From NCBI GenBank assembly GCA_021432655.1, contig MU271450.1, positions 1 to 54,446 on the forward strand: a stretch of DNA of 54,446 nucleotides, given 5' to 3'. Of the stretch, positions 1 to 54,446 are shown in pieces. Both the position numbers and the translations under genes were made by a program. The notes beneath the pieces were generated by a model, which was not told the DNA's origin, ran no database searches, and was given only the letters and a program-made list of their open reading frames with translations. The stretch is from Atractiella rhizophila (taxonomy: Eukaryota). The first letter of the stretch is position 1. The number at the start of each line of letters is the position of its first letter.

Positions 1-3000
1 GGAGGAGAAGAGTGGTGTGATGAATCAGGAACCGTCCAATTCGCGATTGCTCCAAGTTGCTGCCGCGCTCATGAAATGGAGCCCAAATCTGAAGGGACGG
101 TGGCGTACTTACTGCACCGAAACGATTCACACGAACAAAAAAGGAGACCAGGGTCGGCAGACGAAGAGCGCGAGATCGACTGAAGGGACAGGTATTTATA
201 CAAACGGAGTCGGAATTCGAGCAAGGGCGGCGGCGTGCGTGGGAAAGGCAACGGTTTTCAAGACCATTCTAATAAATGCTCAAAGAAGAAAGTTGAGTTT
301 CAACAACCTTTTCCAACGCATGAATCTCAGATTGCGTTCCACATCCCCGGATAATGTCTCCGCCTTCTGGTTGCTTTGATAGCCACTTTCGAAGGCCTTG
401 TAGCCTGCAGTTTCACAAGATGATTCTACCGATGTGCTCTTGGCCAGATAGGCAATCACGATGAGGGAAGGAGAGGCCAAACAAGATCGAAGGAATCTCG
501 ACAGCCATCTCAACCAGCAGACGCCCATCTACGCCCAAGGGCAGGACCGAAGTTGAAGCTGAATGTCGGCTCCGATGAGGTTAAGACCGTGAGATTGGGT
601 TAAAATGGCTAATTGCCTTTTTGTCTTTCAACTCGAAAAAGCTTCTATGGCGTTTTCAACGACAACGGCTTTCGTTCTTGAGAGATGTCACAGAAGGAAA
701 GGACCATGACAGGTGTGGATGGCGAAGGGGATCAAGAAGAAAAGAGACACAGAAGCAAGAGGCGTCGGAAGCCCGACGTTAGGAATGTTACAATCGGCAT
801 ATCGGCCTGAATTAAATCCCAAACAGAGGGAGAGGATAAGAGGGTGACGCCCAAAAGACGGGATATTTGGAACAATCCCAGTTTTTTGGTCGAGCGCCGA
901 TGGACTTGCACGCATACCCTTGTGTGCGACCGTGTACATGCATTTGTTTTCTCTCTTCCTTCTTGATGCGCAATGGTTCTGCCCACGGCGCTCTAAAAGT
1001 GGTAGAATTGTTAATAACTCCACTAAAGGTGCAGCACCGATACTGGAAGCCTGGAAGCCTGAAGTCATAAAGATCATTCGCCAATTATTGGCGAATCGGC
1101 GGCCTTCTTCGTTTGGGACAGAGTGTAAACAAAATATCCTTCCTGCACTCAACTTCAAGACTCAACTCAACCTTGTCCACCAAGCTTTTGCTCAAGGTCA
1201 CGGCGCTGAGTTGGGGAGATCATGACTTAACAGCAAGATTGGCATCATGATAACCGGCGTTGTCCAATGAAAGGGATTGTGGGCATATCCTTAAAAATAA
1301 GGGGGCGGTAAAGGACAATCAGGTCACGATAGCTCCTTTGCTCGCTAGAAGAGGAGAACGAGAGCACAGGAGAACCTCACTCGTACTTCCCTGACCTCTT
1401 GATCGCACCTCTGGCTGGAAATGGACTGCCTAGGACTGCGCGGTTGCCGCCCAAATGGTCCTGGTTTCTGTGGGAATGACAGGCCGGGATGACGCGAGAA
1501 TGAACATTGCTTTCGTCCACACAACACCATCTGCTACGGCGGCAAGTCATGTCCTCCACTGCCTCCCATGAGACAAGAAAGGGTGGGGGTTCAACGATTC
1601 ACATGTCGGGCCTGCTCTCAACTAACTTTGATGGCGTTCATTCAAGAAAGCTCAAAGGTTGCCAAAGGGGCTGGGAAGAAAGAAAGGCGAGAGCAACAGA
1701 TGGCCGAGGTGTTCTTATTTCCTGTATCGTTTATCGTTTATGCATGTGGACCGATGATAAACGCCCAGAAGGAAAGCAAGAAAAGAAAGAAGCTTTGCTG
1801 CAAATTACCGAAGCTGAAGAAGAGGAAGCCGGAGGGACATGTTTGGAAGAGCACGAGTTGTACCTTTGAGCGCAACATCATGTGCAAACAGCTCATCGTT
1901 CCAACTCCGTCAGCTCTCATCTATCTAATCCCTGATTACGTCGGAAGGGTATAGAAAGCAATTAAACGTGTTCCCGCTCTTCATGTCGGTCCAGTCTTCC
2001 ATGGTTGAACACCATTGTAAAGCAATCATATAAATGTTCATTGAGGATGGGTTTCTTTATACGCTGCTCACAACAATCACGAGCGTAAATAAGAGAAGAC
2101 AGCGTAAATAAGAGAAGACCACACACAAGCAGAGAAGTCGAGCGGGTGATGGGATCCGGAATTCTTCCATCACGGTTGTTAGACGGCCCTCCAGTGTTCT
2201 CATCCAACTCATTTGATTGTCGTCAAATAATGCCAAAAATGAACTTATAACACCTCGCGAGTAATGAATCTCCCTCTCCCGCGTTAGCCAGGATCACGAC
2301 ATGGTTGCCGTTGAATGTCGAAGCAGGTTGCATGAGGATTAGAGCCTCAAACCGGCTTGAAGTCACAAAGATTGAAAACCGATTGTCATATCAGATTCTT
2401 CCCTAACAAAGTCACGACATTGCTGCCGATGGAGGCCGTGTGTAGGTTGCAGAAGGATGAAAGATCAACCCTATTCAGTCTGAAAGATGAAAAGGCATAA
2501 GGCGTTGATAGCGCTGGCAGACCACAATGATGTGTATCCTCCTTCGTGCCTCTACCGTTGTTCTGTTCGAAGCAAATGGCAAAAAGCTTCATGATAGCGA
2601 ACCTTTTTGACCCACATCTAAATGCTTTGAGCAACAACAAGGGGCGAGGCAGAGGATGAACTGTAAAGTGTAGGGACAAGAAGAGTGCGGCGTCACCTGG
2701 GTCACCGTGACAGCAAGAGATGTTGAATTGAGCTTCCTCCCATATGGTAGCGTGCTCATTTGTGCACAAAACGCAGAGTCAAAAACTCCAGCCATAATAC
2801 ATATGAATGCCCACAAATGTGCAACGATAGACTTTCCACATTTTCTTCTGCCAACGGCCGACTCCCCACCATTTCCAGCGAAAGAATAGACTACAAGCTC
2901 ACCTTTCAAGAACTGCACCTGATTCTCCTAGCTTAGCATATTAAGACGGAGGGACGGGAGTGTGAGACAAAATGACCTAAAAGCTGCGCTGGAGGCTAGA

Positions 3001-3048
3001 AAGCAGAGGGGGCCGGGGCGAGGCGGACCAGCAAAGAGAGAAAATAAC

Positions 3049-3061
3049 TGACGTCACGCGT
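3049..3061. promoter_or_regulatory. Overlapping CRE (TGACGTCA) and MCB (ACGCGT) motifs in a GC-rich promoter-like stretch
   Basis: TGACGTCA at 3049-3056 overlaps ACGCGT at 3056-3061 within GC-rich 3001-3095. The target gene is not identified. Confidence 0.3.
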
Positions 3062-3425
3062 CTGCGCCTCCCCCCGACTCCCTGCGCGCCCCTGCTTTGT
3101 GGTCAAATGGAATGTGGAATGTGGAGTGGATTGGTCCTTCTAGGACGCTGCACTGCTACATATTCACTCACTCAGCGCCGGTCACTGTCGGCCGTGAAGA
3201 TGAAACTTGGGAGCTTATAAGGAATGGCAGGGGAAGGAGGCAGCTTCAGCTTCATTCTGGTTTCTCTAAAAGTTGGTTTCGCTGATTCACTGCGTACGAG
3301 CTGCATGGCGATATGAAAAGCTGATTGCGTTGAAGAAGTATATAGAAGACAATTTCAGAAACGGCAGTTGAGATTCCGACAATCCAGGCCAGCATATGAT
3401 GACGAGACAGGACAGCAAGTGTTTC

Positions 3426-3744
3426 TCAAAAGGCAACTGGAGGAGTTGCCTCACCAACCGTATTCCAACTTGACTGCGGAGGGAAAGGCTCATTAAAGGC
3501 TCCTTGTCATTTCATTAGTTTCTTTCAGCTAGATCGATTAATTTGAAAGAACGTACTGGCGATCAATCCGGCCATGACAGTCAACATCATGTCTTTCGGG
3601 AAGAGGATCCGTTCTCCACCTACTTCCACTATGTAACCCTTGTCCTTTTTGTCCTGGCAAAGGGCATCGGACAGGCTAACTAGAAGAATGGAGCTTGACA
3701 CTCACGACAATCCTCCCCTGGATAGTGTTAGGGGATGTTTCCAT
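3426..3744 (-). CDS. Microprotein family copy 1 (3 exons, 70 aa, C-terminally extended)
   Basis: Exons 3744-3706, 3653-3557, 3502-3426; introns GTGAGT..CAG and GTACGT..AAG; METSPNTIQGRIV|DKKDKGYIVEVGGERILFPKDMMLTVMAGLIA|RAFNEPFPPQSSWNTVGEATPPVAF*; TATAAAAA at 3844-3837. Confidence 0.8.
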
Positions 3745-4734
3745 ACTGTGCGTATGATTAGAGTCCAAGTGCAATAGATAGATATTCAGGATGTGAGATT
3801 TCGGAGCCTTGGATCGAGCGAATGGACAGAATCGTCTTTTTATATCTAGCCCCTGCATGCTGGCGGCTTGCAAATATGCCAGACTCCCCAAAGACTGGGG
3901 CTGTGTCAGCGCTGAGACGCCTAAGGGCATTTCACGTCATCAAACTATCATCAATAACTCGCTCGAACTGTCAATCCAGTCTTCCACAAACATGTTCGAC
4001 GGGATTCTGTGGTCAATTTAATTGTCCCAGGAAAACGTACAAGTTTTCCCGAAGAAGCTGCAATTAGTCATCGTACACGTCTTTGAATTCAGCCTGCAGT
4101 TCTAGTGTTTGGTTACTTTCACTCTTATTGCAAGTGAACGAATCTGAATGGACCACAACTCAGTTCGGCGTCGAATATTATCGTACTTGTCCGTTGGACC
4201 TGGACCGATTGCTCCTCTGTTACTGTCAGTTCTCTCGAAAGGCTGTGGGGCCGACGAACGAGCTGGACGAGGCGAATATGGAGGTTGAGCAACTATACCA
4301 ACAGTTAATAAAGCCGATTCATCCGCAGCGTCCAACATTCACACCTAGCGACCGTGGGTCATTGTACCGAAACGTGAACAGTCCAACAATGGACGCAGCA
4401 CGGGTCGCTTTCCGAGTTTTCCCGTAAGATGTTGGCTCTTCAAGCCGTATTTGTTAAATTAATAACTCGTAGCAGGTTCTAGGTAAGACATGAGCAAGAG
4501 GAAATAGCTTCTGTTGCTTGAGACTTCGAATCAAAGCACGAACATTGTCCGCCAGGTGAATGCAGCAGAGGAGGGTAAGGGAAGCAGGATTTTGTAGCTT
4601 CAATGTCGTTCCAGGGAGTTGTCGTCTCACGTGACCTTCATATGGTGACATGAATGCATTCATGCGCAGACTAGAGGGGGCAACATCACTTGGATAAGTT
4701 GTCTGACCAATAATGCTACACCAACAGGGGGCAT

Positions 4735-4984
4735 TTAAACGCCTTAACCCATGGTTTAACGTGTGTCGTCCAATAAACTGAAAGGACGTACGGGCCAGCA
4801 TTATAGCAAGGACATTCAAAACCATTTCCTCAGGGAAAAAGTGTCGCTCACCATTTACTTCGATGATGTATCCGCCTTCAGTTTTTTCCTACAAAGAGGC
4901 ATCAACCGAAGAATGAACGCGAAAGAAGAAAGGCGAGAGATCTACCGCCAATCGCCAGTAGGGAGCATTCAAAGATGATTCCAT
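4735..4984 (-). CDS. Microprotein family copy 2 (3 exons, 47 aa)
   Basis: Exons 4984-4946, 4888-4792, 4742-4735; introns GTAGAT..TAG and GTACGT..AAG; MESSLNAPYWRLA|EKTEGGYIIEVNGERHFFPEEMVLNVLAIMLA|RV*. Confidence 0.85.
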
Positions 4985-5878
4985 GCTGGTAGTCGCAATG
5001 CAATCGATAAGATGACAGGAGGGTTTCAGACTGTTGGAGTTGGGCGTGAGTGGCACTTGATGGGGGTGGCGCAGATCTGGAGGGGAGTGGCAGGCTTTTT
5101 CTACTCCCATGTTTGTCTCTGCGCCTCCATCCCTCGAGCAACCAAACCTCCAAGCGGTTATTTATAACAACTGTGTTTGAATCGCACGACGTGGATGTTG
5201 ACATCCAATCCCTTATTCATGCGGCCCTCCGCTATACCCAATCCGAGACAATTACCAAACACCCTCCAATCTCAAACCAGGACAAAAAGTGACGAATGAA
5301 GTTACTCGATTAGGAACGAGGAGGACGAGAGGTGAGCAGGTGTCCAACCCGTCAAAGTCTGCCGGTTGATATATTGGCCGGAATGCGTTGCCCACCCCAT
5401 TTGGGTGTCAACCCTCCGTTTTTTCGCTCACCACAGTGTTTGTTCCTGCATCCACGACGTCCCACGAACTACTGGCTCACAAATAATGTGAAACCATCCC
5501 ATGAGATGTTTGTAAGAGGACAGCAACCACACGAAGTGTCTCTCGCATCTTGGAGCACTCCTGCAATTGGGTCTACTCACAAACTCATCGATCATGGGGA
5601 TAATGAAAGATCAAAGCGACATCATGAAGGGCCGGGCGTCCCGTGTCGTCCCCCATCCGTCTTCCTCTCTCTATGAGCAGACTAGCCAACCCACCAAAAC
5701 CCATTCTTCGCCAAAGAAGAATGCAACTCAGCGTTCTCGCAGATCTTCCTGCCTAACTTATGCTTCATCCTCCTACCCCAGCATAGAAATACGGAGAACT
5801 TGAAAGGACGCAGAAGGTAGAAGGGAGGAAGTTGGTGGATTCAAGGGGATTAGAAGAATTCTATGATGTCGACTGTCT

Positions 5879-5944
5879 ACGCGTGGCGACTTCCTGCGCC
5901 AGCCATGTCATACACCGCGCCGCATTCTGGAGAGTTGCACGCGT
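5879..5944. promoter_or_regulatory. Two MCB-like boxes (ACGCGT) upstream of the AlkB-family gene
   Basis: ACGCGT at 5879-5884 and 5939-5944, 75-140 nt upstream of ATG 6018. MCB elements are typical of fungal DNA replication/repair promoters. Confidence 0.45.
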
Positions 5945-6017
5945 CTAATTTAAAACTGAACTGCACTTGCTCCCATCCCATATCCTCTCCTTCCCACTTC
6001 CCAGGGTCAAAGCCAAC

Positions 6018-7285
6018 ATGAAATCGAGCAAACGACCCCGCTCCCCTTCTCCACCTCCTCAACCTTCCTCGTCTGCGGCAGTTCTCCCACCAACTCATAC
6101 GAGGAGCAGTGCTGCCGACGTGAGCTTTGATTCGCTTTCGCCTTACCGCCTCTCCCAGCTGCCTGACAGCGAATTCTACTATCTACCATCCCTTCTTTCT
6201 CTCCCTTCGCCCCTTTCGACAACTCCGAACAAGTCTGCCGTACTCGGAGAAGACGAACGGTCGAAACTGGACAGATGGTACAAAGACCTCATGGACTCGT
6301 GTCCCTGTACTTATCCTCCTCCTTCCCTCATCTAAATCGTAAACCATCGCTGAGACTATCTTCCTTGGAATTGAAAGGGTACCACCCCACGCTGAAGCTG
6401 TATGGCAAACCCGTCCTGCAATCCCGCGCCATGGCCGTCTACTCCTTACTCCACTCCTCCTCCTCTCCCCAAGTGCGGTATTCGGGAATCGACGCCGTCG
6501 TGCACCCTTTCGAAGAGGCTCCGGAAGCGCTGAGGGAGATCAAAGAGGTGGCGGAGCGTATTTGTGGGATGAAGTTCGAGCATGCGATGGCATGTCCTTC
6601 CTTCTCGCTACAAAGAACCGCTCTCGCTGATGAATGAATGATTGGGAAACAGGTCAATAGGTATGATGATGGCTCAGTCTACATAGGTCCACATCGCGAC
6701 GTCGTCCCGAAGCTTCCAAAGACCACGAAGTCCAAACGCAAATCAGAAAAAGCAGGAGGGACGACGAAGCGTCAAAAAGTGTCTGTCTCCAGCGTGGCCG
6801 ACAATTCAATCAAGACCAAAGGAAAGGGTAGCGCCTGGGAGGATGAACGGGAGGAGGAAGGAAGGGTTGATGAGGCTGAGGAGGGAGAGGAGGCGACGGA
6901 AAGGTTCACCGTCGTCTCTCTCTCCCTTGGTGCCGCCAGGACTTTCGTACTCAAACACCAGGCTCCCCCTTCGAGTGTCCCCGGATCCAAAGCGTCCAAA
7001 CCAACGAAATCCACCAAATCTTCGACATCCTTAACGTCGAAATCGAAACTGGACGCGTCCGAAACCTCCACATCGCTACAGGCTGAGAATGGGGATGAAG
7101 AAGGGAAAGAAAGCGAAGAGGGAGGAGGGAAGATGTATTCTCACTCCTTCCCGCTTGAAGATGGTAGCTTGTTGATTATGCGTGGTGGGGAAACACAAAA
7201 GTGGTGGAAACATGAGATTCCGCGAGAGAAGGGGGTGGTGCGTGGGAGGATCAGTGTTACGATGAGAGGGGGAGTGATGCCTTGA
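6018..7285 (+). CDS. AlkB-family (ALKBH2/3-like) 2-oxoglutarate/Fe(II) dioxygenase, 3 exons
   Basis: Exons 6018-6306, 6378-6589, 6653-7285; intron 1 GTACTT..AAG, intron 2 GCATGT..CAG (GC-AG). The spliced product has WYHPTLKLYGKPVLQSR, RYSG, NRYDDGSVYIGPHRD (HxD), VSLSLGAARTF, LEDGSLLIMRG, WKHEIP (distal His) and RISVTMR. Confidence 0.88.
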
Positions 7286-8817
7286 TACAAATACAACCGT
7301 GTGTCTTCTTGTTGCGTTTAAGCTGTACCTTTCGGAATGTCAAGTGTGGTATTCATTCTGTGCAAAGCCAGCGCATCCTTCCGTTTTGCTTCTACCCTTT
7401 CTAATCGCTCAACTGAGAACAAAATACAAATACCTTAATCCCACCGTATGAGGTTCTATGAAAGCACAATGACTTGAACGAAATTGAATGAAAACAGCCA
7501 CGGCCCCTTTGTCCTCTTCAGCTTTACAGTAGAATTATAATGATACCTGAGTTTGTTCAATTATTCTCACCCACTCTAAATTCTCAAACGTTTACAGAAC
7601 TGTGCAGAGCGATTGAAAGTATGAAATATCAATATACAAGTCTCCTCGAACAATTTGTCATGCTAAATAAACTTAAATTTCTGGGCAGACGCAACGAGAG
7701 TAGTAATAACGAAAGTAACAATATAGATTGCTGATTTCCACCGTAAAGCAGAGTGATGGGACTCGGAAGTCGGCCAAGTTTCTTGAACTAACATTCCAAA
7801 GGAGCCTCTCAGATAACTAAGATGCGAGAACTCAGAAACGATACTCGATCAAGAGAGAGACGGTCCCTGAGGTCCTCCTAGCTTTGACCATAGATCGCCG
7901 ATGTAAAAGATGGAGTAGGGCGAATGCAGAAAAACGAGTAGGGCACAGAAACGAGAGCTCGGGAGTAAATCGCTAGGACGTCTTCCGAACGATCTTTCAG
8001 GAGGAATGAAATGCCAAAGCCATGTTCCTCCTCGCGGCCAACGTCAATTTGGCTGTCGATGAAAACAAGTCTAAATAGTGTGGATCAGTGCCAGCAGTAA
8101 ACGCTTGATTGCTACACTTTACAAAAACACACTTCCCAACGTCTCATTCCGTCGGCACGAAGGGGAGAACAACGACATCAGGAAACGAGAGTAGCGGCAG
8201 ACCGAATCAATGGTTCATTTCGGAAGTGACGCAAGTGAAGCTGATCATGAGTGGGCGGGTGGCGCCCATCGATGGCGTTGATTTATTGAAAAGTCGGATC
8301 GATGGCTTCGGGTAGATGGGCGCGTCCAGACGGTATGTTCTGTTGCAATGTCAAGTGTTACTGGAGTGAAAAGGTTGGAGTGTTTCTTCCAAATCGCCGA
8401 ATCTTACCTGAACGGCTATTTTTCAGCAGTCCATTCGATATTATTCTGTCTGATGATGTTTCGTGCACCCGCGTCCTGGAAGAATAGAAAAAGTTGGGAT
8501 GGAGATGTGGAATGCGTAGGAACGAGCTGGCTGTCTTGTCGCGTCATTCACTCTTCGTCGAAAATGGTAGAACGTGCCAATGTGGAAGCATGATGGATTA
8601 TCTCTCCGGTCAGGTGTGGTCACTTGCTGAGACCGTCATACAACGGTTATTCATTGTACCCTGATGCGAATCCATACTCGTTCTCCTCGTTCACTGGTCT
8701 CCGGCGTGGATTGCAGCTCGTCCTCGCTGATTCCTTTAAACCCCGAGAGGTTTTGTTGATGGGCATTAGGATCGACGTTTGTTAAAAATCATGGTACAAA
8801 CCGCCACAAGCGATGGC

Positions 8818-9878
8818 TCAGGGCACAGCCAAAAACGACAGTCTTATCTTTCTATCAACTTGACAGCATTACGCCGCTTTTGGGTGTGTGGCAGGTGACA
8901 AGCTGTTTGTGAGATGGGCTGAATTGAATTACCAACACACGATCTGACACCTGTGGAGGCGTCTGGACCTAGAAATGGATAGAGAATAGAATGTTGGGGC
9001 GAGTATAAAGGAAAGAGTGTGCCCGGTCTCGTTCCCTCACATCGAACTTTTACCACACACCGCTCATTTCTATCCAGAACTCGCAAATGGAGAGGTCCCC
9101 TAACACTAACCAGTTTAGATTTGTTGTGGCTCTCCTTCGCATCTCCTTTTGTTATCACACTAATTCTCTTTTGCAGGAAAGAGTCGAAGGTGGATACCAA
9201 ATCGAATTAAATGGAGAAAACCACTTTATCCCTACAGATATTGTGCTGGCTCTCCTTGCCGGATTGCTTGTCCGTATGTTGATTTGTTTTTGCATCATCT
9301 ATTGGGAGACGCTGACGGATGATGACGGGATAAGGTGGAATTTGATCGTCTTCCTCAAGTCCCATGTGCTCAGTGCTACGACTGCTGTGTGCTTTTTGGT
9401 CGGGTTGGGGGAATCAACATAGCCACTCACGTCTGTATCATGCGACGGATTCAGTCGTCCTGACGCCAGCTTCTCAGCGCTTTCCCTACACGTGGATCTC
9501 TTCTATATAACGAATGACGAATGCATTTCACTGTTCTTTCCTGTACCTCACTTATGTGAGGCTCAAGCAAGCATGCAGCTACTGGGATGGATCCAAAGTG
9601 AATCATCATCCTTTCTTGACTTTGATAACTACTTCCCTTTCATCGAATCAGGAGGGATCTGACATCTTCAGCCGTGACCATTTGATGATTGCAGAGATGA
9701 CATAAGAAGAATGCACTGTGGGATGTTATGCACAACGCCAACAGCAATCAAATGGAGTGACATGATCGCAGGGAGGGAATGGATTGTGAAGCAACTGTAG
9801 ATCCGTTCAGGGTATTCGTACATAAACAACTTTTGAACAAGAACTTTTGGGATGTACAACACCGCTGTATAAAGTATT
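8818..9878 (+). repeat. Putative donor copy of a ~1.06-kb direct duplication (other copy 10817-11875)
   Basis: Colinear high identity from TCAGGGCACAGCCAAAAACGACAG to ACCGCTGTATAAAGTATT in both copies. It contains a whole microprotein gene. Confidence 0.95.
9087..9345 (+). CDS. Microprotein family copy 3 (3 exons, 48 aa)
   Basis: Exons 9087-9125, 9177-9273, 9335-9345; introns GTGGCT..CTAAT..TTGCAG and GTATGT..GCTGAC..TAAG; MERSPNTNQFRFV|ERVEGGYQIELNGENHFIPTDIVLALLAGLLV|RGI*; TATAAA at 9004-9009. Confidence 0.85.
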
Positions 9879-10387
9879 CCTCGTATCTTCATCTAGAATT
9901 CTCAGCGCACATTGCGAATGTGACCTGAATCGTTTGATAGTTGACAAATAGACATGAATACGCCACCAGCATGGAATATTCAAGTTAAAAAGGAACCAGC
10001 CTGGAATCTATATTACTGCTTTTGAGACTGATAACTTGGGTTTCGGGTTTGAATATTTGGATCGTGTTTGACCAGACTTGAGCGATTCATCACTCTATTT
10101 CAGATTGAGCACTGAGAGAGGAAAAACGGGCTTTTCAAGATCTTGGGAGAATAAGCACTTAATAAAATTTCACACCCTCCTTTTATCATATGAGAGGAAG
10201 CATTTAAGACTCACCTTAGAGCGGCGATCCGCTAACTAAATCACAGCCATAAAGTTCTCTGTCTTAAAGCTTGCCTTTCCCTCTTCCAACAACTCGTTAA
10301 CACAACACTATTTCCGCCATCACGTGAACTGTAAAAAACCTGCGACCCCGCGCGCGCCCGCTCTGCGCTCCATTCAAAGTCAGAAGG

Positions 10388-10820
10388 ATGTTGCCGCCGC
10401 CCCTTCACACTCCTCTGCGCCTCCTCCATCTGCATCCGCGGGAACTGAACCTACGAGCTGTGCTGTTGTGTGGACAGGCATTTCGCTGGACGCGCTCTCC
10501 GGCTTCTGTCACCGTTCACAACAATGAAGCAGAAGGTCCAAGTGGTGATGTGGCTGAGGGCAGACTGGAGCGTGGAAGAGAAGGCGAGGCGGAGGAGTGG
10601 AGCTTGGCATGGGAAGACAGAACTGTCGTTTTGAGGCAAATTGGTGTGCCTTCTTGCTCCTCCCAATTAGTTGTACACAGAGCTAATTCTGAAGTTGCAC
10701 GTAACAGGGAAAGGAATTCTCTACCGCTCACTGTACCTCCCGGCAGCCGCTTCCCGTACTGCTTGGTCCCTCGACTGCCAGAAGGATACGACGCGTCCAC
10801 TGCTCGAAGAATACTTTCAG
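10388..10820 (+). pseudogene. OGG1: 8-oxoguanine DNA glycosylase, 5' part (OGG_N domain), interrupted
   Basis: ELNLRAVLLCGQAFRW and EWSLAWEDRTVVLRQ, intron 10644-10707 (GTGTGC..GCTAAT..CAG), then ILYRSL..TTRPLLEEYFQ. Homology stops exactly where the duplicated segment starts. Confidence 0.88.
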
Positions 10821-11875
10821 GGCACAGCCAAAAACGACAGTCTTATCTTTCTATCAACTTGACAGCATTACGCCGCTTTTGGGTGCGTGGCAGGTGACAA
10901 GCTGTTTGTGACATGGGCTGAATTGAATTACCAACGCACCATCTGACATTTGTGGAGGTGTTTGGACCTAGAAATATATAAAGAATAAAACGTTGGTGGC
11001 GAGGTAATAAAGGAAAGAGCCTGCCCAATCTCGTTCCTCACATCGAACTTTTACCGCCCCCGCTCATTTTATCCAGAACTCGCAAATGGAGAGCTCCCCT
11101 AACGCTGACCAGCGTAGAATTGTTGTGGCTCTCCATCGCATCTCCTTTGGTCATTACACTAATATCACCTTTGCAGGAAAGAGTCGACGGTGGCTACCGA
11201 ATCGAATTAAACGGAGAGATCCACTTCTTCCCTACAGATATTGTGCTGGCTCTCCTTGCCGGATTGCTTGTCCGTATGTTGATTTGTTTGCATCATCTAC
11301 TGGGAGATACTAAAGAATGTTGATGGGATAAGGTGCAATTTGATTGTCTCAAGTCCCACATGCTCAGTGCTACGACTGCTGTGCGCTTTTTGGTCGTGTT
11401 GGGGGAATCAACATAGCCACTCACGTCTGTATCATGCGACGGATTCAGTCGTCCTGACGCCAGCTTCTCAGCGCTTTCCCTACCCGTGGATCTCTTCTAT
11501 ATAACGAATGACGAATGCATTTCACTGTTCTTTCCTGTACCTCACTTATGTGAGGCCCAAGCAAGCATGCAGCTAGCCACTGCGATGGAACCAAAGTGAA
11601 TCATCATCCTTTCTGAACTTTGATGACTACTTTCCCCTTCATCAAATCGGGAGGGATCTGACATCTTCAGCCGTGACCATTTGATGATTGCAGAGATGAC
11701 ATAAGAAGAATGCACTGTGGATGTTATGCACAACGCCAACAGCAATCAAATGGAGTGACTTGATCGCAAGAAGGGAATGATTGTGAAGCAACTGTAGATC
11801 CGTTCAGGGTATTCGTACATAAACAACCTTTGAACAAGAACTTTTGGGATGTACAACACCGCTGTATAAAGTATT
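10817..11875 (+). repeat. Duplicated segment occupying the place of the OGG1 catalytic core
   Basis: Copy of 8818-9878 lying between OGG1 EEYFQ and FLGGKKG, with short junction microhomologies (TCAG at left, TTYCTYG at right). Confidence 0.92.
11086..11343 (+). CDS. Microprotein family copy 4 (3 exons, 48 aa), inside the disrupted OGG1
   Basis: Exons 11086-11124, 11177-11273, 11333-11343; MESSPNADQRRIV|ERVDGGYRIELNGEIHFFPTDIVLALLAGLLV|RAI*. Confidence 0.85.
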
Positions 11876-12389
11876 TCTTGGCGGGAAGAAGGGAGGTAAG
11901 GGAAAGTATACGATGAGTAAAGGCATATATGACAAGATCCAAGTTGCTTTTCGGGAGCGGTGGGGAGAGTGGAGTGGATGGGCGCAGCAGATTTTGTTCA
12001 CAAGTGATTTGAAGGGTTTTGAGGGGTTCGATTGGTCTGAAACGCTAGCTGCGAAGCAGGTGGAGGTTTTGAAAGTCGAAGAGGAGGAAGTTGAGGGGAA
12101 GACAAGGGTTATGAAGAGACAGAGAGAAGTGGAGTTCGAAAATAACGTGAAAAGCGAGATGAGGATGACTCGGAAGAAAATACGAGTGGACGAAAAATCT
12201 ACGACAGTTACTGCGGAGCAAGGGGGAGCCAAGCTGGAGGACGCGGACGAAGGGTGGGGAGGGTTCGGCGATCCATATCCCACCCCTCTTTCTTTGGTTA
12301 TGGAGAAAACGATTGATTTGGTCCAGAATGATGACTGCATTTTGGCGGAGAGTGTTAAAGGAAGGAAAGGGAGGACGCGGATGCGGTGA
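11874..12389 (+). pseudogene. OGG1: 8-oxoguanine DNA glycosylase, 3' part
   Basis: FLGGKKGGKGKYTMSKGIYDKIQVAFRERWGEWSGWAQQILFTSDL matches the OGG1 C-terminal F..WG..aGWAq..LF..DL motif. It is followed by an open acidic/basic tail to TGA at 12389. Confidence 0.85.
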
Positions 12390-13481
12390 GCACTTTATAC
12401 AGCTGTGTTGCATCCCTTGGAGGTTCTTTGCTCGAAGTCCATGCCAAGTATCTGTGTAAGATCGTTCAAAAAAGCGTGTCTCTCAAGAAAGGAAAGGGAT
12501 GCGTCTCGATCTTGAGCACAATTATACTTTTTTTCACAATCCACTCCAACAATGGTTTACTATGCTCCTTGACTTGCATCTGGAAACCTTATCCTAATTT
12601 CATCGGTGTGACCTGCCGTTAACCATTCTCATATTGCAATGTTTTTGTTTCTCGTTGTCAACGGTGGTTTTTAGATTGTTTGAATAGCCTTTGTGTTTTT
12701 TAATGGCAGCGCGAACTTGTTCACGCTGGAACTTGTAGTACTTTGCGATGGAAGAATTGTTATCCTCGACGTTGCCTCTGTGCAGTTGACGAATGACAGG
12801 CTCAGGTACCTCAGGTACACCACCCCATGGCCTAGCTTAGCTGTCCGTCATCGAACGCTTCCATTTTAGTGAACATCCGCCACAATCTATTCAAAGCAGT
12901 GCTCCGTTCAACAAGATGAGCAGATTTTGACAGGTATGCACCAGTATATATCTCGGCAAAGAAGTGGTGCTTGTAGGGAGGTGGTGTACCATCGAAGAAG
13001 ATACCGGATATTAAGGCGCCTGCAGAACTGCTCCCAGAGCTCCGTGTTTCCTGCGCGATGCATGGGGGTTCAATCTTTTCCGTCCATATATGTAGCAGCT
13101 GCCAAGGTCACCGACGTTGGTGTGAAGAATGTGAAGTAATATGGGAGAGCATTCCGCTTTGCTTGAGTTTTAAAGAAACTAGGATGATTTCATATCACAA
13201 CCCCGCCGCTTACAACGCGTTTGCAGACTGTTTGCTCTGAGGTTTGGGTGAGATGAAGGGGAAGATACGCTGCTCCATGACGTTCCCTCTTCAAAAGGGT
13301 CATTGTGTCTCATTGGATACCGAGAAAGAACGGTAAATTCATTTTAAATCAGACAAGAAGACGATCCTTTCTGAAAGCAGGAGAAGCGAAGATTGCGAAT
13401 ATAAGAGTCCATCACGTGATTCGGTGAAGAAGTGACAAAATTGTTTTGGTAAGTGCGACTGGAATAGTTGTAATGTTACGC

Positions 13482-13721
13482 TCAAGTGAGGGAAGTGTCT
13501 AGCTGGTGCCTTACCCTATATATCAGCGTTTGACATCAGAAGAGTTAAAAAGCGAAAGAGCTTACCGACCAAGCAATCCAGCAAGAACAACCGACATTAT
13601 TTCTGTTGAGAAAAAGTATCTTTCTCTGCCCACTTGCACTGTGTAACCGCCTTCTACTTTTTTCTGCAAGATATGCATCAGACATTGGCTGAAGGAAACG
13701 TAATGGGAGACCCACGATCAT
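13482..13721 (-). CDS. Microprotein family copy 5 (original start lost, short MI exon 1, shifted second donor; possibly a pseudogene)
   Basis: The upstream start position reads ATA GAA (13745). Next is ATG ATC|GTGGGT..TTGCAG, exon 2 from 13663 KKVEGGYTVQVGRERYFFSTEIMSVVLAGLLG, a GTAAGC donor one base later than in other copies, and tail RHQLDTSLT*. TATAAA at 13810-13805. Confidence 0.6.
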
Positions 13722-13974
13722 TCTTAGTTTTGGACAGACTTCTATACAGAATACAGTGCACCAACCTGAGGAATCAGGGAAGAGTATGGGAGCTCAGCAG
13801 CGTCTTTATACCCTGCTGTTAGCAGTCGCGATCCCACCCAACCACCCAACGGGGAAGAGCACAGTTTGGATTTGGAGTAATATCGTCATCGTTCATACAC
13901 CTAACCTCTTCATGCCAGACTTCCGCCCGATCCGGAATGTAACTAGGTAATCCACGAACTAGGTGAACAAACGA

Positions 13975-14107
13975 GGTGAACCAACGAGGTGATCTCGTAG
14001 TCTACGAGGTGTACCAAGTAGTCAACGAGGCGAACCAAGTAGTCAACGAGGCATACGAAGTTGTCGACGAGGCGCACGACGGAGTCGACGAGCTGAACGA
14101 ACTGTCG
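13975..14107. repeat. Imperfect ~21-bp tandem repeat
   Basis: Units such as ACCAAGTAGTCAACGAGGCGA / ACCAAGTAGTCAACGAGGCAT / ACGAAGTTGTCGACGAGGCGC / ACGACGGAGTCGACGAGCTGA. Confidence 0.8.
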
Positions 14108-14574
14108 CTATCTAGTGAGCGATGTGCTGCTATGTCGCGAACGAGGGCTACGATGTAGTGTTCCGTCGTCAGCTGGTCGTAGTTACCCTTACCGAGATAT
14201 CTAGATCCTAGCCAGAAGGTGAACGAATGAAGCAAGGAATACAGCCCATGGCTGGCAATGCCACTGGCGAGCAACAGTTCAAGGGAGATCTAACTTACAG
14301 GCTTCTCAATCCTTCCAGCAGAATAAGTAGGGCCCAACTGACAGCTTCGGGCTAGCCTCATCGAAGCCTCATTGACACGCCACCGAAAACAAACACTGCC
14401 CACGGTACCACCTCTCCCCCAACTGACCACGTGTACTCCTATGTCTACGGCAGCTCCAACCAATCTCTCTGTCCCTTCCCAAACGCCCATCCTCGCTTAA
14501 TCCTCCATTCCAACACCGCTTGCCATGCCCACCGACAAAGCCGACGTTGTCTATGAAGTGCCGTGCCAAAACGA

Positions 14575-15500
14575 CAAAGAGGCTCTCATGACCATCCAGC
14601 ACATCGGTCCCAAAGCGCAGACTGCTTCCGACTCATGGGCTTAGGCTGGTGACACGCCGGCTTGTGGATACTGACATCTTCCGAATCGATGTAGAAAGTA
14701 CAGTTCCCATCACTAAGAAGAAGCGAAAGCGGAAGGTGGAGTACACGGTAGGGACATAAGCCGGGATTCAAGCTGCGTTTCGGGAGTGCATCGCAGAGGC
14801 GGACAGCAAGCTGGAAAATGGGCGAAGGGCACGACAATGATGAAAGGGATTCGGAAGTGGACGACTGGAATCCCCAATGCATACCAAGGTGGACGACGAT
14901 CAACAATGCATACGACTGCAAACAAGAAGCCACGTACCTGAAATTCCCACGCGTATGATGGTGGGTGACGCTGGAGATTCCTCTATTAGCGCGAGAGGGA
15001 AGGCAAGAGCTGTCGGGTTGCCCAAACATTTTCTCTCTTTGACCATGAAGAAGGCATATATGACAAGATCCTAGTTGCATTTTCGGAGCGATGGGGAGAG
15101 TGGAGGGGCTATGCTCAACAGATCTTTTGTTACCAGCGATTTGAAAAGTTTCGAGGGATTCAATTGGTTAGAGGCTGTGATCTCGAAAGTGAAAGAGGAA
15201 GAGGGAGAGGAGAAGAGAGTGCTGAAGAGACGGAGGATTGAAAGAAGCGCTGAAGAACGGAAAGACCATGAAAAGCATTCGGAAGCAGATGTCTGCGGAT
15301 GACGAGTATGCGCTAGATATCGATTGGGAGGGGAAGCGAAGCTTGAACAATCCATAAATCACCCCTCTTTCTTTGGTTATGGAGAAGACGATTGATTTGA
15401 CCCAGAAGGATGTGGGCAATTTGGGGGAGAGGGTCAAGGAGAGGAAGGCCGTGGATGGGTAAGTGCATTATACAGCTGTGTTGCAGTGGAGGTTCTTTGT
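14575..15500 (+). pseudogene. OGG1: Decayed OGG1 relic retaining traces of the HhH-GPD core and the 3' end
   Basis: Across frameshifts: KEALMTIQHIGPK-ADCFRLMGLGW*..LVDTDIFRI..GIQAAFRE. 15047-15500 aligns at the DNA level with about 11920-12430. Confidence 0.75.
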
Positions 15501-16503
15501 TGGCATTCGTCCATAATGTATGTGATGACTGGAGATTGGTCTTATTCGCACTTCGTTACAATCCACTCTAAACCATGGTTTATTTGTCCTCCATTCCCCG
15601 TGACATGCACTCGCAGATCCTGTCCTAGTATTGTCAGTCGGCGCCTCCTCATTAACAATTCTCATAGGGTACCATTCGCTTTTCTCTTTTTCATAGGAAG
15701 GCTGCTTAGCCTGTTTGTATTGCCACCATGTTGTGGTTCTTGCCTATATTTTTCATCTATTTTGCGAAGCGTGTATTGATGTTATACTCGCCGTCGCCTT
15801 TGTGCAGGTTAAATGCCATCAACCAATCCAATCAGTGAAAGTGCTTCCAGGAATGACAACCGATGTTTCTAAAGTCCGTCACACCCATGCATAGTCACCT
15901 GTCGTTGCATTTTCTGAAAGTGTGCTGCGTGAACATCAATCACCATCTATTCGAAGCAGTGCTTGCAATGAAAATGAACATGTTTGAAGCTCATGTACTT
16001 CTCATCATTCTGAGAGCTTTGTATAAGCCTTTTCTCGATACCACGTAGTTACGGCGGGCTAGCGGTTCAATGGTGGACACATGCCCCAATCTCCGGCGTG
16101 ACGTTGGCTCTTTGATCTTCCTCCCTATCTGTAACTGTAGCAATTGCCGTACTTACCGACCACCTTGGAAGGAAATATCAAGGACTTCACTGGACTTTCA
16201 TGACATGAAAGGAAGAGCAAATAATTGCTCGACGTCCATGCCGCACACTTGCTCAATATGATATAGCTCCAGCTGATTGCTATCTCCTCTAACGCTTGGA
16301 CGAGGCAAGACGGAAGACTGACGACTCCATTTTCGGCCTCGCTTGAATGCCTCGCAGGTTCACGTGGCCATAACGAGGCAAACAGTCAATTGCGTTACAT
16401 CTTAAATGGATTTTATCACACAGGCCAAAAAGAAAACCGTTCTGGAACCAATGATTATAGGCATTGAGTCCATCACGTAACGTCCATAAAGGAGTGACAA
16501 AAA

Positions 16504-16778
16504 TTATTTCTCGAAGTCAGTTGTGGTACCTTCAAGTTTCGCTCCAACTGGGGGAGATGTATGATTGGTGCCTTGCCGCATCCCTCAGCTTTGACATCAA
16601 AAGAAGCAAAGCGAACAATATACGGTCAAGCATCGCAGTCAGGACAACCCACATCATCTCGGTGGGGAAGAATATCCTCTCCCCATCCACTTCCATTGTA
16701 TATCCACCTTGGGTTTTTTTCTACAAGAGGTGCATCATACGTATGACTGAAGGAAAGCCGATGAATACTAACGATCAT
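16504..16778 (-). CDS. Microprotein family copy 6 (short MI exon 1, 56 aa)
   Basis: Exons 16778-16773, 16720-16624, 16571-16504; MI|KKTQGGYTMEVDGERIFFPTEMMWVVLTAMLD|RTNHTSPPVGAKLEGTTTDFEK*; TATAAA at 16896-16891. Confidence 0.7.
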
Positions 16779-17889
16779 TCTTCTTCGCGTTGGGCAGGTT
16801 TCTGTGGCTGAGAGCAATGTCCTAAGAGCAGGGGAATGATGGGAGAGAGCAGGGCTTGAAGAGAAAGCAAATGGGAGCAGGGACTTCGCTTTTATAACCC
16901 GCTTGCAGCATTGTGCCCAAGGGCCCAACTCCCACAGAAGTTGACCTCATCCAACATAGCCCGCAGGCTGTAAGACGGAACGATCGATCGAGAAATCATT
17001 TGGGTTCGGATTTTGGGGAGCGTTGTGCGCGATATAATTCTCTGACCATGTCAAGGACGAGATGGACGAGACGGACGAGCTCGCTCCTGAATAGGGAGCG
17101 AGAGGAACGAAACTACTTTCTCGGCCATCAGTCGCTCGTTAAGAAACATAAAAATGTGAGGAACACGCCGCAATGTCGAACGCTGAATTGATCAGAAAGT
17201 GAATTCTCCACATGTTGGAACACCTGAAACGTGGTCGATAACGCGCCACCTCCACAACATCTCTCAAACAATATTGCACTCAGAAGATGGACGAAGGATC
17301 ACATGACCACATTGACGAAACCTCGATCAAGGCGCAGCCCTTTTCAGTGAATTATCGTCTGTGGGAATGTGGTCTCGCCTGACTGCGATGCATGTACCAT
17401 GGATACCACCACATTCCCACATTCCATCCCCTGTCTTCGGAAAAGAACGCACGAGACCAACTTTTCAGCGCACCTTTGATTAATCAATCATAACCGCTTT
17501 GCATCCGCTCCCCTTCCACTTCGCTGCTGACCCTTCCTCCATTCGATCTCACATTGCCTCCTTAAGTCCAGCAGCCTGAATCTATCGTTCAGTCCCAATT
17601 TATCGAACGCAAAGCAGTACCCTCGTATCTCAGGGCTCCCTATCTTTTCTCCAAAGTTCTCGGTCGTTATCTCTCTTCAGTTGCCGCAATCAATGTCCTT
17701 ACTCGGCCGACAAAGCAACGGTTCAGGGTACGTACGATTTCACTCCTTTCCTCAGCTTCGTCTCAAGCTTCATCTCACTCCCCTTCCTTTGCTGTCAGCG
17801 CACATCGCACCTCTCGCCTAACCAATCCCCTCCTTCCCACCCACCCATTCCTATCTTTCAAGCCGCTATGTAACACAAAAGTGAGCGAA

Positions 17890-18640
17890 AGAATCTCATG
17901 GTGTTCTCCAGTGCCGTGCCAGACTGCAAGACTACCGTCGCAGACTTTCGCTACTCACGGCTTCTGCTACATTTCAATCGTCACCATGGACGTACACGCC
18001 TTCGAATCGGAGTAGAACAGCATAGTCATGGTTTCCTCGGCGGGAAGAAGGAAAAATCAAAATACCCTACGAGTGAAGGCATCTTTGAGAAGAACCAAGC
18101 TGCGTTTGGGGATCGGATTGGCGCCAGGTCGATGGGCACAGCAGATTTTGTTCACGAAGCACTCGAAGCGGTTCGAGGAGCCGATGGTCCGAAATGGTTG
18201 CGTTGAAGGAGATGCTGCACTCAGAATTGGAAGAGGAAGAGTGCCCTAAGAAGGGAAAGGGAAAAACGGAAAAGCCAAAAAACTGGAGAGAACTGGACCT
18301 AAACCGTGAAGGAGGGAAGGAAGCGATGCGGAAGAGCTAGACGTGGATGATCAGTTGGCCCAGCCGAGGAACAGCGGAAGCAAAGCTGATGAACGTAGTT
18401 GCAGAGAACCAGCTGCGGTTTGCAGTATCCTCGTAACTTTCCTGATGTTCCACCGACCGTGAATTGATGATACCTTCGAGCGGCCATCCTGGGGTCCCCA
18501 AACTAGGCGCCTCTTTCTTTGGTGATGGAAAGATCATCGATTTGGTTCCGGGATGTGGTAGTTTGGCGGAGATCTAAGTGGAGGAAGGAGAGGATGCGGA
18601 TGCGGTGAGTACTTCTTATAGCTGTGTTGCATGTAGCGGA
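17890..18640 (+). pseudogene. OGG1: Decayed OGG1 relic
   Basis: Frameshifted motifs VAD..IVTMDVHAF..HGFLGGKKEKSKY..EGIFEKNQAAF..RWAQQILFT. The 3' end (GGATGCGGATGCGGTGAGTACTTCTTATAGCTGTGTTGCAT) matches about 12370-12413. Confidence 0.75.
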
Positions 18641-19027
18641 GGGTCTTGGTGAGAATTTGGGTTCGTTGGAACCTGCGTGTCCAAGGTGCTTTGATAAAGT
18701 GAGATGAACACAATCTATTTCACAATCCATTAATATGTGACACCAGCCAGATGGCTGCTCAACGCCTTGAGCCCAGACTTCAGACCATCGGCGCGATTTC
18801 CTCTAGAGCATATGTCCTCGCCTTGTCTCTCACTCTCATAGTTCAGATTGTTTGCTTTGTTTCTCCTTGACCCTGTTTGGACTCATTTGTACGCCAGACA
18901 ATGGACAAGCCTAATGCTCTATAAGGCATGCATTTCGGCGGTCAATACACGCTCCGCTGGTGCTCCAACGCTCATCGCTGCCCTGAACGGTATCGGTATA
19001 GGCCAGGGTGATAGAATCCAACGGATC

Positions 19028-19320
19028 CTAGGAAGGTATTGAAATCGTGCCTTATCCATCCATCAGTGTGTGCGATCAGAAGAGATCAAGCGAAGAACTT
19101 ACGCGCCAGCAGGCTGCCAAGAGCGGTCCACGCCATCTCATCCGGCAGAAAGAATTCCTCTCCACCTACTTCTATAATGTAACCCCCTGCTACTTTTTCC
19201 TACAAAAAGCCTCAATCAGCCTCAATCAGATGGATGGTTGAAAGGAGGACAAGATGGTCTTACCACAAATCTCCAACCGAAAGTATTAGGGAATGAGGGG
19301 GTTGGATCAGTGGAAGACAT
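19028..19320 (-). CDS. Microprotein family copy 7 (3 exons, 58 aa)
   Basis: Exons 19320-19264, 19199-19103, 19050-19028; donors GTAAGA and GTAAGT; MSSTDPTPSFPNTFGWRFV|EKVAGGYIIEVGGEEFFLPDEMAWTALGSLLA|RTISIPS*; TATAAA at 19393-19388; CCACCATG start context. Confidence 0.87.
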
Positions 19321-21011
19321 GGTGGGATCGCAACTCTGTGTAACTTTCATCGTGTGGGCATGAGAGGCGCAGAGCAGAGGCAAAGCTTTTATAGCCCTCC
19401 ACGTTTCTTTGACGGAGCTATGCTTGCTTGCAGTGATGTTGGTCAAAGGATGCATGATGTCTTAGGATTTAGGATGGATGGAGCGGTTAATAACAAACAG
19501 ACTCAATTGGTCAAGTTGATTAATTAAGGCATCTATTGCGCGACGAGTCCAAATGAGATGTCCATGCCCTGTGGACAGATCTCTGGACGCGCAGTGAACG
19601 AGGAGAACGAGACTTGCACATAGACTTCAAAGTTCGTCTGGGCCATCAACAAGACTCTGTGAGCCGGGCTTGCATCTTCAGCTTTTTCAATTTGGGCGCG
19701 CAGCGGCCCAACCGATGCTCTTAGAGTGTAAGTAAATGGGGCGGGCGATGAGATGCTTGCATGATTTTAAAAGTGATAGCCGTAGTCAAAGACGCCACAT
19801 CAACCTTATCGCATTTTAGTCCAGCGTTTTCGCAAGGACCTGATGCAAATTAACATCGATCCATCTCGCTCTTAGTCAAGGAATAGGCGTCCCTTCCTTG
19901 TTACAGGAACTCCACTAACAGAAACTGCGATTGTCGTTGCTTCTGAAGGGTTCAAATTCCTTGCAGCAGCTCTTTGGTTGAATGAAATCCACGATTTTTA
20001 TCTTGCGCTTGTTACCTCCGTGCGTAGGTCGCGGAGCTTTTCTCTCCAGCATCTCTTCACTTCCCTATGTGCCCAAGGAGGAGGATGGACATACGGCATC
20101 GACGGTCATCTCGACCATTGATCTCGCCCGAACTGTGGGACGCCTGCCCCTTTGTCAACCGAACCCCCGCTTTTAGTAGTTCATACATATTCATGGCCAC
20201 AGTTCGATCTGGTACTTTGCTTCTAACTTCCTCCTTCTCGTAGTGTGGTCCCGGTGCTGATCCGCTTTGTCCGTGCTGATGGTGATGATATGATGATGGG
20301 TGAAATCCATTGTTCAACGGCAAACAACACCAAGCAGACAGCTCCTTCGGAGGCGAGGGTGTAAGATCTAAGAGGCCGTGGGCAGATGGCTAAATTTACA
20401 AGGTGGAAGTCGAAAAGTCAGTCAGTTGCGTGCTATGACGGCTTGCCGTTGGAGCTATGATTCCTGCGCGAACTTCGCCCTTTAATCTTAATCTTTGCTG
20501 CCTTTGGCAACCGCTAGGTTTCGCATCATGAATGTGCGAAGATATACTTGATCTTTAAATCTTTGCTGCCGTACTAGCCTGTGGTTCACCCTCGTGGCGG
20601 CTGTCGATCTATGGGAGCTTGTCCTACTAAGCTTTGAGCGCGCGAGAGGTAAGCACATAACACGTGTCAAGGGCATGTCTATTTGTAGCTTTGCTTGAGA
20701 GTTTAGGACATGGAGCAAACTAGGAAGTTCCAAGTTTTTGCCGACTTAGGTGCCTCCACTCATCTAAAGCTCAGAGAGGTAGTATACAAAGGGAGGGCAG
20801 TGCGTCATTCATTTTCTCCGATTATGGTGTACGCTTTACTTCCTAGGAGATGCATAGTGAGATGAGAAAGAACGAAATGCATTTAGGTCCGTTTTTATCT
20901 TATTATTAGGATGACAAGGGGGAGTCCATGATGTGATGGGGAAACGACATGGAAAAGAGTAGCTCGAGACATTCACTGACTGACATGTTACACGCCCACT
21001 GATGAAAGTAT

Positions 21012-21270
21012 TCAAATGATGGCTTTCCCATTGAGTCAATGTCTGCCATCAGAAGAGATAAAAGTGAAAAGAACATACAGCACAGCAGCGCTGCGAGGAT
21101 GGCTAACGCCGTCTCTTCCTCAATAATGTATGTTTCCCTGTTTATCTCGATGATGTAGCCGAGCTTCGTCTTTGCCTAAAAAAGGAACTTGATTGATAAT
21201 TGTAATAGAGAGCATGACCTAGGAAGCTCACAACAAATTTCCACTGGCTAATATTCAGGGAAGCTGCCAT
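21012..21270 (-). CDS. Microprotein family copy 8 (3 exons, 48 aa, ends CSII)
   Basis: Exons 21270-21232, 21175-21079, 21022-21012; MAASLNISQWKFV|AKTKLGYIIEINRETYIIEEETALAILAALLC|SII*; TATAAA at 21350-21345. Confidence 0.83.
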
Positions 21271-22480
21271 AATGAAAGATTTCACGTGTGAAGGAAGGAG
21301 AGCTCAATATCTTGGCGAAAGTGACATTGGCCATCGTCCCAGTTTTTATATCCACCTCAGAGCCGTATTAACGTACTCGTGGGAAAAGACGCTGAATTCC
21401 TTCAGCTTCTAGTTTGGAGTAAAATCAATTGATTTCCCGTTCATAGGCATTCCCGTCCCGAAAGAATCCATCCCAAGCCGCATTAACGACGAGGGGTGTG
21501 CCGAATTATCCATGGACTAATTCGTTCCCCCTGTGTGAAGAGACAAAGGGTGGAATGGACGAGATGAACGAGGCACACGCTGTACTGACGAAATAGTGAA
21601 CAATGCAGGAAATCAACCGGTCAGCGTTCGTCGAATTCCGTCAAACATGTGACGGGATATGTGGATAAATCGTCCATTTGTCAGTTGTTGTACGGCATCG
21701 GGATATTCGAGCAAGCGCCTCATTCAAGAAAATATGGATATCGAACCTCTGGTACGTGACCCAACGAGTCGTCGACAGCCAAGCATCGAGCAAAGAGCTG
21801 AAAATGGCAGGAAGGGTATGACAAGCGCTGAAATGGTTTTCTCATGGGTTATGAGCACGATTGAGATCAGCTCTTTGATATCATGGGTTAACTGCTAAGT
21901 TCGGGCATGCGCTTCGGTAAAGAAGCAAGCCCTGGCTCGCCCAACTCTGCTTTGAGTTTCAAGATAATAGACAAAGCCAGGTGATTCGCCTTCTACATCA
22001 CTTGTTACCGGTACGGAAGATACAGACAACGAAGCTCAGAAGAGGTACAGGGGAAGGAGTAGCATAGAACGGCGCCGAGCTTCCATTTCCTTCCGTTATC
22101 GTGCCTAGGATAAACTCCATGTCGCAATATAAAGACAATTAAATGCATTTCGATCATTATTCTTCGGACTAAGGAAAAAATTCTGGAGAAGACACTGCTG
22201 GAGTTAGGATATTTAAGCATGTCGCGTGAGTTGTACAGGTGACGGCATAACTTCTTGAAGTTCAACGAAGGCGTTGCTGAAACTTCGGTCGCAATTTGTC
22301 ACTTTGTGCAATTTAGAAGAGGCTGTATCAAGAGGAACGGAAGCATTCAATTTCTCTTCTGCTCCCGTCTCCCGTCTCCCAGTCTTGCTTCTCCTTCTCC
22401 TCACAATGCTTGTCCCTACTGAGATGGAGAGGTGAGCAGAGCAGTGAAGACACACTACCTTTCTTCAACTCAGAAGGACT

Positions 22481-22723
22481 CTAAATGGCTCCTCGCCCGA
22501 TTATTCAGCTCCTTCCATCAAAGAAGCGGTGAAAGAACAGACGGGCAAGCAGCCCAAAGAGAACGGTGAATATCATCCCTTCGGGGAAAGTGTTGCTCGC
22601 CATCTATTTCGATGATGCAACCGTTTCAGTCCTTTCCCATGAAAAAGGTATTGGAGAAACAACTGCAACAGATGGGAGGACCTATGATATTTGCCACTGG
22701 CAGGGGTTATTGGTAGCCTCCAT
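22481..22723 (-). pseudogene. Microprotein family copy 9, pseudogene
   Basis: MEATNNPCQWQI then a dead donor (ATAGGT), a dead acceptor (TGG) and 1-nt deletions in exon 2 (ERTE-GCIIEIDGEQHF-PEGMIFTVLFGLLA). Exon 3 still reads RAI*. Confidence 0.82.
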
Positions 22724-24168
22724 TTTGAGAAGCCTCGATAGAAACTGATAGAGAAGTCTGTAAAAGTTGGGGCGGAGCAAAGGGTCAAAAGGGGCGTGGG
22801 GTTATAGCTTAGCCCAACTCGCACTTTCCTTCTCCCCATTACAGTGAATGCTTATCCGATGTCGGCGGCGCGTAAACGGATGATCGCAGAAACGACTCGA
22901 AATTAAATATTTGGTTGTGATGTCGGCCGCATCGGAATGAATCCCTTACCCACAACACAACAGCATCTCTCCAAACAAAGAGAGGACGACCGTTCATCAT
23001 ACTGGTGGCGAAGGCTATCTATTTTAAAAGCATCCATCCTGATCCATCCCGCCTGATCCCGTCATCGATGACCCAATTGTGTTGAGCAAAAGATGAACGT
23101 AATGTACGACTCGAACGAGGAACATCGATCACAGCGATAACTGTAGCCTGTAGGGCGCGCATTGCTCCTCCTTTGCAACGCGCCAACAGATTACATCTTC
23201 GATGTGAATAATAAACGATTAGGCTTCCGGTAGCTGTTAACAAGCTACAACTGACTCAACTGCATCAAACTTTTAATCAAGCCGTGTTTGCTTGCCCAAT
23301 CGGCATTACACAACAAGTGAAGCCTTCCACTCCAGTCTCGCTCCACTCCCTGAGCATCCAGAAAGAGCATACGTACGCACTTGAGCCCCCATTCCAATGA
23401 ATCAACCTATCCATCCCATAGCAGCGTCCGCTTCACTCGCCCCGCGTCACAGCCACCAGTTTGCTAGCATTTGGATGGCTATTTGATATCTTTGCTCTCG
23501 CGTCTTACTGCTCGCACCTGCAGGCGACTGACGCTCGTTTCTGTTCCATGATTCGCGCGGTTCCGAGGTCACTCGCCACTCACGATTAGAGGCAGTTTCA
23601 AGGAAAGGTGAGACGAGGGCAAGCTAATTTACCAATATTTTGTAATTTTGTATAAGGTGTAATCAGATTATTTACCATCTCCAGCTTTGCTCCCAGATGA
23701 GTAATCGATGAGTTGTCTCTCATTTCTCCCCGAAGGTCATACTGGAGCTGTCCTGGCGGTCATGTTTTTGTTCCTCTCTCCAGCTTTGATCCCCCGCGTC
23801 CGCCGCTGTCCCAACGTCTCACCCGTCTCACCATCTGTGAAAATACTGCCTCCCCAGCTCAGCGACACGTTCACACGGTAAAAGTTGACTGTAGCAAGTC
23901 TTCGAAAATAGTTTCCCCCTTCATATTTTTCAACGTTTCCTTCCTCTTCCAGGGCAGGGGCCTTCGGTTTTCGAGCCGCGCAGCGTTGGGAGTGTTTTCG
24001 TTGCTCTCCGGTGCATCCGTTTATGGATTTCAGGTTATTCTTAGCCGTTGACTCGAAGAAGGAAACAGACGTGGTGTATTTTAGAATTCAAGTTTTGCTA
24101 ATCAGGAGGACAAATAATGTGACGAGGTTCCTTCAGTTTGATTCATGTTCGTTTGACTAGTTGTGCTT

Positions 24169-24353
24169 TGTTGGAGATGTGTAAAATGTTAGTAATACTT
24201 TCTTTCATGAACATTCTGGAAATTTCTATTTGCCACAAGCTCTCATGTATATAAACAGCTGTTCTTATGTTTCTGCTGCTCATGCGTTTGCAAGAGCTCA
24301 GCCAAACGTAATACATTTGTTTGAGGTTAACAAAGCAGCACACAAAAACAACA
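24169..24353. mobile_element. Solo LTR (185 bp) with 5-bp target-site duplication
   Basis: Starts TGTTG, ends CAACA, flanked by TGCTT at 24164-24168 and 24354-24358. The paralogous site at ~27183-27198 is empty (AGTTGTGCTTCATATG). Internal TATATAAA. Confidence 0.9.
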
Positions 24354-24524
24354 TGCTTCATATGATCCTCCCAATGCGATAAGAGACAAAGCTGCATGCA
24401 TTGAAAAAATCACATCTAGAAAACTGACAAGCTGAAATTCAAGGCAACATAATTTGTACATTGTTTCTCGAAGCTCAACAAGAGCAGAGTATTACTGATG
24501 ACACGATCGTCCACCAAGGAAGAT

Positions 24525-24750
24525 TTAAGTGGCGGCTGATCACACCTTCAGCGGCTCTCACAAGTCACGGGCTAAGAATCTAATAACGACTTCTAATACA
24601 ACTTCTTCAGGTAAAATGTGTTGCACTTCGTAAATTTCAATTTTGAATCCACTCTTGGTTTTTTCCTACAATGACGAATCAGACGATTCAAGGAAAGTGA
24701 AGGAAATTTACAATGAATCGCCAGTGATTAGTAGTGGCGGATGGCTCCAT
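24525..24750 (-). CDS. Microprotein family copy 10 (48 aa; second intron only 33 nt)
   Basis: Exons 24750-24712, 24665-24569, 24535-24525; MEPSATTNHWRFI|EKTKSGFKIEIYEVQHILPEEVVLEVVIRFLA|PAT*, or RDL* if intron 2 is retained. Confidence 0.8.
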
Positions 24751-27358
24751 TCTAGGAGGCAAATGAGTAATAGGGGATTGGTGTTGTTGACGCCACAGTA
24801 TGGTAAATGTTTTTGTCGTGGTGGTTAAGAGCGAGAGTGAGGGTTTTATCCCTGCCTCACCTTCGTTTACTAGTGACTAGCTCGTCCCTCTCGTTTGATC
24901 AAAGTGTTCTACGAAGCTGTTTAGCTGTCGACGTTCCTTATTGCTACGTGATGGATGTAAGCTCCCTTCGCACACCCGACATCTCCTCTATTCCGGAAAA
25001 ATGGATGTAATAGTAGGGTTCGTCGCTTGTCAACGACTTCGCCAGGTGACAACGCTGGTGTTGGTGGATCTGAACTCTGAACCAGTCAAATCAGGGAGAA
25101 ACCTTTCATGTGTACATATCGACGTAGGCAGTAAATAGGGAACTTTTTCGGGTTTGGGAATCCTCCAAACCATTGATTCACCCCACTTGTCGGAATCATA
25201 ACACCGGTCTACCCGGCGACGGGTAGTGGTGGAGGAAGGAGGGCTCGAAGGTTTGGAACCCTGAGGCGGGTTACCCCTGCGCGGCGAGACCGTTCTGATG
25301 GTTGAGGAACTGCAAGCTTGAATACTATTGCTTGGTTCCCTGGCCCCGGAAAATGGTGACTTCGATGGAACAACGTCAAATTTCGTCCAAGCCAACTGAT
25401 CTGTTTTCTCGATCGCATCCTCGCGGAAACAGATGGAGCTGAAAAGCCAGGGCGAGAAGTTTTGATACTCAAGTGCTATGCAGTTATGTAGCTTTGTCAA
25501 AGTGGTGCCAAGTGGAAACAAAACGTCATGAGGGTCACTTCACTCCTTTCCTCGACCCATCGGAACGTTGAAAATGTCGAGACCGTGAACGTCTACATCC
25601 ATGAGCCTCTATTCCTTCCACGCGAGGCAAATATAGCAGTCATCACTTCAAAAGTGCCCAAAGCTGCCACTGGGCGACATGTGGAAAATACGTGGGGAAT
25701 TGATCATCAACACCTCCATTCTCTTGATCCTTCGCGCAGACGCGTGCCCAAGCATAAGCAGAAGGAAGAACGGACGAACGCAAATCCTTCGCGGGAATTT
25801 GTGGAGTGGAGGATTGAGAATCAGATGTCAAACCGGCTCCCCTTCCAAAGTAGACTGAGCATCTATTTCCGAGAATTTACAGTGTGCAATTCGCTCTGAC
25901 GTCGCTTGCTCTGCCTCCTGTTGCCCCGTGCGTGCTTGTGTGCTGTACCTCTTACTTATTGTGACAAAGGAATGTGCTTAACGACAGTAGCCCTAGGGTT
26001 TCAAGCAGAGTGTCTCTCGCTCTACGAGGGTGTGGTTCCGAGTCGCCTATGAGTGTGGCCAAGTTTGAAAACTAGCCTCCAGTCTGGAGACATCAACGAC
26101 GGCTCATCGATCTGAGGTTCCAAGTTCCAATTGAGCCTCTCTTCGGCGAGCTCTTCTTTTCCATCTCCCCTTTCATTCTTCCGTATCTGCCGCCACACGA
26201 TCATTGACGGCATGAAAAGCGGTTTGGTTGAAGCACTCCTTTGGCCAGAACATTGCTTGCAAGTTCCCTTCGCCCTTCGACGACATTTCCCATCTTCCCG
26301 CTGGAAGGGATCGCCTGGCTCTGCGGGTGGGTCCGCACTCACACCCTCATCCCAATCACATCAAAAAATCGAATTCCTTCCATCCTCCTCCACTGTCACC
26401 TCCCTCCATCTCCTCCCCCTCCGCTAAACTTTACCGATCGCTCTTTTTCCTTTGTTCCATATGATTAGAGAGGTTTCGAGGACATTCGCCGCTTACCTTA
26501 TCGCTTCATCAATACTGGAGATGGTGAGAGGCGTTCAGCGGTGACTGAACAACGAGTGGGACGAAGCGCCGCAAGTTAACTTTACCTACGATTTGCAAGT
26601 AATCATATTATTTACCATTCCCTCAGTTGCATGCACTTCCGTCGTAGTTCGGCGACACGTTCAACTTTACCGTAAAAGTTCAGCTAAAGCAGGTCTTCGA
26701 AGATAATTTCCCAAAGAGCTCTCGTACTTTTCAACGTTCCCTTCCTCTTCCAGGTATGGACCCGCGGTTTCGAGCCGTGCAGCGTTGGGAATGTTTCGCC
26801 TTCATTCTCAACCTTGAAAACCTTTCCTACCACTCTGATTGTTTGGATCCGCTTCGCTCACAGCTCAAGGCTTGACAGTGTAGAGGATCATGTTGTAAAC
26901 ATGTGCTGTTGCCATTGGTGCATTCGTTTATGGATTTTCAAGTTATTCATTGTCTTTGATTTGAAAAAGGAAAACAGTCGAGGCGGTACTTTAGAATTCG
27001 AGTTTCTGTCCTTTCTATCACTCTATAAATGCTTACCTGTCCAGTGTTGTCCGCTAACTCTTACAACACAAATACTGACTGTCACGATACGTCTTGATAT
27101 TCCGGTCCCTGAAGCTTAGAACAGGCAGAAGGACAAATAGTGTGGACACGGTTCCTTCTGCTTAATTCACGTTCGTTTAACTAGTTGTGCTTCATATGAT
27201 CCTCCCAATGCGATAAGAGACAAAGCTGCTTGCATTAAGAAACTCACATCTAGAAAACTGACAAGCTGAAATTCAAGGCAACATAATTTGGACATTGTTT
27301 CTCGAAGCTCAACAAGAGCAGAGTATTACTAATGACACGATCGTCCACCAAGGAAGAT

Positions 27359-27632
27359 TTAAGTGGCGGCTGATCACACCTTCAGCGGCTCTCACAAGCC
27401 ACGGCGAATCTAATAACGACTTCCAAATCTAATAACGACTTCCAAATCTAATAACGACTTCCCAATACAACGTCTAATCAGGTCTTCAGGCAAAACGTGC
27501 TGCACTCCGTTGATGTCGATTTTGTATCCGCTCGCGGTTTTTTCCTACGTCATGACGAATCGGACGGTTCAAGGAAAGGTGTGGGAAACTTGCAACGAAT
27601 CTCCAGTCCCTAGTAGTGGGGTATGGCTCCAT
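27359..27632 (-). pseudogene. Microprotein family copy 11, frameshifted by an insertion and a 19-bp triplication
   Basis: MEPYPTTRDWRFV|(GCAAGT..TAG intron)|EKTASGYKIDINGVQHVLPED then out of frame LIRRCIGKSLLDLEVVIRFGSRY* (stop at 27410). Confidence 0.78.
27407..27462. repeat. 19-bp tandem triplication AATCTAATAACGACTTCCA
   Basis: Three consecutive units. The paralog at ~24577-24595 has a single unit. Confidence 0.95.
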
Positions 27633-30348
27633 TCTATTAGGCTAATGATTAATGGGATAGGATTGGTTGATGTCCAGGTACGGGTACGGGAAGTGTTACT
27701 GTCGCTTTTATTACTGTAAGAGACCACAGAATGGGGTTTCTATCCATTTCCGGCGAGGTAACTTGGCCGTCAGTTTCGTTTGAAGGTCCTACGAAGCAAT
27801 AAACAAAGTCATCCATATCCCGTAGATGTTTCGTGTGTCAGATACTTCCTCCGAAGCGAGGCTGCCCCACCTGAAGACACAGCGAGTCTCGTGTCAACCT
27901 GCCAATGTTGGACATCTCGAAGCCCACCATTCCTAATCTCCACTCTGCTTTATGTCAGCGTAAATTGCACTCCAAATATTGCCCGATTCTTAGTAGATTG
28001 AATCGCCCATCGGAAATGGGGACCTTGAGGGATTGAACAGTGCCACATCGACGCGAGACCCTAAGAACTTTCGATAGCATCTCGGCGGAAAATAATCCAG
28101 CTGGAAGGTCAAGTTTTGATCCCAAACGTCAGAACTGACAACTTTCGGGCCTCCAATTGGCAGGTGTGGGAACTGTGTCAAAGCCGGACTAATTTGGAAA
28201 CAACACATCATCAAGTCACCGTCACAAGCTCACTCAATCTGGCTGAACGTTGAGAGCGTTCAGAATGTTGAGAACGAGAACGGGACATTGATGAGCTTCT
28301 GCAACTCAAACATGAAACAAGAATTGTAAATACTCAAAGGGCAGAGTTCAAAGATGCTGGGGTGAGTGGAAATACGAAGGTAATTAGCCCTCAACGTCTC
28401 TTGATTCTTCGCGCAGACGTAATCAAAGCATACCCAGGTATTTACGAACCCAAACCCTTCGCCAGAGTTTAGGGCGTGGAGCGTTGAGAACCAGCCAGCA
28501 AACCGCCCCTCTTTAAATATAGACTGTGAGCTTCCATTTCCGAGACTTTACAGGCTCTCGACTTTCTCTGACGCTGCTCGCCTGTCTCCTGCTGCCCCTT
28601 TCGTGCCTGTGTGTAGCTCTTACTCCTTGGATCTCAGTTGAATTGATCTCTCTTTGATCTTGGTATAGGTTCGGTTCTGACTCGTCCTCATCCACTAGGT
28701 GGATGGATTTGGTAGAGGTGAAAAGGAGGCCTCTTAAAAGACAATTGCCATTTCGTTCTAGGACGATGAGGGCATATATGCCTTCCACTTTCATTACATT
28801 CGGTCTAAGCTTGAATCTCTTTCTTTCTGCTTGCGTTTTTCTTATCACTCAGCTTCCTTAGTGAAAAAGCGAGCTCCTTGCAAGTGTGAGACCATCATCT
28901 AATTGTTTCTCACACCTTGCAGTCCCACTTCGCAGCCCTCGTACTTAGATCAGAGTGTCTCTCACCTGCCAGCATGTAGTTCAAGCTTGAGAGCACACTT
29001 TCATTCCAGTGGCCAACCTGCAGACATCTACTGCCGCTCAGGCGATCTGACTTTCCTCCAAGGGCCAAATGAAGCCGTGATCTCTCTTGCTGAGCACTCC
29101 CTTTCCATCTCATTTGTTCTTCGGCATCCGCATTCCAATGCGCCGCCACACTATCATTGATTGCATGGCGAGTGGTTTGATTGAAGCGGAGGATTCCTTT
29201 TGGCTTGAAACATTGCTTGCAAGTTCCCTTCGCCCTTCAACGACTTTCCCAGTCACTCCTTTCCTCCTCCAGTCTTCACGTTGGACGAGATGCTTATCCC
29301 CATCAAAGGTAAAACACGAGTTCCTTCCATCCTCCTGCACCTTCTGCCCCCTTATCTCCTCCACCTCCGATAAAATCTACCAATCACTCCTTTCCATTGC
29401 CTCATATAATTAGAGAGGTTCTACGGCCGCTCGCCACCTCCTTCATCGCGCTTTATTAACAAGCCTTAATGCTGGAGATGGCACGACGGCGTTCGGCGAT
29501 GATTAAACGAACGAATAGGACGAAGCGCAAGCTAGCAATCATGATATTTGCCATTGCGAAGTTGCAACATCTCCGCAATTGAAACGTGCCAAATTGGTCT
29601 CCAGGTCGTCCCTTGCCGTCATGTTTGGTTTCCTATTTTTGATCCGCTGCCTCCGCCTCAGGTCCACAATCTCTCACAATCTGTGCGCTTCCGTCCTAGC
29701 TCTGCGACACGTTGAAGTTCAGAGGTAAAAGTTCAGCTGAGCAGGGCCCTGAAGACAGTTTCTCAAAGTTCTCCCATGATATTACTCACAGTTCGCATCA
29801 TGATCCTGTTCCACATCCCGACCTTCCAGCCGTACCGTGTCGGAGCTCACTTTCAGTCTTGATAGAACCTTTCCGCTTCGCTCAAACAGATCAAGGCTCA
29901 ATAAGGATCGAAGAGGATCATGTTGCAATATATGCCATTGTTGTATCTGTTACAGAATTTTACTCGCTGTATTTGAGCTTGATGGAAAACAGAGGAGACT
30001 ATTTAAACCATTTGTACTTTCATCGCTCGCTCTGTAAAGGTTGACAGTCCATTGTTGGCCGCTACCTCGATGCAGCGCAGATCTTAAATTCCGGGCCTTG
30101 AAGCGTAGACGAGAGGCAGCCAAGGACAAACAATGTGAAGACGTTGCCTCTGCTTCGTCCGCGTTCATTGGACTAGTTGGGCTTCATATGATACATTGCG
30201 ACACGAGACAGAGCTGAGTACATTTCGAAACAAATACAGGTAGGAAAAATGCAAGCTGAGATTCGGGGCTACATAGATCGTAGCTTGTTCTCGAAGTTCA
30301 ACAGGAGCCGTTGAATCACCGATGATGGTATAGTACACTGAAGAAGAT

Positions 30349-30593
30349 TCAAGTGGCAGCTAATCACATCTTCAGCGTCTATCATCAAAGAGATAAGAGA
30401 GAACCCACCGGCGAACAACCTAATAGCGACCTCCAAAATAACTTCTTCAGGCAAAACGTGTTCCAACCCGTCGATTTCGATTTTGAATCCGCTCTCGGTT
30501 TGTTCCTACAAAACGACGAATCAGATGGCTCAAGGAAAGTCGAGGGTGACCTACAATGTATCTCCAGTGGCTAGTGTTGGAGGATGGGTCCAT
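30349..30593 (-). CDS. Microprotein family copy 12 (3 exons, 48 aa)
   Basis: Exons 30593-30555, 30505-30409, 30359-30349; MDPSSNTSHWRYI|EQTESGFKIEIDGLEHVLPEEVILEVAIRLFA|AAT*. Confidence 0.85.
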
Positions 30594-30810
30594 TAGAGGG
30601 ACTAATGGATAATGGGATAGGATTGATTGTGTGGTCAATAAGAGAGTCAAAGTGGGGCTTTTATCGAAATATTGTTTGGTAGGTGACTTGGCGTCTCTCA
30701 ATTAATGGGGTATTACGCTAACGAAGGAATTCGCAGCACTATGACGGGTTGGGGTTGGGATTGCTCATCCCACTCGCGCGTCCGACATACTTCCTCCGCG
30801 TCAACGCTAC

Positions 30811-31001
30811 TGAACAAGGTGAACGAGGGAATTGATGACCTAAACCAGTCAATGGCGCCTCGCCTCAACCTGCCAGCGTTGGAAGGTCAGGTTTGAATGT
30901 GTACCATGAACAAGGTGAACGAGGGAATTGATGACCTAAACCAGTCAATGGCGCCTCGCCTCAACCTGCCAGCGTTGGAAGGTCAGGTTTGAATGTGTAC
31001 C
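30811..31001. repeat. Perfect tandem duplication, 96-bp period
   Basis: TGAACAAGGTGAACGAGGG...GAATGTGTACC at 30811-30905 and 30907-31001. Confidence 0.95.
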
Positions 31002-31829
31002 TCCAAGTATCCATTGGTTGCGGAAGCATAACAGGCTCTCCGACAAGCAGATTGAATTCTCTGGAGAAGATAGATACTGCAGGAGAAGGTAGAGCACATC
31101 CGGCACCTTCCTACGGAAAGAGTTCCTGCCAATGTCTGTCCAAAAATGAAAAGGTCAACATTTCAAAATATCGACATTGAAGCTCAGGACTTGTCATTCA
31201 TCGGGCCACCTGTTGTAGTAATCGTGATATAGCTGAATTATTGTATTTTGGAACCAGTTTCATCAAGTCCCTTTCATTGCTCATTCAACCTGACAGGCGA
31301 TAGAACCTTGAAAAAGCCTCAATTATGAGCCTCAGAAGAACTAACATGAAACACAAATGCGAACACTGCACTAGTGGGCGCGCTGGAAATACGAAGTTAA
31401 CGTTCCAGCTCTGGCAAGCTGTAGCAATTCTTCGCGGCCGATGTATACAGAGAAAGGAACGCACGAACGCAACCCTGACACCAGCAATTCAACCGATAGG
31501 TCTTGGACTCCCAACAAATACGCAGATACGACTCCCATTCGAGAACTCACAGCCATCCATCGGCCTCTGCATCGGCCTCAGTGATACCTGGCTCCCATCT
31601 CCTTCCTTCTTCTCCTTGCTGCGGCGTGGATTGTGCTTACGTAGCTTGGGCCTAGTGAGTCAGTGGTGGATAGTCTGGGTTCCAACTTCCAACGCCGCTC
31701 CTAAAAGGATTTGTCTTTGTCGCTTATCCTCGTTGAGGAGGGGCATTCGCCCTAAAGCTTCAACACCGTCGGAAAGGTACATTTTCCTCAGTCTCCTGTG
31801 GAGTGACTTCGGATATCAGTGGCAGGCAT

Positions 31830-33070
31830 TACGCTTTCATTTCATTCCAACACCAACCTGCAGACATCTCCACGTGCTCTTGCTCAGGCACTTCCACGCA
31901 TGCTTATCTCCAAGTTCCGATTCGAGCCGTTATTAGCGGAGCTCACGTTTTCCGTCTCCAGTCTCCTTGTTCTTTTTCTTCGGCGTCCGCCTTCCCGTTC
32001 CACCGCACTACGCTTCTTCGAGGTAGATGTTTCGGCCCATCGTCCCAGTTGCTACGTCGCTTACAATTCCCCTACGCCTTTTGACGATGTTTCCCAATCT
32101 CTCCGTTCCTCCTCCAGCCTTCCCGCCGGAAGAGAGGCATGGCTCTTTGTCTTCGGCGCGCGTCCCAACTGGTTCTCGCCCTGCCTCCCCTCTCATCAAC
32201 ATGAGCACAACCAACGCTACCTCCACCCCTTCCCCCTCAACCCCTCCGTCTCATCTGACTTCCGCCAAACCCTAGGCTTCACTCCCACTCCTTAGCAGCC
32301 CATACTCTCTTCCAGCCATTAAAGCACTGTAATCGCTGCACGCCATTTCATCCCTGACCTCATCCTCCAGTCCAACGACGCCTACGACGGCAAATAACAA
32401 AGGGGATGATGAGAATGAAGGTGGGGAAGCAACACCGCAGATGAGAGGACATATTGAAAGCGAGACTGAGGTTTACTGATGAATATGCGTCACTCGTTCC
32501 TGTGGACGCCAGCGTGTTCCGGAAAGGTTCGAACAGTACGGCTTCCTCGGTGGTAGAGGGAAGGGAAACTGTGTCTGACAAAGATCAGCTACGATTAAGG
32601 GACTGCGGGGAGAGCGGGGGAGAGCGAAGTGCATGAGTGCGGCAGCACCTCCTGCTCAGAACCGTTTCGGACTAATCGAACCACTTGGAACCTTCGTCTG
32701 GCTTAGGAAATGGCAAAGGCGGACCGAGAGAAGTGGCAGAAGGACTAATGAAGACGGTGAGAGACGTTGAGTTGAAAATATGGTGATTAGTGGGAATAAG
32801 GATATAGAAGAACGAAAGCGAGAATGTAGAGTCTGCGCAAGTTGTCGAGGTAGGAGAGGAATCGAAAGTGGACCGCTCGGAGGAGCAGCGGGGAGGGCTG
32901 GGCGATCCGACACCTCTGTCTTTGCCCGTGGGAAAGACGATTGATTGGTACTGAAAGATGAGAGTAATTTAGGCGGAGAGAATTAACGGGGAAAGGGAGG
33001 ATGCAGATTCGGTGAGTGTTTCCTAGCCGCGTCACGTAGCGTGGAGGTTCTTTGTTGAGGTTTTGCATTC
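31830..33070 (+). pseudogene. OGG1: Decayed OGG1 relic
   Basis: YLHPFP..SVSSDFRQTLGF (cf. OGG1 YHxFP..LRxLGFGYRA), VPVDASVFR and QYGFLGGRGKG. 32880-33060 aligns with the OGG1 3' end at about 12250-12435. Confidence 0.68.
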
Positions 33071-33638
33071 TACGTGAAAAGAATGGAAATGTCCCCGGGT
33101 AGCTTGAGGTCAATTCACGGCATCATAGTAGCTTTAAAGTCCATTTCACTCCTTGCGATGAAGTTGCTCGATTTAGTTGATTCTTGTACGTCCTGCACCG
33201 GACATCTCAATCATTGTTCCTTATTTGTGTCTCCATCTGATGTTGGCAATCAAGTTCTTGCCTCGACGAGGAAGTCCAGTTCACTGCCTCCCAGTATACG
33301 GTGTGGTAGAATCGGTTTCTTGAAGTTAACAACATATGTTCCAGATTCGTTTCTTGTTCTCAACGTCTGCGTAAGATGGTTTCATTGCCTCACTGCACGT
33401 CGACCTAGCTTCATTCTTGGGGAGTAATAAGGCATAAAGAATTTTGGATTCATTTCCCGCTATGGACACCCTCTCATGTCACACAGGAACACAATTAAAG
33501 AGTTTTTGATAAACCAGTCTTTTGATACGTGCCCTAACAAAAAAGGAGGGGTCGAGACCGACACGTGATTTTGAAGAAAGAGTGAAGAATGTTTCTTGAT
33601 GTACAACTGAAGCAGTTGTGCGAGAAAGCTTTTCCACT

Positions 33639-33891
33639 TCACCTGAAAAGGACTTCTAAACCGCTCTCTACCCAGTTCTTGAGTTTATTTTATCAAAGAA
33701 GAAGAAAACGCACGGTCCAGGAGCGCAAAGAGAACTCCACGCATGACGTCTTCCTGGACAAAGTATAGCTCCTCGTTTACTTCAAGTATATAGCCCCCTT
33801 CCGTCTTATCCTATGAAAGGGCATAAATACGGATGGCTGGACGGAGGCGGTCAGCGCTTACGACAAATCTCCACTGGCTAGCTGGTTCCAT
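33639..33891 (-). CDS. Microprotein family copy 13 (10-codon exon 1; last acceptor ambiguous)
   Basis: Exons 33891-33862 and 33810-33714; MEPASQWRFV|DKTEGGYILEVNEELYFVQEDVMRGVLFALLD| then QSGLEVLFR* or PV* depending on the AG used (the ancestral RAV* codons GA GCG GTT TAG are still visible). TATAAA at 33969-33964. Confidence 0.78.
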
Positions 33892-35323
33892 GTTGAAAGT
33901 CTCCTTCAGTCAGCAATTAGTAGGTCAGAATTTTGTGGAGAGTGGAACCAGGTTGCCTGCGCTTTTATATCCAACTCCCGTGTCGTGGTAGCAGACGAAA
34001 TCAGCGCATCTCAGGGCTTGTCTTCCCACCTGGAGGCTGGGCTCCGGAAAGTAATGCTTACGGAGCCGATGAAATCTTTGAAGTTCGAGTATCTCATTGC
34101 TATTGTCAGTTCCGCATGTAAGAGCGTAAGCACGAGAAGAACGAGGCGCACGACTCTCTTGAACGGGAGGAACGAGTCGTTTCTCGCAAACAATGCCAAA
34201 TGAACGAATGCATATGAAGTCGAGCCATATCGCTTCTTGTTCCTTGCGAAGTCCAGACGAAACTTGGTGCAGGAGCGTGCAGAAGTGTGTACGAGGTGAA
34301 CGAGAAATAAAGTTTTGAATTATCGTCCAATGTCAAAACTGTACGCCGTCATTCGGAACAATGAACCATATGCGCGCCAATGTTAGCTTCTACAAAATTA
34401 CTTGACAATATCGGCGGCGTTGCCCTGCTCCTCGCCCGTGCGTGCCTTCTCAATCTCATCGTCAACAAAGCAATCAATGCGCCAGTTCTCAATCCGTTGC
34501 AGGTCTTGAACTCAATGGAAATACATGATTTCTTGTCAGACATTTGCTGCCACGCTCAAACCCGGGGACTGAGCCTTTCCACTCCTCAGACTCTTCGCAT
34601 CCCTGTGGAAGCAGACTGGATTGACAGTCGTGTTATCCATCCTCTGAAGCTGCCTCAAGCCTTCAGTATCAGTGGTGTGTCAACAACATCCCTCTCTTTT
34701 GACAATTGAAAAAGCTCAATTCGGTCTCATCCTTTCGTGCTCTTGTGTGTCCAATCCGTTCGTCTCGGTCCGTTGTCTTTGACCAGCCTCGGCATCATGA
34801 AGAGGCAAGCAACGGCTTTGGTGCATTAATCAATCGAGACAATGATATCAATCAATCAATTGGCACAAATCCAGACAAAGAAAAACAAAAGCAGACAACA
34901 CAAAGCACCGGGGAGGAGTCAGATCTGGCTAGCCAGAGCAAAATACAGATCATTGGTCAAAGAAGCACACTGTGAGTGAAGGCACAGGTATATGCCCAGT
35001 CTTGCATGAAAGTGTAGATGTTGCTCGTAACCGTATGGTAGGTGCAAAGAAGGAATAGCAGGGGTGAATGGGTTGGTTGCTGTTACTTCATCCATGTCGT
35101 GCTTCAGGTAATCTTCATATCATATAGTAAAAGGAACAATTAAACACAATTGGACGAAGTTTCTCCGTTCTATAGACTAAACAAACCAATTCTTGAAGAA
35201 GAGTTGGTAAGCTAAAAGTAGGACAATGGAGAGAGCTGGGCATGGAAGTGACGACTGGTGTCTGTCTCGAGGTAAAGCCAGAAGAATTGCATATCTTATT
35301 TTGCACATCAACTGAGATGGACT

Positions 35324-35571
35324 TCAAACCGCCCCTAGTGCACCGCTTCAGGTTCTTCGCTATCAAGAAGGAAGACTGAACACACGGGCAAGCAATCCGG
35401 CGAGAACAGTGAGCACCATTTCTTCAGGGCAAAAGTGATGCTCGCCGTCTACTTCTATGATGTATCCCTCTGCAGTTTTTTCCTACAAAGGGAATTAGAC
35501 AGGCAACTGAAATAAACGTGAGGAAGACTAACGACAAAGCACCATCTACTATAATCACCAGACGCCTCCAT
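35324..35571 (-). CDS. Microprotein family copy 14 (3 exons, 48 aa)
   Basis: Exons 35571-35533, 35482-35386, 35334-35324; MEASGDYSRWCFV|EKTAEGYIIEVDGEHHFCPEEMVLTVLAGLLA|RAV*; TATAAA at 35684-35679. Confidence 0.87.
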
Positions 35572-36656
35572 TTGAGGATTCTTCTTGAGATAGAAAATAA
35601 TGCCACATCAGGTGAAAAGTGAGGGGTGAGTGAGGAGCGCAGTATGAGGTGTGAGAAGAAGAGAGCAAAATCTTCATTTTTATACCTGCGCAACTTGACT
35701 GGTGATGTTTGCTTTTGGTGATTCTGTTTCCTTTCCAGTCCCAAACCTGATCGGATCTCACATCTACATGTCTGCTCACGAGGAGAACACGCACTTGGAG
35801 ACAGGAACAAAAGAACAGAATCTAATTCAAATCTCGACCTTCGAACTTGCAACTGCCTTCCGACGCACGGGATTCCTCCTAAATTCAATGGTTCCCACTA
35901 AGTTTGAATGCACGAATGGCAAAGACAGTGATCAGATTGGGCACTCCAAACCACCTTCGATGTGAAAAGATTCAGACTTAATGGCAGAACCCAGATCTTT
36001 TGGGGGTCCCGATAGATGGATTCCAGTGTCAAATCAAAACGCGATCATGGTGTTGTGCAACTTCCTGTCTCCAACTTCACGCGTTCCAAATTGTACAAAT
36101 GAACCCAATTCTATGGGCTCGCTATCTCGGTGTCCTGCGACACAACAATCGCCGTTGGAACAGGTCCAAAACAGCTGGGTAGCGTGGAAAAACAAAAGTC
36201 ACCGAACCCCTCTTCTCTTCACTTACATGCTACAAGACATAACGCGCGAGCGCATGCTTTTTCTCCGCTGACTGTTGACGATCAATAAAACATCAGTGAT
36301 TATTATTAACCAATATGGATCAATAGTCATCCCGCTCCTACAACCCAACTCAATCTGCGAAGAGGTACAATACGGAAACGAGATGGATGAGGCAAGAGAA
36401 TATCAGTCTGAAAGGGTTACGATTTCTCGGAAATGGGAGTAGCGTCTAATTAGCAGAGTACCTCGCACTTTGTGGCCTCATGCTCAATCAGAGAAGGAAG
36501 AAGGAGACAGGACAGTTAGGAACTGAAAGTAAACGGAAGGCGTCATCCGTGGAGCCCCTTTATTTCCATGATGGATTGATGTTGAGGCATATTAAGTGGC
36601 TGTTTGCGTTCTACCAACCGACCTGCAGAGACCTGCTCGTGTCAAGCATGCTTATC

Positions 36657-39600
36657 TAACCTCCTTCCATGTTCTTTGAAACGAATACTCTAAGTTTGAT
36701 GTTGAGGTACACATTTTGCCCAATGTGCTGTAAGAAGTTGCGGATTTGTTGGTCTGATAAGCTGTGCACTTCGAAGTTGGGCTGAAGCACACGATGTTGC
36801 TGAAGCATACTGAGCGACAGCGCTGCCTGTTCTTTGCATCGAGCTGTGGCCGCTTTTAATTCCCAACGTTGTTGAATTCCTAATCGGATGATAGACGGAC
36901 GATCGAAGTCTGGAACTGGCGGGATGAACTGTTCGACAACGGCACTGTTCCTGATGGCATGTGTGTTGTAGATGTAGAAATGAGTTCGTGGGTCAGAGGT
37001 GCGATGAGAGATGGCTTTCCGGGTTTTGAGTTGTGACCTGTCGCTCCTGGCGTACAAAGTCGGTGACATCATTGGTGCATCCTGCCAATCCGCAAGCATG
37101 TTGTACATTCACAATAGCTGATGGAATAGTATCATCCTTTAGAATCTCCATCAGCAATCTGCAGATCTTGAATGAGATACATACCCTGCTCCATGACAAT
37201 TCGGTGTCTTCTTGTGCTGGTTGCAGAAGTGGCATGCTGAACGTAGCATGCACACCAACAAAGTCCATTCGATGGCCAAACACCTTAACTGAACTAACAT
37301 CGCGGGGGGACGAGAGATAGTGTGGAGCATCTCTCGGATTTCGAAGATATAAGTGACCTGACATTGCACAGTTAACCACATTTGCAAGGTTAACACGTCA
37401 GAGGTCAGAGAATCAGAAGAGCTAAATCTCACACACACCTGGTCCGGAGCATTCACAAGAACAAAACTTCCATCTGTTGCGTCTTGAAACTGCGCAGGCG
37501 CGAATGAGAAAAGGCGTGGAACCTAACCCCATCTGGTGAAAGTGAAAGTTGAGGATGAATGCGGTATAGGAAGGATTCCTGGGCTGGTTTAACCCGTTTG
37601 TGGTTCAGCGCTAAAACCCATGATCCTGTGGACCAATGTCAGCATATGTGGAACTTAGAAAAGAAATTGGACCTTTCCCCGCTGGAAAAGAGGCGTGTGA
37701 GGGTGAGATATCAATTGTGAGACCGAAAAGACGTCTAACAGTGCTATCCTGGAGAATGCTGCACACTGTAGGAGAAGCGCAAACCCAATGGCCAGTAGAA
37801 ACATCCTTCCAGTAGCCGCCACTAAAGATGTGCCTGACCCAGTCGTATCCGCTGAAAGATCAAGTGATGCCTTTTCCTGGAGCTTGGCGGTTCGAGTGTC
37901 CACATTTCAGGCGCATCACTCCGTTGTAGCTTTTGATTTTCAGTGGCAAAGTTGATGAGAACCCCAAATTGCTTGACATTGTCGACAAGGTGAACAAGGA
38001 CGTGGAACTTGCACTTGTTGAACCATTGTGTCGCTAGTGACACTGTTGTGTTGGGGAAGTATTGGATCATGCTTTCCAATCATTCCTACACCAGTGTTTA
38101 GCTATCTGAGCACCACTGGCTTACCAATGACCAAAATATCATACAAGGTACTTAGCTTTGTCGGTAACCCTTGGCCGCCACACCAAGCTACCTAATCTGC
38201 CCAATGCAATCCATATCTAATCACTTGATCGAGTGCAAACGTAGCAACCTGGAATATTACATGGAAGTCGTTCCCGACCAAACTGTGAGCGTACTCAACG
38301 AGAGTCTCCCCACTTATTCGGAAGCTTTCCAAGCCAGATGTATTTAGTGCCTTGATCCGCTGGGCCACAAGTTTCTTCTGCTCAGTTGATAGCTGTTTGA
38401 TATTGTCTCGCCAGAAATACTTGACAAAACCAAGAAGAATGCCGTGGAGTATTTCGAATGGGGGATCAGGATGAAAATTGAAGTCAAACCCAACCAGTTG
38501 AAATGCCGGGTTATGAGTGAATCGGTTCTTCTGAAAGCTATCATAAGTCCTTCGAAGCTCTTCCTGCAGCTGGTCACTGTCACTTTGAAACCTTTTCGGA
38601 TGTCGAGAAGTTGGTCGATAAGAAATGCTGTAAAGGTATCTTTCACACCTGTTGACATTTGGAGGTCTGAGATGTAACTTTTAGGAAGAGTTGGATCAGC
38701 AGCAGCTCTGAGCATTTCCTCTAACACCTGGTATGTCTGGGTGGGATTGCGATGTTGGCCACACTGGGAGTGACTGTCAGTATGTCACAAATTTTGGAAG
38801 TGCCCAGACCTTCAGAAAATTTGCAACGTTCACTTCAGTATCTTCGCTGGCCTTTGATCGAGCTCCAACGTGACATGTTCGACAAAACTTCAGAATGGCA
38901 AGACCTCCAACAGAGCAGAATTCAAACGGTCGAGAATTTTTCTGCAGTCAACAATGAATCCCTTGATTTCTCTATCAAAGAGGACTTCATGACCACGGCC
39001 AACTATTTCACTGTTCTGCAAGATCCAACGAGATACAATGAAGTATCAGCCGCCCTCAAGTTCTGTAACTTCGTAGGTAAAGAAGAGAGAAGACCGGTAT
39101 TGAAAACAAGGTGTAAGCAGATGTGGATTGAGCTCTTCAAGCCATTTCTCTGCCTGGTAAATCTCTTGAAGTTGATTTGGAGTGTTTTCCGGGAGAAAAG
39201 TGAGGTGCTGGCAGATCAATGGATTGGCGATTGCCTGTTTTATTTCATAAGCAATGATGTCAACATCACAAATCAGCAATGGAACCAACCTCCGCAATCA
39301 TTGCCGGCAGATCGTTCAAGTAGACCAGATTCCCACGATGCCCTCGATATTCCTTTGTCTCAGCTCCTACACCAACTGCCCTCATCTTCTCTGCAAATAT
39401 CCTCATACTCCCCTTTGACGGTAGAGTTGCTTTTGGAGCATTCTCCATTCCCATTTCTGGTATCATTTTCCAGAGGACTGCTCGGAGAGGTTCTGAGATG
39501 TCGTTTCTCAAGAAGTTGAGCAGGATGTCACCATACATGTGCTGAATACATCCAGTCACAATGACATTCATAAATAATGGACCTTACAGACCGGTTTGTT

Positions 39601-40000
39601 TGGGTAAGGAAAGTACTCCTCCAACTCCTCAATGGCTGCACGAGTTGTCGGAGCATTATTTCCTGCTGTAGGATGCTTGAGCTCTCATCGGAAATACAAA
39701 TAACAGACATACCAAAAGAGATCGCCGTCCATGCAGGCACTGCCTCGAAATCAGCATCTTCGTCACTGCTCTGGCTGTCTAGGTTGTCCATTTGGTAATT
39801 AAAAGCTTCATCCCCATCTGATTCCTCCATAATATGGTGTCCGTGCTCCCACTCCTGATTTGCAACCTGCTCTTGCAGATGAAGTAGTATGAATCCCTCC
39901 ACCAGACCCTCATTGAAGTTGATGCCTAGCGCAGGATCTAGTTCTCCCGTTACCCAATCATCAGAATTGTCAATGAACTCTGATACAATCTCTCCAAGCT
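36657..40000 (-). mobile_element. Degenerate DNA-transposon transposase-like gene (basidiomycete CACTA/EnSpm-Plavaka-like family), frameshifted
   Basis: Minus-strand motifs across frames: GHRGNLVYLNDL; IANPLICQHLTFLPE..AEKWLEELNPHLLTP; DPPFEILHGILLGFVKYFWRD; WFNKCKFHVLVHLVDNVKQFGVLINFATE; SYNGVMRLKCGHSNRQAPG. The superfamily assignment is from motif recall only. Confidence 0.72.
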
Positions 40001-40007
40001 AAGTAAC

Positions 40008-40497
40008 TGTCAGGCTTGCCCCTACGCATTACCGAAATGTACCATTCGGAGTCACGTGACCTACTTCAGTACATTGTAGGATCAAGTGCCTACACGTCGC
40101 CGCTTTGCGCACGTTCGCGCTGACCGCCGCCTTCTCCCATCTCACTCGAATCGCCGCTCAGCAAACCTTATACATTTCGCCGGTCTGCACGGTCGCCATT
40201 ATTGCCTTGTTATCTTTTCTCACTTGTACTGCTCAGTATATCTTATTTCCGAGTACTCCCTTTATTGCTTTCCTGATCTAGCTATCTTACATGTTTCAAG
40301 AAACTTATGTTACAGTTTATGGCAGTGCCTTGGCATATGTATATATACATTGAGATGTAGTGGTGGTGACCTCAGAGTATTCTCTTAGGTTTACCTCCAC
40401 TACAGGTTAGTCTTCTCATGCTATACGATTCACTTAGGTTTACCTCCACTACAGACGCATCGCCTATCGGCGACCGCACATAGTGTCAGCCCTAACA
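40008..40497 (+). repeat. 5' LTR (~490 bp)
   Basis: TGTCAGG...CCTAACA imperfect inverted termini, TATATATA at ~40340, internal direct repeat CTTAGGTTTACCTCCACTACAG x2, immediately upstream of gag. No second LTR confirms the ends. Confidence 0.75.
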
Positions 40498-40541
40498 GAA
40501 GAATACTCTCTTTACCTTTTCAGAACAGCAAAACTTAAAAA

Positions 40542-41852
40542 ATGTCGGAGGTTTGGGGAGACATGGAAACGCGCGAACCGCCGACGAGCGAAGAACGCAT
40601 CCAGCACTTAGAAAGGATGTTCCAAACTCTACACCTCACAACTGAAAAGCAATTCAAAAAACTCGAACAAGACCTCATAACAAGCTTCAACCAACAAAAT
40701 GCGCAAACCTCCCAGAATGCGATCGAAATTGCGCAACTGAGGTCCGACGTCCAAAACACAAATGACCGAATTTTACAATTGCTAGATTCCAGACTACCTC
40801 CTCCTAGAGATAGTGGGACCACTTCCCCCTTTTTATCGCGAACAGATCCAACACCTCAGACTTACCCTTCTCCTTCTGTACCCCAAACTGTCCAAGTTGT
40901 ACCATATGCAGGTATCAAACTTGCCCCACCTTCAATTTTCAAAGGAGTACCCAACACAGCTCCGACATTTTTGCGCGAAATTTACGTCTACACGTCTACA
41001 GTTCCAAGCCAATTCCCGACCGAAAAATCGAAAATCCTATTTACCCTTTCTTACATGAAAGAAGGAGATGCGGAAAAATTCGCCGCTGGGATTTTGCGCC
41101 GACTTGTCGAAAATGAGGAACAAATTGCGTGGGAACAATTTTTGTCGGAGTTCAAGGCGCGTTTCTGCAAGACAGACCACAAGCTCATTGCACAGACAAA
41201 AATATCTTCCCTTCAACAAAAGGGTAACCTAGAAACCTACATCATCAAGTTTGAAGAATTGGCAAATCAAGCTGACTTTGATGATGAAGCCCTCATTTTT
41301 TTCTTCAAACGGGGACTCAATCCTGCCCTACACCTCAAAGTAACCCAAGGGGAGTTCTCAAAATCGCTGGAAGACTGGAAAGAAAAATCTCGGCGAATTG
41401 ATGCGGAAGAATCTGCTCATTCAACCTTCTTTCGAAACATCCCATCGGCGAAAGACAGACCACAAAATACATTTTCTGCAAAAAGGGACAGCTCAAAATC
41501 CTCAAAGCACAGAGAGAACAGAACCCCCGTATCGTATCGACCGAGCGCCGCCTTGTCACCGGTCGCCGATCCGTCACCCAACGCCGCTCCACACGCTCAT
41601 AGGGCCAAAGACCCCGATGACATGGAAGTCGACGCGACAAAGTCTAGACCTCCCCGTTGCAGGCGATGCCAAAAGATAGGACACCGGGAAAGGGACTGTA
41701 GAACGATTATGAACAAGGAGCAATATCTTCGGGCCCAAGGAGAATATTTTGATTCGAAAATGATGCACCAAGAACGACATTTCGGACAATTCGCCGACCG
41801 GTCGCCGAAAACGAGTGCTACCCAATCGAAAGATCTTGAGGAGGATTTTTAG
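40542..41852 (+). CDS. gag: Gag (retrotransposon capsid with CCHC zinc knuckle)
   Basis: 436-aa ORF with KILFTLSYM..W..F..EFKARF, LQQKGNLETYIIKFEELA and CRRCQKIGHRERDC. It ends in GAGGATTTTTAG, a typical gag-pol frameshift context. Confidence 0.92.
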   Translation: MSEVWGDMETREPPTSEERIQHLERMFQTLHLTTEKQFKKLEQDLITSFNQQNAQTSQNAIEIAQLRSDVQNTNDRILQLLDSRLPPPRDSGTTSPFLSRTDPTPQTYPSPSVPQTVQVVPYAGIKLAPPSIFKGVPNTAPTFLREIYVYTSTVPSQFPTEKSKILFTLSYMKEGDAEKFAAGILRRLVENEEQIAWEQFLSEFKARFCKTDHKLIAQTKISSLQQKGNLETYIIKFEELANQADFDDEALIFFFKRGLNPALHLKVTQGEFSKSLEDWKEKSRRIDAEESAHSTFFRNIPSAKDRPQNTFSAKRDSSKSSKHRENRTPVSYRPSAALSPVADPSPNAAPHAHRAKDPDDMEVDATKSRPPRCRRCQKIGHRERDCRTIMNKEQYLRAQGEYFDSKMMHQERHFGQFADRSPKTSATQSKDLEEDF

Positions 41853-41863
41853 GACGGCGGTGG

Positions 41864-44800
41864 GTGGAAGAAGTGTCCCCATCGCCGAATTGCAATTCAT
41901 TTACGTCACATAAAATCACTTCCAACAAAATGCCGCCCAGCACAGTATTCCCCCCACAAGAACAAGACTCCCCATTCCCGAAATTGCGTTTTCCCTCCTG
42001 GAGACAAAGATGCGCAGAAGTCGCAAAAATGTACGACAAAGTCCACCTACGCTCGACAACAGCATCCCTTGTCAGTTCGAAGACGAAGCTCAGAACCGCA
42101 TTCCACCATCCGCATTCCCATCGCCGACAGGCCACATCGGCGCTCGTCGACAGCGGCGCAACTACTTCTTTTATTTCTCAAAACTCGTTTCTGCATACAA
42201 CCTACCTGTCACTCAACTTCCTTCCCCAGTACCTGTTTATAACATCGACGGATCTCTCAATCAAGGTGGATCCATCCACTCTGTTACTTATTTGCCCATT
42301 TCGATCGCCGCTCACCATGAAGTTTGGCAATTCGCTGTAGCGGAGTTAGGGACTGTCGACATGATTTTAGGCCACGACTGGCTAAGACACCACAACCCAG
42401 AGATCAACTGGGACTCAGGGAAAGTTGAGTTCTCTCGTTGCCCTACCAGTTGCAATGCAGATGACGTGTCTACCACTCACGAAAAATTCCCGCCATCATC
42501 TACCTCGATACGAGCCGCTATGACAAAATCGCAGAAACTGGCGAAAGACGCAGCGGCGATGAGACCAAAAAATGTCGTCGAAATACCAACGCAAATCGCC
42601 GATTTTGCAGACATCTTCAACGACGAAAAATCCAAAACTTCTCTTCCTCCCCGACGTCCTTGGGATCACGCGATCAACCTCATACCCGAATCACGACCAT
42701 ACGTGGGCCCGGTCTACCCCTTGAAAAGAGACGAACAAGCGGCGCTCGACCAGTTCATTGACGCCGAACTAAGCGCCGGTCGTATACGTCCTAGCACAGG
42801 AGAACATGGAGCTTCTGTTTTTTTCACGCACAAAAAAGACTCCTCCAAACTTCGTCCCCTTTTCGATTATCGAAAGCTGAACGAAGCCACAGTCAAAGAC
42901 AAGACCCCACTCCCCATTCAAGCTGACCTCTTTTCCATGGTTTCTGGTAAGAAGTTTTTCAGCAAGATTGATCTGAGGAAAGGGTTGAACAACGTTCGTA
43001 TCAAAGAAGGAGACGAACACAAAGCGGCGTTTCACACAAATCGAGGACTTTTCGAACCATTGGTAATGTATTTCGGGCTCTGCAACTCACCGGCGACTTT
43101 CCAAGCTTTCCTGAACTCTATTTTCCGCGCGATGATCGCCGCTGCGTTCATCTTCATATACATTGACGACATCCTAATTGCGACAGAAACTGAAGAAGAA
43201 CACTGGGAACGCGTTCGAGAAGTTTGTCAAATTTTTAAAATGGGCTTTATGTTAACTTACAGAAATGTGTCTGGTGTCAAAGCGAAGTAGAGTATCTAGG
43301 ATTGATCATTACCAGCAGAGGGATCGAACCGGATCCAGTAAAGGTTGCAGGAGTGATGGATTGGCCGGAACCGAAAAACATGAAGGAAGTCCAAATGTTC
43401 CTTGGTTTCGCTAATTTCTATCGCCGCTTTTGCGACAGATTTAGTCACATCGCAAGACCTTTATATGAACTGACCAAAAAAGAGATTTCCTGGGTCTGGG
43501 GGGTAGATGAACGACATTCGTTCGCTGCTTTGAAGCAGCTCATGACTTCGGCGCCCGTTTTGGCACATCCCGAACAAATAGGACGATTTTTGCTCGAAGT
43601 CGATGCGTCAAATTTCGCGACAGGCGCCGTTTTGTCACAAATGAAACCAGATGGGAAGTTTCATCCTCTTGGTTTCGTATCAAAATCGCTTGACGCTGCC
43701 CAGAGGAACTATGACACCTACGACAAAGAAATGCTCGCGATTATGCGGGGACTGCAAGAATGGAGTCACCTTCTACAAGGTACTGATGAGCCATTTCTGA
43801 TCTTGACCGATCACAAAAACCTTGAGTATTTCAGAATGCCGCAGAAGTTGAATCGCCGACAGGCACGCTGGATCACTGAACTTGCATCTTTCAACTTCAC
43901 ACTTTTACACCGTCCTGGGCGGAACTCCGCAAAACCAGATGCGCTCAGTCGGCGACCGGATCACAAACCGGCGACTTGCGACAACTTTGACGTAGTGTTA
44001 CTCCCAGAACGTTTTTTCAACACAGATCGTATCACGATCAACGCGACTGGGAGCGCGGTTGCGCTCACTAGACAAGTGTCGGAGTTGAGTATACTGGAAC
44101 GCGTGAAAAAGGTACCTGAACGAGAAGAACAAGTAGTCAAAGCCTTGAGAGAGATCCTAGACGAACCAGTCGACGCAATTCGCCGACGGGAGTGGCAAGA
44201 AGTCGATGGTGCTGTCTACTTTCGCGGAAAACTCTACATCCCCCGCGACGACGAAATTCGCCGCTCGATTTTGCAAGACCTACATGATTCGCAAATCGCT
44301 GGTCATCCAGGCGTAAAATCGACGACAGCTCTAGTAAAAAGGTACTATTGGTGGCCAGGTTTAGCGCACTACGTTCGCCGCTATGTCGGCGCCTGTCACA
44401 CTTGCCACAGAACGAAAAACTTTCCTTCCCCACCTGTCGGGTTTTTGCAACCAAATGACATCCCCACACGTCGCTGGCAAATTGTCAGCATGGATTTGGT
44501 TGGACCACTCCCAGAATCTGGGCGGTTCGACACGATTTTCGTCATAGTAGACAGACTCTCAAAACGCACCCATCTCATCCCCACCCATTCGACGATGGAT
44601 GCAGAAGGCCTTGCAAGACTCTTTCGCGATCACGTATGGAAGTTGCATGGACTTTTCGATGTCGCAATTTTCGATCGAGGCAAAGAGTTCGTGTCCAAAT
44701 TCACATCCGCGCTTTTTCGCCTATTAGGTATCAAAGGTTCACCATCGACAGCCTATCACCCGCAAAGTGATGGTCAGACTGAACGCATGAACCAAGAGGT

Positions 44801-45090
44801 TGAACAATATTTGCGCATTTTCTGCAATCACCTTCAAGATAATTGGGTGGAAGGACTTCCCAACGCAGAATTTGCGCTCAACAATCGCGTCAGTTCAGCG
44901 ACGGGCGTAACTCCATTTTCGCTCGATTGCGGTCAACATCCACGCATGGCCTTTGAACCCATCTCCGACGAGGACGTTCCCGCGGCGGCGCAATTCGTCG
45001 AAAAGATGCAAATCGCCGACCGGGAAGCACAAGCGGCACTCGAGCAAGCAGCAGATCTCATGGCAAAACATTATGACAGAAAACGCGCTG
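41864..45090 (+). pseudogene. pol: Pol polyprotein (protease, RT, RNase H, integrase) with frameshifts near 42180 and 43230
   Basis: ALVDSGATTSFIS; ILGHDWL..HNPEINW; FDYRKLN; YFGLCNSPATFQ; YIDDILI; FLGFANFYRRF; VDASNFATGAVL; TDHKNL; H..GHPG..CHTC; MDLVGPLP, DRGKEF, GQTERMNQ. Confidence 0.93.
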
Positions 45091-46625
45091 TATTGCATGT
45101 AACTGTGGAGATGACAAAAGCGAAACAAACTTGGAAGCAGGCATCGTGAATCAGCATCTGTGAAGGCAAACATCTCAAGAACCTGGAATGCTCATCATTT
45201 CACACCACCCATCAAATGAACCGGATTTCATTCCGGTTCTCTGGACAACAGAATCTGACCAGGACATGTTTCAAGTGCGCCGAAGCAAATCCTGTTGATT
45301 GTGCCATTTTGCAAAATCACAATCTGCAGACTTGAGCAAATTAGGTCGAAGATGGAGTGATGAGAAAACTCAACCAGAAAGCCTATTACGGACACACACC
45401 TCTGCTCCCCTTCCAACTTCCCATCTCCAGTGTAACAGCTTGTTTTGTTCAGTTAATGGATACTCAAATGATCATCCTATACTCTAAGATTCATCAGTTC
45501 TAGGCATGAGTCATAAGACGCACTTTTGAGCCCTCACACCTCCCCCACCATACACAATAGAATGAAATGTATTATACCATCATATCCCATATGCTTGCCC
45601 CTTTCTGAACCTGCAAGGAAATTTTATTCTGAAAGGGTTCAAAAATGCGTTTCGTACTGGACTCGAACCCTGACAACGGTCACAGTAGGGTTCAAGGGGC
45701 CATGCCCCTTGCAAGTGGGTGGGGGGCCTGAGGGACGAAGGCCGTTGACACACTTGTCAAGACCAAGATTTCAACATTTCAAGATTGGCAACCAAAGTTG
45801 TCGGAACCGGCTGAATCCTGACAAGTTTTCTCTTCCGCTGACGATGAAGTTTCTTGCAGTTTCTTCATTGCTCCCAGCATCCTGGCTGGACCTTCCTCAT
45901 GGCAATAAAAAGGACCAACATGTTCGTCTCTTCTCTCTCCTCTCTCCAAAACTCTAACTAATCAAATTATTAGTCCATTACCATGAGCCACGATGATGGG
46001 CTTGATTTTTCACAGGTGTTTGGTATGGAAGCCGCTTCACATTAATTCTATCTCTTCAGAACCTGTCCTCAAACCTTGGAGGGATAGGAGGTCATTTTGG
46101 CTTGCATGGATCATCGTCAGACTCAGATATCCATGCTGTCGACAGATCACGAGCTCGCGATCATTCTGACTTTGATCTAAGGCATCGACAACCTGTAGTG
46201 CTCTGCACTACAGGACCTCCCAGTCCAAACACTCGGAGTGGGCATGAGCTATCTTTGGAAGAACTCAACAAAGCCCTACTAAGGCTTATTGACAACAACC
46301 GGTTTCTGCAATGGTCGGATCTTGTAGGATTGACGGCTTTTGCTAGGATTAGTTCTTGTTCTACTATTCACCTGCAACCCTGAAGCATTAACCTTTATCG
46401 GCAGTACCACATTGCGATCCAGCTGACATCGATCTATGCCACCCAAGTGGGACTTCAGCGGCAGTTCGCAGACATTGCGAGACGAGACAACGAGTGCATT
46501 TCAAAAAAATCACAGCTAGGAGATTGACAAGCTGAGATTTGGGGCAAAATAATCCCGATATTGTTTCTCATCGTTCAGCAGGAGCAGTTCAATCACCGAT
46601 GATGCGACAGTCCGCTGAGGATGAT

Positions 46626-46871
46626 TTAAGTGGTGGCTGATCACATCTTCAGCGTCTATCATCAGAAGAGACAAGGCAAAACATACCAGCGATCAATCTA
46701 GTAACGACCTCTAACACAAGTTCCTCAGACAAAACTTGTTGCACCCCGTAGACCTCGATTTTGTACCCGCTCTCGGTTTTTTCCTTCGAAACGACGAATC
46801 AGATCTCTAAAGGAAAGACATTGGAAACATACCACAAATCGCCAGTGACCACTGTTGGAGGATGGCTCCAT
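46626..46871 (-). CDS. Microprotein family copy 15 (3 exons, 48 aa)
   Basis: Exons 46871-46833, 46783-46687, 46636-46626; both donors GTATGT; MEPSSNSGHWRFV|EKTESGYKIEVYGVQQVLSEELVLEVVTRLIA|ATT*. Confidence 0.87.
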
Positions 46872-48139
46872 GCTAGGACACGATGGTTAATGGGGGATAG
46901 GAATGATTGGTGTTCCAGTATGGCAGTATTGTTAGTGTTATGGTCGTTGAGGGTGTCCTTTTATCCCTGCCTGACGGACGACAATATCATTCGGTAGACG
47001 AATTGGTGTCGAATCATTTAACCAGAAGCTTATATGCCATCAACAAAGGAATCTATCACACTAATTTGTAGTTGCATACTCCTTCGCCCGCCCGACATAA
47101 ATTGTTGCTGCGCGCCAATATAGACGTATAAACGCCATCGGGGGCAGCGCTCGTCTCTCGTAGGCGACTACCACGAAGCAGGGTGGGCCAAGGTCCTTAT
47201 TAACCTGAACTAACTAATGAAGATGCAGCGGGCCTCGCCTCAACTTGCCAACATTGACATTCGAATGTGTAGCCCACCCTTGCCTAATATCTCTATCCTG
47301 CTCTGCGACAGCGTAAATTGCTCTCTCAGTAGGTTGAGTCGCCCGGAATGGATACCTTGAGTGAGGTACAAAATCGCACCAGGCAGTGCAGGCACACCCC
47401 AACAAGGAGTTTTCGCGATAGCGTCTTGGGGAAGCTAATCAATCTTGACGAGCAACGTTTGATCCAAAAAATCAGAAGATGAAACACCTGGGGTCTCCAA
47501 TTTGGAGACGGAACTGCATCAAAGCTAAACTATTTGGAAACAAAACTTGATCAAGGTCATCATCACCCCACCTTCAGTCTGACTGGACGTTGAAAGTGTT
47601 CAAGATGTTGAGAATGTTCAAATTATGAGCTTCTGCATGGAAATCAAACATGAAGCAACTATCTCCAATACCTCAAAAGCTACGAATTCGAAGCCGCGGG
47701 TCTAGCTGAAAATACGAGGTAGGCTGGACCTCTACGCTCCAGCAATCCTTCGAGCAGACGAAACCCCATGCAGCTGGAGCAAAGAATGTACGAACCCATG
47801 CCCCTTTCACCCAAGCAATTCAACCGATAGTCATCGAATCCCAATAAATACGCAGATAAGACTTCCTTTCGGGAGTTCACAGCCATCATTGGCTTCAGGG
47901 CTTTAGCGTTGCTTGCTCTTTCTCTTCTCCCTTCTGTTTGTGCTTGCTCCTTGTTAGTGATCTGATGTCTGATGAGTCAGTGCAGATAATTGGTTCCGTT
48001 GACCACCAAGATCACGCACCAATGGCTGGACGGGGAAGGGTTGGTGGTTTATTCTCGTTGAGGATGTCGATGAAGGGGTTTCCCTAAAGCTTCAGCACCG
48101 TCGGAGTCCTTTTTCTTAATTTCAGTCTCCTGTGAAGAG

Positions 48140-49370
48140 CTTCTTTTATTCCATTTTCCAACAATCAATCTACGGAAAACATCTGGCAACATCAGACAGC
48201 TTACACGCCCGCTTATCTGACGTTCCTCAAATCCAAACTCCAGCCGTTGGCTGGCCGACCTACGTTTTCCGTCTCCTCCTCTGTTCTTCAGCACCTGTCT
48301 TCAACTCCTCCGTCGAGGTCACTCGTACAATTGGCTAGGACGTCGTTTACAGCTTCCCCTTCGTCCTGGATCAGGTCCTGGATGACGTCTCCAGGCTCTC
48401 CCTTCCTTCTCACCTCTCCTCCAGTTTTCCGAAAGAGAGGGCCAAGCTCTCCGTTTTTACGAACGTTCCAACTTCCGCCTCTCATCCGCATCAACGAACG
48501 AACGAACGGACGACCACCTTTTCTACCCTCCTCTGCTCTCAAGCCCCTCCGTCTCCTCCAATTTCGGCCAAACCATGTAGGAGTGAAGCTAATAGGGAAG
48601 ACGTACTCCTTCCCGCCATTAAACCACTTTAATTGCTCAACCCAATCCCCAAACCTCGTCCTCTGGTCGTCCTCCGGTCGAACGACGCTTACCACGGCAA
48701 ATAACAAGGAGATGAAGAGAATGAAGGTGGGATAGCAACAGCGCCGATGAGAGGGCATATCAAAAGCGAGACTGAGGTCTATTGATGAGCACGAGTATGC
48801 GTCACTCGCCCCTATGGACGACCGCATGTTCCGAAGGGTTCGAACAGTACGGCTTTCTTGGCGGGAGAGGGAAAGGAGAAACTGTGTGTGACAAAGGTCA
48901 GCACGGTTAGCGGACTGTGGGGAAGCGGAGGGCATGAGTGCTGCAACACCTCCTTCAGACCTGTTTCGCACTTATTGAACCCTTTGGAACCCTTTACTCC
49001 CTTTTGAAAAGAGAGAAGGAGAACCGTGAGAAGGGCAGATAGACTCATGAAGTCGGAGATGTTGACTTTGAAACATGCTGATTGTTGGGATAACGAGGAT
49101 TCGAAAGACGTAATCGAGAATGTCGAGTCTGCGCCGGTTGTCGAGGCAGGACAGGAACCGAAGAGGATCCCTCAGAGGAGAAGGCTGGGCGGTCCATGCT
49201 GCACACCCCTGGCTTTGCTCATGGAGAAGACGGTTGATTGTCCAGGAATATGAAAGCAGTTTAGGCGGAGACAATTAAAGGGGAAATGGAGGACGCAGAT
49301 GCGGTGAGTATTTCCTAGCCGTGTCACGTAGAGTGGGCGTTCTTCGTCGAAGTTTTGCATTCTGTGTGAA
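48140..49370 (+). pseudogene. OGG1: Decayed OGG1 relic
   Basis: LAPMDDRMFR and QYGFLGGRGKG at ~48805-48880. 49180-49350 aligns with the OGG1 3' end (ATGGAGAAGACGGTTGATT..GGAGGACGCAGATGCGGTGAG). Confidence 0.68.
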
Positions 49371-50805
49371 AGAATGGAATTTCTCGAGGTAACTTGAAGT
49401 TCACCGCATCAATAGTAGCTTTAAAGACCATTTCACTCCTTACGATGAAGTTGGTCAATTTAATTGATTCTTGCACATCCTTGCGCTGGACGTCTTGATC
49501 ATCATTTCTCATTTTCCTCTGTCTGACGCTGGCAATCATGTTCTTGCGGCGTGAACCGAAGTCTGCGCGTCTCAGGGCTTGTTTTCCCACGCCCGCCTCG
49601 GGAAGGCTGCCTACGTGGCTGATCAAATCCTGAAGTTCTGAAGTTCTGATATCTTATTGATATTGTCGGTTGCTCATGTAAGAGCACAAGCACGAGGCGA
49701 AGGAGGCGCGTGACTCTCTTGAACGGGAGGAACGAGTGCCTTACTTGCAAATATGAGCGAATGCATCTGACGCCGAATCATATCGCTTCCTCTTTCTTGT
49801 GAAGTCCAGATGAAGCGGAATAAAGGAGCACATAGAAATGTGTACGAGGATGAACGAGAAAATCCAAGTTTGCATTCACGTCTAATGACGACACCGTTCA
49901 CCTCTCATTCTCCATCGGAACAATGAACCAGGGTTTTCATGCGGCTTCAAGAAACCGAGGGATAGCGCTGGATTTGTCCCTGACAAAGCTACATGTGCCT
50001 GATACCTTAATGGTGCGAGTAAGACAGCTTAAGGACAAGATCTCACCGCAAGCAGGCTAGAAACGCTAGCCTTGCGAATGAGGATTTGATACCCGTCTGT
50101 AGGGATACGTACGATGAGATAAGGGTGGAAGGGTTTTGATACCCCGATTAGACGCTCGAGGAAAGTTGATACGTTATGGGGGATAACGCGCGTGAACGAA
50201 GGCGGCGTCTCTTCTGAGCGCCAGCGCCGCTGCCGTAAGTTCACACTCACCCAAAGACGTGGCTGTCTCCAAGTTCGTGCCTTAGCAGAAGACTCAATAC
50301 GCCGCTATTAGCTTCGAAAAGCTTTCCTCGACAAGACCTGTCGGCGTTCTCCCGTTCTTCGCCCGTGCGTGCCTGCTCAATCTCATCATCAATAAAGCAA
50401 TCAATACGTCAATTCTCGAAACAAAGATCAACAAGTAAGAATGAGCGTTTCAATGACCGGGACATCATTGCATGTATTATTTGCTGCAACGCCGCTGGTG
50501 CGTTTTGTTCACTTCACTTCGGATTCAGGGTATGAAACATCGATCTCGGAATCACATTTGAGTTAGTTGGTAGAGATCACTGTAAACCCTGCAGACCTCA
50601 ACCTTACTTGAACTTCGGAAGCAACAAGGAGCACACGACAGTTCCTTCCTTCTTGGGGACCCTTCTTAGTTGCCCAGTCTCACATCAGTTTCAGATCAGG
50701 TGAATACATTTTAGTTTTCATTATTCGCAGACTGGAAAACTGGTAATCGCGACTCGTAAAAGTATTTTGACCTCATCTCTCGTGCCCTTTAACGGAGAAG
50801 AACTT

Positions 50806-51060
50806 TTATATCGCTCCTTATTCCATCCACCAGTCAAATCAGGCAGGAGGGGAGAAAAAGCGAAACAACGGACGAGCAAGCAAACCAGAAAGAATGGTCA
50901 AAATCATTTCTTCTGGGAAGATGATTAGCTTCCCATTGACTTCAACTATGTATCCGCCTTCCACTTTTTCCTACGAAGAGGATTCAGACGGATAGCTCAA
51001 AGATAAGGTGCGGTGGCTTACGATAATTCTGTGCTGACCAGCGTTCCAGGATGTTTCCAT
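50806..51060 (-). CDS. Microprotein family copy 16 (3 exons, 48 aa)
   Basis: Exons 51060-51022, 50970-50874, 50816-50806; METSWNAGQHRII|EKVEGGYIVEVNGKLIIFPEEMILTILSGLLA|RAI*. Confidence 0.87.
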
Positions 51061-52905
51061 ACTAGAGAGTGCAGGAGTAATGGATAGCAATCAGCAAGAG
51101 ATAGAAAGGCTCTGGGTTCTGGAGGAATGTGACACCTCCTTTTATGCCTGCTTTTCAGTGACATGTGATTGTCAAAAAAAATGTCTTGCCCAAGGCCTGA
51201 CAAATGACGTTGCAATCTTAGGAAGCCAGTTCGGTCATTTATGCACCTGATACGCGACCTGAAGGAAATAGAAGAAACATGCTAAACTAGGTCGAGGAAC
51301 CAATTGTTACATCCGAAGAGAGAAAGGGGCAGGAAGGTAGACCAGTCTGTATCAAAGTTATCGGCCCATTGATGTCAAGTAATCAATGTCTACCACATTT
51401 CCGTCACAGGGCAAGACCAAAACCGTCAGCTCTGCGGAAAACTGCAATCCTGGAAATTTGCGTCTGAGGAAGGTAAGTGCGAGTGAAGATACGACTGTTG
51501 ATGTTATTATATATCCCAGATACATACAATATCGAAATGTCGACATGTGAACTACGAGGGGAACTTGAGAAACATGTCAATTTGGATAAAGGTTAAAATT
51601 CTGTTCCGGTTCCGCGATTACGCGCTGTCAATGTTCTGTTTGAATGCGTCGCAGCCGCTTCGCTGATTCAACGCTTTCACTGAAGTCGCCTAGGCAACTG
51701 AACCTCTCCACACCCGGGCCCTTCCACCTAGAAAAATGGAATGCCTGAAGGAAGATGCAAGTAAATTGAGTTATGGATAGGCTACCCTTGGGCTTTTAGC
51801 GTCACTCTACCGCTTTATAGAGCGGAGTTTCGCATGCGACATTAAGGAATCCCAATTCTGATGTCGATTCCCGTTCCTTTCTGCCAAATGCGGATACGAC
51901 AACCATTTGAAACTCCCCATGTACTGTGTACTCTTGCCCAAACTACGCTACACAAATAGAGACCTACCCCATCCGACCTCCCCTCCGACTCTCCTCCGTC
52001 TCCCTTTTGTATTCCCCATACCAGTTACCCTTGTCTCGATCCTCCCAAGTGATCGTCCCACATTCCAGTTGCGCCACTCCAACATAACCGACCGCCTTAA
52101 GGCCGAAAGCCGCTGCAGCTCTGTGCTGTCAACCTTTTCGAAGGCAGGAGCTGAGGAGGCTCCGACCTTCGAGTTTCGGGTCTAACCACCCCTTGTCCTT
52201 AAACAAATGTCGATTGGAAATGAGTATTAAAGAATGAGGGCAAAGTTAATGTTCTTATTTTAGGGTTAACATGAAGTACACGTTTGAGAGTTTAATTTTG
52301 CTTCCCTTCATGCTCTTGGCATGACCAATCCGCTCGTCTCTGCGTCTTTGCGTCTTGATGGTTCTGAGACTGGTCAACCATTGAACGCTCGGCTTTACTG
52401 TGGGGACATTAGTCAATCACAGAAACAGAGCGAAGGAGTTTCGCGCCGTTTGAGTGGAGGAGCCAGCTGGAATGTGCACATTACTGGTAGAAGCACAGTA
52501 GGTGTCAAGACGCAAGTGTTTGTTCAGCTTGAAAGTTCAGCGGTTCCTTGTCACCGTATGTCAACTAGGTACAAAGAAATAGTGGAAGGGATGACTGCTA
52601 CTTCATCCATCTCGTACCTCAGATAACCTTCATATCGCAATGTAAAAAGGAACCATTAAATGCAATTTCGAACGAATTTCTGGGCTAAAACAACTTTTTT
52701 TGAAGAAGACTGGGCAAGCTGGAAACAGGCCAATCGAGAGGGTTGGGACAAGGAAGCGACGACATGCATCTCCAGGTAAAGCAAGTTGCACCATCTTCCA
52801 CGTCAGCTAGGAAAGAAGGGGTGGGTAAGTGAAAGTAGGGCATTCGAGAGGGCTGGCAATGGAAATGACGACTTGTTTCTCGAGGCAAAGCTACCGGGAT
52901 GCGCT

Positions 52906-53155
52906 TTAAATCGCTCCTAGTACAACGCCTCAGCTTCTTCTCTATCAAGAAGGAAGAAAGAACACACGACCAAGCAATCCGGCAAGAACAGTGAGCACCA
53001 TGTCTTCAGTGAAAAAGTGACGCTCGCCGTCTACTTCGATGATGTAGCCGTTTGCAGTTTTTTCCTGCATGGGACGAATTAGACTCGCACCTGAAATAAA
53101 TGCGAGGAAGACTAACAACAAAGCACCACCGACTAGGATTACTAGACGCCTCCAT
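52906..53155 (-). CDS. Microprotein family copy 17 (3 exons, 48 aa)
   Basis: Exons 53155-53117, 53064-52968, 52916-52906; MEASSNPSRWCFV|EKTANGYIIEVDGERHFFTEDMVLTVLAGLLG|RAI*; TATAAA at 53260-53255. Confidence 0.88.
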
Positions 53156-54446
53156 TGTGAGAGTTCTTTTCAGAAAGAAATAGTACTAGCGGCGGGTGAA
53201 AAGTGAGAGAAGTGAGGTGGACGAGAAGAAGTAAACTCTTCATCCAGGCTTCACTTTATACCTCAGCGAGCCGACTAGCCATATTTTGCTTGAAGGACGG
53301 ATGGTTGCTTTTGTGTGAGGTAGCGTGCCCAAACTGATCGGATCTCATCTCAATTGTCATTCACGCTCGTCACAGACACGAAGCTCGCTGGTACACAGAA
53401 CATGTGGTGAAATAAATTGAATCTTGGGCGGGTCCTTGGCCCGCTAGTTTGAATTTGTCAATGACAATATCCATATTAATGGCAATTGTCGACCACGACA
53501 GATCACTAGTCAATTCAATCTTCGTAACTCAGTTTGACAGGTGCGCAAAGATAGCAATCAGATCGGGTGCGCGCGAAATTGAAGCGCTTGACCTTTTGAG
53601 AAAGACCTGAGAAAGAATTTGAGGGTTGTCGTTGACAGAGGTTGGAGCTTTTCGGGGCTTCCGATCTGTGTTGGGTCAAATTTTCAAACTTTGTACGAGC
53701 CTCACACAACTTCCCTCACTCATCCCCCTGCAACGCCACAGACGTTCAAACCGTTCAAATCAATGTACCAATTCAATCTGCTTCTCACGATCCGTGAAGA
53801 GACAACAGGTTCAAAGCCGATGGATTGCGTGGAAATACGGAGGTAACAGAAGCCCTTTTTCATGCTCACACGCTGGAAGAAATAACGCACGAAAACCTCG
53901 TTGAAATTCAATAGATCAATAAGAGTATCCAAGTAGCCCATCAGCGTATCATATCAACACTCAACACTCAACGTCTATCTCTCCCCACAACACAACGCAT
54001 CGACATTTGTAAAGATGGGTAGCATGGTCGCACGCAGGAACAGATCCGAAAAGCAAAAGCCACAAGGAACAGCAAGGGACAATTGAATACAGCAAGGAAC
54101 AATGGAACACAGTAAGGGACAATGGAAGGGACTTTATCCGCCCACCAAATACTATTATCTCCTGCCCATCAACCAATCAATTACAGCTGGAGGAGGTTGA
54201 TTTGAAGTCACCGTTGGGTCGACATGGGCGGTATATGAAACAGTAGCGGTGTGTGGGGACATCTGAAAGGAGGATATCATCCCCTCGCAACAGGCTAACA
54301 GGCCTGCGCAAAAGAGTCTGAGAAGTCTCCCTTCACTTGATGAGGTGACACCTTCCTTTATTCTAACAACCGACCTGCAAACATCTCTCTTGTCGTGCAC
54401 AGGCTCCACGCATGCTTATCTGGCATGCCTCCAAGTTCCAACAGGA

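Follow-up and report, generated by a model that had tools for sequence, protein, structure and literature searches.

Seventeen copies of a small three-exon gene in Atractiella rhizophila and the miniprotein family that they probably encode

The window, a stretch of 54,446 nucleotides, is identified by its database matches as DNA of Atractiella rhizophila, a basidiomycete of the Pucciniomycotina. A tblastn search of the window, with the exon-2 peptide of one copy as query, found 17 copies of a 97-nt exon, the second of three in a small gene. Each copy is named after the exon-2 start and strand, for example c3653 (3653-). A retrotransposon and many decayed duplicates also lie in the region. The copies and the accompanying relics of an OGG1-like gene are as follows.

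3426..3744, minus strand: c3653; exon 1 3744-3706, exon 2 3653-3557, exon 3 from 3502; 70-aa model, this long because the stop is shifted and the tail extended
4735..4984, minus strand: c4888; exon 1 4984-4946, exon 2 4888-4792, exon 3 from 4742; intron 1 57 nt, intron 2 49 nt; 47 aa
9087..9345, plus strand: c9177; 48 aa; within a 1.06-kb segment (8818-9878) duplicated at 10817-11875
10388..12386, plus strand: decayed OGG1-like gene; retains the OGG_N start and the C-terminal motif, HhH-GPD part missing
11086..11343, plus strand: c11177; 48 aa; within the decayed OGG1-like gene
13482..13721, minus strand: c13663; exon 1 of 2 codons, exon 2 of 98 nt, tail shifted; 43 aa
16504..16778, minus strand: c16720; exon 1 of 2 codons; 56-aa model
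19028..19320, minus strand: c19199; exon 1 of 19 codons; 58 aa; identical to NCBI protein P0002
21012..21270, minus strand: c21175; 48 aa; exact intron-2 joint 21022>21079
22544..22700, minus strand: c22637; pseudogene with exon-2 stop and frameshift, donor lost; upstream limit approximate
24561..24750, minus strand: c24665; exons 1 and 2 intact, intron 2 shrunk to 33 nt
27407..27632, minus strand: c27544; exon 2 disrupted by a 19-nt x3.2 tandem repeat (27407-27466)
30349..30593, minus strand: c30505; 48 aa; P0011 near-identical (1 residue apart), with another 3′ end
33639..33891, minus strand: c33810; exon 1 of 10 codons; 51 aa (44 aa with an alternative acceptor); partial NCBI model P0003
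35324..35571, minus strand: c35482; 48 aa
46626..46871, minus strand: c46783; 48 aa
50806..51060, minus strand: c50970; 48 aa; P0005 has the same introns and one upstream exon
52906..53155, minus strand: c53064; 48 aa; P0001 shares exon 2, intron 2 and tail
15038-15499, 17980-18632, 32905-33016 and 49213-49308, plus strand: further OGG1 relics

The initial annotation had described 17 copies with one architecture, and the shared exon/intron layout confirms this. Intron 1 is phase-0 and measures 46-64 nt in the open copies; intron 2 is phase-1, about 50-60 nt long, and is followed in most copies by a coding tail of 2-3 codons, so that both phases and the short last exon hold as described for most of the array. 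Exon 1 has the expected 13 codons in 11 of 15 copies (19, 10, 2 and 2 codons in the remaining four). Nine copies had been credited with exactly 48 residues; eight models have this length, and the ninth, c24665, reaches it solely with a 33-nt intron 2, which is implausibly short and makes its 3′ end doubtful. Tails deviate in 6 of 14 models. The TATA-like box said to stand 70-110 nt upstream takes the form TATAWA 73-118 nt before the ATG in ten of the 15 copies (background 0.07 per 160 nt) and of GATAAAA or CATAAAA at -71 to -99 in four more; c4888 has no TATA-type box within 160 nt upstream of its ATG.

The exon-2 frame is open in 15 of the 17 copies and broken in c22637 and c27544. None of the 15 has a stop in the coding frame, and each of the other five frames is stopped in 8-14 of them. 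Their alignment contains no indel over the 97 nt of exon 2, the 98 nt given for c13663 being the length implied by its RNA joint. Over the 105 pairs of open copies, identity is 0.66 at codon positions 1+2 versus 0.47 at position 3, with pN 0.33 and pS 0.65; the median dN/dS over the 76 pairs with finite dS is 0.35, a rough value since dS is near saturation. The claim that selection acts on a protein product is borne out in the form of this purifying pattern; the description of the family as rapidly diversifying, if read as positive selection, is not. Plain identity in global alignments separates exons from introns only modestly (exon 2 0.635, intron-1 interior 0.56, intron 2 0.55, upstream 100 nt 0.51, shuffled sequence 0.47-0.50), and in this respect the initial description is overstated; the coding signal resides in the open frame, the lack of indels and the codon positions.

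That modest gap, antisense transcription over at least one copy, and a region full of decayed duplicates with a retrotransposon would all suit transcribed relics or non-coding RNAs, open in frame merely by shared descent and making no protein. We regard this as very improbable. Synonymous sites are near saturation, yet the frame and length of exon 2 have been kept; position 3 diverges far more than positions 1 and 2; the OGG1 sequences duplicated along with the copies decayed to stop-bearing fragments over the same period; and the conserved residues yield a confidently predicted fold.

Splicing in vivo follows the predicted introns. The evidence comes from contigs of one public run (X1) aligned to positions 3300-23299, a region with nine copies. 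The library kind of this run is not on record, and its contigs carry no strand, transcript-end or expression-level information; they do contain GT..AG joints in neighbouring genes (6306>6378, 10642>10707, 14154>14205), and the run therefore behaves as RNA. Among the 15 of 24 joints listed, at least five of the nine copies have joints at predicted introns, as foreseen for spliced transcripts of real genes with these splice sites. The joints of c4888 intron 1 (4887>4945, cut +1), c16720 intron 2 (16570>16623, cut +1) and c21175 intron 2 are canonical and exact. Those of c3653 intron 1 (3647>3705), c13663 intron 2 (13508>13566) and c16720 intron 1 fit to within a few letters. No supporting joint for c9177, c11177, c19199 or c22637 is among the 15 listed. 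Over c19199 the listed contig, 94% alike, shows no splicing and connects to a plus-strand intron; it is therefore an antisense or paralogous transcript. Spliced RNA, a frame that stays open although the copies have diverged, and synonymous changes in excess together class the array with protein-coding genes, as opposed to non-coding repeats, translation of the product being probable.

These genes had been thought hidden, too short and split for ORF finders, which proved wrong. At least seven of the 17 (c53064, c19199, c33810, c4888, c50970, c3653 and c11177) fall within NCBI 'hypothetical protein' models of A. rhizophila, an eighth, c30505, is one residue off, and P0002 is the exact three-exon model of c19199. 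P0005, P0006 and P0001 share intron 2 and the tail with predicted models; P0006 has the introns of c3653 with an upstream ATG, and the first exon of P0001 (53941-53891) differs from that of the c53064 model. Five more members (P0008, P0009, P0010, P0012 and P0013) lie on four other scaffolds and keep the pattern W-R-F/I-V ... G-Y-I-I-E ... P-E-x-M ... L-L-A. Against 1.84 billion representative proteins the family has 13 matches at E <= 0.001, every one of them from A. rhizophila (accessions KAH8919687/88/91, KAH8919710, KAH8921109/14/24, KAH8917721, KAH8921482, KAH8920778 and three more), and a metagenome scan found no family members. The deposited models represent either the genes of this array or their paralogues on further scaffolds. 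They carry neither name nor domain, and their locus-tag prefix has no mention in the literature searched. They also disagree with one another: lengths run from 50 to 362 aa, N-termini are invented, some 3′ exons differ from the predicted ones, and one model is fused to an OGG1 relic. Automatic annotation has thus called about half of the copies, with models that differ and are mostly wrong, one being fused to a pseudogene.

The same models raise the question of whether the two conserved exons belong to longer genes. P0004, P0011, P0007, P0005 and P0006 would favour this, comprising a 179-aa model of c4888, a 110-aa model resembling c30505, a 362-aa OGG1-like model with c11177 exon 2 as an internal exon, and upstream-ATG models of 89-132 aa. 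Some transcripts have alternative 5′ exons spliced to exon 2 or exon 1 (4887>5694, 16807>17474, 17112>17474), and one contig goes on for 1.1 kb past both intron 2 and the stop of c16720. We nevertheless consider longer genes improbable, for the following reasons: (i) the extensions can neither be aligned nor are they common to the copies; (ii) in most copies a TATA box lies just upstream of the short ATG exon; (iii) in c4888, a 13-letter loose contig end at 4791 coincides with the start of exon 3, which fits the 49-nt intron and the 47-aa product, not the 179-aa model; (iv) the upstream exons of c16720 transcripts (introns 16808-17473 and 17113-17473) are non-coding, each of the three frames being stopped at the upstream exon's end, and between 15666 and 16531 there is no minus-strand ORF of 50 aa or more; (v) the same stop position recurs in eight copies, drawn from three well-supported clades and the unresolved remainder.

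The layout of the OGG1 relics suggests how the array grew. As had been claimed, co-duplicated OGG1 copies are present and decayed, being fragmentary and containing stops, and each of the further relics has the stop of a minus-strand copy at a distance of 0.4-1.5 kb. The family would have expanded as units of 2-3.3 kb were duplicated, in tandem and as segments, each unit probably comprising a plus-strand OGG1 gene and a convergent miniprotein gene on the minus strand. After duplication the OGG1 part would have decayed, and the miniprotein gene would have retained its frame, its splice sites and usually its stop. Dying copies (two clear pseudogenes and three to four with altered ends) point to a birth-and-death process. 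The array is in effect a natural experiment: two genes were repeatedly duplicated together, OGG1 decayed whereas the small gene survived, and this speaks for the small gene as the cargo under selection.

AlphaFold2 predicts a strand-strand-strand-helix fold both for P0008 (pLDDT 81, core above 90) and for the c19199 protein from the window (pLDDT 76). The W-R-F-V motif at the end of exon 1 would form strand 1, and exon 2 would supply the other two strands and, at the C-terminus, an amphipathic helix packing on the sheet. Thirteen of 14 models are net acidic (pI 4.2-5.2), with net charges of -1 to -6. The earlier statement that signal peptide, cysteine framework and repeated core are all lacking holds in the alignments, in the cysteine counts (0-2 per model) and in hydropathy: signal peptides were read from the first 22 residues, where the maximum over eight residues is -0.72 to 1.09 and none of the 14 models has a hydrophobic stretch. 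Nor was a described family recognised, as had been stated. In a Pfam-A scan at E <= 10, six of seven family proteins matched no family at all; the best row of the seventh, P0009, was S1_2 at E 0.27 and 11.8 bits, below its cut-off of 21.8. The family profile has no significant match among PDB sequences, and fold searches gave no convincing one. The two exons might in principle derive from the part missing in the middle of the neighbouring OGG1 gene, in which case some similarity to HhH-GPD would be expected. HhH-GPD was not matched by any of the seven proteins scanned, OGG1 is absent from the 13 PDB sequences that the family profile gave at E <= 10 (the library has 32 distinct OGG1 sequences), and no OGG1 chain is among the 50 fold-search rows listed.

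The helix invites comparison with a membrane anchor, as in a tail-anchored or membrane-active micropeptide, because the last ~15 residues are mostly hydrophobic and the 19-residue Kyte-Doolittle maximum exceeds 1.6 in three of 14 models (c9177, c11177 and c21175). This too seems very unlikely. The other 11 models stay below 1.6, the hydrophobic run of about 14 residues is flanked by acidic residues and Arg and is short for a bilayer span, and in the AlphaFold2 prediction the helix packs against the sheet at a pLDDT above 90.

A further reading, which we also regard as very improbable, is that the array encodes precursors of peptides that are exported or modified, whether RiPPs, pheromone-like peptides or effectors that leave the cell without a signal peptide. 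In its favour, the products are short, diversified and restricted to one species, a plant-associated root endophyte, their genes are clustered, and 1.2 kb from c4888 there is a gene for a 2OG-Fe(II) oxygenase. That gene belongs to 2OG-FeII_Oxy_2, an AlkB-type family, and is present a single time instead of in every unit. Fungal RiPP precursors have, between a conserved leader and a conserved follower, a core that is hypervariable or repeated, and they carry processing sites; here conservation extends over the whole length, across strands and helix, with no repeats and a compact fold predicted, and MSDIN and dikaritin/KEP precursors were rejected. Lipopeptide pheromone precursors are defined by a C-terminal Cys-aliphatic-aliphatic-X motif. 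None of the 14 modelled tails (such as ...ARAI, ...VRGI, ...AAAT and ...CSII) has Cys in fourth-last position, and the basidiomycete type was likewise rejected. A classically secreted effector was dismissed on hydropathy, the hydrophobic N-terminal core being missing in all 14 models.

We propose, as the probable reading, that the array is a real, lineage-restricted birth-and-death family of soluble, acidic, cytosolic proteins of about 48 residues acting as putative binding modules. Such a miniprotein would be too small for an enzyme and, judging from hydropathy, would lack a signal peptide and, in most copies, a transmembrane-grade segment. Fold-forming residues appear conserved and surface positions variable. 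Its most likely role would be to bind another protein, whether as an adaptor, as an inhibitor or as a decoy. A more specific version, which we consider unlikely, is an undescribed fold family of acidic, intracellular 5-kDa proteins, confined to one fungal lineage and maintained through birth and death of genes because its members serve as inhibitors or decoys in genetic conflict. They may mimic protein or DNA against a DNA-repair or mobile-element enzyme, which the repeated co-duplication with OGG1 and the net charge would fit; or they may be poison/antidote or allorecognition factors between nuclei.

As it stands, the array represents an orphan family, not a new mechanism. It offers a clear case, open to checking, of a miniprotein family with a narrow taxonomic range, with splice joints, constraint, a predicted fold and no relatives outside the species among the proteins searched. 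Should a function be found, this would be a new small fold family for fungal cell biology.

Two groups of known modules resemble the predicted fold in part. S1 and SH3-like modules (ribosomal protein S1, the HIV-1 integrase C-terminal domain, PhtD repeats) share the strand-turn-strand motif G-G-Y/F-x-V/I-E-hydrophobic-x-G and supply the best non-significant sequence and Foldseek rows. These matches are weak (E 0.09-1.7 against PDB, 0.27 against Pfam S1_2; 20-34 columns aligned), and the domains are five-stranded barrels without a C-terminal helix, unlike the miniprotein. The COMM domain and the PUR repeat have their elements in the same order, three or four antiparallel strands followed by a C-terminal helix, and are small beta-sheet-plus-helix modules that pair with each other. 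They gave the best rows of a fold search independent of Foldseek (COMMD chains Z 4.1-3.3 over 50-53 aligned residues, rmsd 3.5-4.0; PUR repeats Z 3.3), all far under the Z of 8 that marks the tool's informative level. Identity is 2-12%, and their domains have 60-80 residues and are parts of larger proteins. In its genomic setting, the array resembles other restricted small-protein arrays of fungi, such as the effector clusters found in smuts and rusts. As in those arrays, the genes are clustered, confined to one species and amplified in tandem, some copies have become pseudogenes, and the surrounding DNA is rich in repeats and includes a retrotransposon. The products of those families usually bear a signal peptide and are secreted, and cysteines are frequent in them, whereas the miniprotein has neither signal peptide nor cysteine framework and appears to be intracellular.

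A tblastn search with the 32-residue exon-2 peptide of one copy as query located 17 copies of a small three-exon gene in the window, each named here by the letter c and the start of its exon 2.

Copies of the miniprotein gene by start of exon 2 (tblastn)
9177, 11177; plus strand; two copies
3653, 4888, 13663, 16720, 19199, 21175, 22637, 24665, 27544, 30505, 33810, 35482, 46783, 50970, 53064; minus strand; fifteen copies

Reading each copy recovered the architecture described in the initial annotation: an ATG exon, a phase-0 intron, a 97-nt exon, a phase-1 intron and a short last exon. The ATG exon has 13 codons in 11 of the 15 open copies (19, 10, 2 and 2 codons in the other four, c13663 and c16720 having just two codons ahead of exon 2) and ends with W-R-F-V or a variant. 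Both introns are bounded by GT..AG; intron 1 (phase 0) measures 46-64 nt and intron 2 (phase 1) 46-61 nt, with that of c24665 down to 33 nt. Exon 2 gives a 97-nt alignment across 15 copies with no indels. In nine of the 14 modelled copies the last exon adds 2-3 codons and then a stop; c3653, c16720, c19199 and c33810 have longer tails, and eight of the 14 models give a product of exactly 48 aa. In 10 of 15 copies the ATG is preceded by a TATAWA box at a distance of 73-118 nt (background 0.07 per 160 nt), and four further copies have a one-letter variant. Two copies are dead, c22637 through a stop and a frameshift and c27544 through a 19-nt tandem repeat (x3.2) inside exon 2. Just upstream of c30505, at 30811-31001, are two 95-nt units, 100% identical, whose starts are 96 nt apart (one base between them).

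Evidence for splicing comes from the contigs of the single public run found to share sequence with the window and whose kind is not on record, compared over 20 kb with nine copies. The run behaves as RNA, since its contigs are joined across canonical GT..AG introns in the 2OG-oxygenase and OGG1-like genes nearby; they carry no strand, transcript-end or expression-level information. The first of these neighbours, at 6167-7285 on the plus strand, is an AlkB-type 2OG-Fe(II) oxygenase gene (2OG-FeII_Oxy_2, E 1.8e-13) with a 71-nt GT..AG intron at 6307-6377 confirmed by the contigs; it is a second gene of DNA-repair type, adjoining the OGG1 relics. When the predicted splice junctions of the miniprotein genes were checked, three introns were matched exactly (c4888 intron 1, 57 nt; c16720 intron 2, 52 nt; c21175 intron 2, 56 nt) and three joints fell within a few letters of prediction (c3653 intron 1, c13663 intron 2 and c16720 intron 1). 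For four of the nine copies there was no joint among the 15 listed of 24. A plus-strand spliced transcript at 18603-19607 (GT..AG intron 18604-19000) runs antisense across c19199; its contig is only about 94% alike and so could stem from an allelic or paralogous copy.

The copies could instead be parts of longer genes. Some transcripts do have other 5' exons, seen as the joints 4887>5694, 16807>17474 and 17112>17474 (pairs of window positions brought together in a contig, with an intron between). These non-coding exons lie 0.4-0.8 kb upstream on the minus strand (4888-5694 and 16773-17474), are joined to exon 2 of c4888 or to the short first exon of c16720, and have stops in all frames or no ATG. 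The alternative upstream exons of four copies, when compared, had no mutual homology and no shared ORF. At the other end of c4888, a loose contig end at 4791 matches predicted exon 3 over its initial 13 letters, which favours a 47-aa product over the deposited 179-aa model. The longer-gene reading is disfavoured, and the alternative 5' exons of c4888 and c16720 reflect second promoters or else transcription running through from units upstream.

A second alternative holds that the copies are non-coding relics. The initial annotation had stated that introns diverged heavily whilst exons persisted, and by plain identity the gap is small: global alignment gave 0.635 for exon 2 against 0.56 for the interior of intron 1 and 0.55 for intron 2 (0.51 for the upstream 100 nt; shuffled controls 0.47-0.50). 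The claim therefore holds only in part, and what marks the copies as coding is the maintained frame, the lack of indels and a surplus of synonymous substitutions. In all 15 open copies the coding frame runs without a stop, and each of the other five frames has stops in 8-14 of them. Pairwise comparison of the 15 open copies (105 pairs) gave an identity of 0.66 at codon positions 1 and 2 against 0.47 at position 3, and pN is 0.33 against a pS of 0.65. Median dN/dS is 0.35 (76 pairs with finite dS, synonymous sites being near saturation). The relic reading is disfavoured; judged from these comparisons, selection on the copies is purifying, and with synonymous sites near saturation there was no sign of gene-wide positive selection among the 15 open copies. 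These results show units equipped with TATA boxes of their own, with spliced transcripts and with a frame that purifying selection maintains.

Self-comparison of the window shows how the array has been duplicated. A 1.06-kb segment occurs twice (8818-9878 and 10817-11875, 92% identical), units of about 3 kb are repeated at 24, 27, 30 and 46 kb, and a 3-4.5-kb block at 32.4-35.6 kb recurs at 48.7-53.2 kb with 78-83% identity. The exon-2 tree has three well-supported clades (c9177 with c11177; c35482 with c53064; c24665 with c30505 and c46783) and the remaining copies radiate as an unresolved star whose terminal branches are long. Fragments of OGG1 are scattered through the same region.

OGG1 fragments and decayed copies
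12271-12430; plus strand; OGG1 fragment
15038-15499; plus strand; decayed OGG1 copy (fragment 15350-15499), convergent to a minus-strand miniprotein copy
17980-18632; plus strand; decayed OGG1 copy (fragment 18510-18632), with an in-frame stop in 17980-18200, convergent to a minus-strand miniprotein copy
32905-33016; plus strand; decayed OGG1 copy, convergent to a minus-strand miniprotein copy
49213-49308; plus strand; decayed OGG1 copy, convergent to a minus-strand miniprotein copy

Between each fragment and the stop of a minus-strand copy lie 0.4-1.5 kb, and the decayed copies carry stops and frameshifts. Since the OGG1 fragments are convergent to minus-strand copies, the ancestral unit was likely a convergent pair of OGG1 and a miniprotein gene. 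Repeated duplication would have followed, the OGG1 part decaying whilst the small gene stayed; this difference in fate is the strongest reason to regard the small gene as the part kept by selection.

In the OGG1-like gene at 10388-12386 (plus strand) the beginning of OGG_N and the C-terminal W-A-Q motif survive, and the HhH-GPD middle has given way to the 1.06-kb segment carrying c11177. The match of the RNA contigs ends precisely at 10817 and 11874, beyond which they run on into other sequence, a piece of which is found again in the decayed OGG1 copy at 18003-18020. An intact OGG1 is accordingly expressed at another allele or locus, or in another strain. Contig depth in the stretch compared is highest, at 227, over 11971-12637 and next highest, at 104-109, over 17307-18640. 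The deposited 362-aa model of this gene (P0007) inserts the miniprotein exon into it, and a homology search with that model returned only itself. A resemblance that would derive exons 1 and 2 from the HhH-GPD segment of OGG1 found no support in the Pfam, PDB-sequence or structure searches.

A profile of 15 exon-2 peptides, searched against 1.84 billion representative proteins, gave 13 matches at E <= 0.001, all of them Atractiella rhizophila 'hypothetical proteins'. In seven of them a window copy is reproduced without any difference (c53064, c19199, c33810, c4888, c50970, c3653, c11177) and one is c30505 with a single residue changed; P0008, P0009, P0010, P0012 and P0013 are five further members on four other scaffolds, copies beyond the window being counted from deposited proteins. 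The genes had been called hidden; at least seven of the 17 copies are already within deposited protein models, and as the library is clustered at 50% identity more of them may have models. These models are inconsistent, ranging from 50 to 362 aa, with one fused to the OGG1 relic. A search with aligned read-through stretches of 40-43 residues gave three matches, the same species throughout, and restriction to one species is shown at the level of predicted proteins only. Metagenome contigs yielded no relative (433 matches to a pattern from five close copies, none confirmed), and the ESM Atlas contained the queried family sequence letter for letter, with neither a usable look-alike nor a model. 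Exact matches to the proteins of adjacent genes in the window are on record for two different public contigs (63,157 and 74,473 nt), so the region may exist twice, as haplotypes or a large duplication. No mention of the locus-tag prefix was found in the literature searched, and the papers listed as naming Atractiella rhizophila concern ecology or taxonomy, with nothing relevant to the family.

That the products belong to no recognised family was borne out: Pfam gave none (best row S1_2 at E 0.27), PDB sequences gave nothing below E 0.09 and Foldseek against the PDB gave no match at E <= 0.001. The AlphaFold2 prediction made with the family alignment has three antiparallel strands ahead of a C-terminal helix (pLDDT 81 for P0008, core above 90; 76 for the c19199 product). 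An exhaustive structural search with VIA-align peaked at Z 4.1 (COMM domains, SRP14, PUR repeats), rated by the tool as a common arrangement. Thirteen of the 14 modelled products are net acidic (pI 4.2-5.2). Precursors of exported or modified peptides are a disfavoured reading of these products, which have 0-2 Cys and lack a hydrophobic N-terminus in the 14 models. Membrane-anchored micropeptides are likewise disfavoured; C-terminal hydropathy of transmembrane grade occurs in three of the 14 modelled products, and only in those. The products would rather be folded, soluble, acidic, cytosolic miniproteins of about 5 kDa.

We tentatively suggest that their role is to bind another macromolecule, whether as adaptor, inhibitor or decoy, because they are too small for catalysis and, in the alignments, conserved positions build the fold and variable ones lie in turns or on the surface. 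A homodimer prediction, run without the family alignment, scored 0.02 and speaks neither for nor against binding. A role in conflict, as the initial annotation proposed, is possible; what speaks for it is confined to the birth-and-death pattern and the genomic setting, which includes a Ty3-type retrotransposon at 40.5-45.1 kb. The coding sequence of this Ty3/gypsy-type element (40539-45149, plus strand) is divided among four ORFs and comprises gag, a zinc knuckle, reverse transcriptase, RNase H and integrase; a search for its long terminal repeats within 38.5-47 kb gave none.

The sequences are public as unnamed hypothetical proteins; the family itself has not been described, and no relatives of it can be detected. 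The observation is firmly supported, and correcting the existing annotation would be useful, with no mechanism or function in sight. Tandemly amplified, taxonomically restricted families of small proteins are well known in fungi. Compared with these, the present family is unusual in being non-secreted, Cys-poor and, by prediction, confidently folded.

Follow-up and report, generated by a model that had tools for sequence, protein, structure and literature searches.

Does the fungus Atractiella rhizophila carry an OGG1 gene whose catalytic core has been exchanged for a copy of a neighboring gene? The question is raised by a locus in contig MU271450.1 of assembly GCA_021432655.1, of which we analyzed 54,446 nt (here, the window). 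The window is eukaryotic and repeat-rich and contains no N; self-comparison showed many diverged segmental repeats across it, and it also holds an open reading frame (ORF) for an AlkB-type 2OG-Fe(II) oxygenase (6638-7285) and a Ty3/gypsy element (~40.5-45.2 kb). Its first OGG1 exon matches the N-terminal end of an A. rhizophila protein deposited at NCBI, P0004, with 100% identity. A literature search found no account of the assembly procedure for this genome, which the acknowledgements of PMC13347111 give as unpublished. An earlier reading made from the sequence alone (the sequence-only reading) held that both ends of OGG1 are open and that everything between EEYFQ and FLGGKKG is absent. The features concerned are as follows.

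10388 to 10643, plus strand: OGG1 exon 1 (MLPPP...VVLRQI), ending at the first base of codon 86
10644 to 10707, plus strand: OGG1 intron 1, 64 nt, GT..AG, with a spliced joint in sequencing runs X3 and X4
10708 to 10817, plus strand: OGG1 exon 2 up to the breakpoint (GKGILYRSLY...PLLEEYF)
10818 to 11873, plus strand: block B, in place of the OGG1 core, a paralogue of 8818-9881
11874 to 12389, plus strand: OGG1 3′ part, comprising the last conserved helix, a 130-residue Lys/Glu-rich tail and the stop codon
8818 to 9881, plus strand: copy A of the 1.06-kb block, the closest relative of block B

Both outer parts of the gene proved to be open, as had been claimed. The end of exon 1 was set by a spliced joint from 10642 to 10707 (cut +1) in X3 and X4, where its depth is 130.4 and 2.6, respectively; the joint is absent from the contigs of runs X1 and X2. 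Exons 1 and 2 together give 122 open codons, with ...PLLEEYF as the last residues, and 11874-12386 gives 171 (FLGGKKG...WGEWSGWAQQILFTSDL...MR), followed by the stop codon at 12387-12389. A whole-library phmmer search with P0004 as the query returned 122 other proteins, from which we picked 10 full-length ones, all 10 carrying OGG_N and HhH-GPD by Pfam. With 25 proteins from the phmmer list, these 10 included, tblastn gave matches at 10388-10844 and 11907-12203, the best (P0007) having an E value of 2.7e-14, and these matches reach orthologue residues ~102-148. The exon 2 piece lines up with the end of OGG_N in 8 orthologues; OGG_N in the window lacks about its last quarter, the alignment stopping at ...EEYF, and the Pfam score for OGG_N (PF07934) on the read-through ORF is borderline (22.8 bits versus a cut-off of 23). 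The C-terminal helix WGEWSGWAQQILFTSDL (W-x-x-x-G-W-A-Q/H-x-(I/V)-L-F, after the Asp motif) aligns with 8 of 8 orthologues and with the human and mouse OGG1 chains. The PDB sequence matches were OGG1 in 32 cases of 32, with the N-terminal piece (at about residues 22-46 of the chains) and the C-terminal piece (at 293-324) both aligned. Judged by the sequence of both its ends, the locus is OGG1.

The part between these ends is missing from the assembled gene. In the alignment with 8 orthologues, the OGG1 pieces end just 5′ of the stretch (Q/N)L-DV-L--LY and restart after the stretch (V/I/L)D-H---IA--DY. The alignment to orthologues, which had been proposed as a way to size the deletion, puts the loss at 180 to 224 residues (in the 7 of 10 orthologues with both anchors locatable by pattern), or an estimated 540 to 670 coding nt plus introns, a length similar to the 1,056 nt of block B. 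The missing span holds both catalytic motifs, G(P/R)K(V/I)ADC with the lysine and (V/I/L)-D-x-H with the aspartate, each of which was found in 9 of the 10 orthologues. Pfam gave no match to HhH-GPD (PF00730) in 138 of the 152 window ORFs of ≥85 amino acids, the other 14, outside the scan, lying within the retrotransposon at 40.5-45.2 kb. Likewise, orthologue residues ~110-290 had no tblastn match in 10388-12389, and tblastn with all 122 other phmmer proteins found nothing outside 10300-12400 at an E value of ≤1e-3. The sole core remnant detected in the window is a weak, frameshifted relic at 17.9-18.2 kb. The assembled form thus resembles fungal orthologues and solved structures over its first 122 residues and its last conserved helix but has no OGG1 catalytic domain. 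The claimed absence of everything between EEYFQ and FLGGKKG stands as regards the core with its Lys and Asp motifs, with the correction that the Q codon is part of the inserted block.

What occupies the gap is a paralogue of copy A. Self-blastn aligned 8818-9881 with 10817-11878 at 91.7% identity over 1,073 columns, which bears out, for the assembled sequence, the claim that a 1.06-kb block related to 8818-9878 replaces the core; a MAFFT alignment of the two copies contains 73 substitutions (45 transitions and 28 transversions) and 20 gap columns. By self-blastn, the full block is present in the window only as these two copies. Their similarity breaks off abruptly at both block ends, and positions 10818-10886 are identical to copy A. 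Junction microhomology was scored against intact read-derived sequence on both sides. The codon CAG at 10818-10820 (Q of EEYFQ) belongs to block B, the read-derived form going on AAC..., and the left microhomology is therefore a single T (10817) and not TCAG, as first read. At the right junction, for which TTCCTCG against TTTCTTG had been cited, the shared TT (11874-11875) and the imperfect 5-of-7 match are there, but the true microhomology is only 2 nt. Microhomology of 1 to 2 nt is weak support for template switching, since chance and classical end joining often produce as much. The ends of block B showed neither terminal repeats, inverted or direct, nor a target-site duplication, as had been stated. 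We rejected a transposon insertion (there is no target-site duplication or terminal inverted repeat, and target DNA was lost, not duplicated) and a reading of block B as a giant intron, since there is no GT at 10818.

The block holds the two conserved 5′ exons of a small-gene family with 13 copies in the window, 11 on the minus strand and 2, those in A and B, on the plus strand. Each copy has an open exon of 32 to 33 codons with the pattern xKTxGGYxIEVxGExxFFPEEMVLxVLAGLLAR, and a short ME..N..WRFVV exon lies before it. Pfam assigned the small gene to no family, the protein atlas gave no usable match for its ORF at 9009-9422, and the library search with P0004 found no relatives of it. The family members may be microproteins or the 5′ portions of longer genes that evolve fast. 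Four OGG1 3′ relics lie further along the window.

ATG near 9088, conserved exon 9178 to 9273, plus strand: small gene in copy A, with two or three exons, borders inferred from GT..AG
ATG at 11086, conserved exon 11177 to 11273, plus strand: small gene in block B
15051 to 15499, plus strand: OGG1 3′ end relic, frameshifted, to which a low-depth X3 contig (6.15) belongs
17917 to 18632, plus strand: OGG1 relic, frameshifted, beginning in the Asp-motif region (..VTMDVHAF..) and continuing through FLGGKK into the tail
32890 to 33054, plus strand: OGG1 tail-only relic
49177 to 49308, plus strand: OGG1 tail-only relic

Each of these relics (at 15.05, 18.03, 32.9, and 49.2 kb) lies upstream of a convergent family member, so that duplications of this small-gene neighbor repeatedly took the OGG1 tail with them. 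Two other loose contig ends belong to the 15-kb relic. The relic at 17917-18632, matched by P0007 residues 277-332 (E value of 3e-4 versus 1.8 kb), is by its sequence a copy of an unbroken OGG1. Since it still spans the core-to-tail boundary, it marks the unbroken order of core then FLGGKK as ancestral and the window form, in which that order is broken, as derived.

Five public sequencing runs contain parts of 10200-12600, and four of them were compared with 8500-12700 as Logan contigs, which PMC12424806 (section 3.1.2) describes as Minia3-simplified k=31 de Bruijn graphs with each 31-mer present once. X1 and X2 come from one sample and are presumed to be DNA, as they cover introns and intergenic sequence and the splice joint is absent; X3 and X4 come from two other samples and are called RNA-like solely by the GT..AG joint, through which 10644-10707 is spliced out. 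The exon 2 contig of every one of the four runs departs from the window at 10817 and goes on into sequence foreign to it; this extension measures 283 nt in both X1 and X2, but 224 nt in X3 and only 14 nt in X4. The first 30 letters of this extension translate in frame as NLAVSLSPLY, where the orthologue P0016 has QL-DVKLEPLY. On the other side, the X1, X2, and X3 contigs over 11874-12700 bear 173 nonwindow letters before 11874, of which the last 30 translate in frame as VFRIGVEQYG, where P0016 has VFQIAIRDYS. These 30 + 30 of the 283 + 173 letters are those that were read, and as far as it is visible the read-derived form resembles ordinary OGG1. The letters for VFRIGVEQYG have 15 consecutive nucleotides in common with the relic at 17990-18040, where the translation is ..DVHAF / IGVEQHSHG-FLGGKK. 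Neither intact-form 30-mer occurs in the window even with up to 3 mismatches, and the exact 30-nt intact-form sequence had 0 matches in metagenome contigs.

The flanks of these contigs are those of the window locus, with 2 mismatches in 611 nt (X1, 5′), 1 in 827 (X1, 3′), 0 in 111 (X3), and 0 in 159 (X4), and the abundant RNA-like contigs of X3 (depths of 130 and 227) bear the intact form. An unbroken OGG1 of the same locus thus exists in both the DNA and the RNA-like data. Neither window junction is present in any contig of the four runs, whereas all four support the alternative join at the left breakpoint and three of them at the right; these are contigs, which are unable to show absence. 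Both outcomes that the sequence-only reading had named as refuting it were thus observed, in DNA contigs that cross the breakpoints with OGG1-like sequence and in spliced RNA-like contigs that do likewise, and that reading is supported only in part, for the anatomy of the assembly. The organism has therefore retained an OGG1 that is intact and expressed, and the replaced form accounts for no more than one of two copies or is an assembly construct.

We give about an even chance to the core-less form being a hemizygous rearranged allele or a very recent paralogue; the contigs do not separate it from a construct. The DNA sample has two haplotypes in this region: paired alleles at 8950-9027 occur at near equal depth (92 of 183.1 in X1 and 132.8 of 246.5 in X2), as do those at 10146-10163 (126.7 of 270.7 in X1). 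Both X1 and X2 have contigs identical to the B-specific sequence at 10882-11099 and 11074-11258 (0 mismatches). In X1 these contigs have depths of 78.3 and 87.8, where the flanks reach 221.8 and 236.7; in X2 the depths are 127.5 and 118.5, where the flanks reach 334.7 and 356.9. Block B thus stands at about half the flank depth in both runs, as would befit one of two haplotypes. Block B and the intact form are therefore both in the DNA sample, with the junctions unseen; that B sits inside OGG1 in real DNA is what we infer.

The depth of the intact core bears on the same reading. For the contig leading out of the 5′ flank into the core, mean depth is intermediate (169.7 in X1 and 251.2 in X2); a flank at double depth followed by 283 nt of core at single depth would predict about 183 and 256. 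In both runs this contig lies 21 to 24% under the other double-depth contigs, although contig depth, as one figure per contig, is a weak measure. These intermediate depths fit a single-depth core beside a double-depth flank. The geometry of the insert also favors an allele: deletion and filler lie at one locus, both flanks belong to a single gene and keep its order and orientation, and the flanks share nothing with the block ends beyond 1 to 2 nt. Assemblers join at shared sequence, so two invented junctions would not be expected here. The region is also prone to rearrangement, with the four further OGG1 3′ relics, the 13 small-gene copies, and the diverged repeats, and the derived order of the window form, as judged from the relic at 17917-18632, suits an allele that arose from the intact one. 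The haploid-collapsed assembly would then have picked the second, nonfunctional form of the OGG1 locus.

Four observations speak against an allele. The first is that the window junctions are missing from the contigs of all four runs. The second is that contigs of X1 and X2 continue without a break across 8818, 9881, 10817, and 11874, where junction k-mers would branch; a junction path at full single-haplotype depth should survive the Minia3 cut-offs and break the contigs. The third is that the exact block B occurs only about once per genome, which leaves no identical donor, and the fourth is that the two contigs entering the core are not joined, branching in the core being less expected if it is hemizygous. 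Calculated from the depths, 10818-10881 and 11743-11873 lack a covering contig in X1 and X2, which is uninformative; some of the holes over B are explained by 31-mers shared with copy A (10818-10886). At 8950-9027, a window-like copy A (~91) and a third version, A′ (92), are each near single depth, and 10 of the 16 variant letters listed for A-region contigs are B's letter. A′, A, and B are thus entangled in the k-mer graph.

A construct, in which OGG1 is intact on both haplotypes and the assembler or a gap-closing step, working in a heterozygous and repeat-rich stretch, wrongly placed B between its flanks, is a substantial possibility that falls short of even. Block B would in that case be a real hemizygous third version of the neighboring block, with flanks like those of copy A. 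The pattern at the breakpoints speaks for such an error, with 4 of 4 runs leaving 10817 into OGG1-like sequence, 3 of 4 reaching 11874 from it, and none holding a window junction; the X1 and X2 contigs are unbroken at 8818 and 9881, and in 31-mer space the ends of B continue like the flanks of copy A. Block B is about as long as the missing core. The perfect 95-nt repeat with a 1-nt spacer at 30811-31001 may be another local assembly flaw. The only OGG1 model found for the species is the core-less one: queries with exon 1, with P0004, and with region 190-240 returned P0004 only and no intact OGG1 protein model of A. rhizophila, so that the assembly appears to contain this form alone. Haplotype-related assembly errors in heterozygous genomes are a known class, and the case resembles them in its heterozygous sample, its third block version, and the disagreement of the contigs at both junctions. 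It differs in that errors of this class usually duplicate or collapse haplotypes at shared sequence, while the window junctions share 1 to 2 nt; two junctions without shared sequence, in register within one gene, are not usual for overlap or k-mer assemblers. The low depth of the flank-plus-core contig, which fits a single-depth core, and the lack of any N in the window also weigh against a construct.

The sequence-only reading, taken at face value, would mean that the sole OGG1 has lost its core and that 8-oxoguanine excision by OGG1 is gone, and this we regard as very improbable. Both the assembly and P0004 lack the HhH-GPD core, and such a loss is tolerated elsewhere, since fission yeast is described in the abstract of PMC4150805 as lacking homologues of the relevant 8-oxo-dG repair enzymes. 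Against it stand the DNA contigs at both breakpoints and the RNA-like contigs from two samples, which are OGG1-like with only 0 to 2 flank mismatches per contig.

P0004 itself is a 362-amino-acid "hypothetical protein BT69DRAFT_1321953" on a 63,157-bp contig. In it, exon 1 is followed by an out-of-frame reading of the unspliced intron 1, then by the small-gene exon ERVDGGYRIELNGEIHFFPTDIVLALLAGLLV from the block, and finally by the OGG1 3′ part. Although this very composition was deposited and low-depth X3 contigs lie over B, a working chimeric gene expressed as P0004, for example as a catalytically dead lesion binder, is scarcely credible, since the model reads through an intron that is removed in RNA, the X3 contigs that cover B read through its donor site without splicing, the RNA contigs of high depth carry the intact form, and none of the 122 other proteins shares the architecture. 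Those X3 contigs have depths of 2 to 2.5 and are identical to 11177-11384, and no joint for the internal intron of P0004 (~11273 to 11872) was among those listed for any run. As the RNA-like contigs splice out intron 1 and bear the intact continuation, the P0004 gene model is unsupported by the RNA-like data. Among the 122 proteins, P0005 and P0059 match only the out-of-frame middle of P0004, P0005 being a bacterial Ig-repeat protein that we take for a chance match, and the rest are ordinary OGG1 or fragments of it. No relatives of P0004 were found among 100 pattern matches in metagenome contigs. Short proteins matching P0004 residues 195-300 had been considered as an Atractiella relic family and were rejected, tblastn identifying them as OGG1 C-terminal fragments with ≤57% identity to the window.

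If the hemizygous allele is real, its origin would involve a break inside OGG1 and loss of ~0.8 to 1.1 kb, taking the end of OGG_N and the whole HhH-GPD core, with the gap filled by 1,056 nt of a neighboring-type gene block and the joins made through the 1-nt and 2-nt microhomologies. The filling could be end-joining capture of a fragment or two template switches of the MMBIR/FoSTeS type. The template-switching or repair-patch explanation offered earlier is a fair one for such a form, except that 8818-9878 was not the direct donor: the divergence between A and B is 8.3%, against 0.1 to 0.3% (2/611 and 1/827) between the OGG1 flanks and the contigs with the intact form, and copy A was therefore not the direct template. 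No identical or near-identical template was found, the best match within the window being at 91.7% and no second identical copy of B showing in X1 or X2. The region of copy A is polymorphic between haplotypes, with 2 to 3% substitutions and a 103-nt indel at 8563-8665, and sequence left of 8535 is unalignable between them; a divergent allelic template on the homologue is plausible. Such a template would have lain on the homologous chromosome, as a divergent copy of the block, when an earlier cell was diploid or in meiosis, and would since have segregated away. That the core-less form is a recent allele made by two template switches onto a divergent homologue copy, with the donor gone, we put forward tentatively, as a doubtful but not negligible account.

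Such an event would be a further instance of microhomology-associated deletion with templated or filler insertion. Templated insertions of the MMBIR type are described in the abstract of PMC8421209, and the window form is like them in involving one locus, loss of target, an insert related to a locus 2 kb away, 1 to 2 nt of junction microhomology, and no transposon ends. It is unlike them in that the nearest candidate template is only 91.7% identical and the junctions are in no read-derived contig, and its 1,056-nt insert contrasts with the templated insertions at yeast breaks in the abstract of PMC11724301, which are mostly 5 to 34 bp.

Taken at face value, the assembly would present a root-associated fungus without a core enzyme of oxidative DNA damage repair. 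For the whole organism this is wrong, and the window does not show that the fungus has lost OGG1. The window form may not exist as a feature of the genome. If it is an artifact, it is a local error with a spurious gene model in a reference genome that serves to place a whole fungal class in phylogenomics, and the practical value of the analysis lies in flagging an allele or error, together with a spurious chimeric protein model, in that reference. A real allele, by contrast, would record a single natural step that deleted 1 kb and wrote 1 kb in a DNA repair gene of a wild dikaryotic or diploid fungus, and thus a case of kilobase-scale filler repair in a hypervariable gene array. A recessive OGG1 null would then be segregating in the species, and spores inheriting it would lack OGG1 and could be mutators.

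The protein model deposited at NCBI for the OGG1 locus (P0004, 362 amino acids; window 10388-12389) is a chimera that retains OGG1 intron 1, read in the wrong frame, and joins an exon of the small-gene family to the OGG1 tail by a splice. Its handling of the first intron was contradicted by the RNA-like contigs. Upstream of OGG1, contigs from the DNA runs revealed a second, strongly diverged haplotype across 8500-10310, with substitutions at 2-3% relative to the window and a 103-nt indel at 8563-8665; left of 8535, its sequence could not be aligned to the window. From ~10310 on, DNA-run contigs were almost identical to the window, and one of them continued for 5.4 kb.

Other features of the window were as follows.

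6638-7285: open reading frame with a 2OG-FeII_Oxy_2 (AlkB-type) domain (E value of 1.8e-13)
40539-45149: Ty3/gypsy retrotransposon with gag, protease, RT, RNase H, and integrase domains
15051-15499, 17917-18632, 32890-33054, and 49177-49308: degenerate relics of the 3′ end of OGG1 (n = 4)
3540, 4775, 9165, 11165, 16607, 19086, 24552, 30392, 33697, 35369, 46670, 50857, and 52951: copies of the small-gene family (13 across 3540-53080)

With the AlkB-type frame, which lies 3 kb upstream, OGG1 has another gene of DNA-repair type nearby; the retrotransposon domains are spread over three long open frames. At 30811-31001, a 95-nt sequence occurs twice as perfect copies with a 1-base spacer; the sequence was either duplicated in tandem very recently or misassembled locally.

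In the small-gene units, exon 1 is short (ME..N..WRFVV); exon 2, of 32-33 codons, is conserved (xGGYxIEVxGExxFFPEEMVLxVLAGLLAR) and open in all 13 window copies, with little conservation elsewhere in each unit. Searches of Pfam, the protein atlas, and the library returned no relatives; the motif may bear a loose resemblance to the start of BTB or F-box domains.

Low-level transcription of the OGG1 relic at 15 kb is possible, as one X3 (RNA-like) contig of depth 6 matches it. Downstream of each of the four relics lies a convergently oriented small-gene copy, and the OGG1 tail appears to have been carried along by duplications of its small-gene neighbor.
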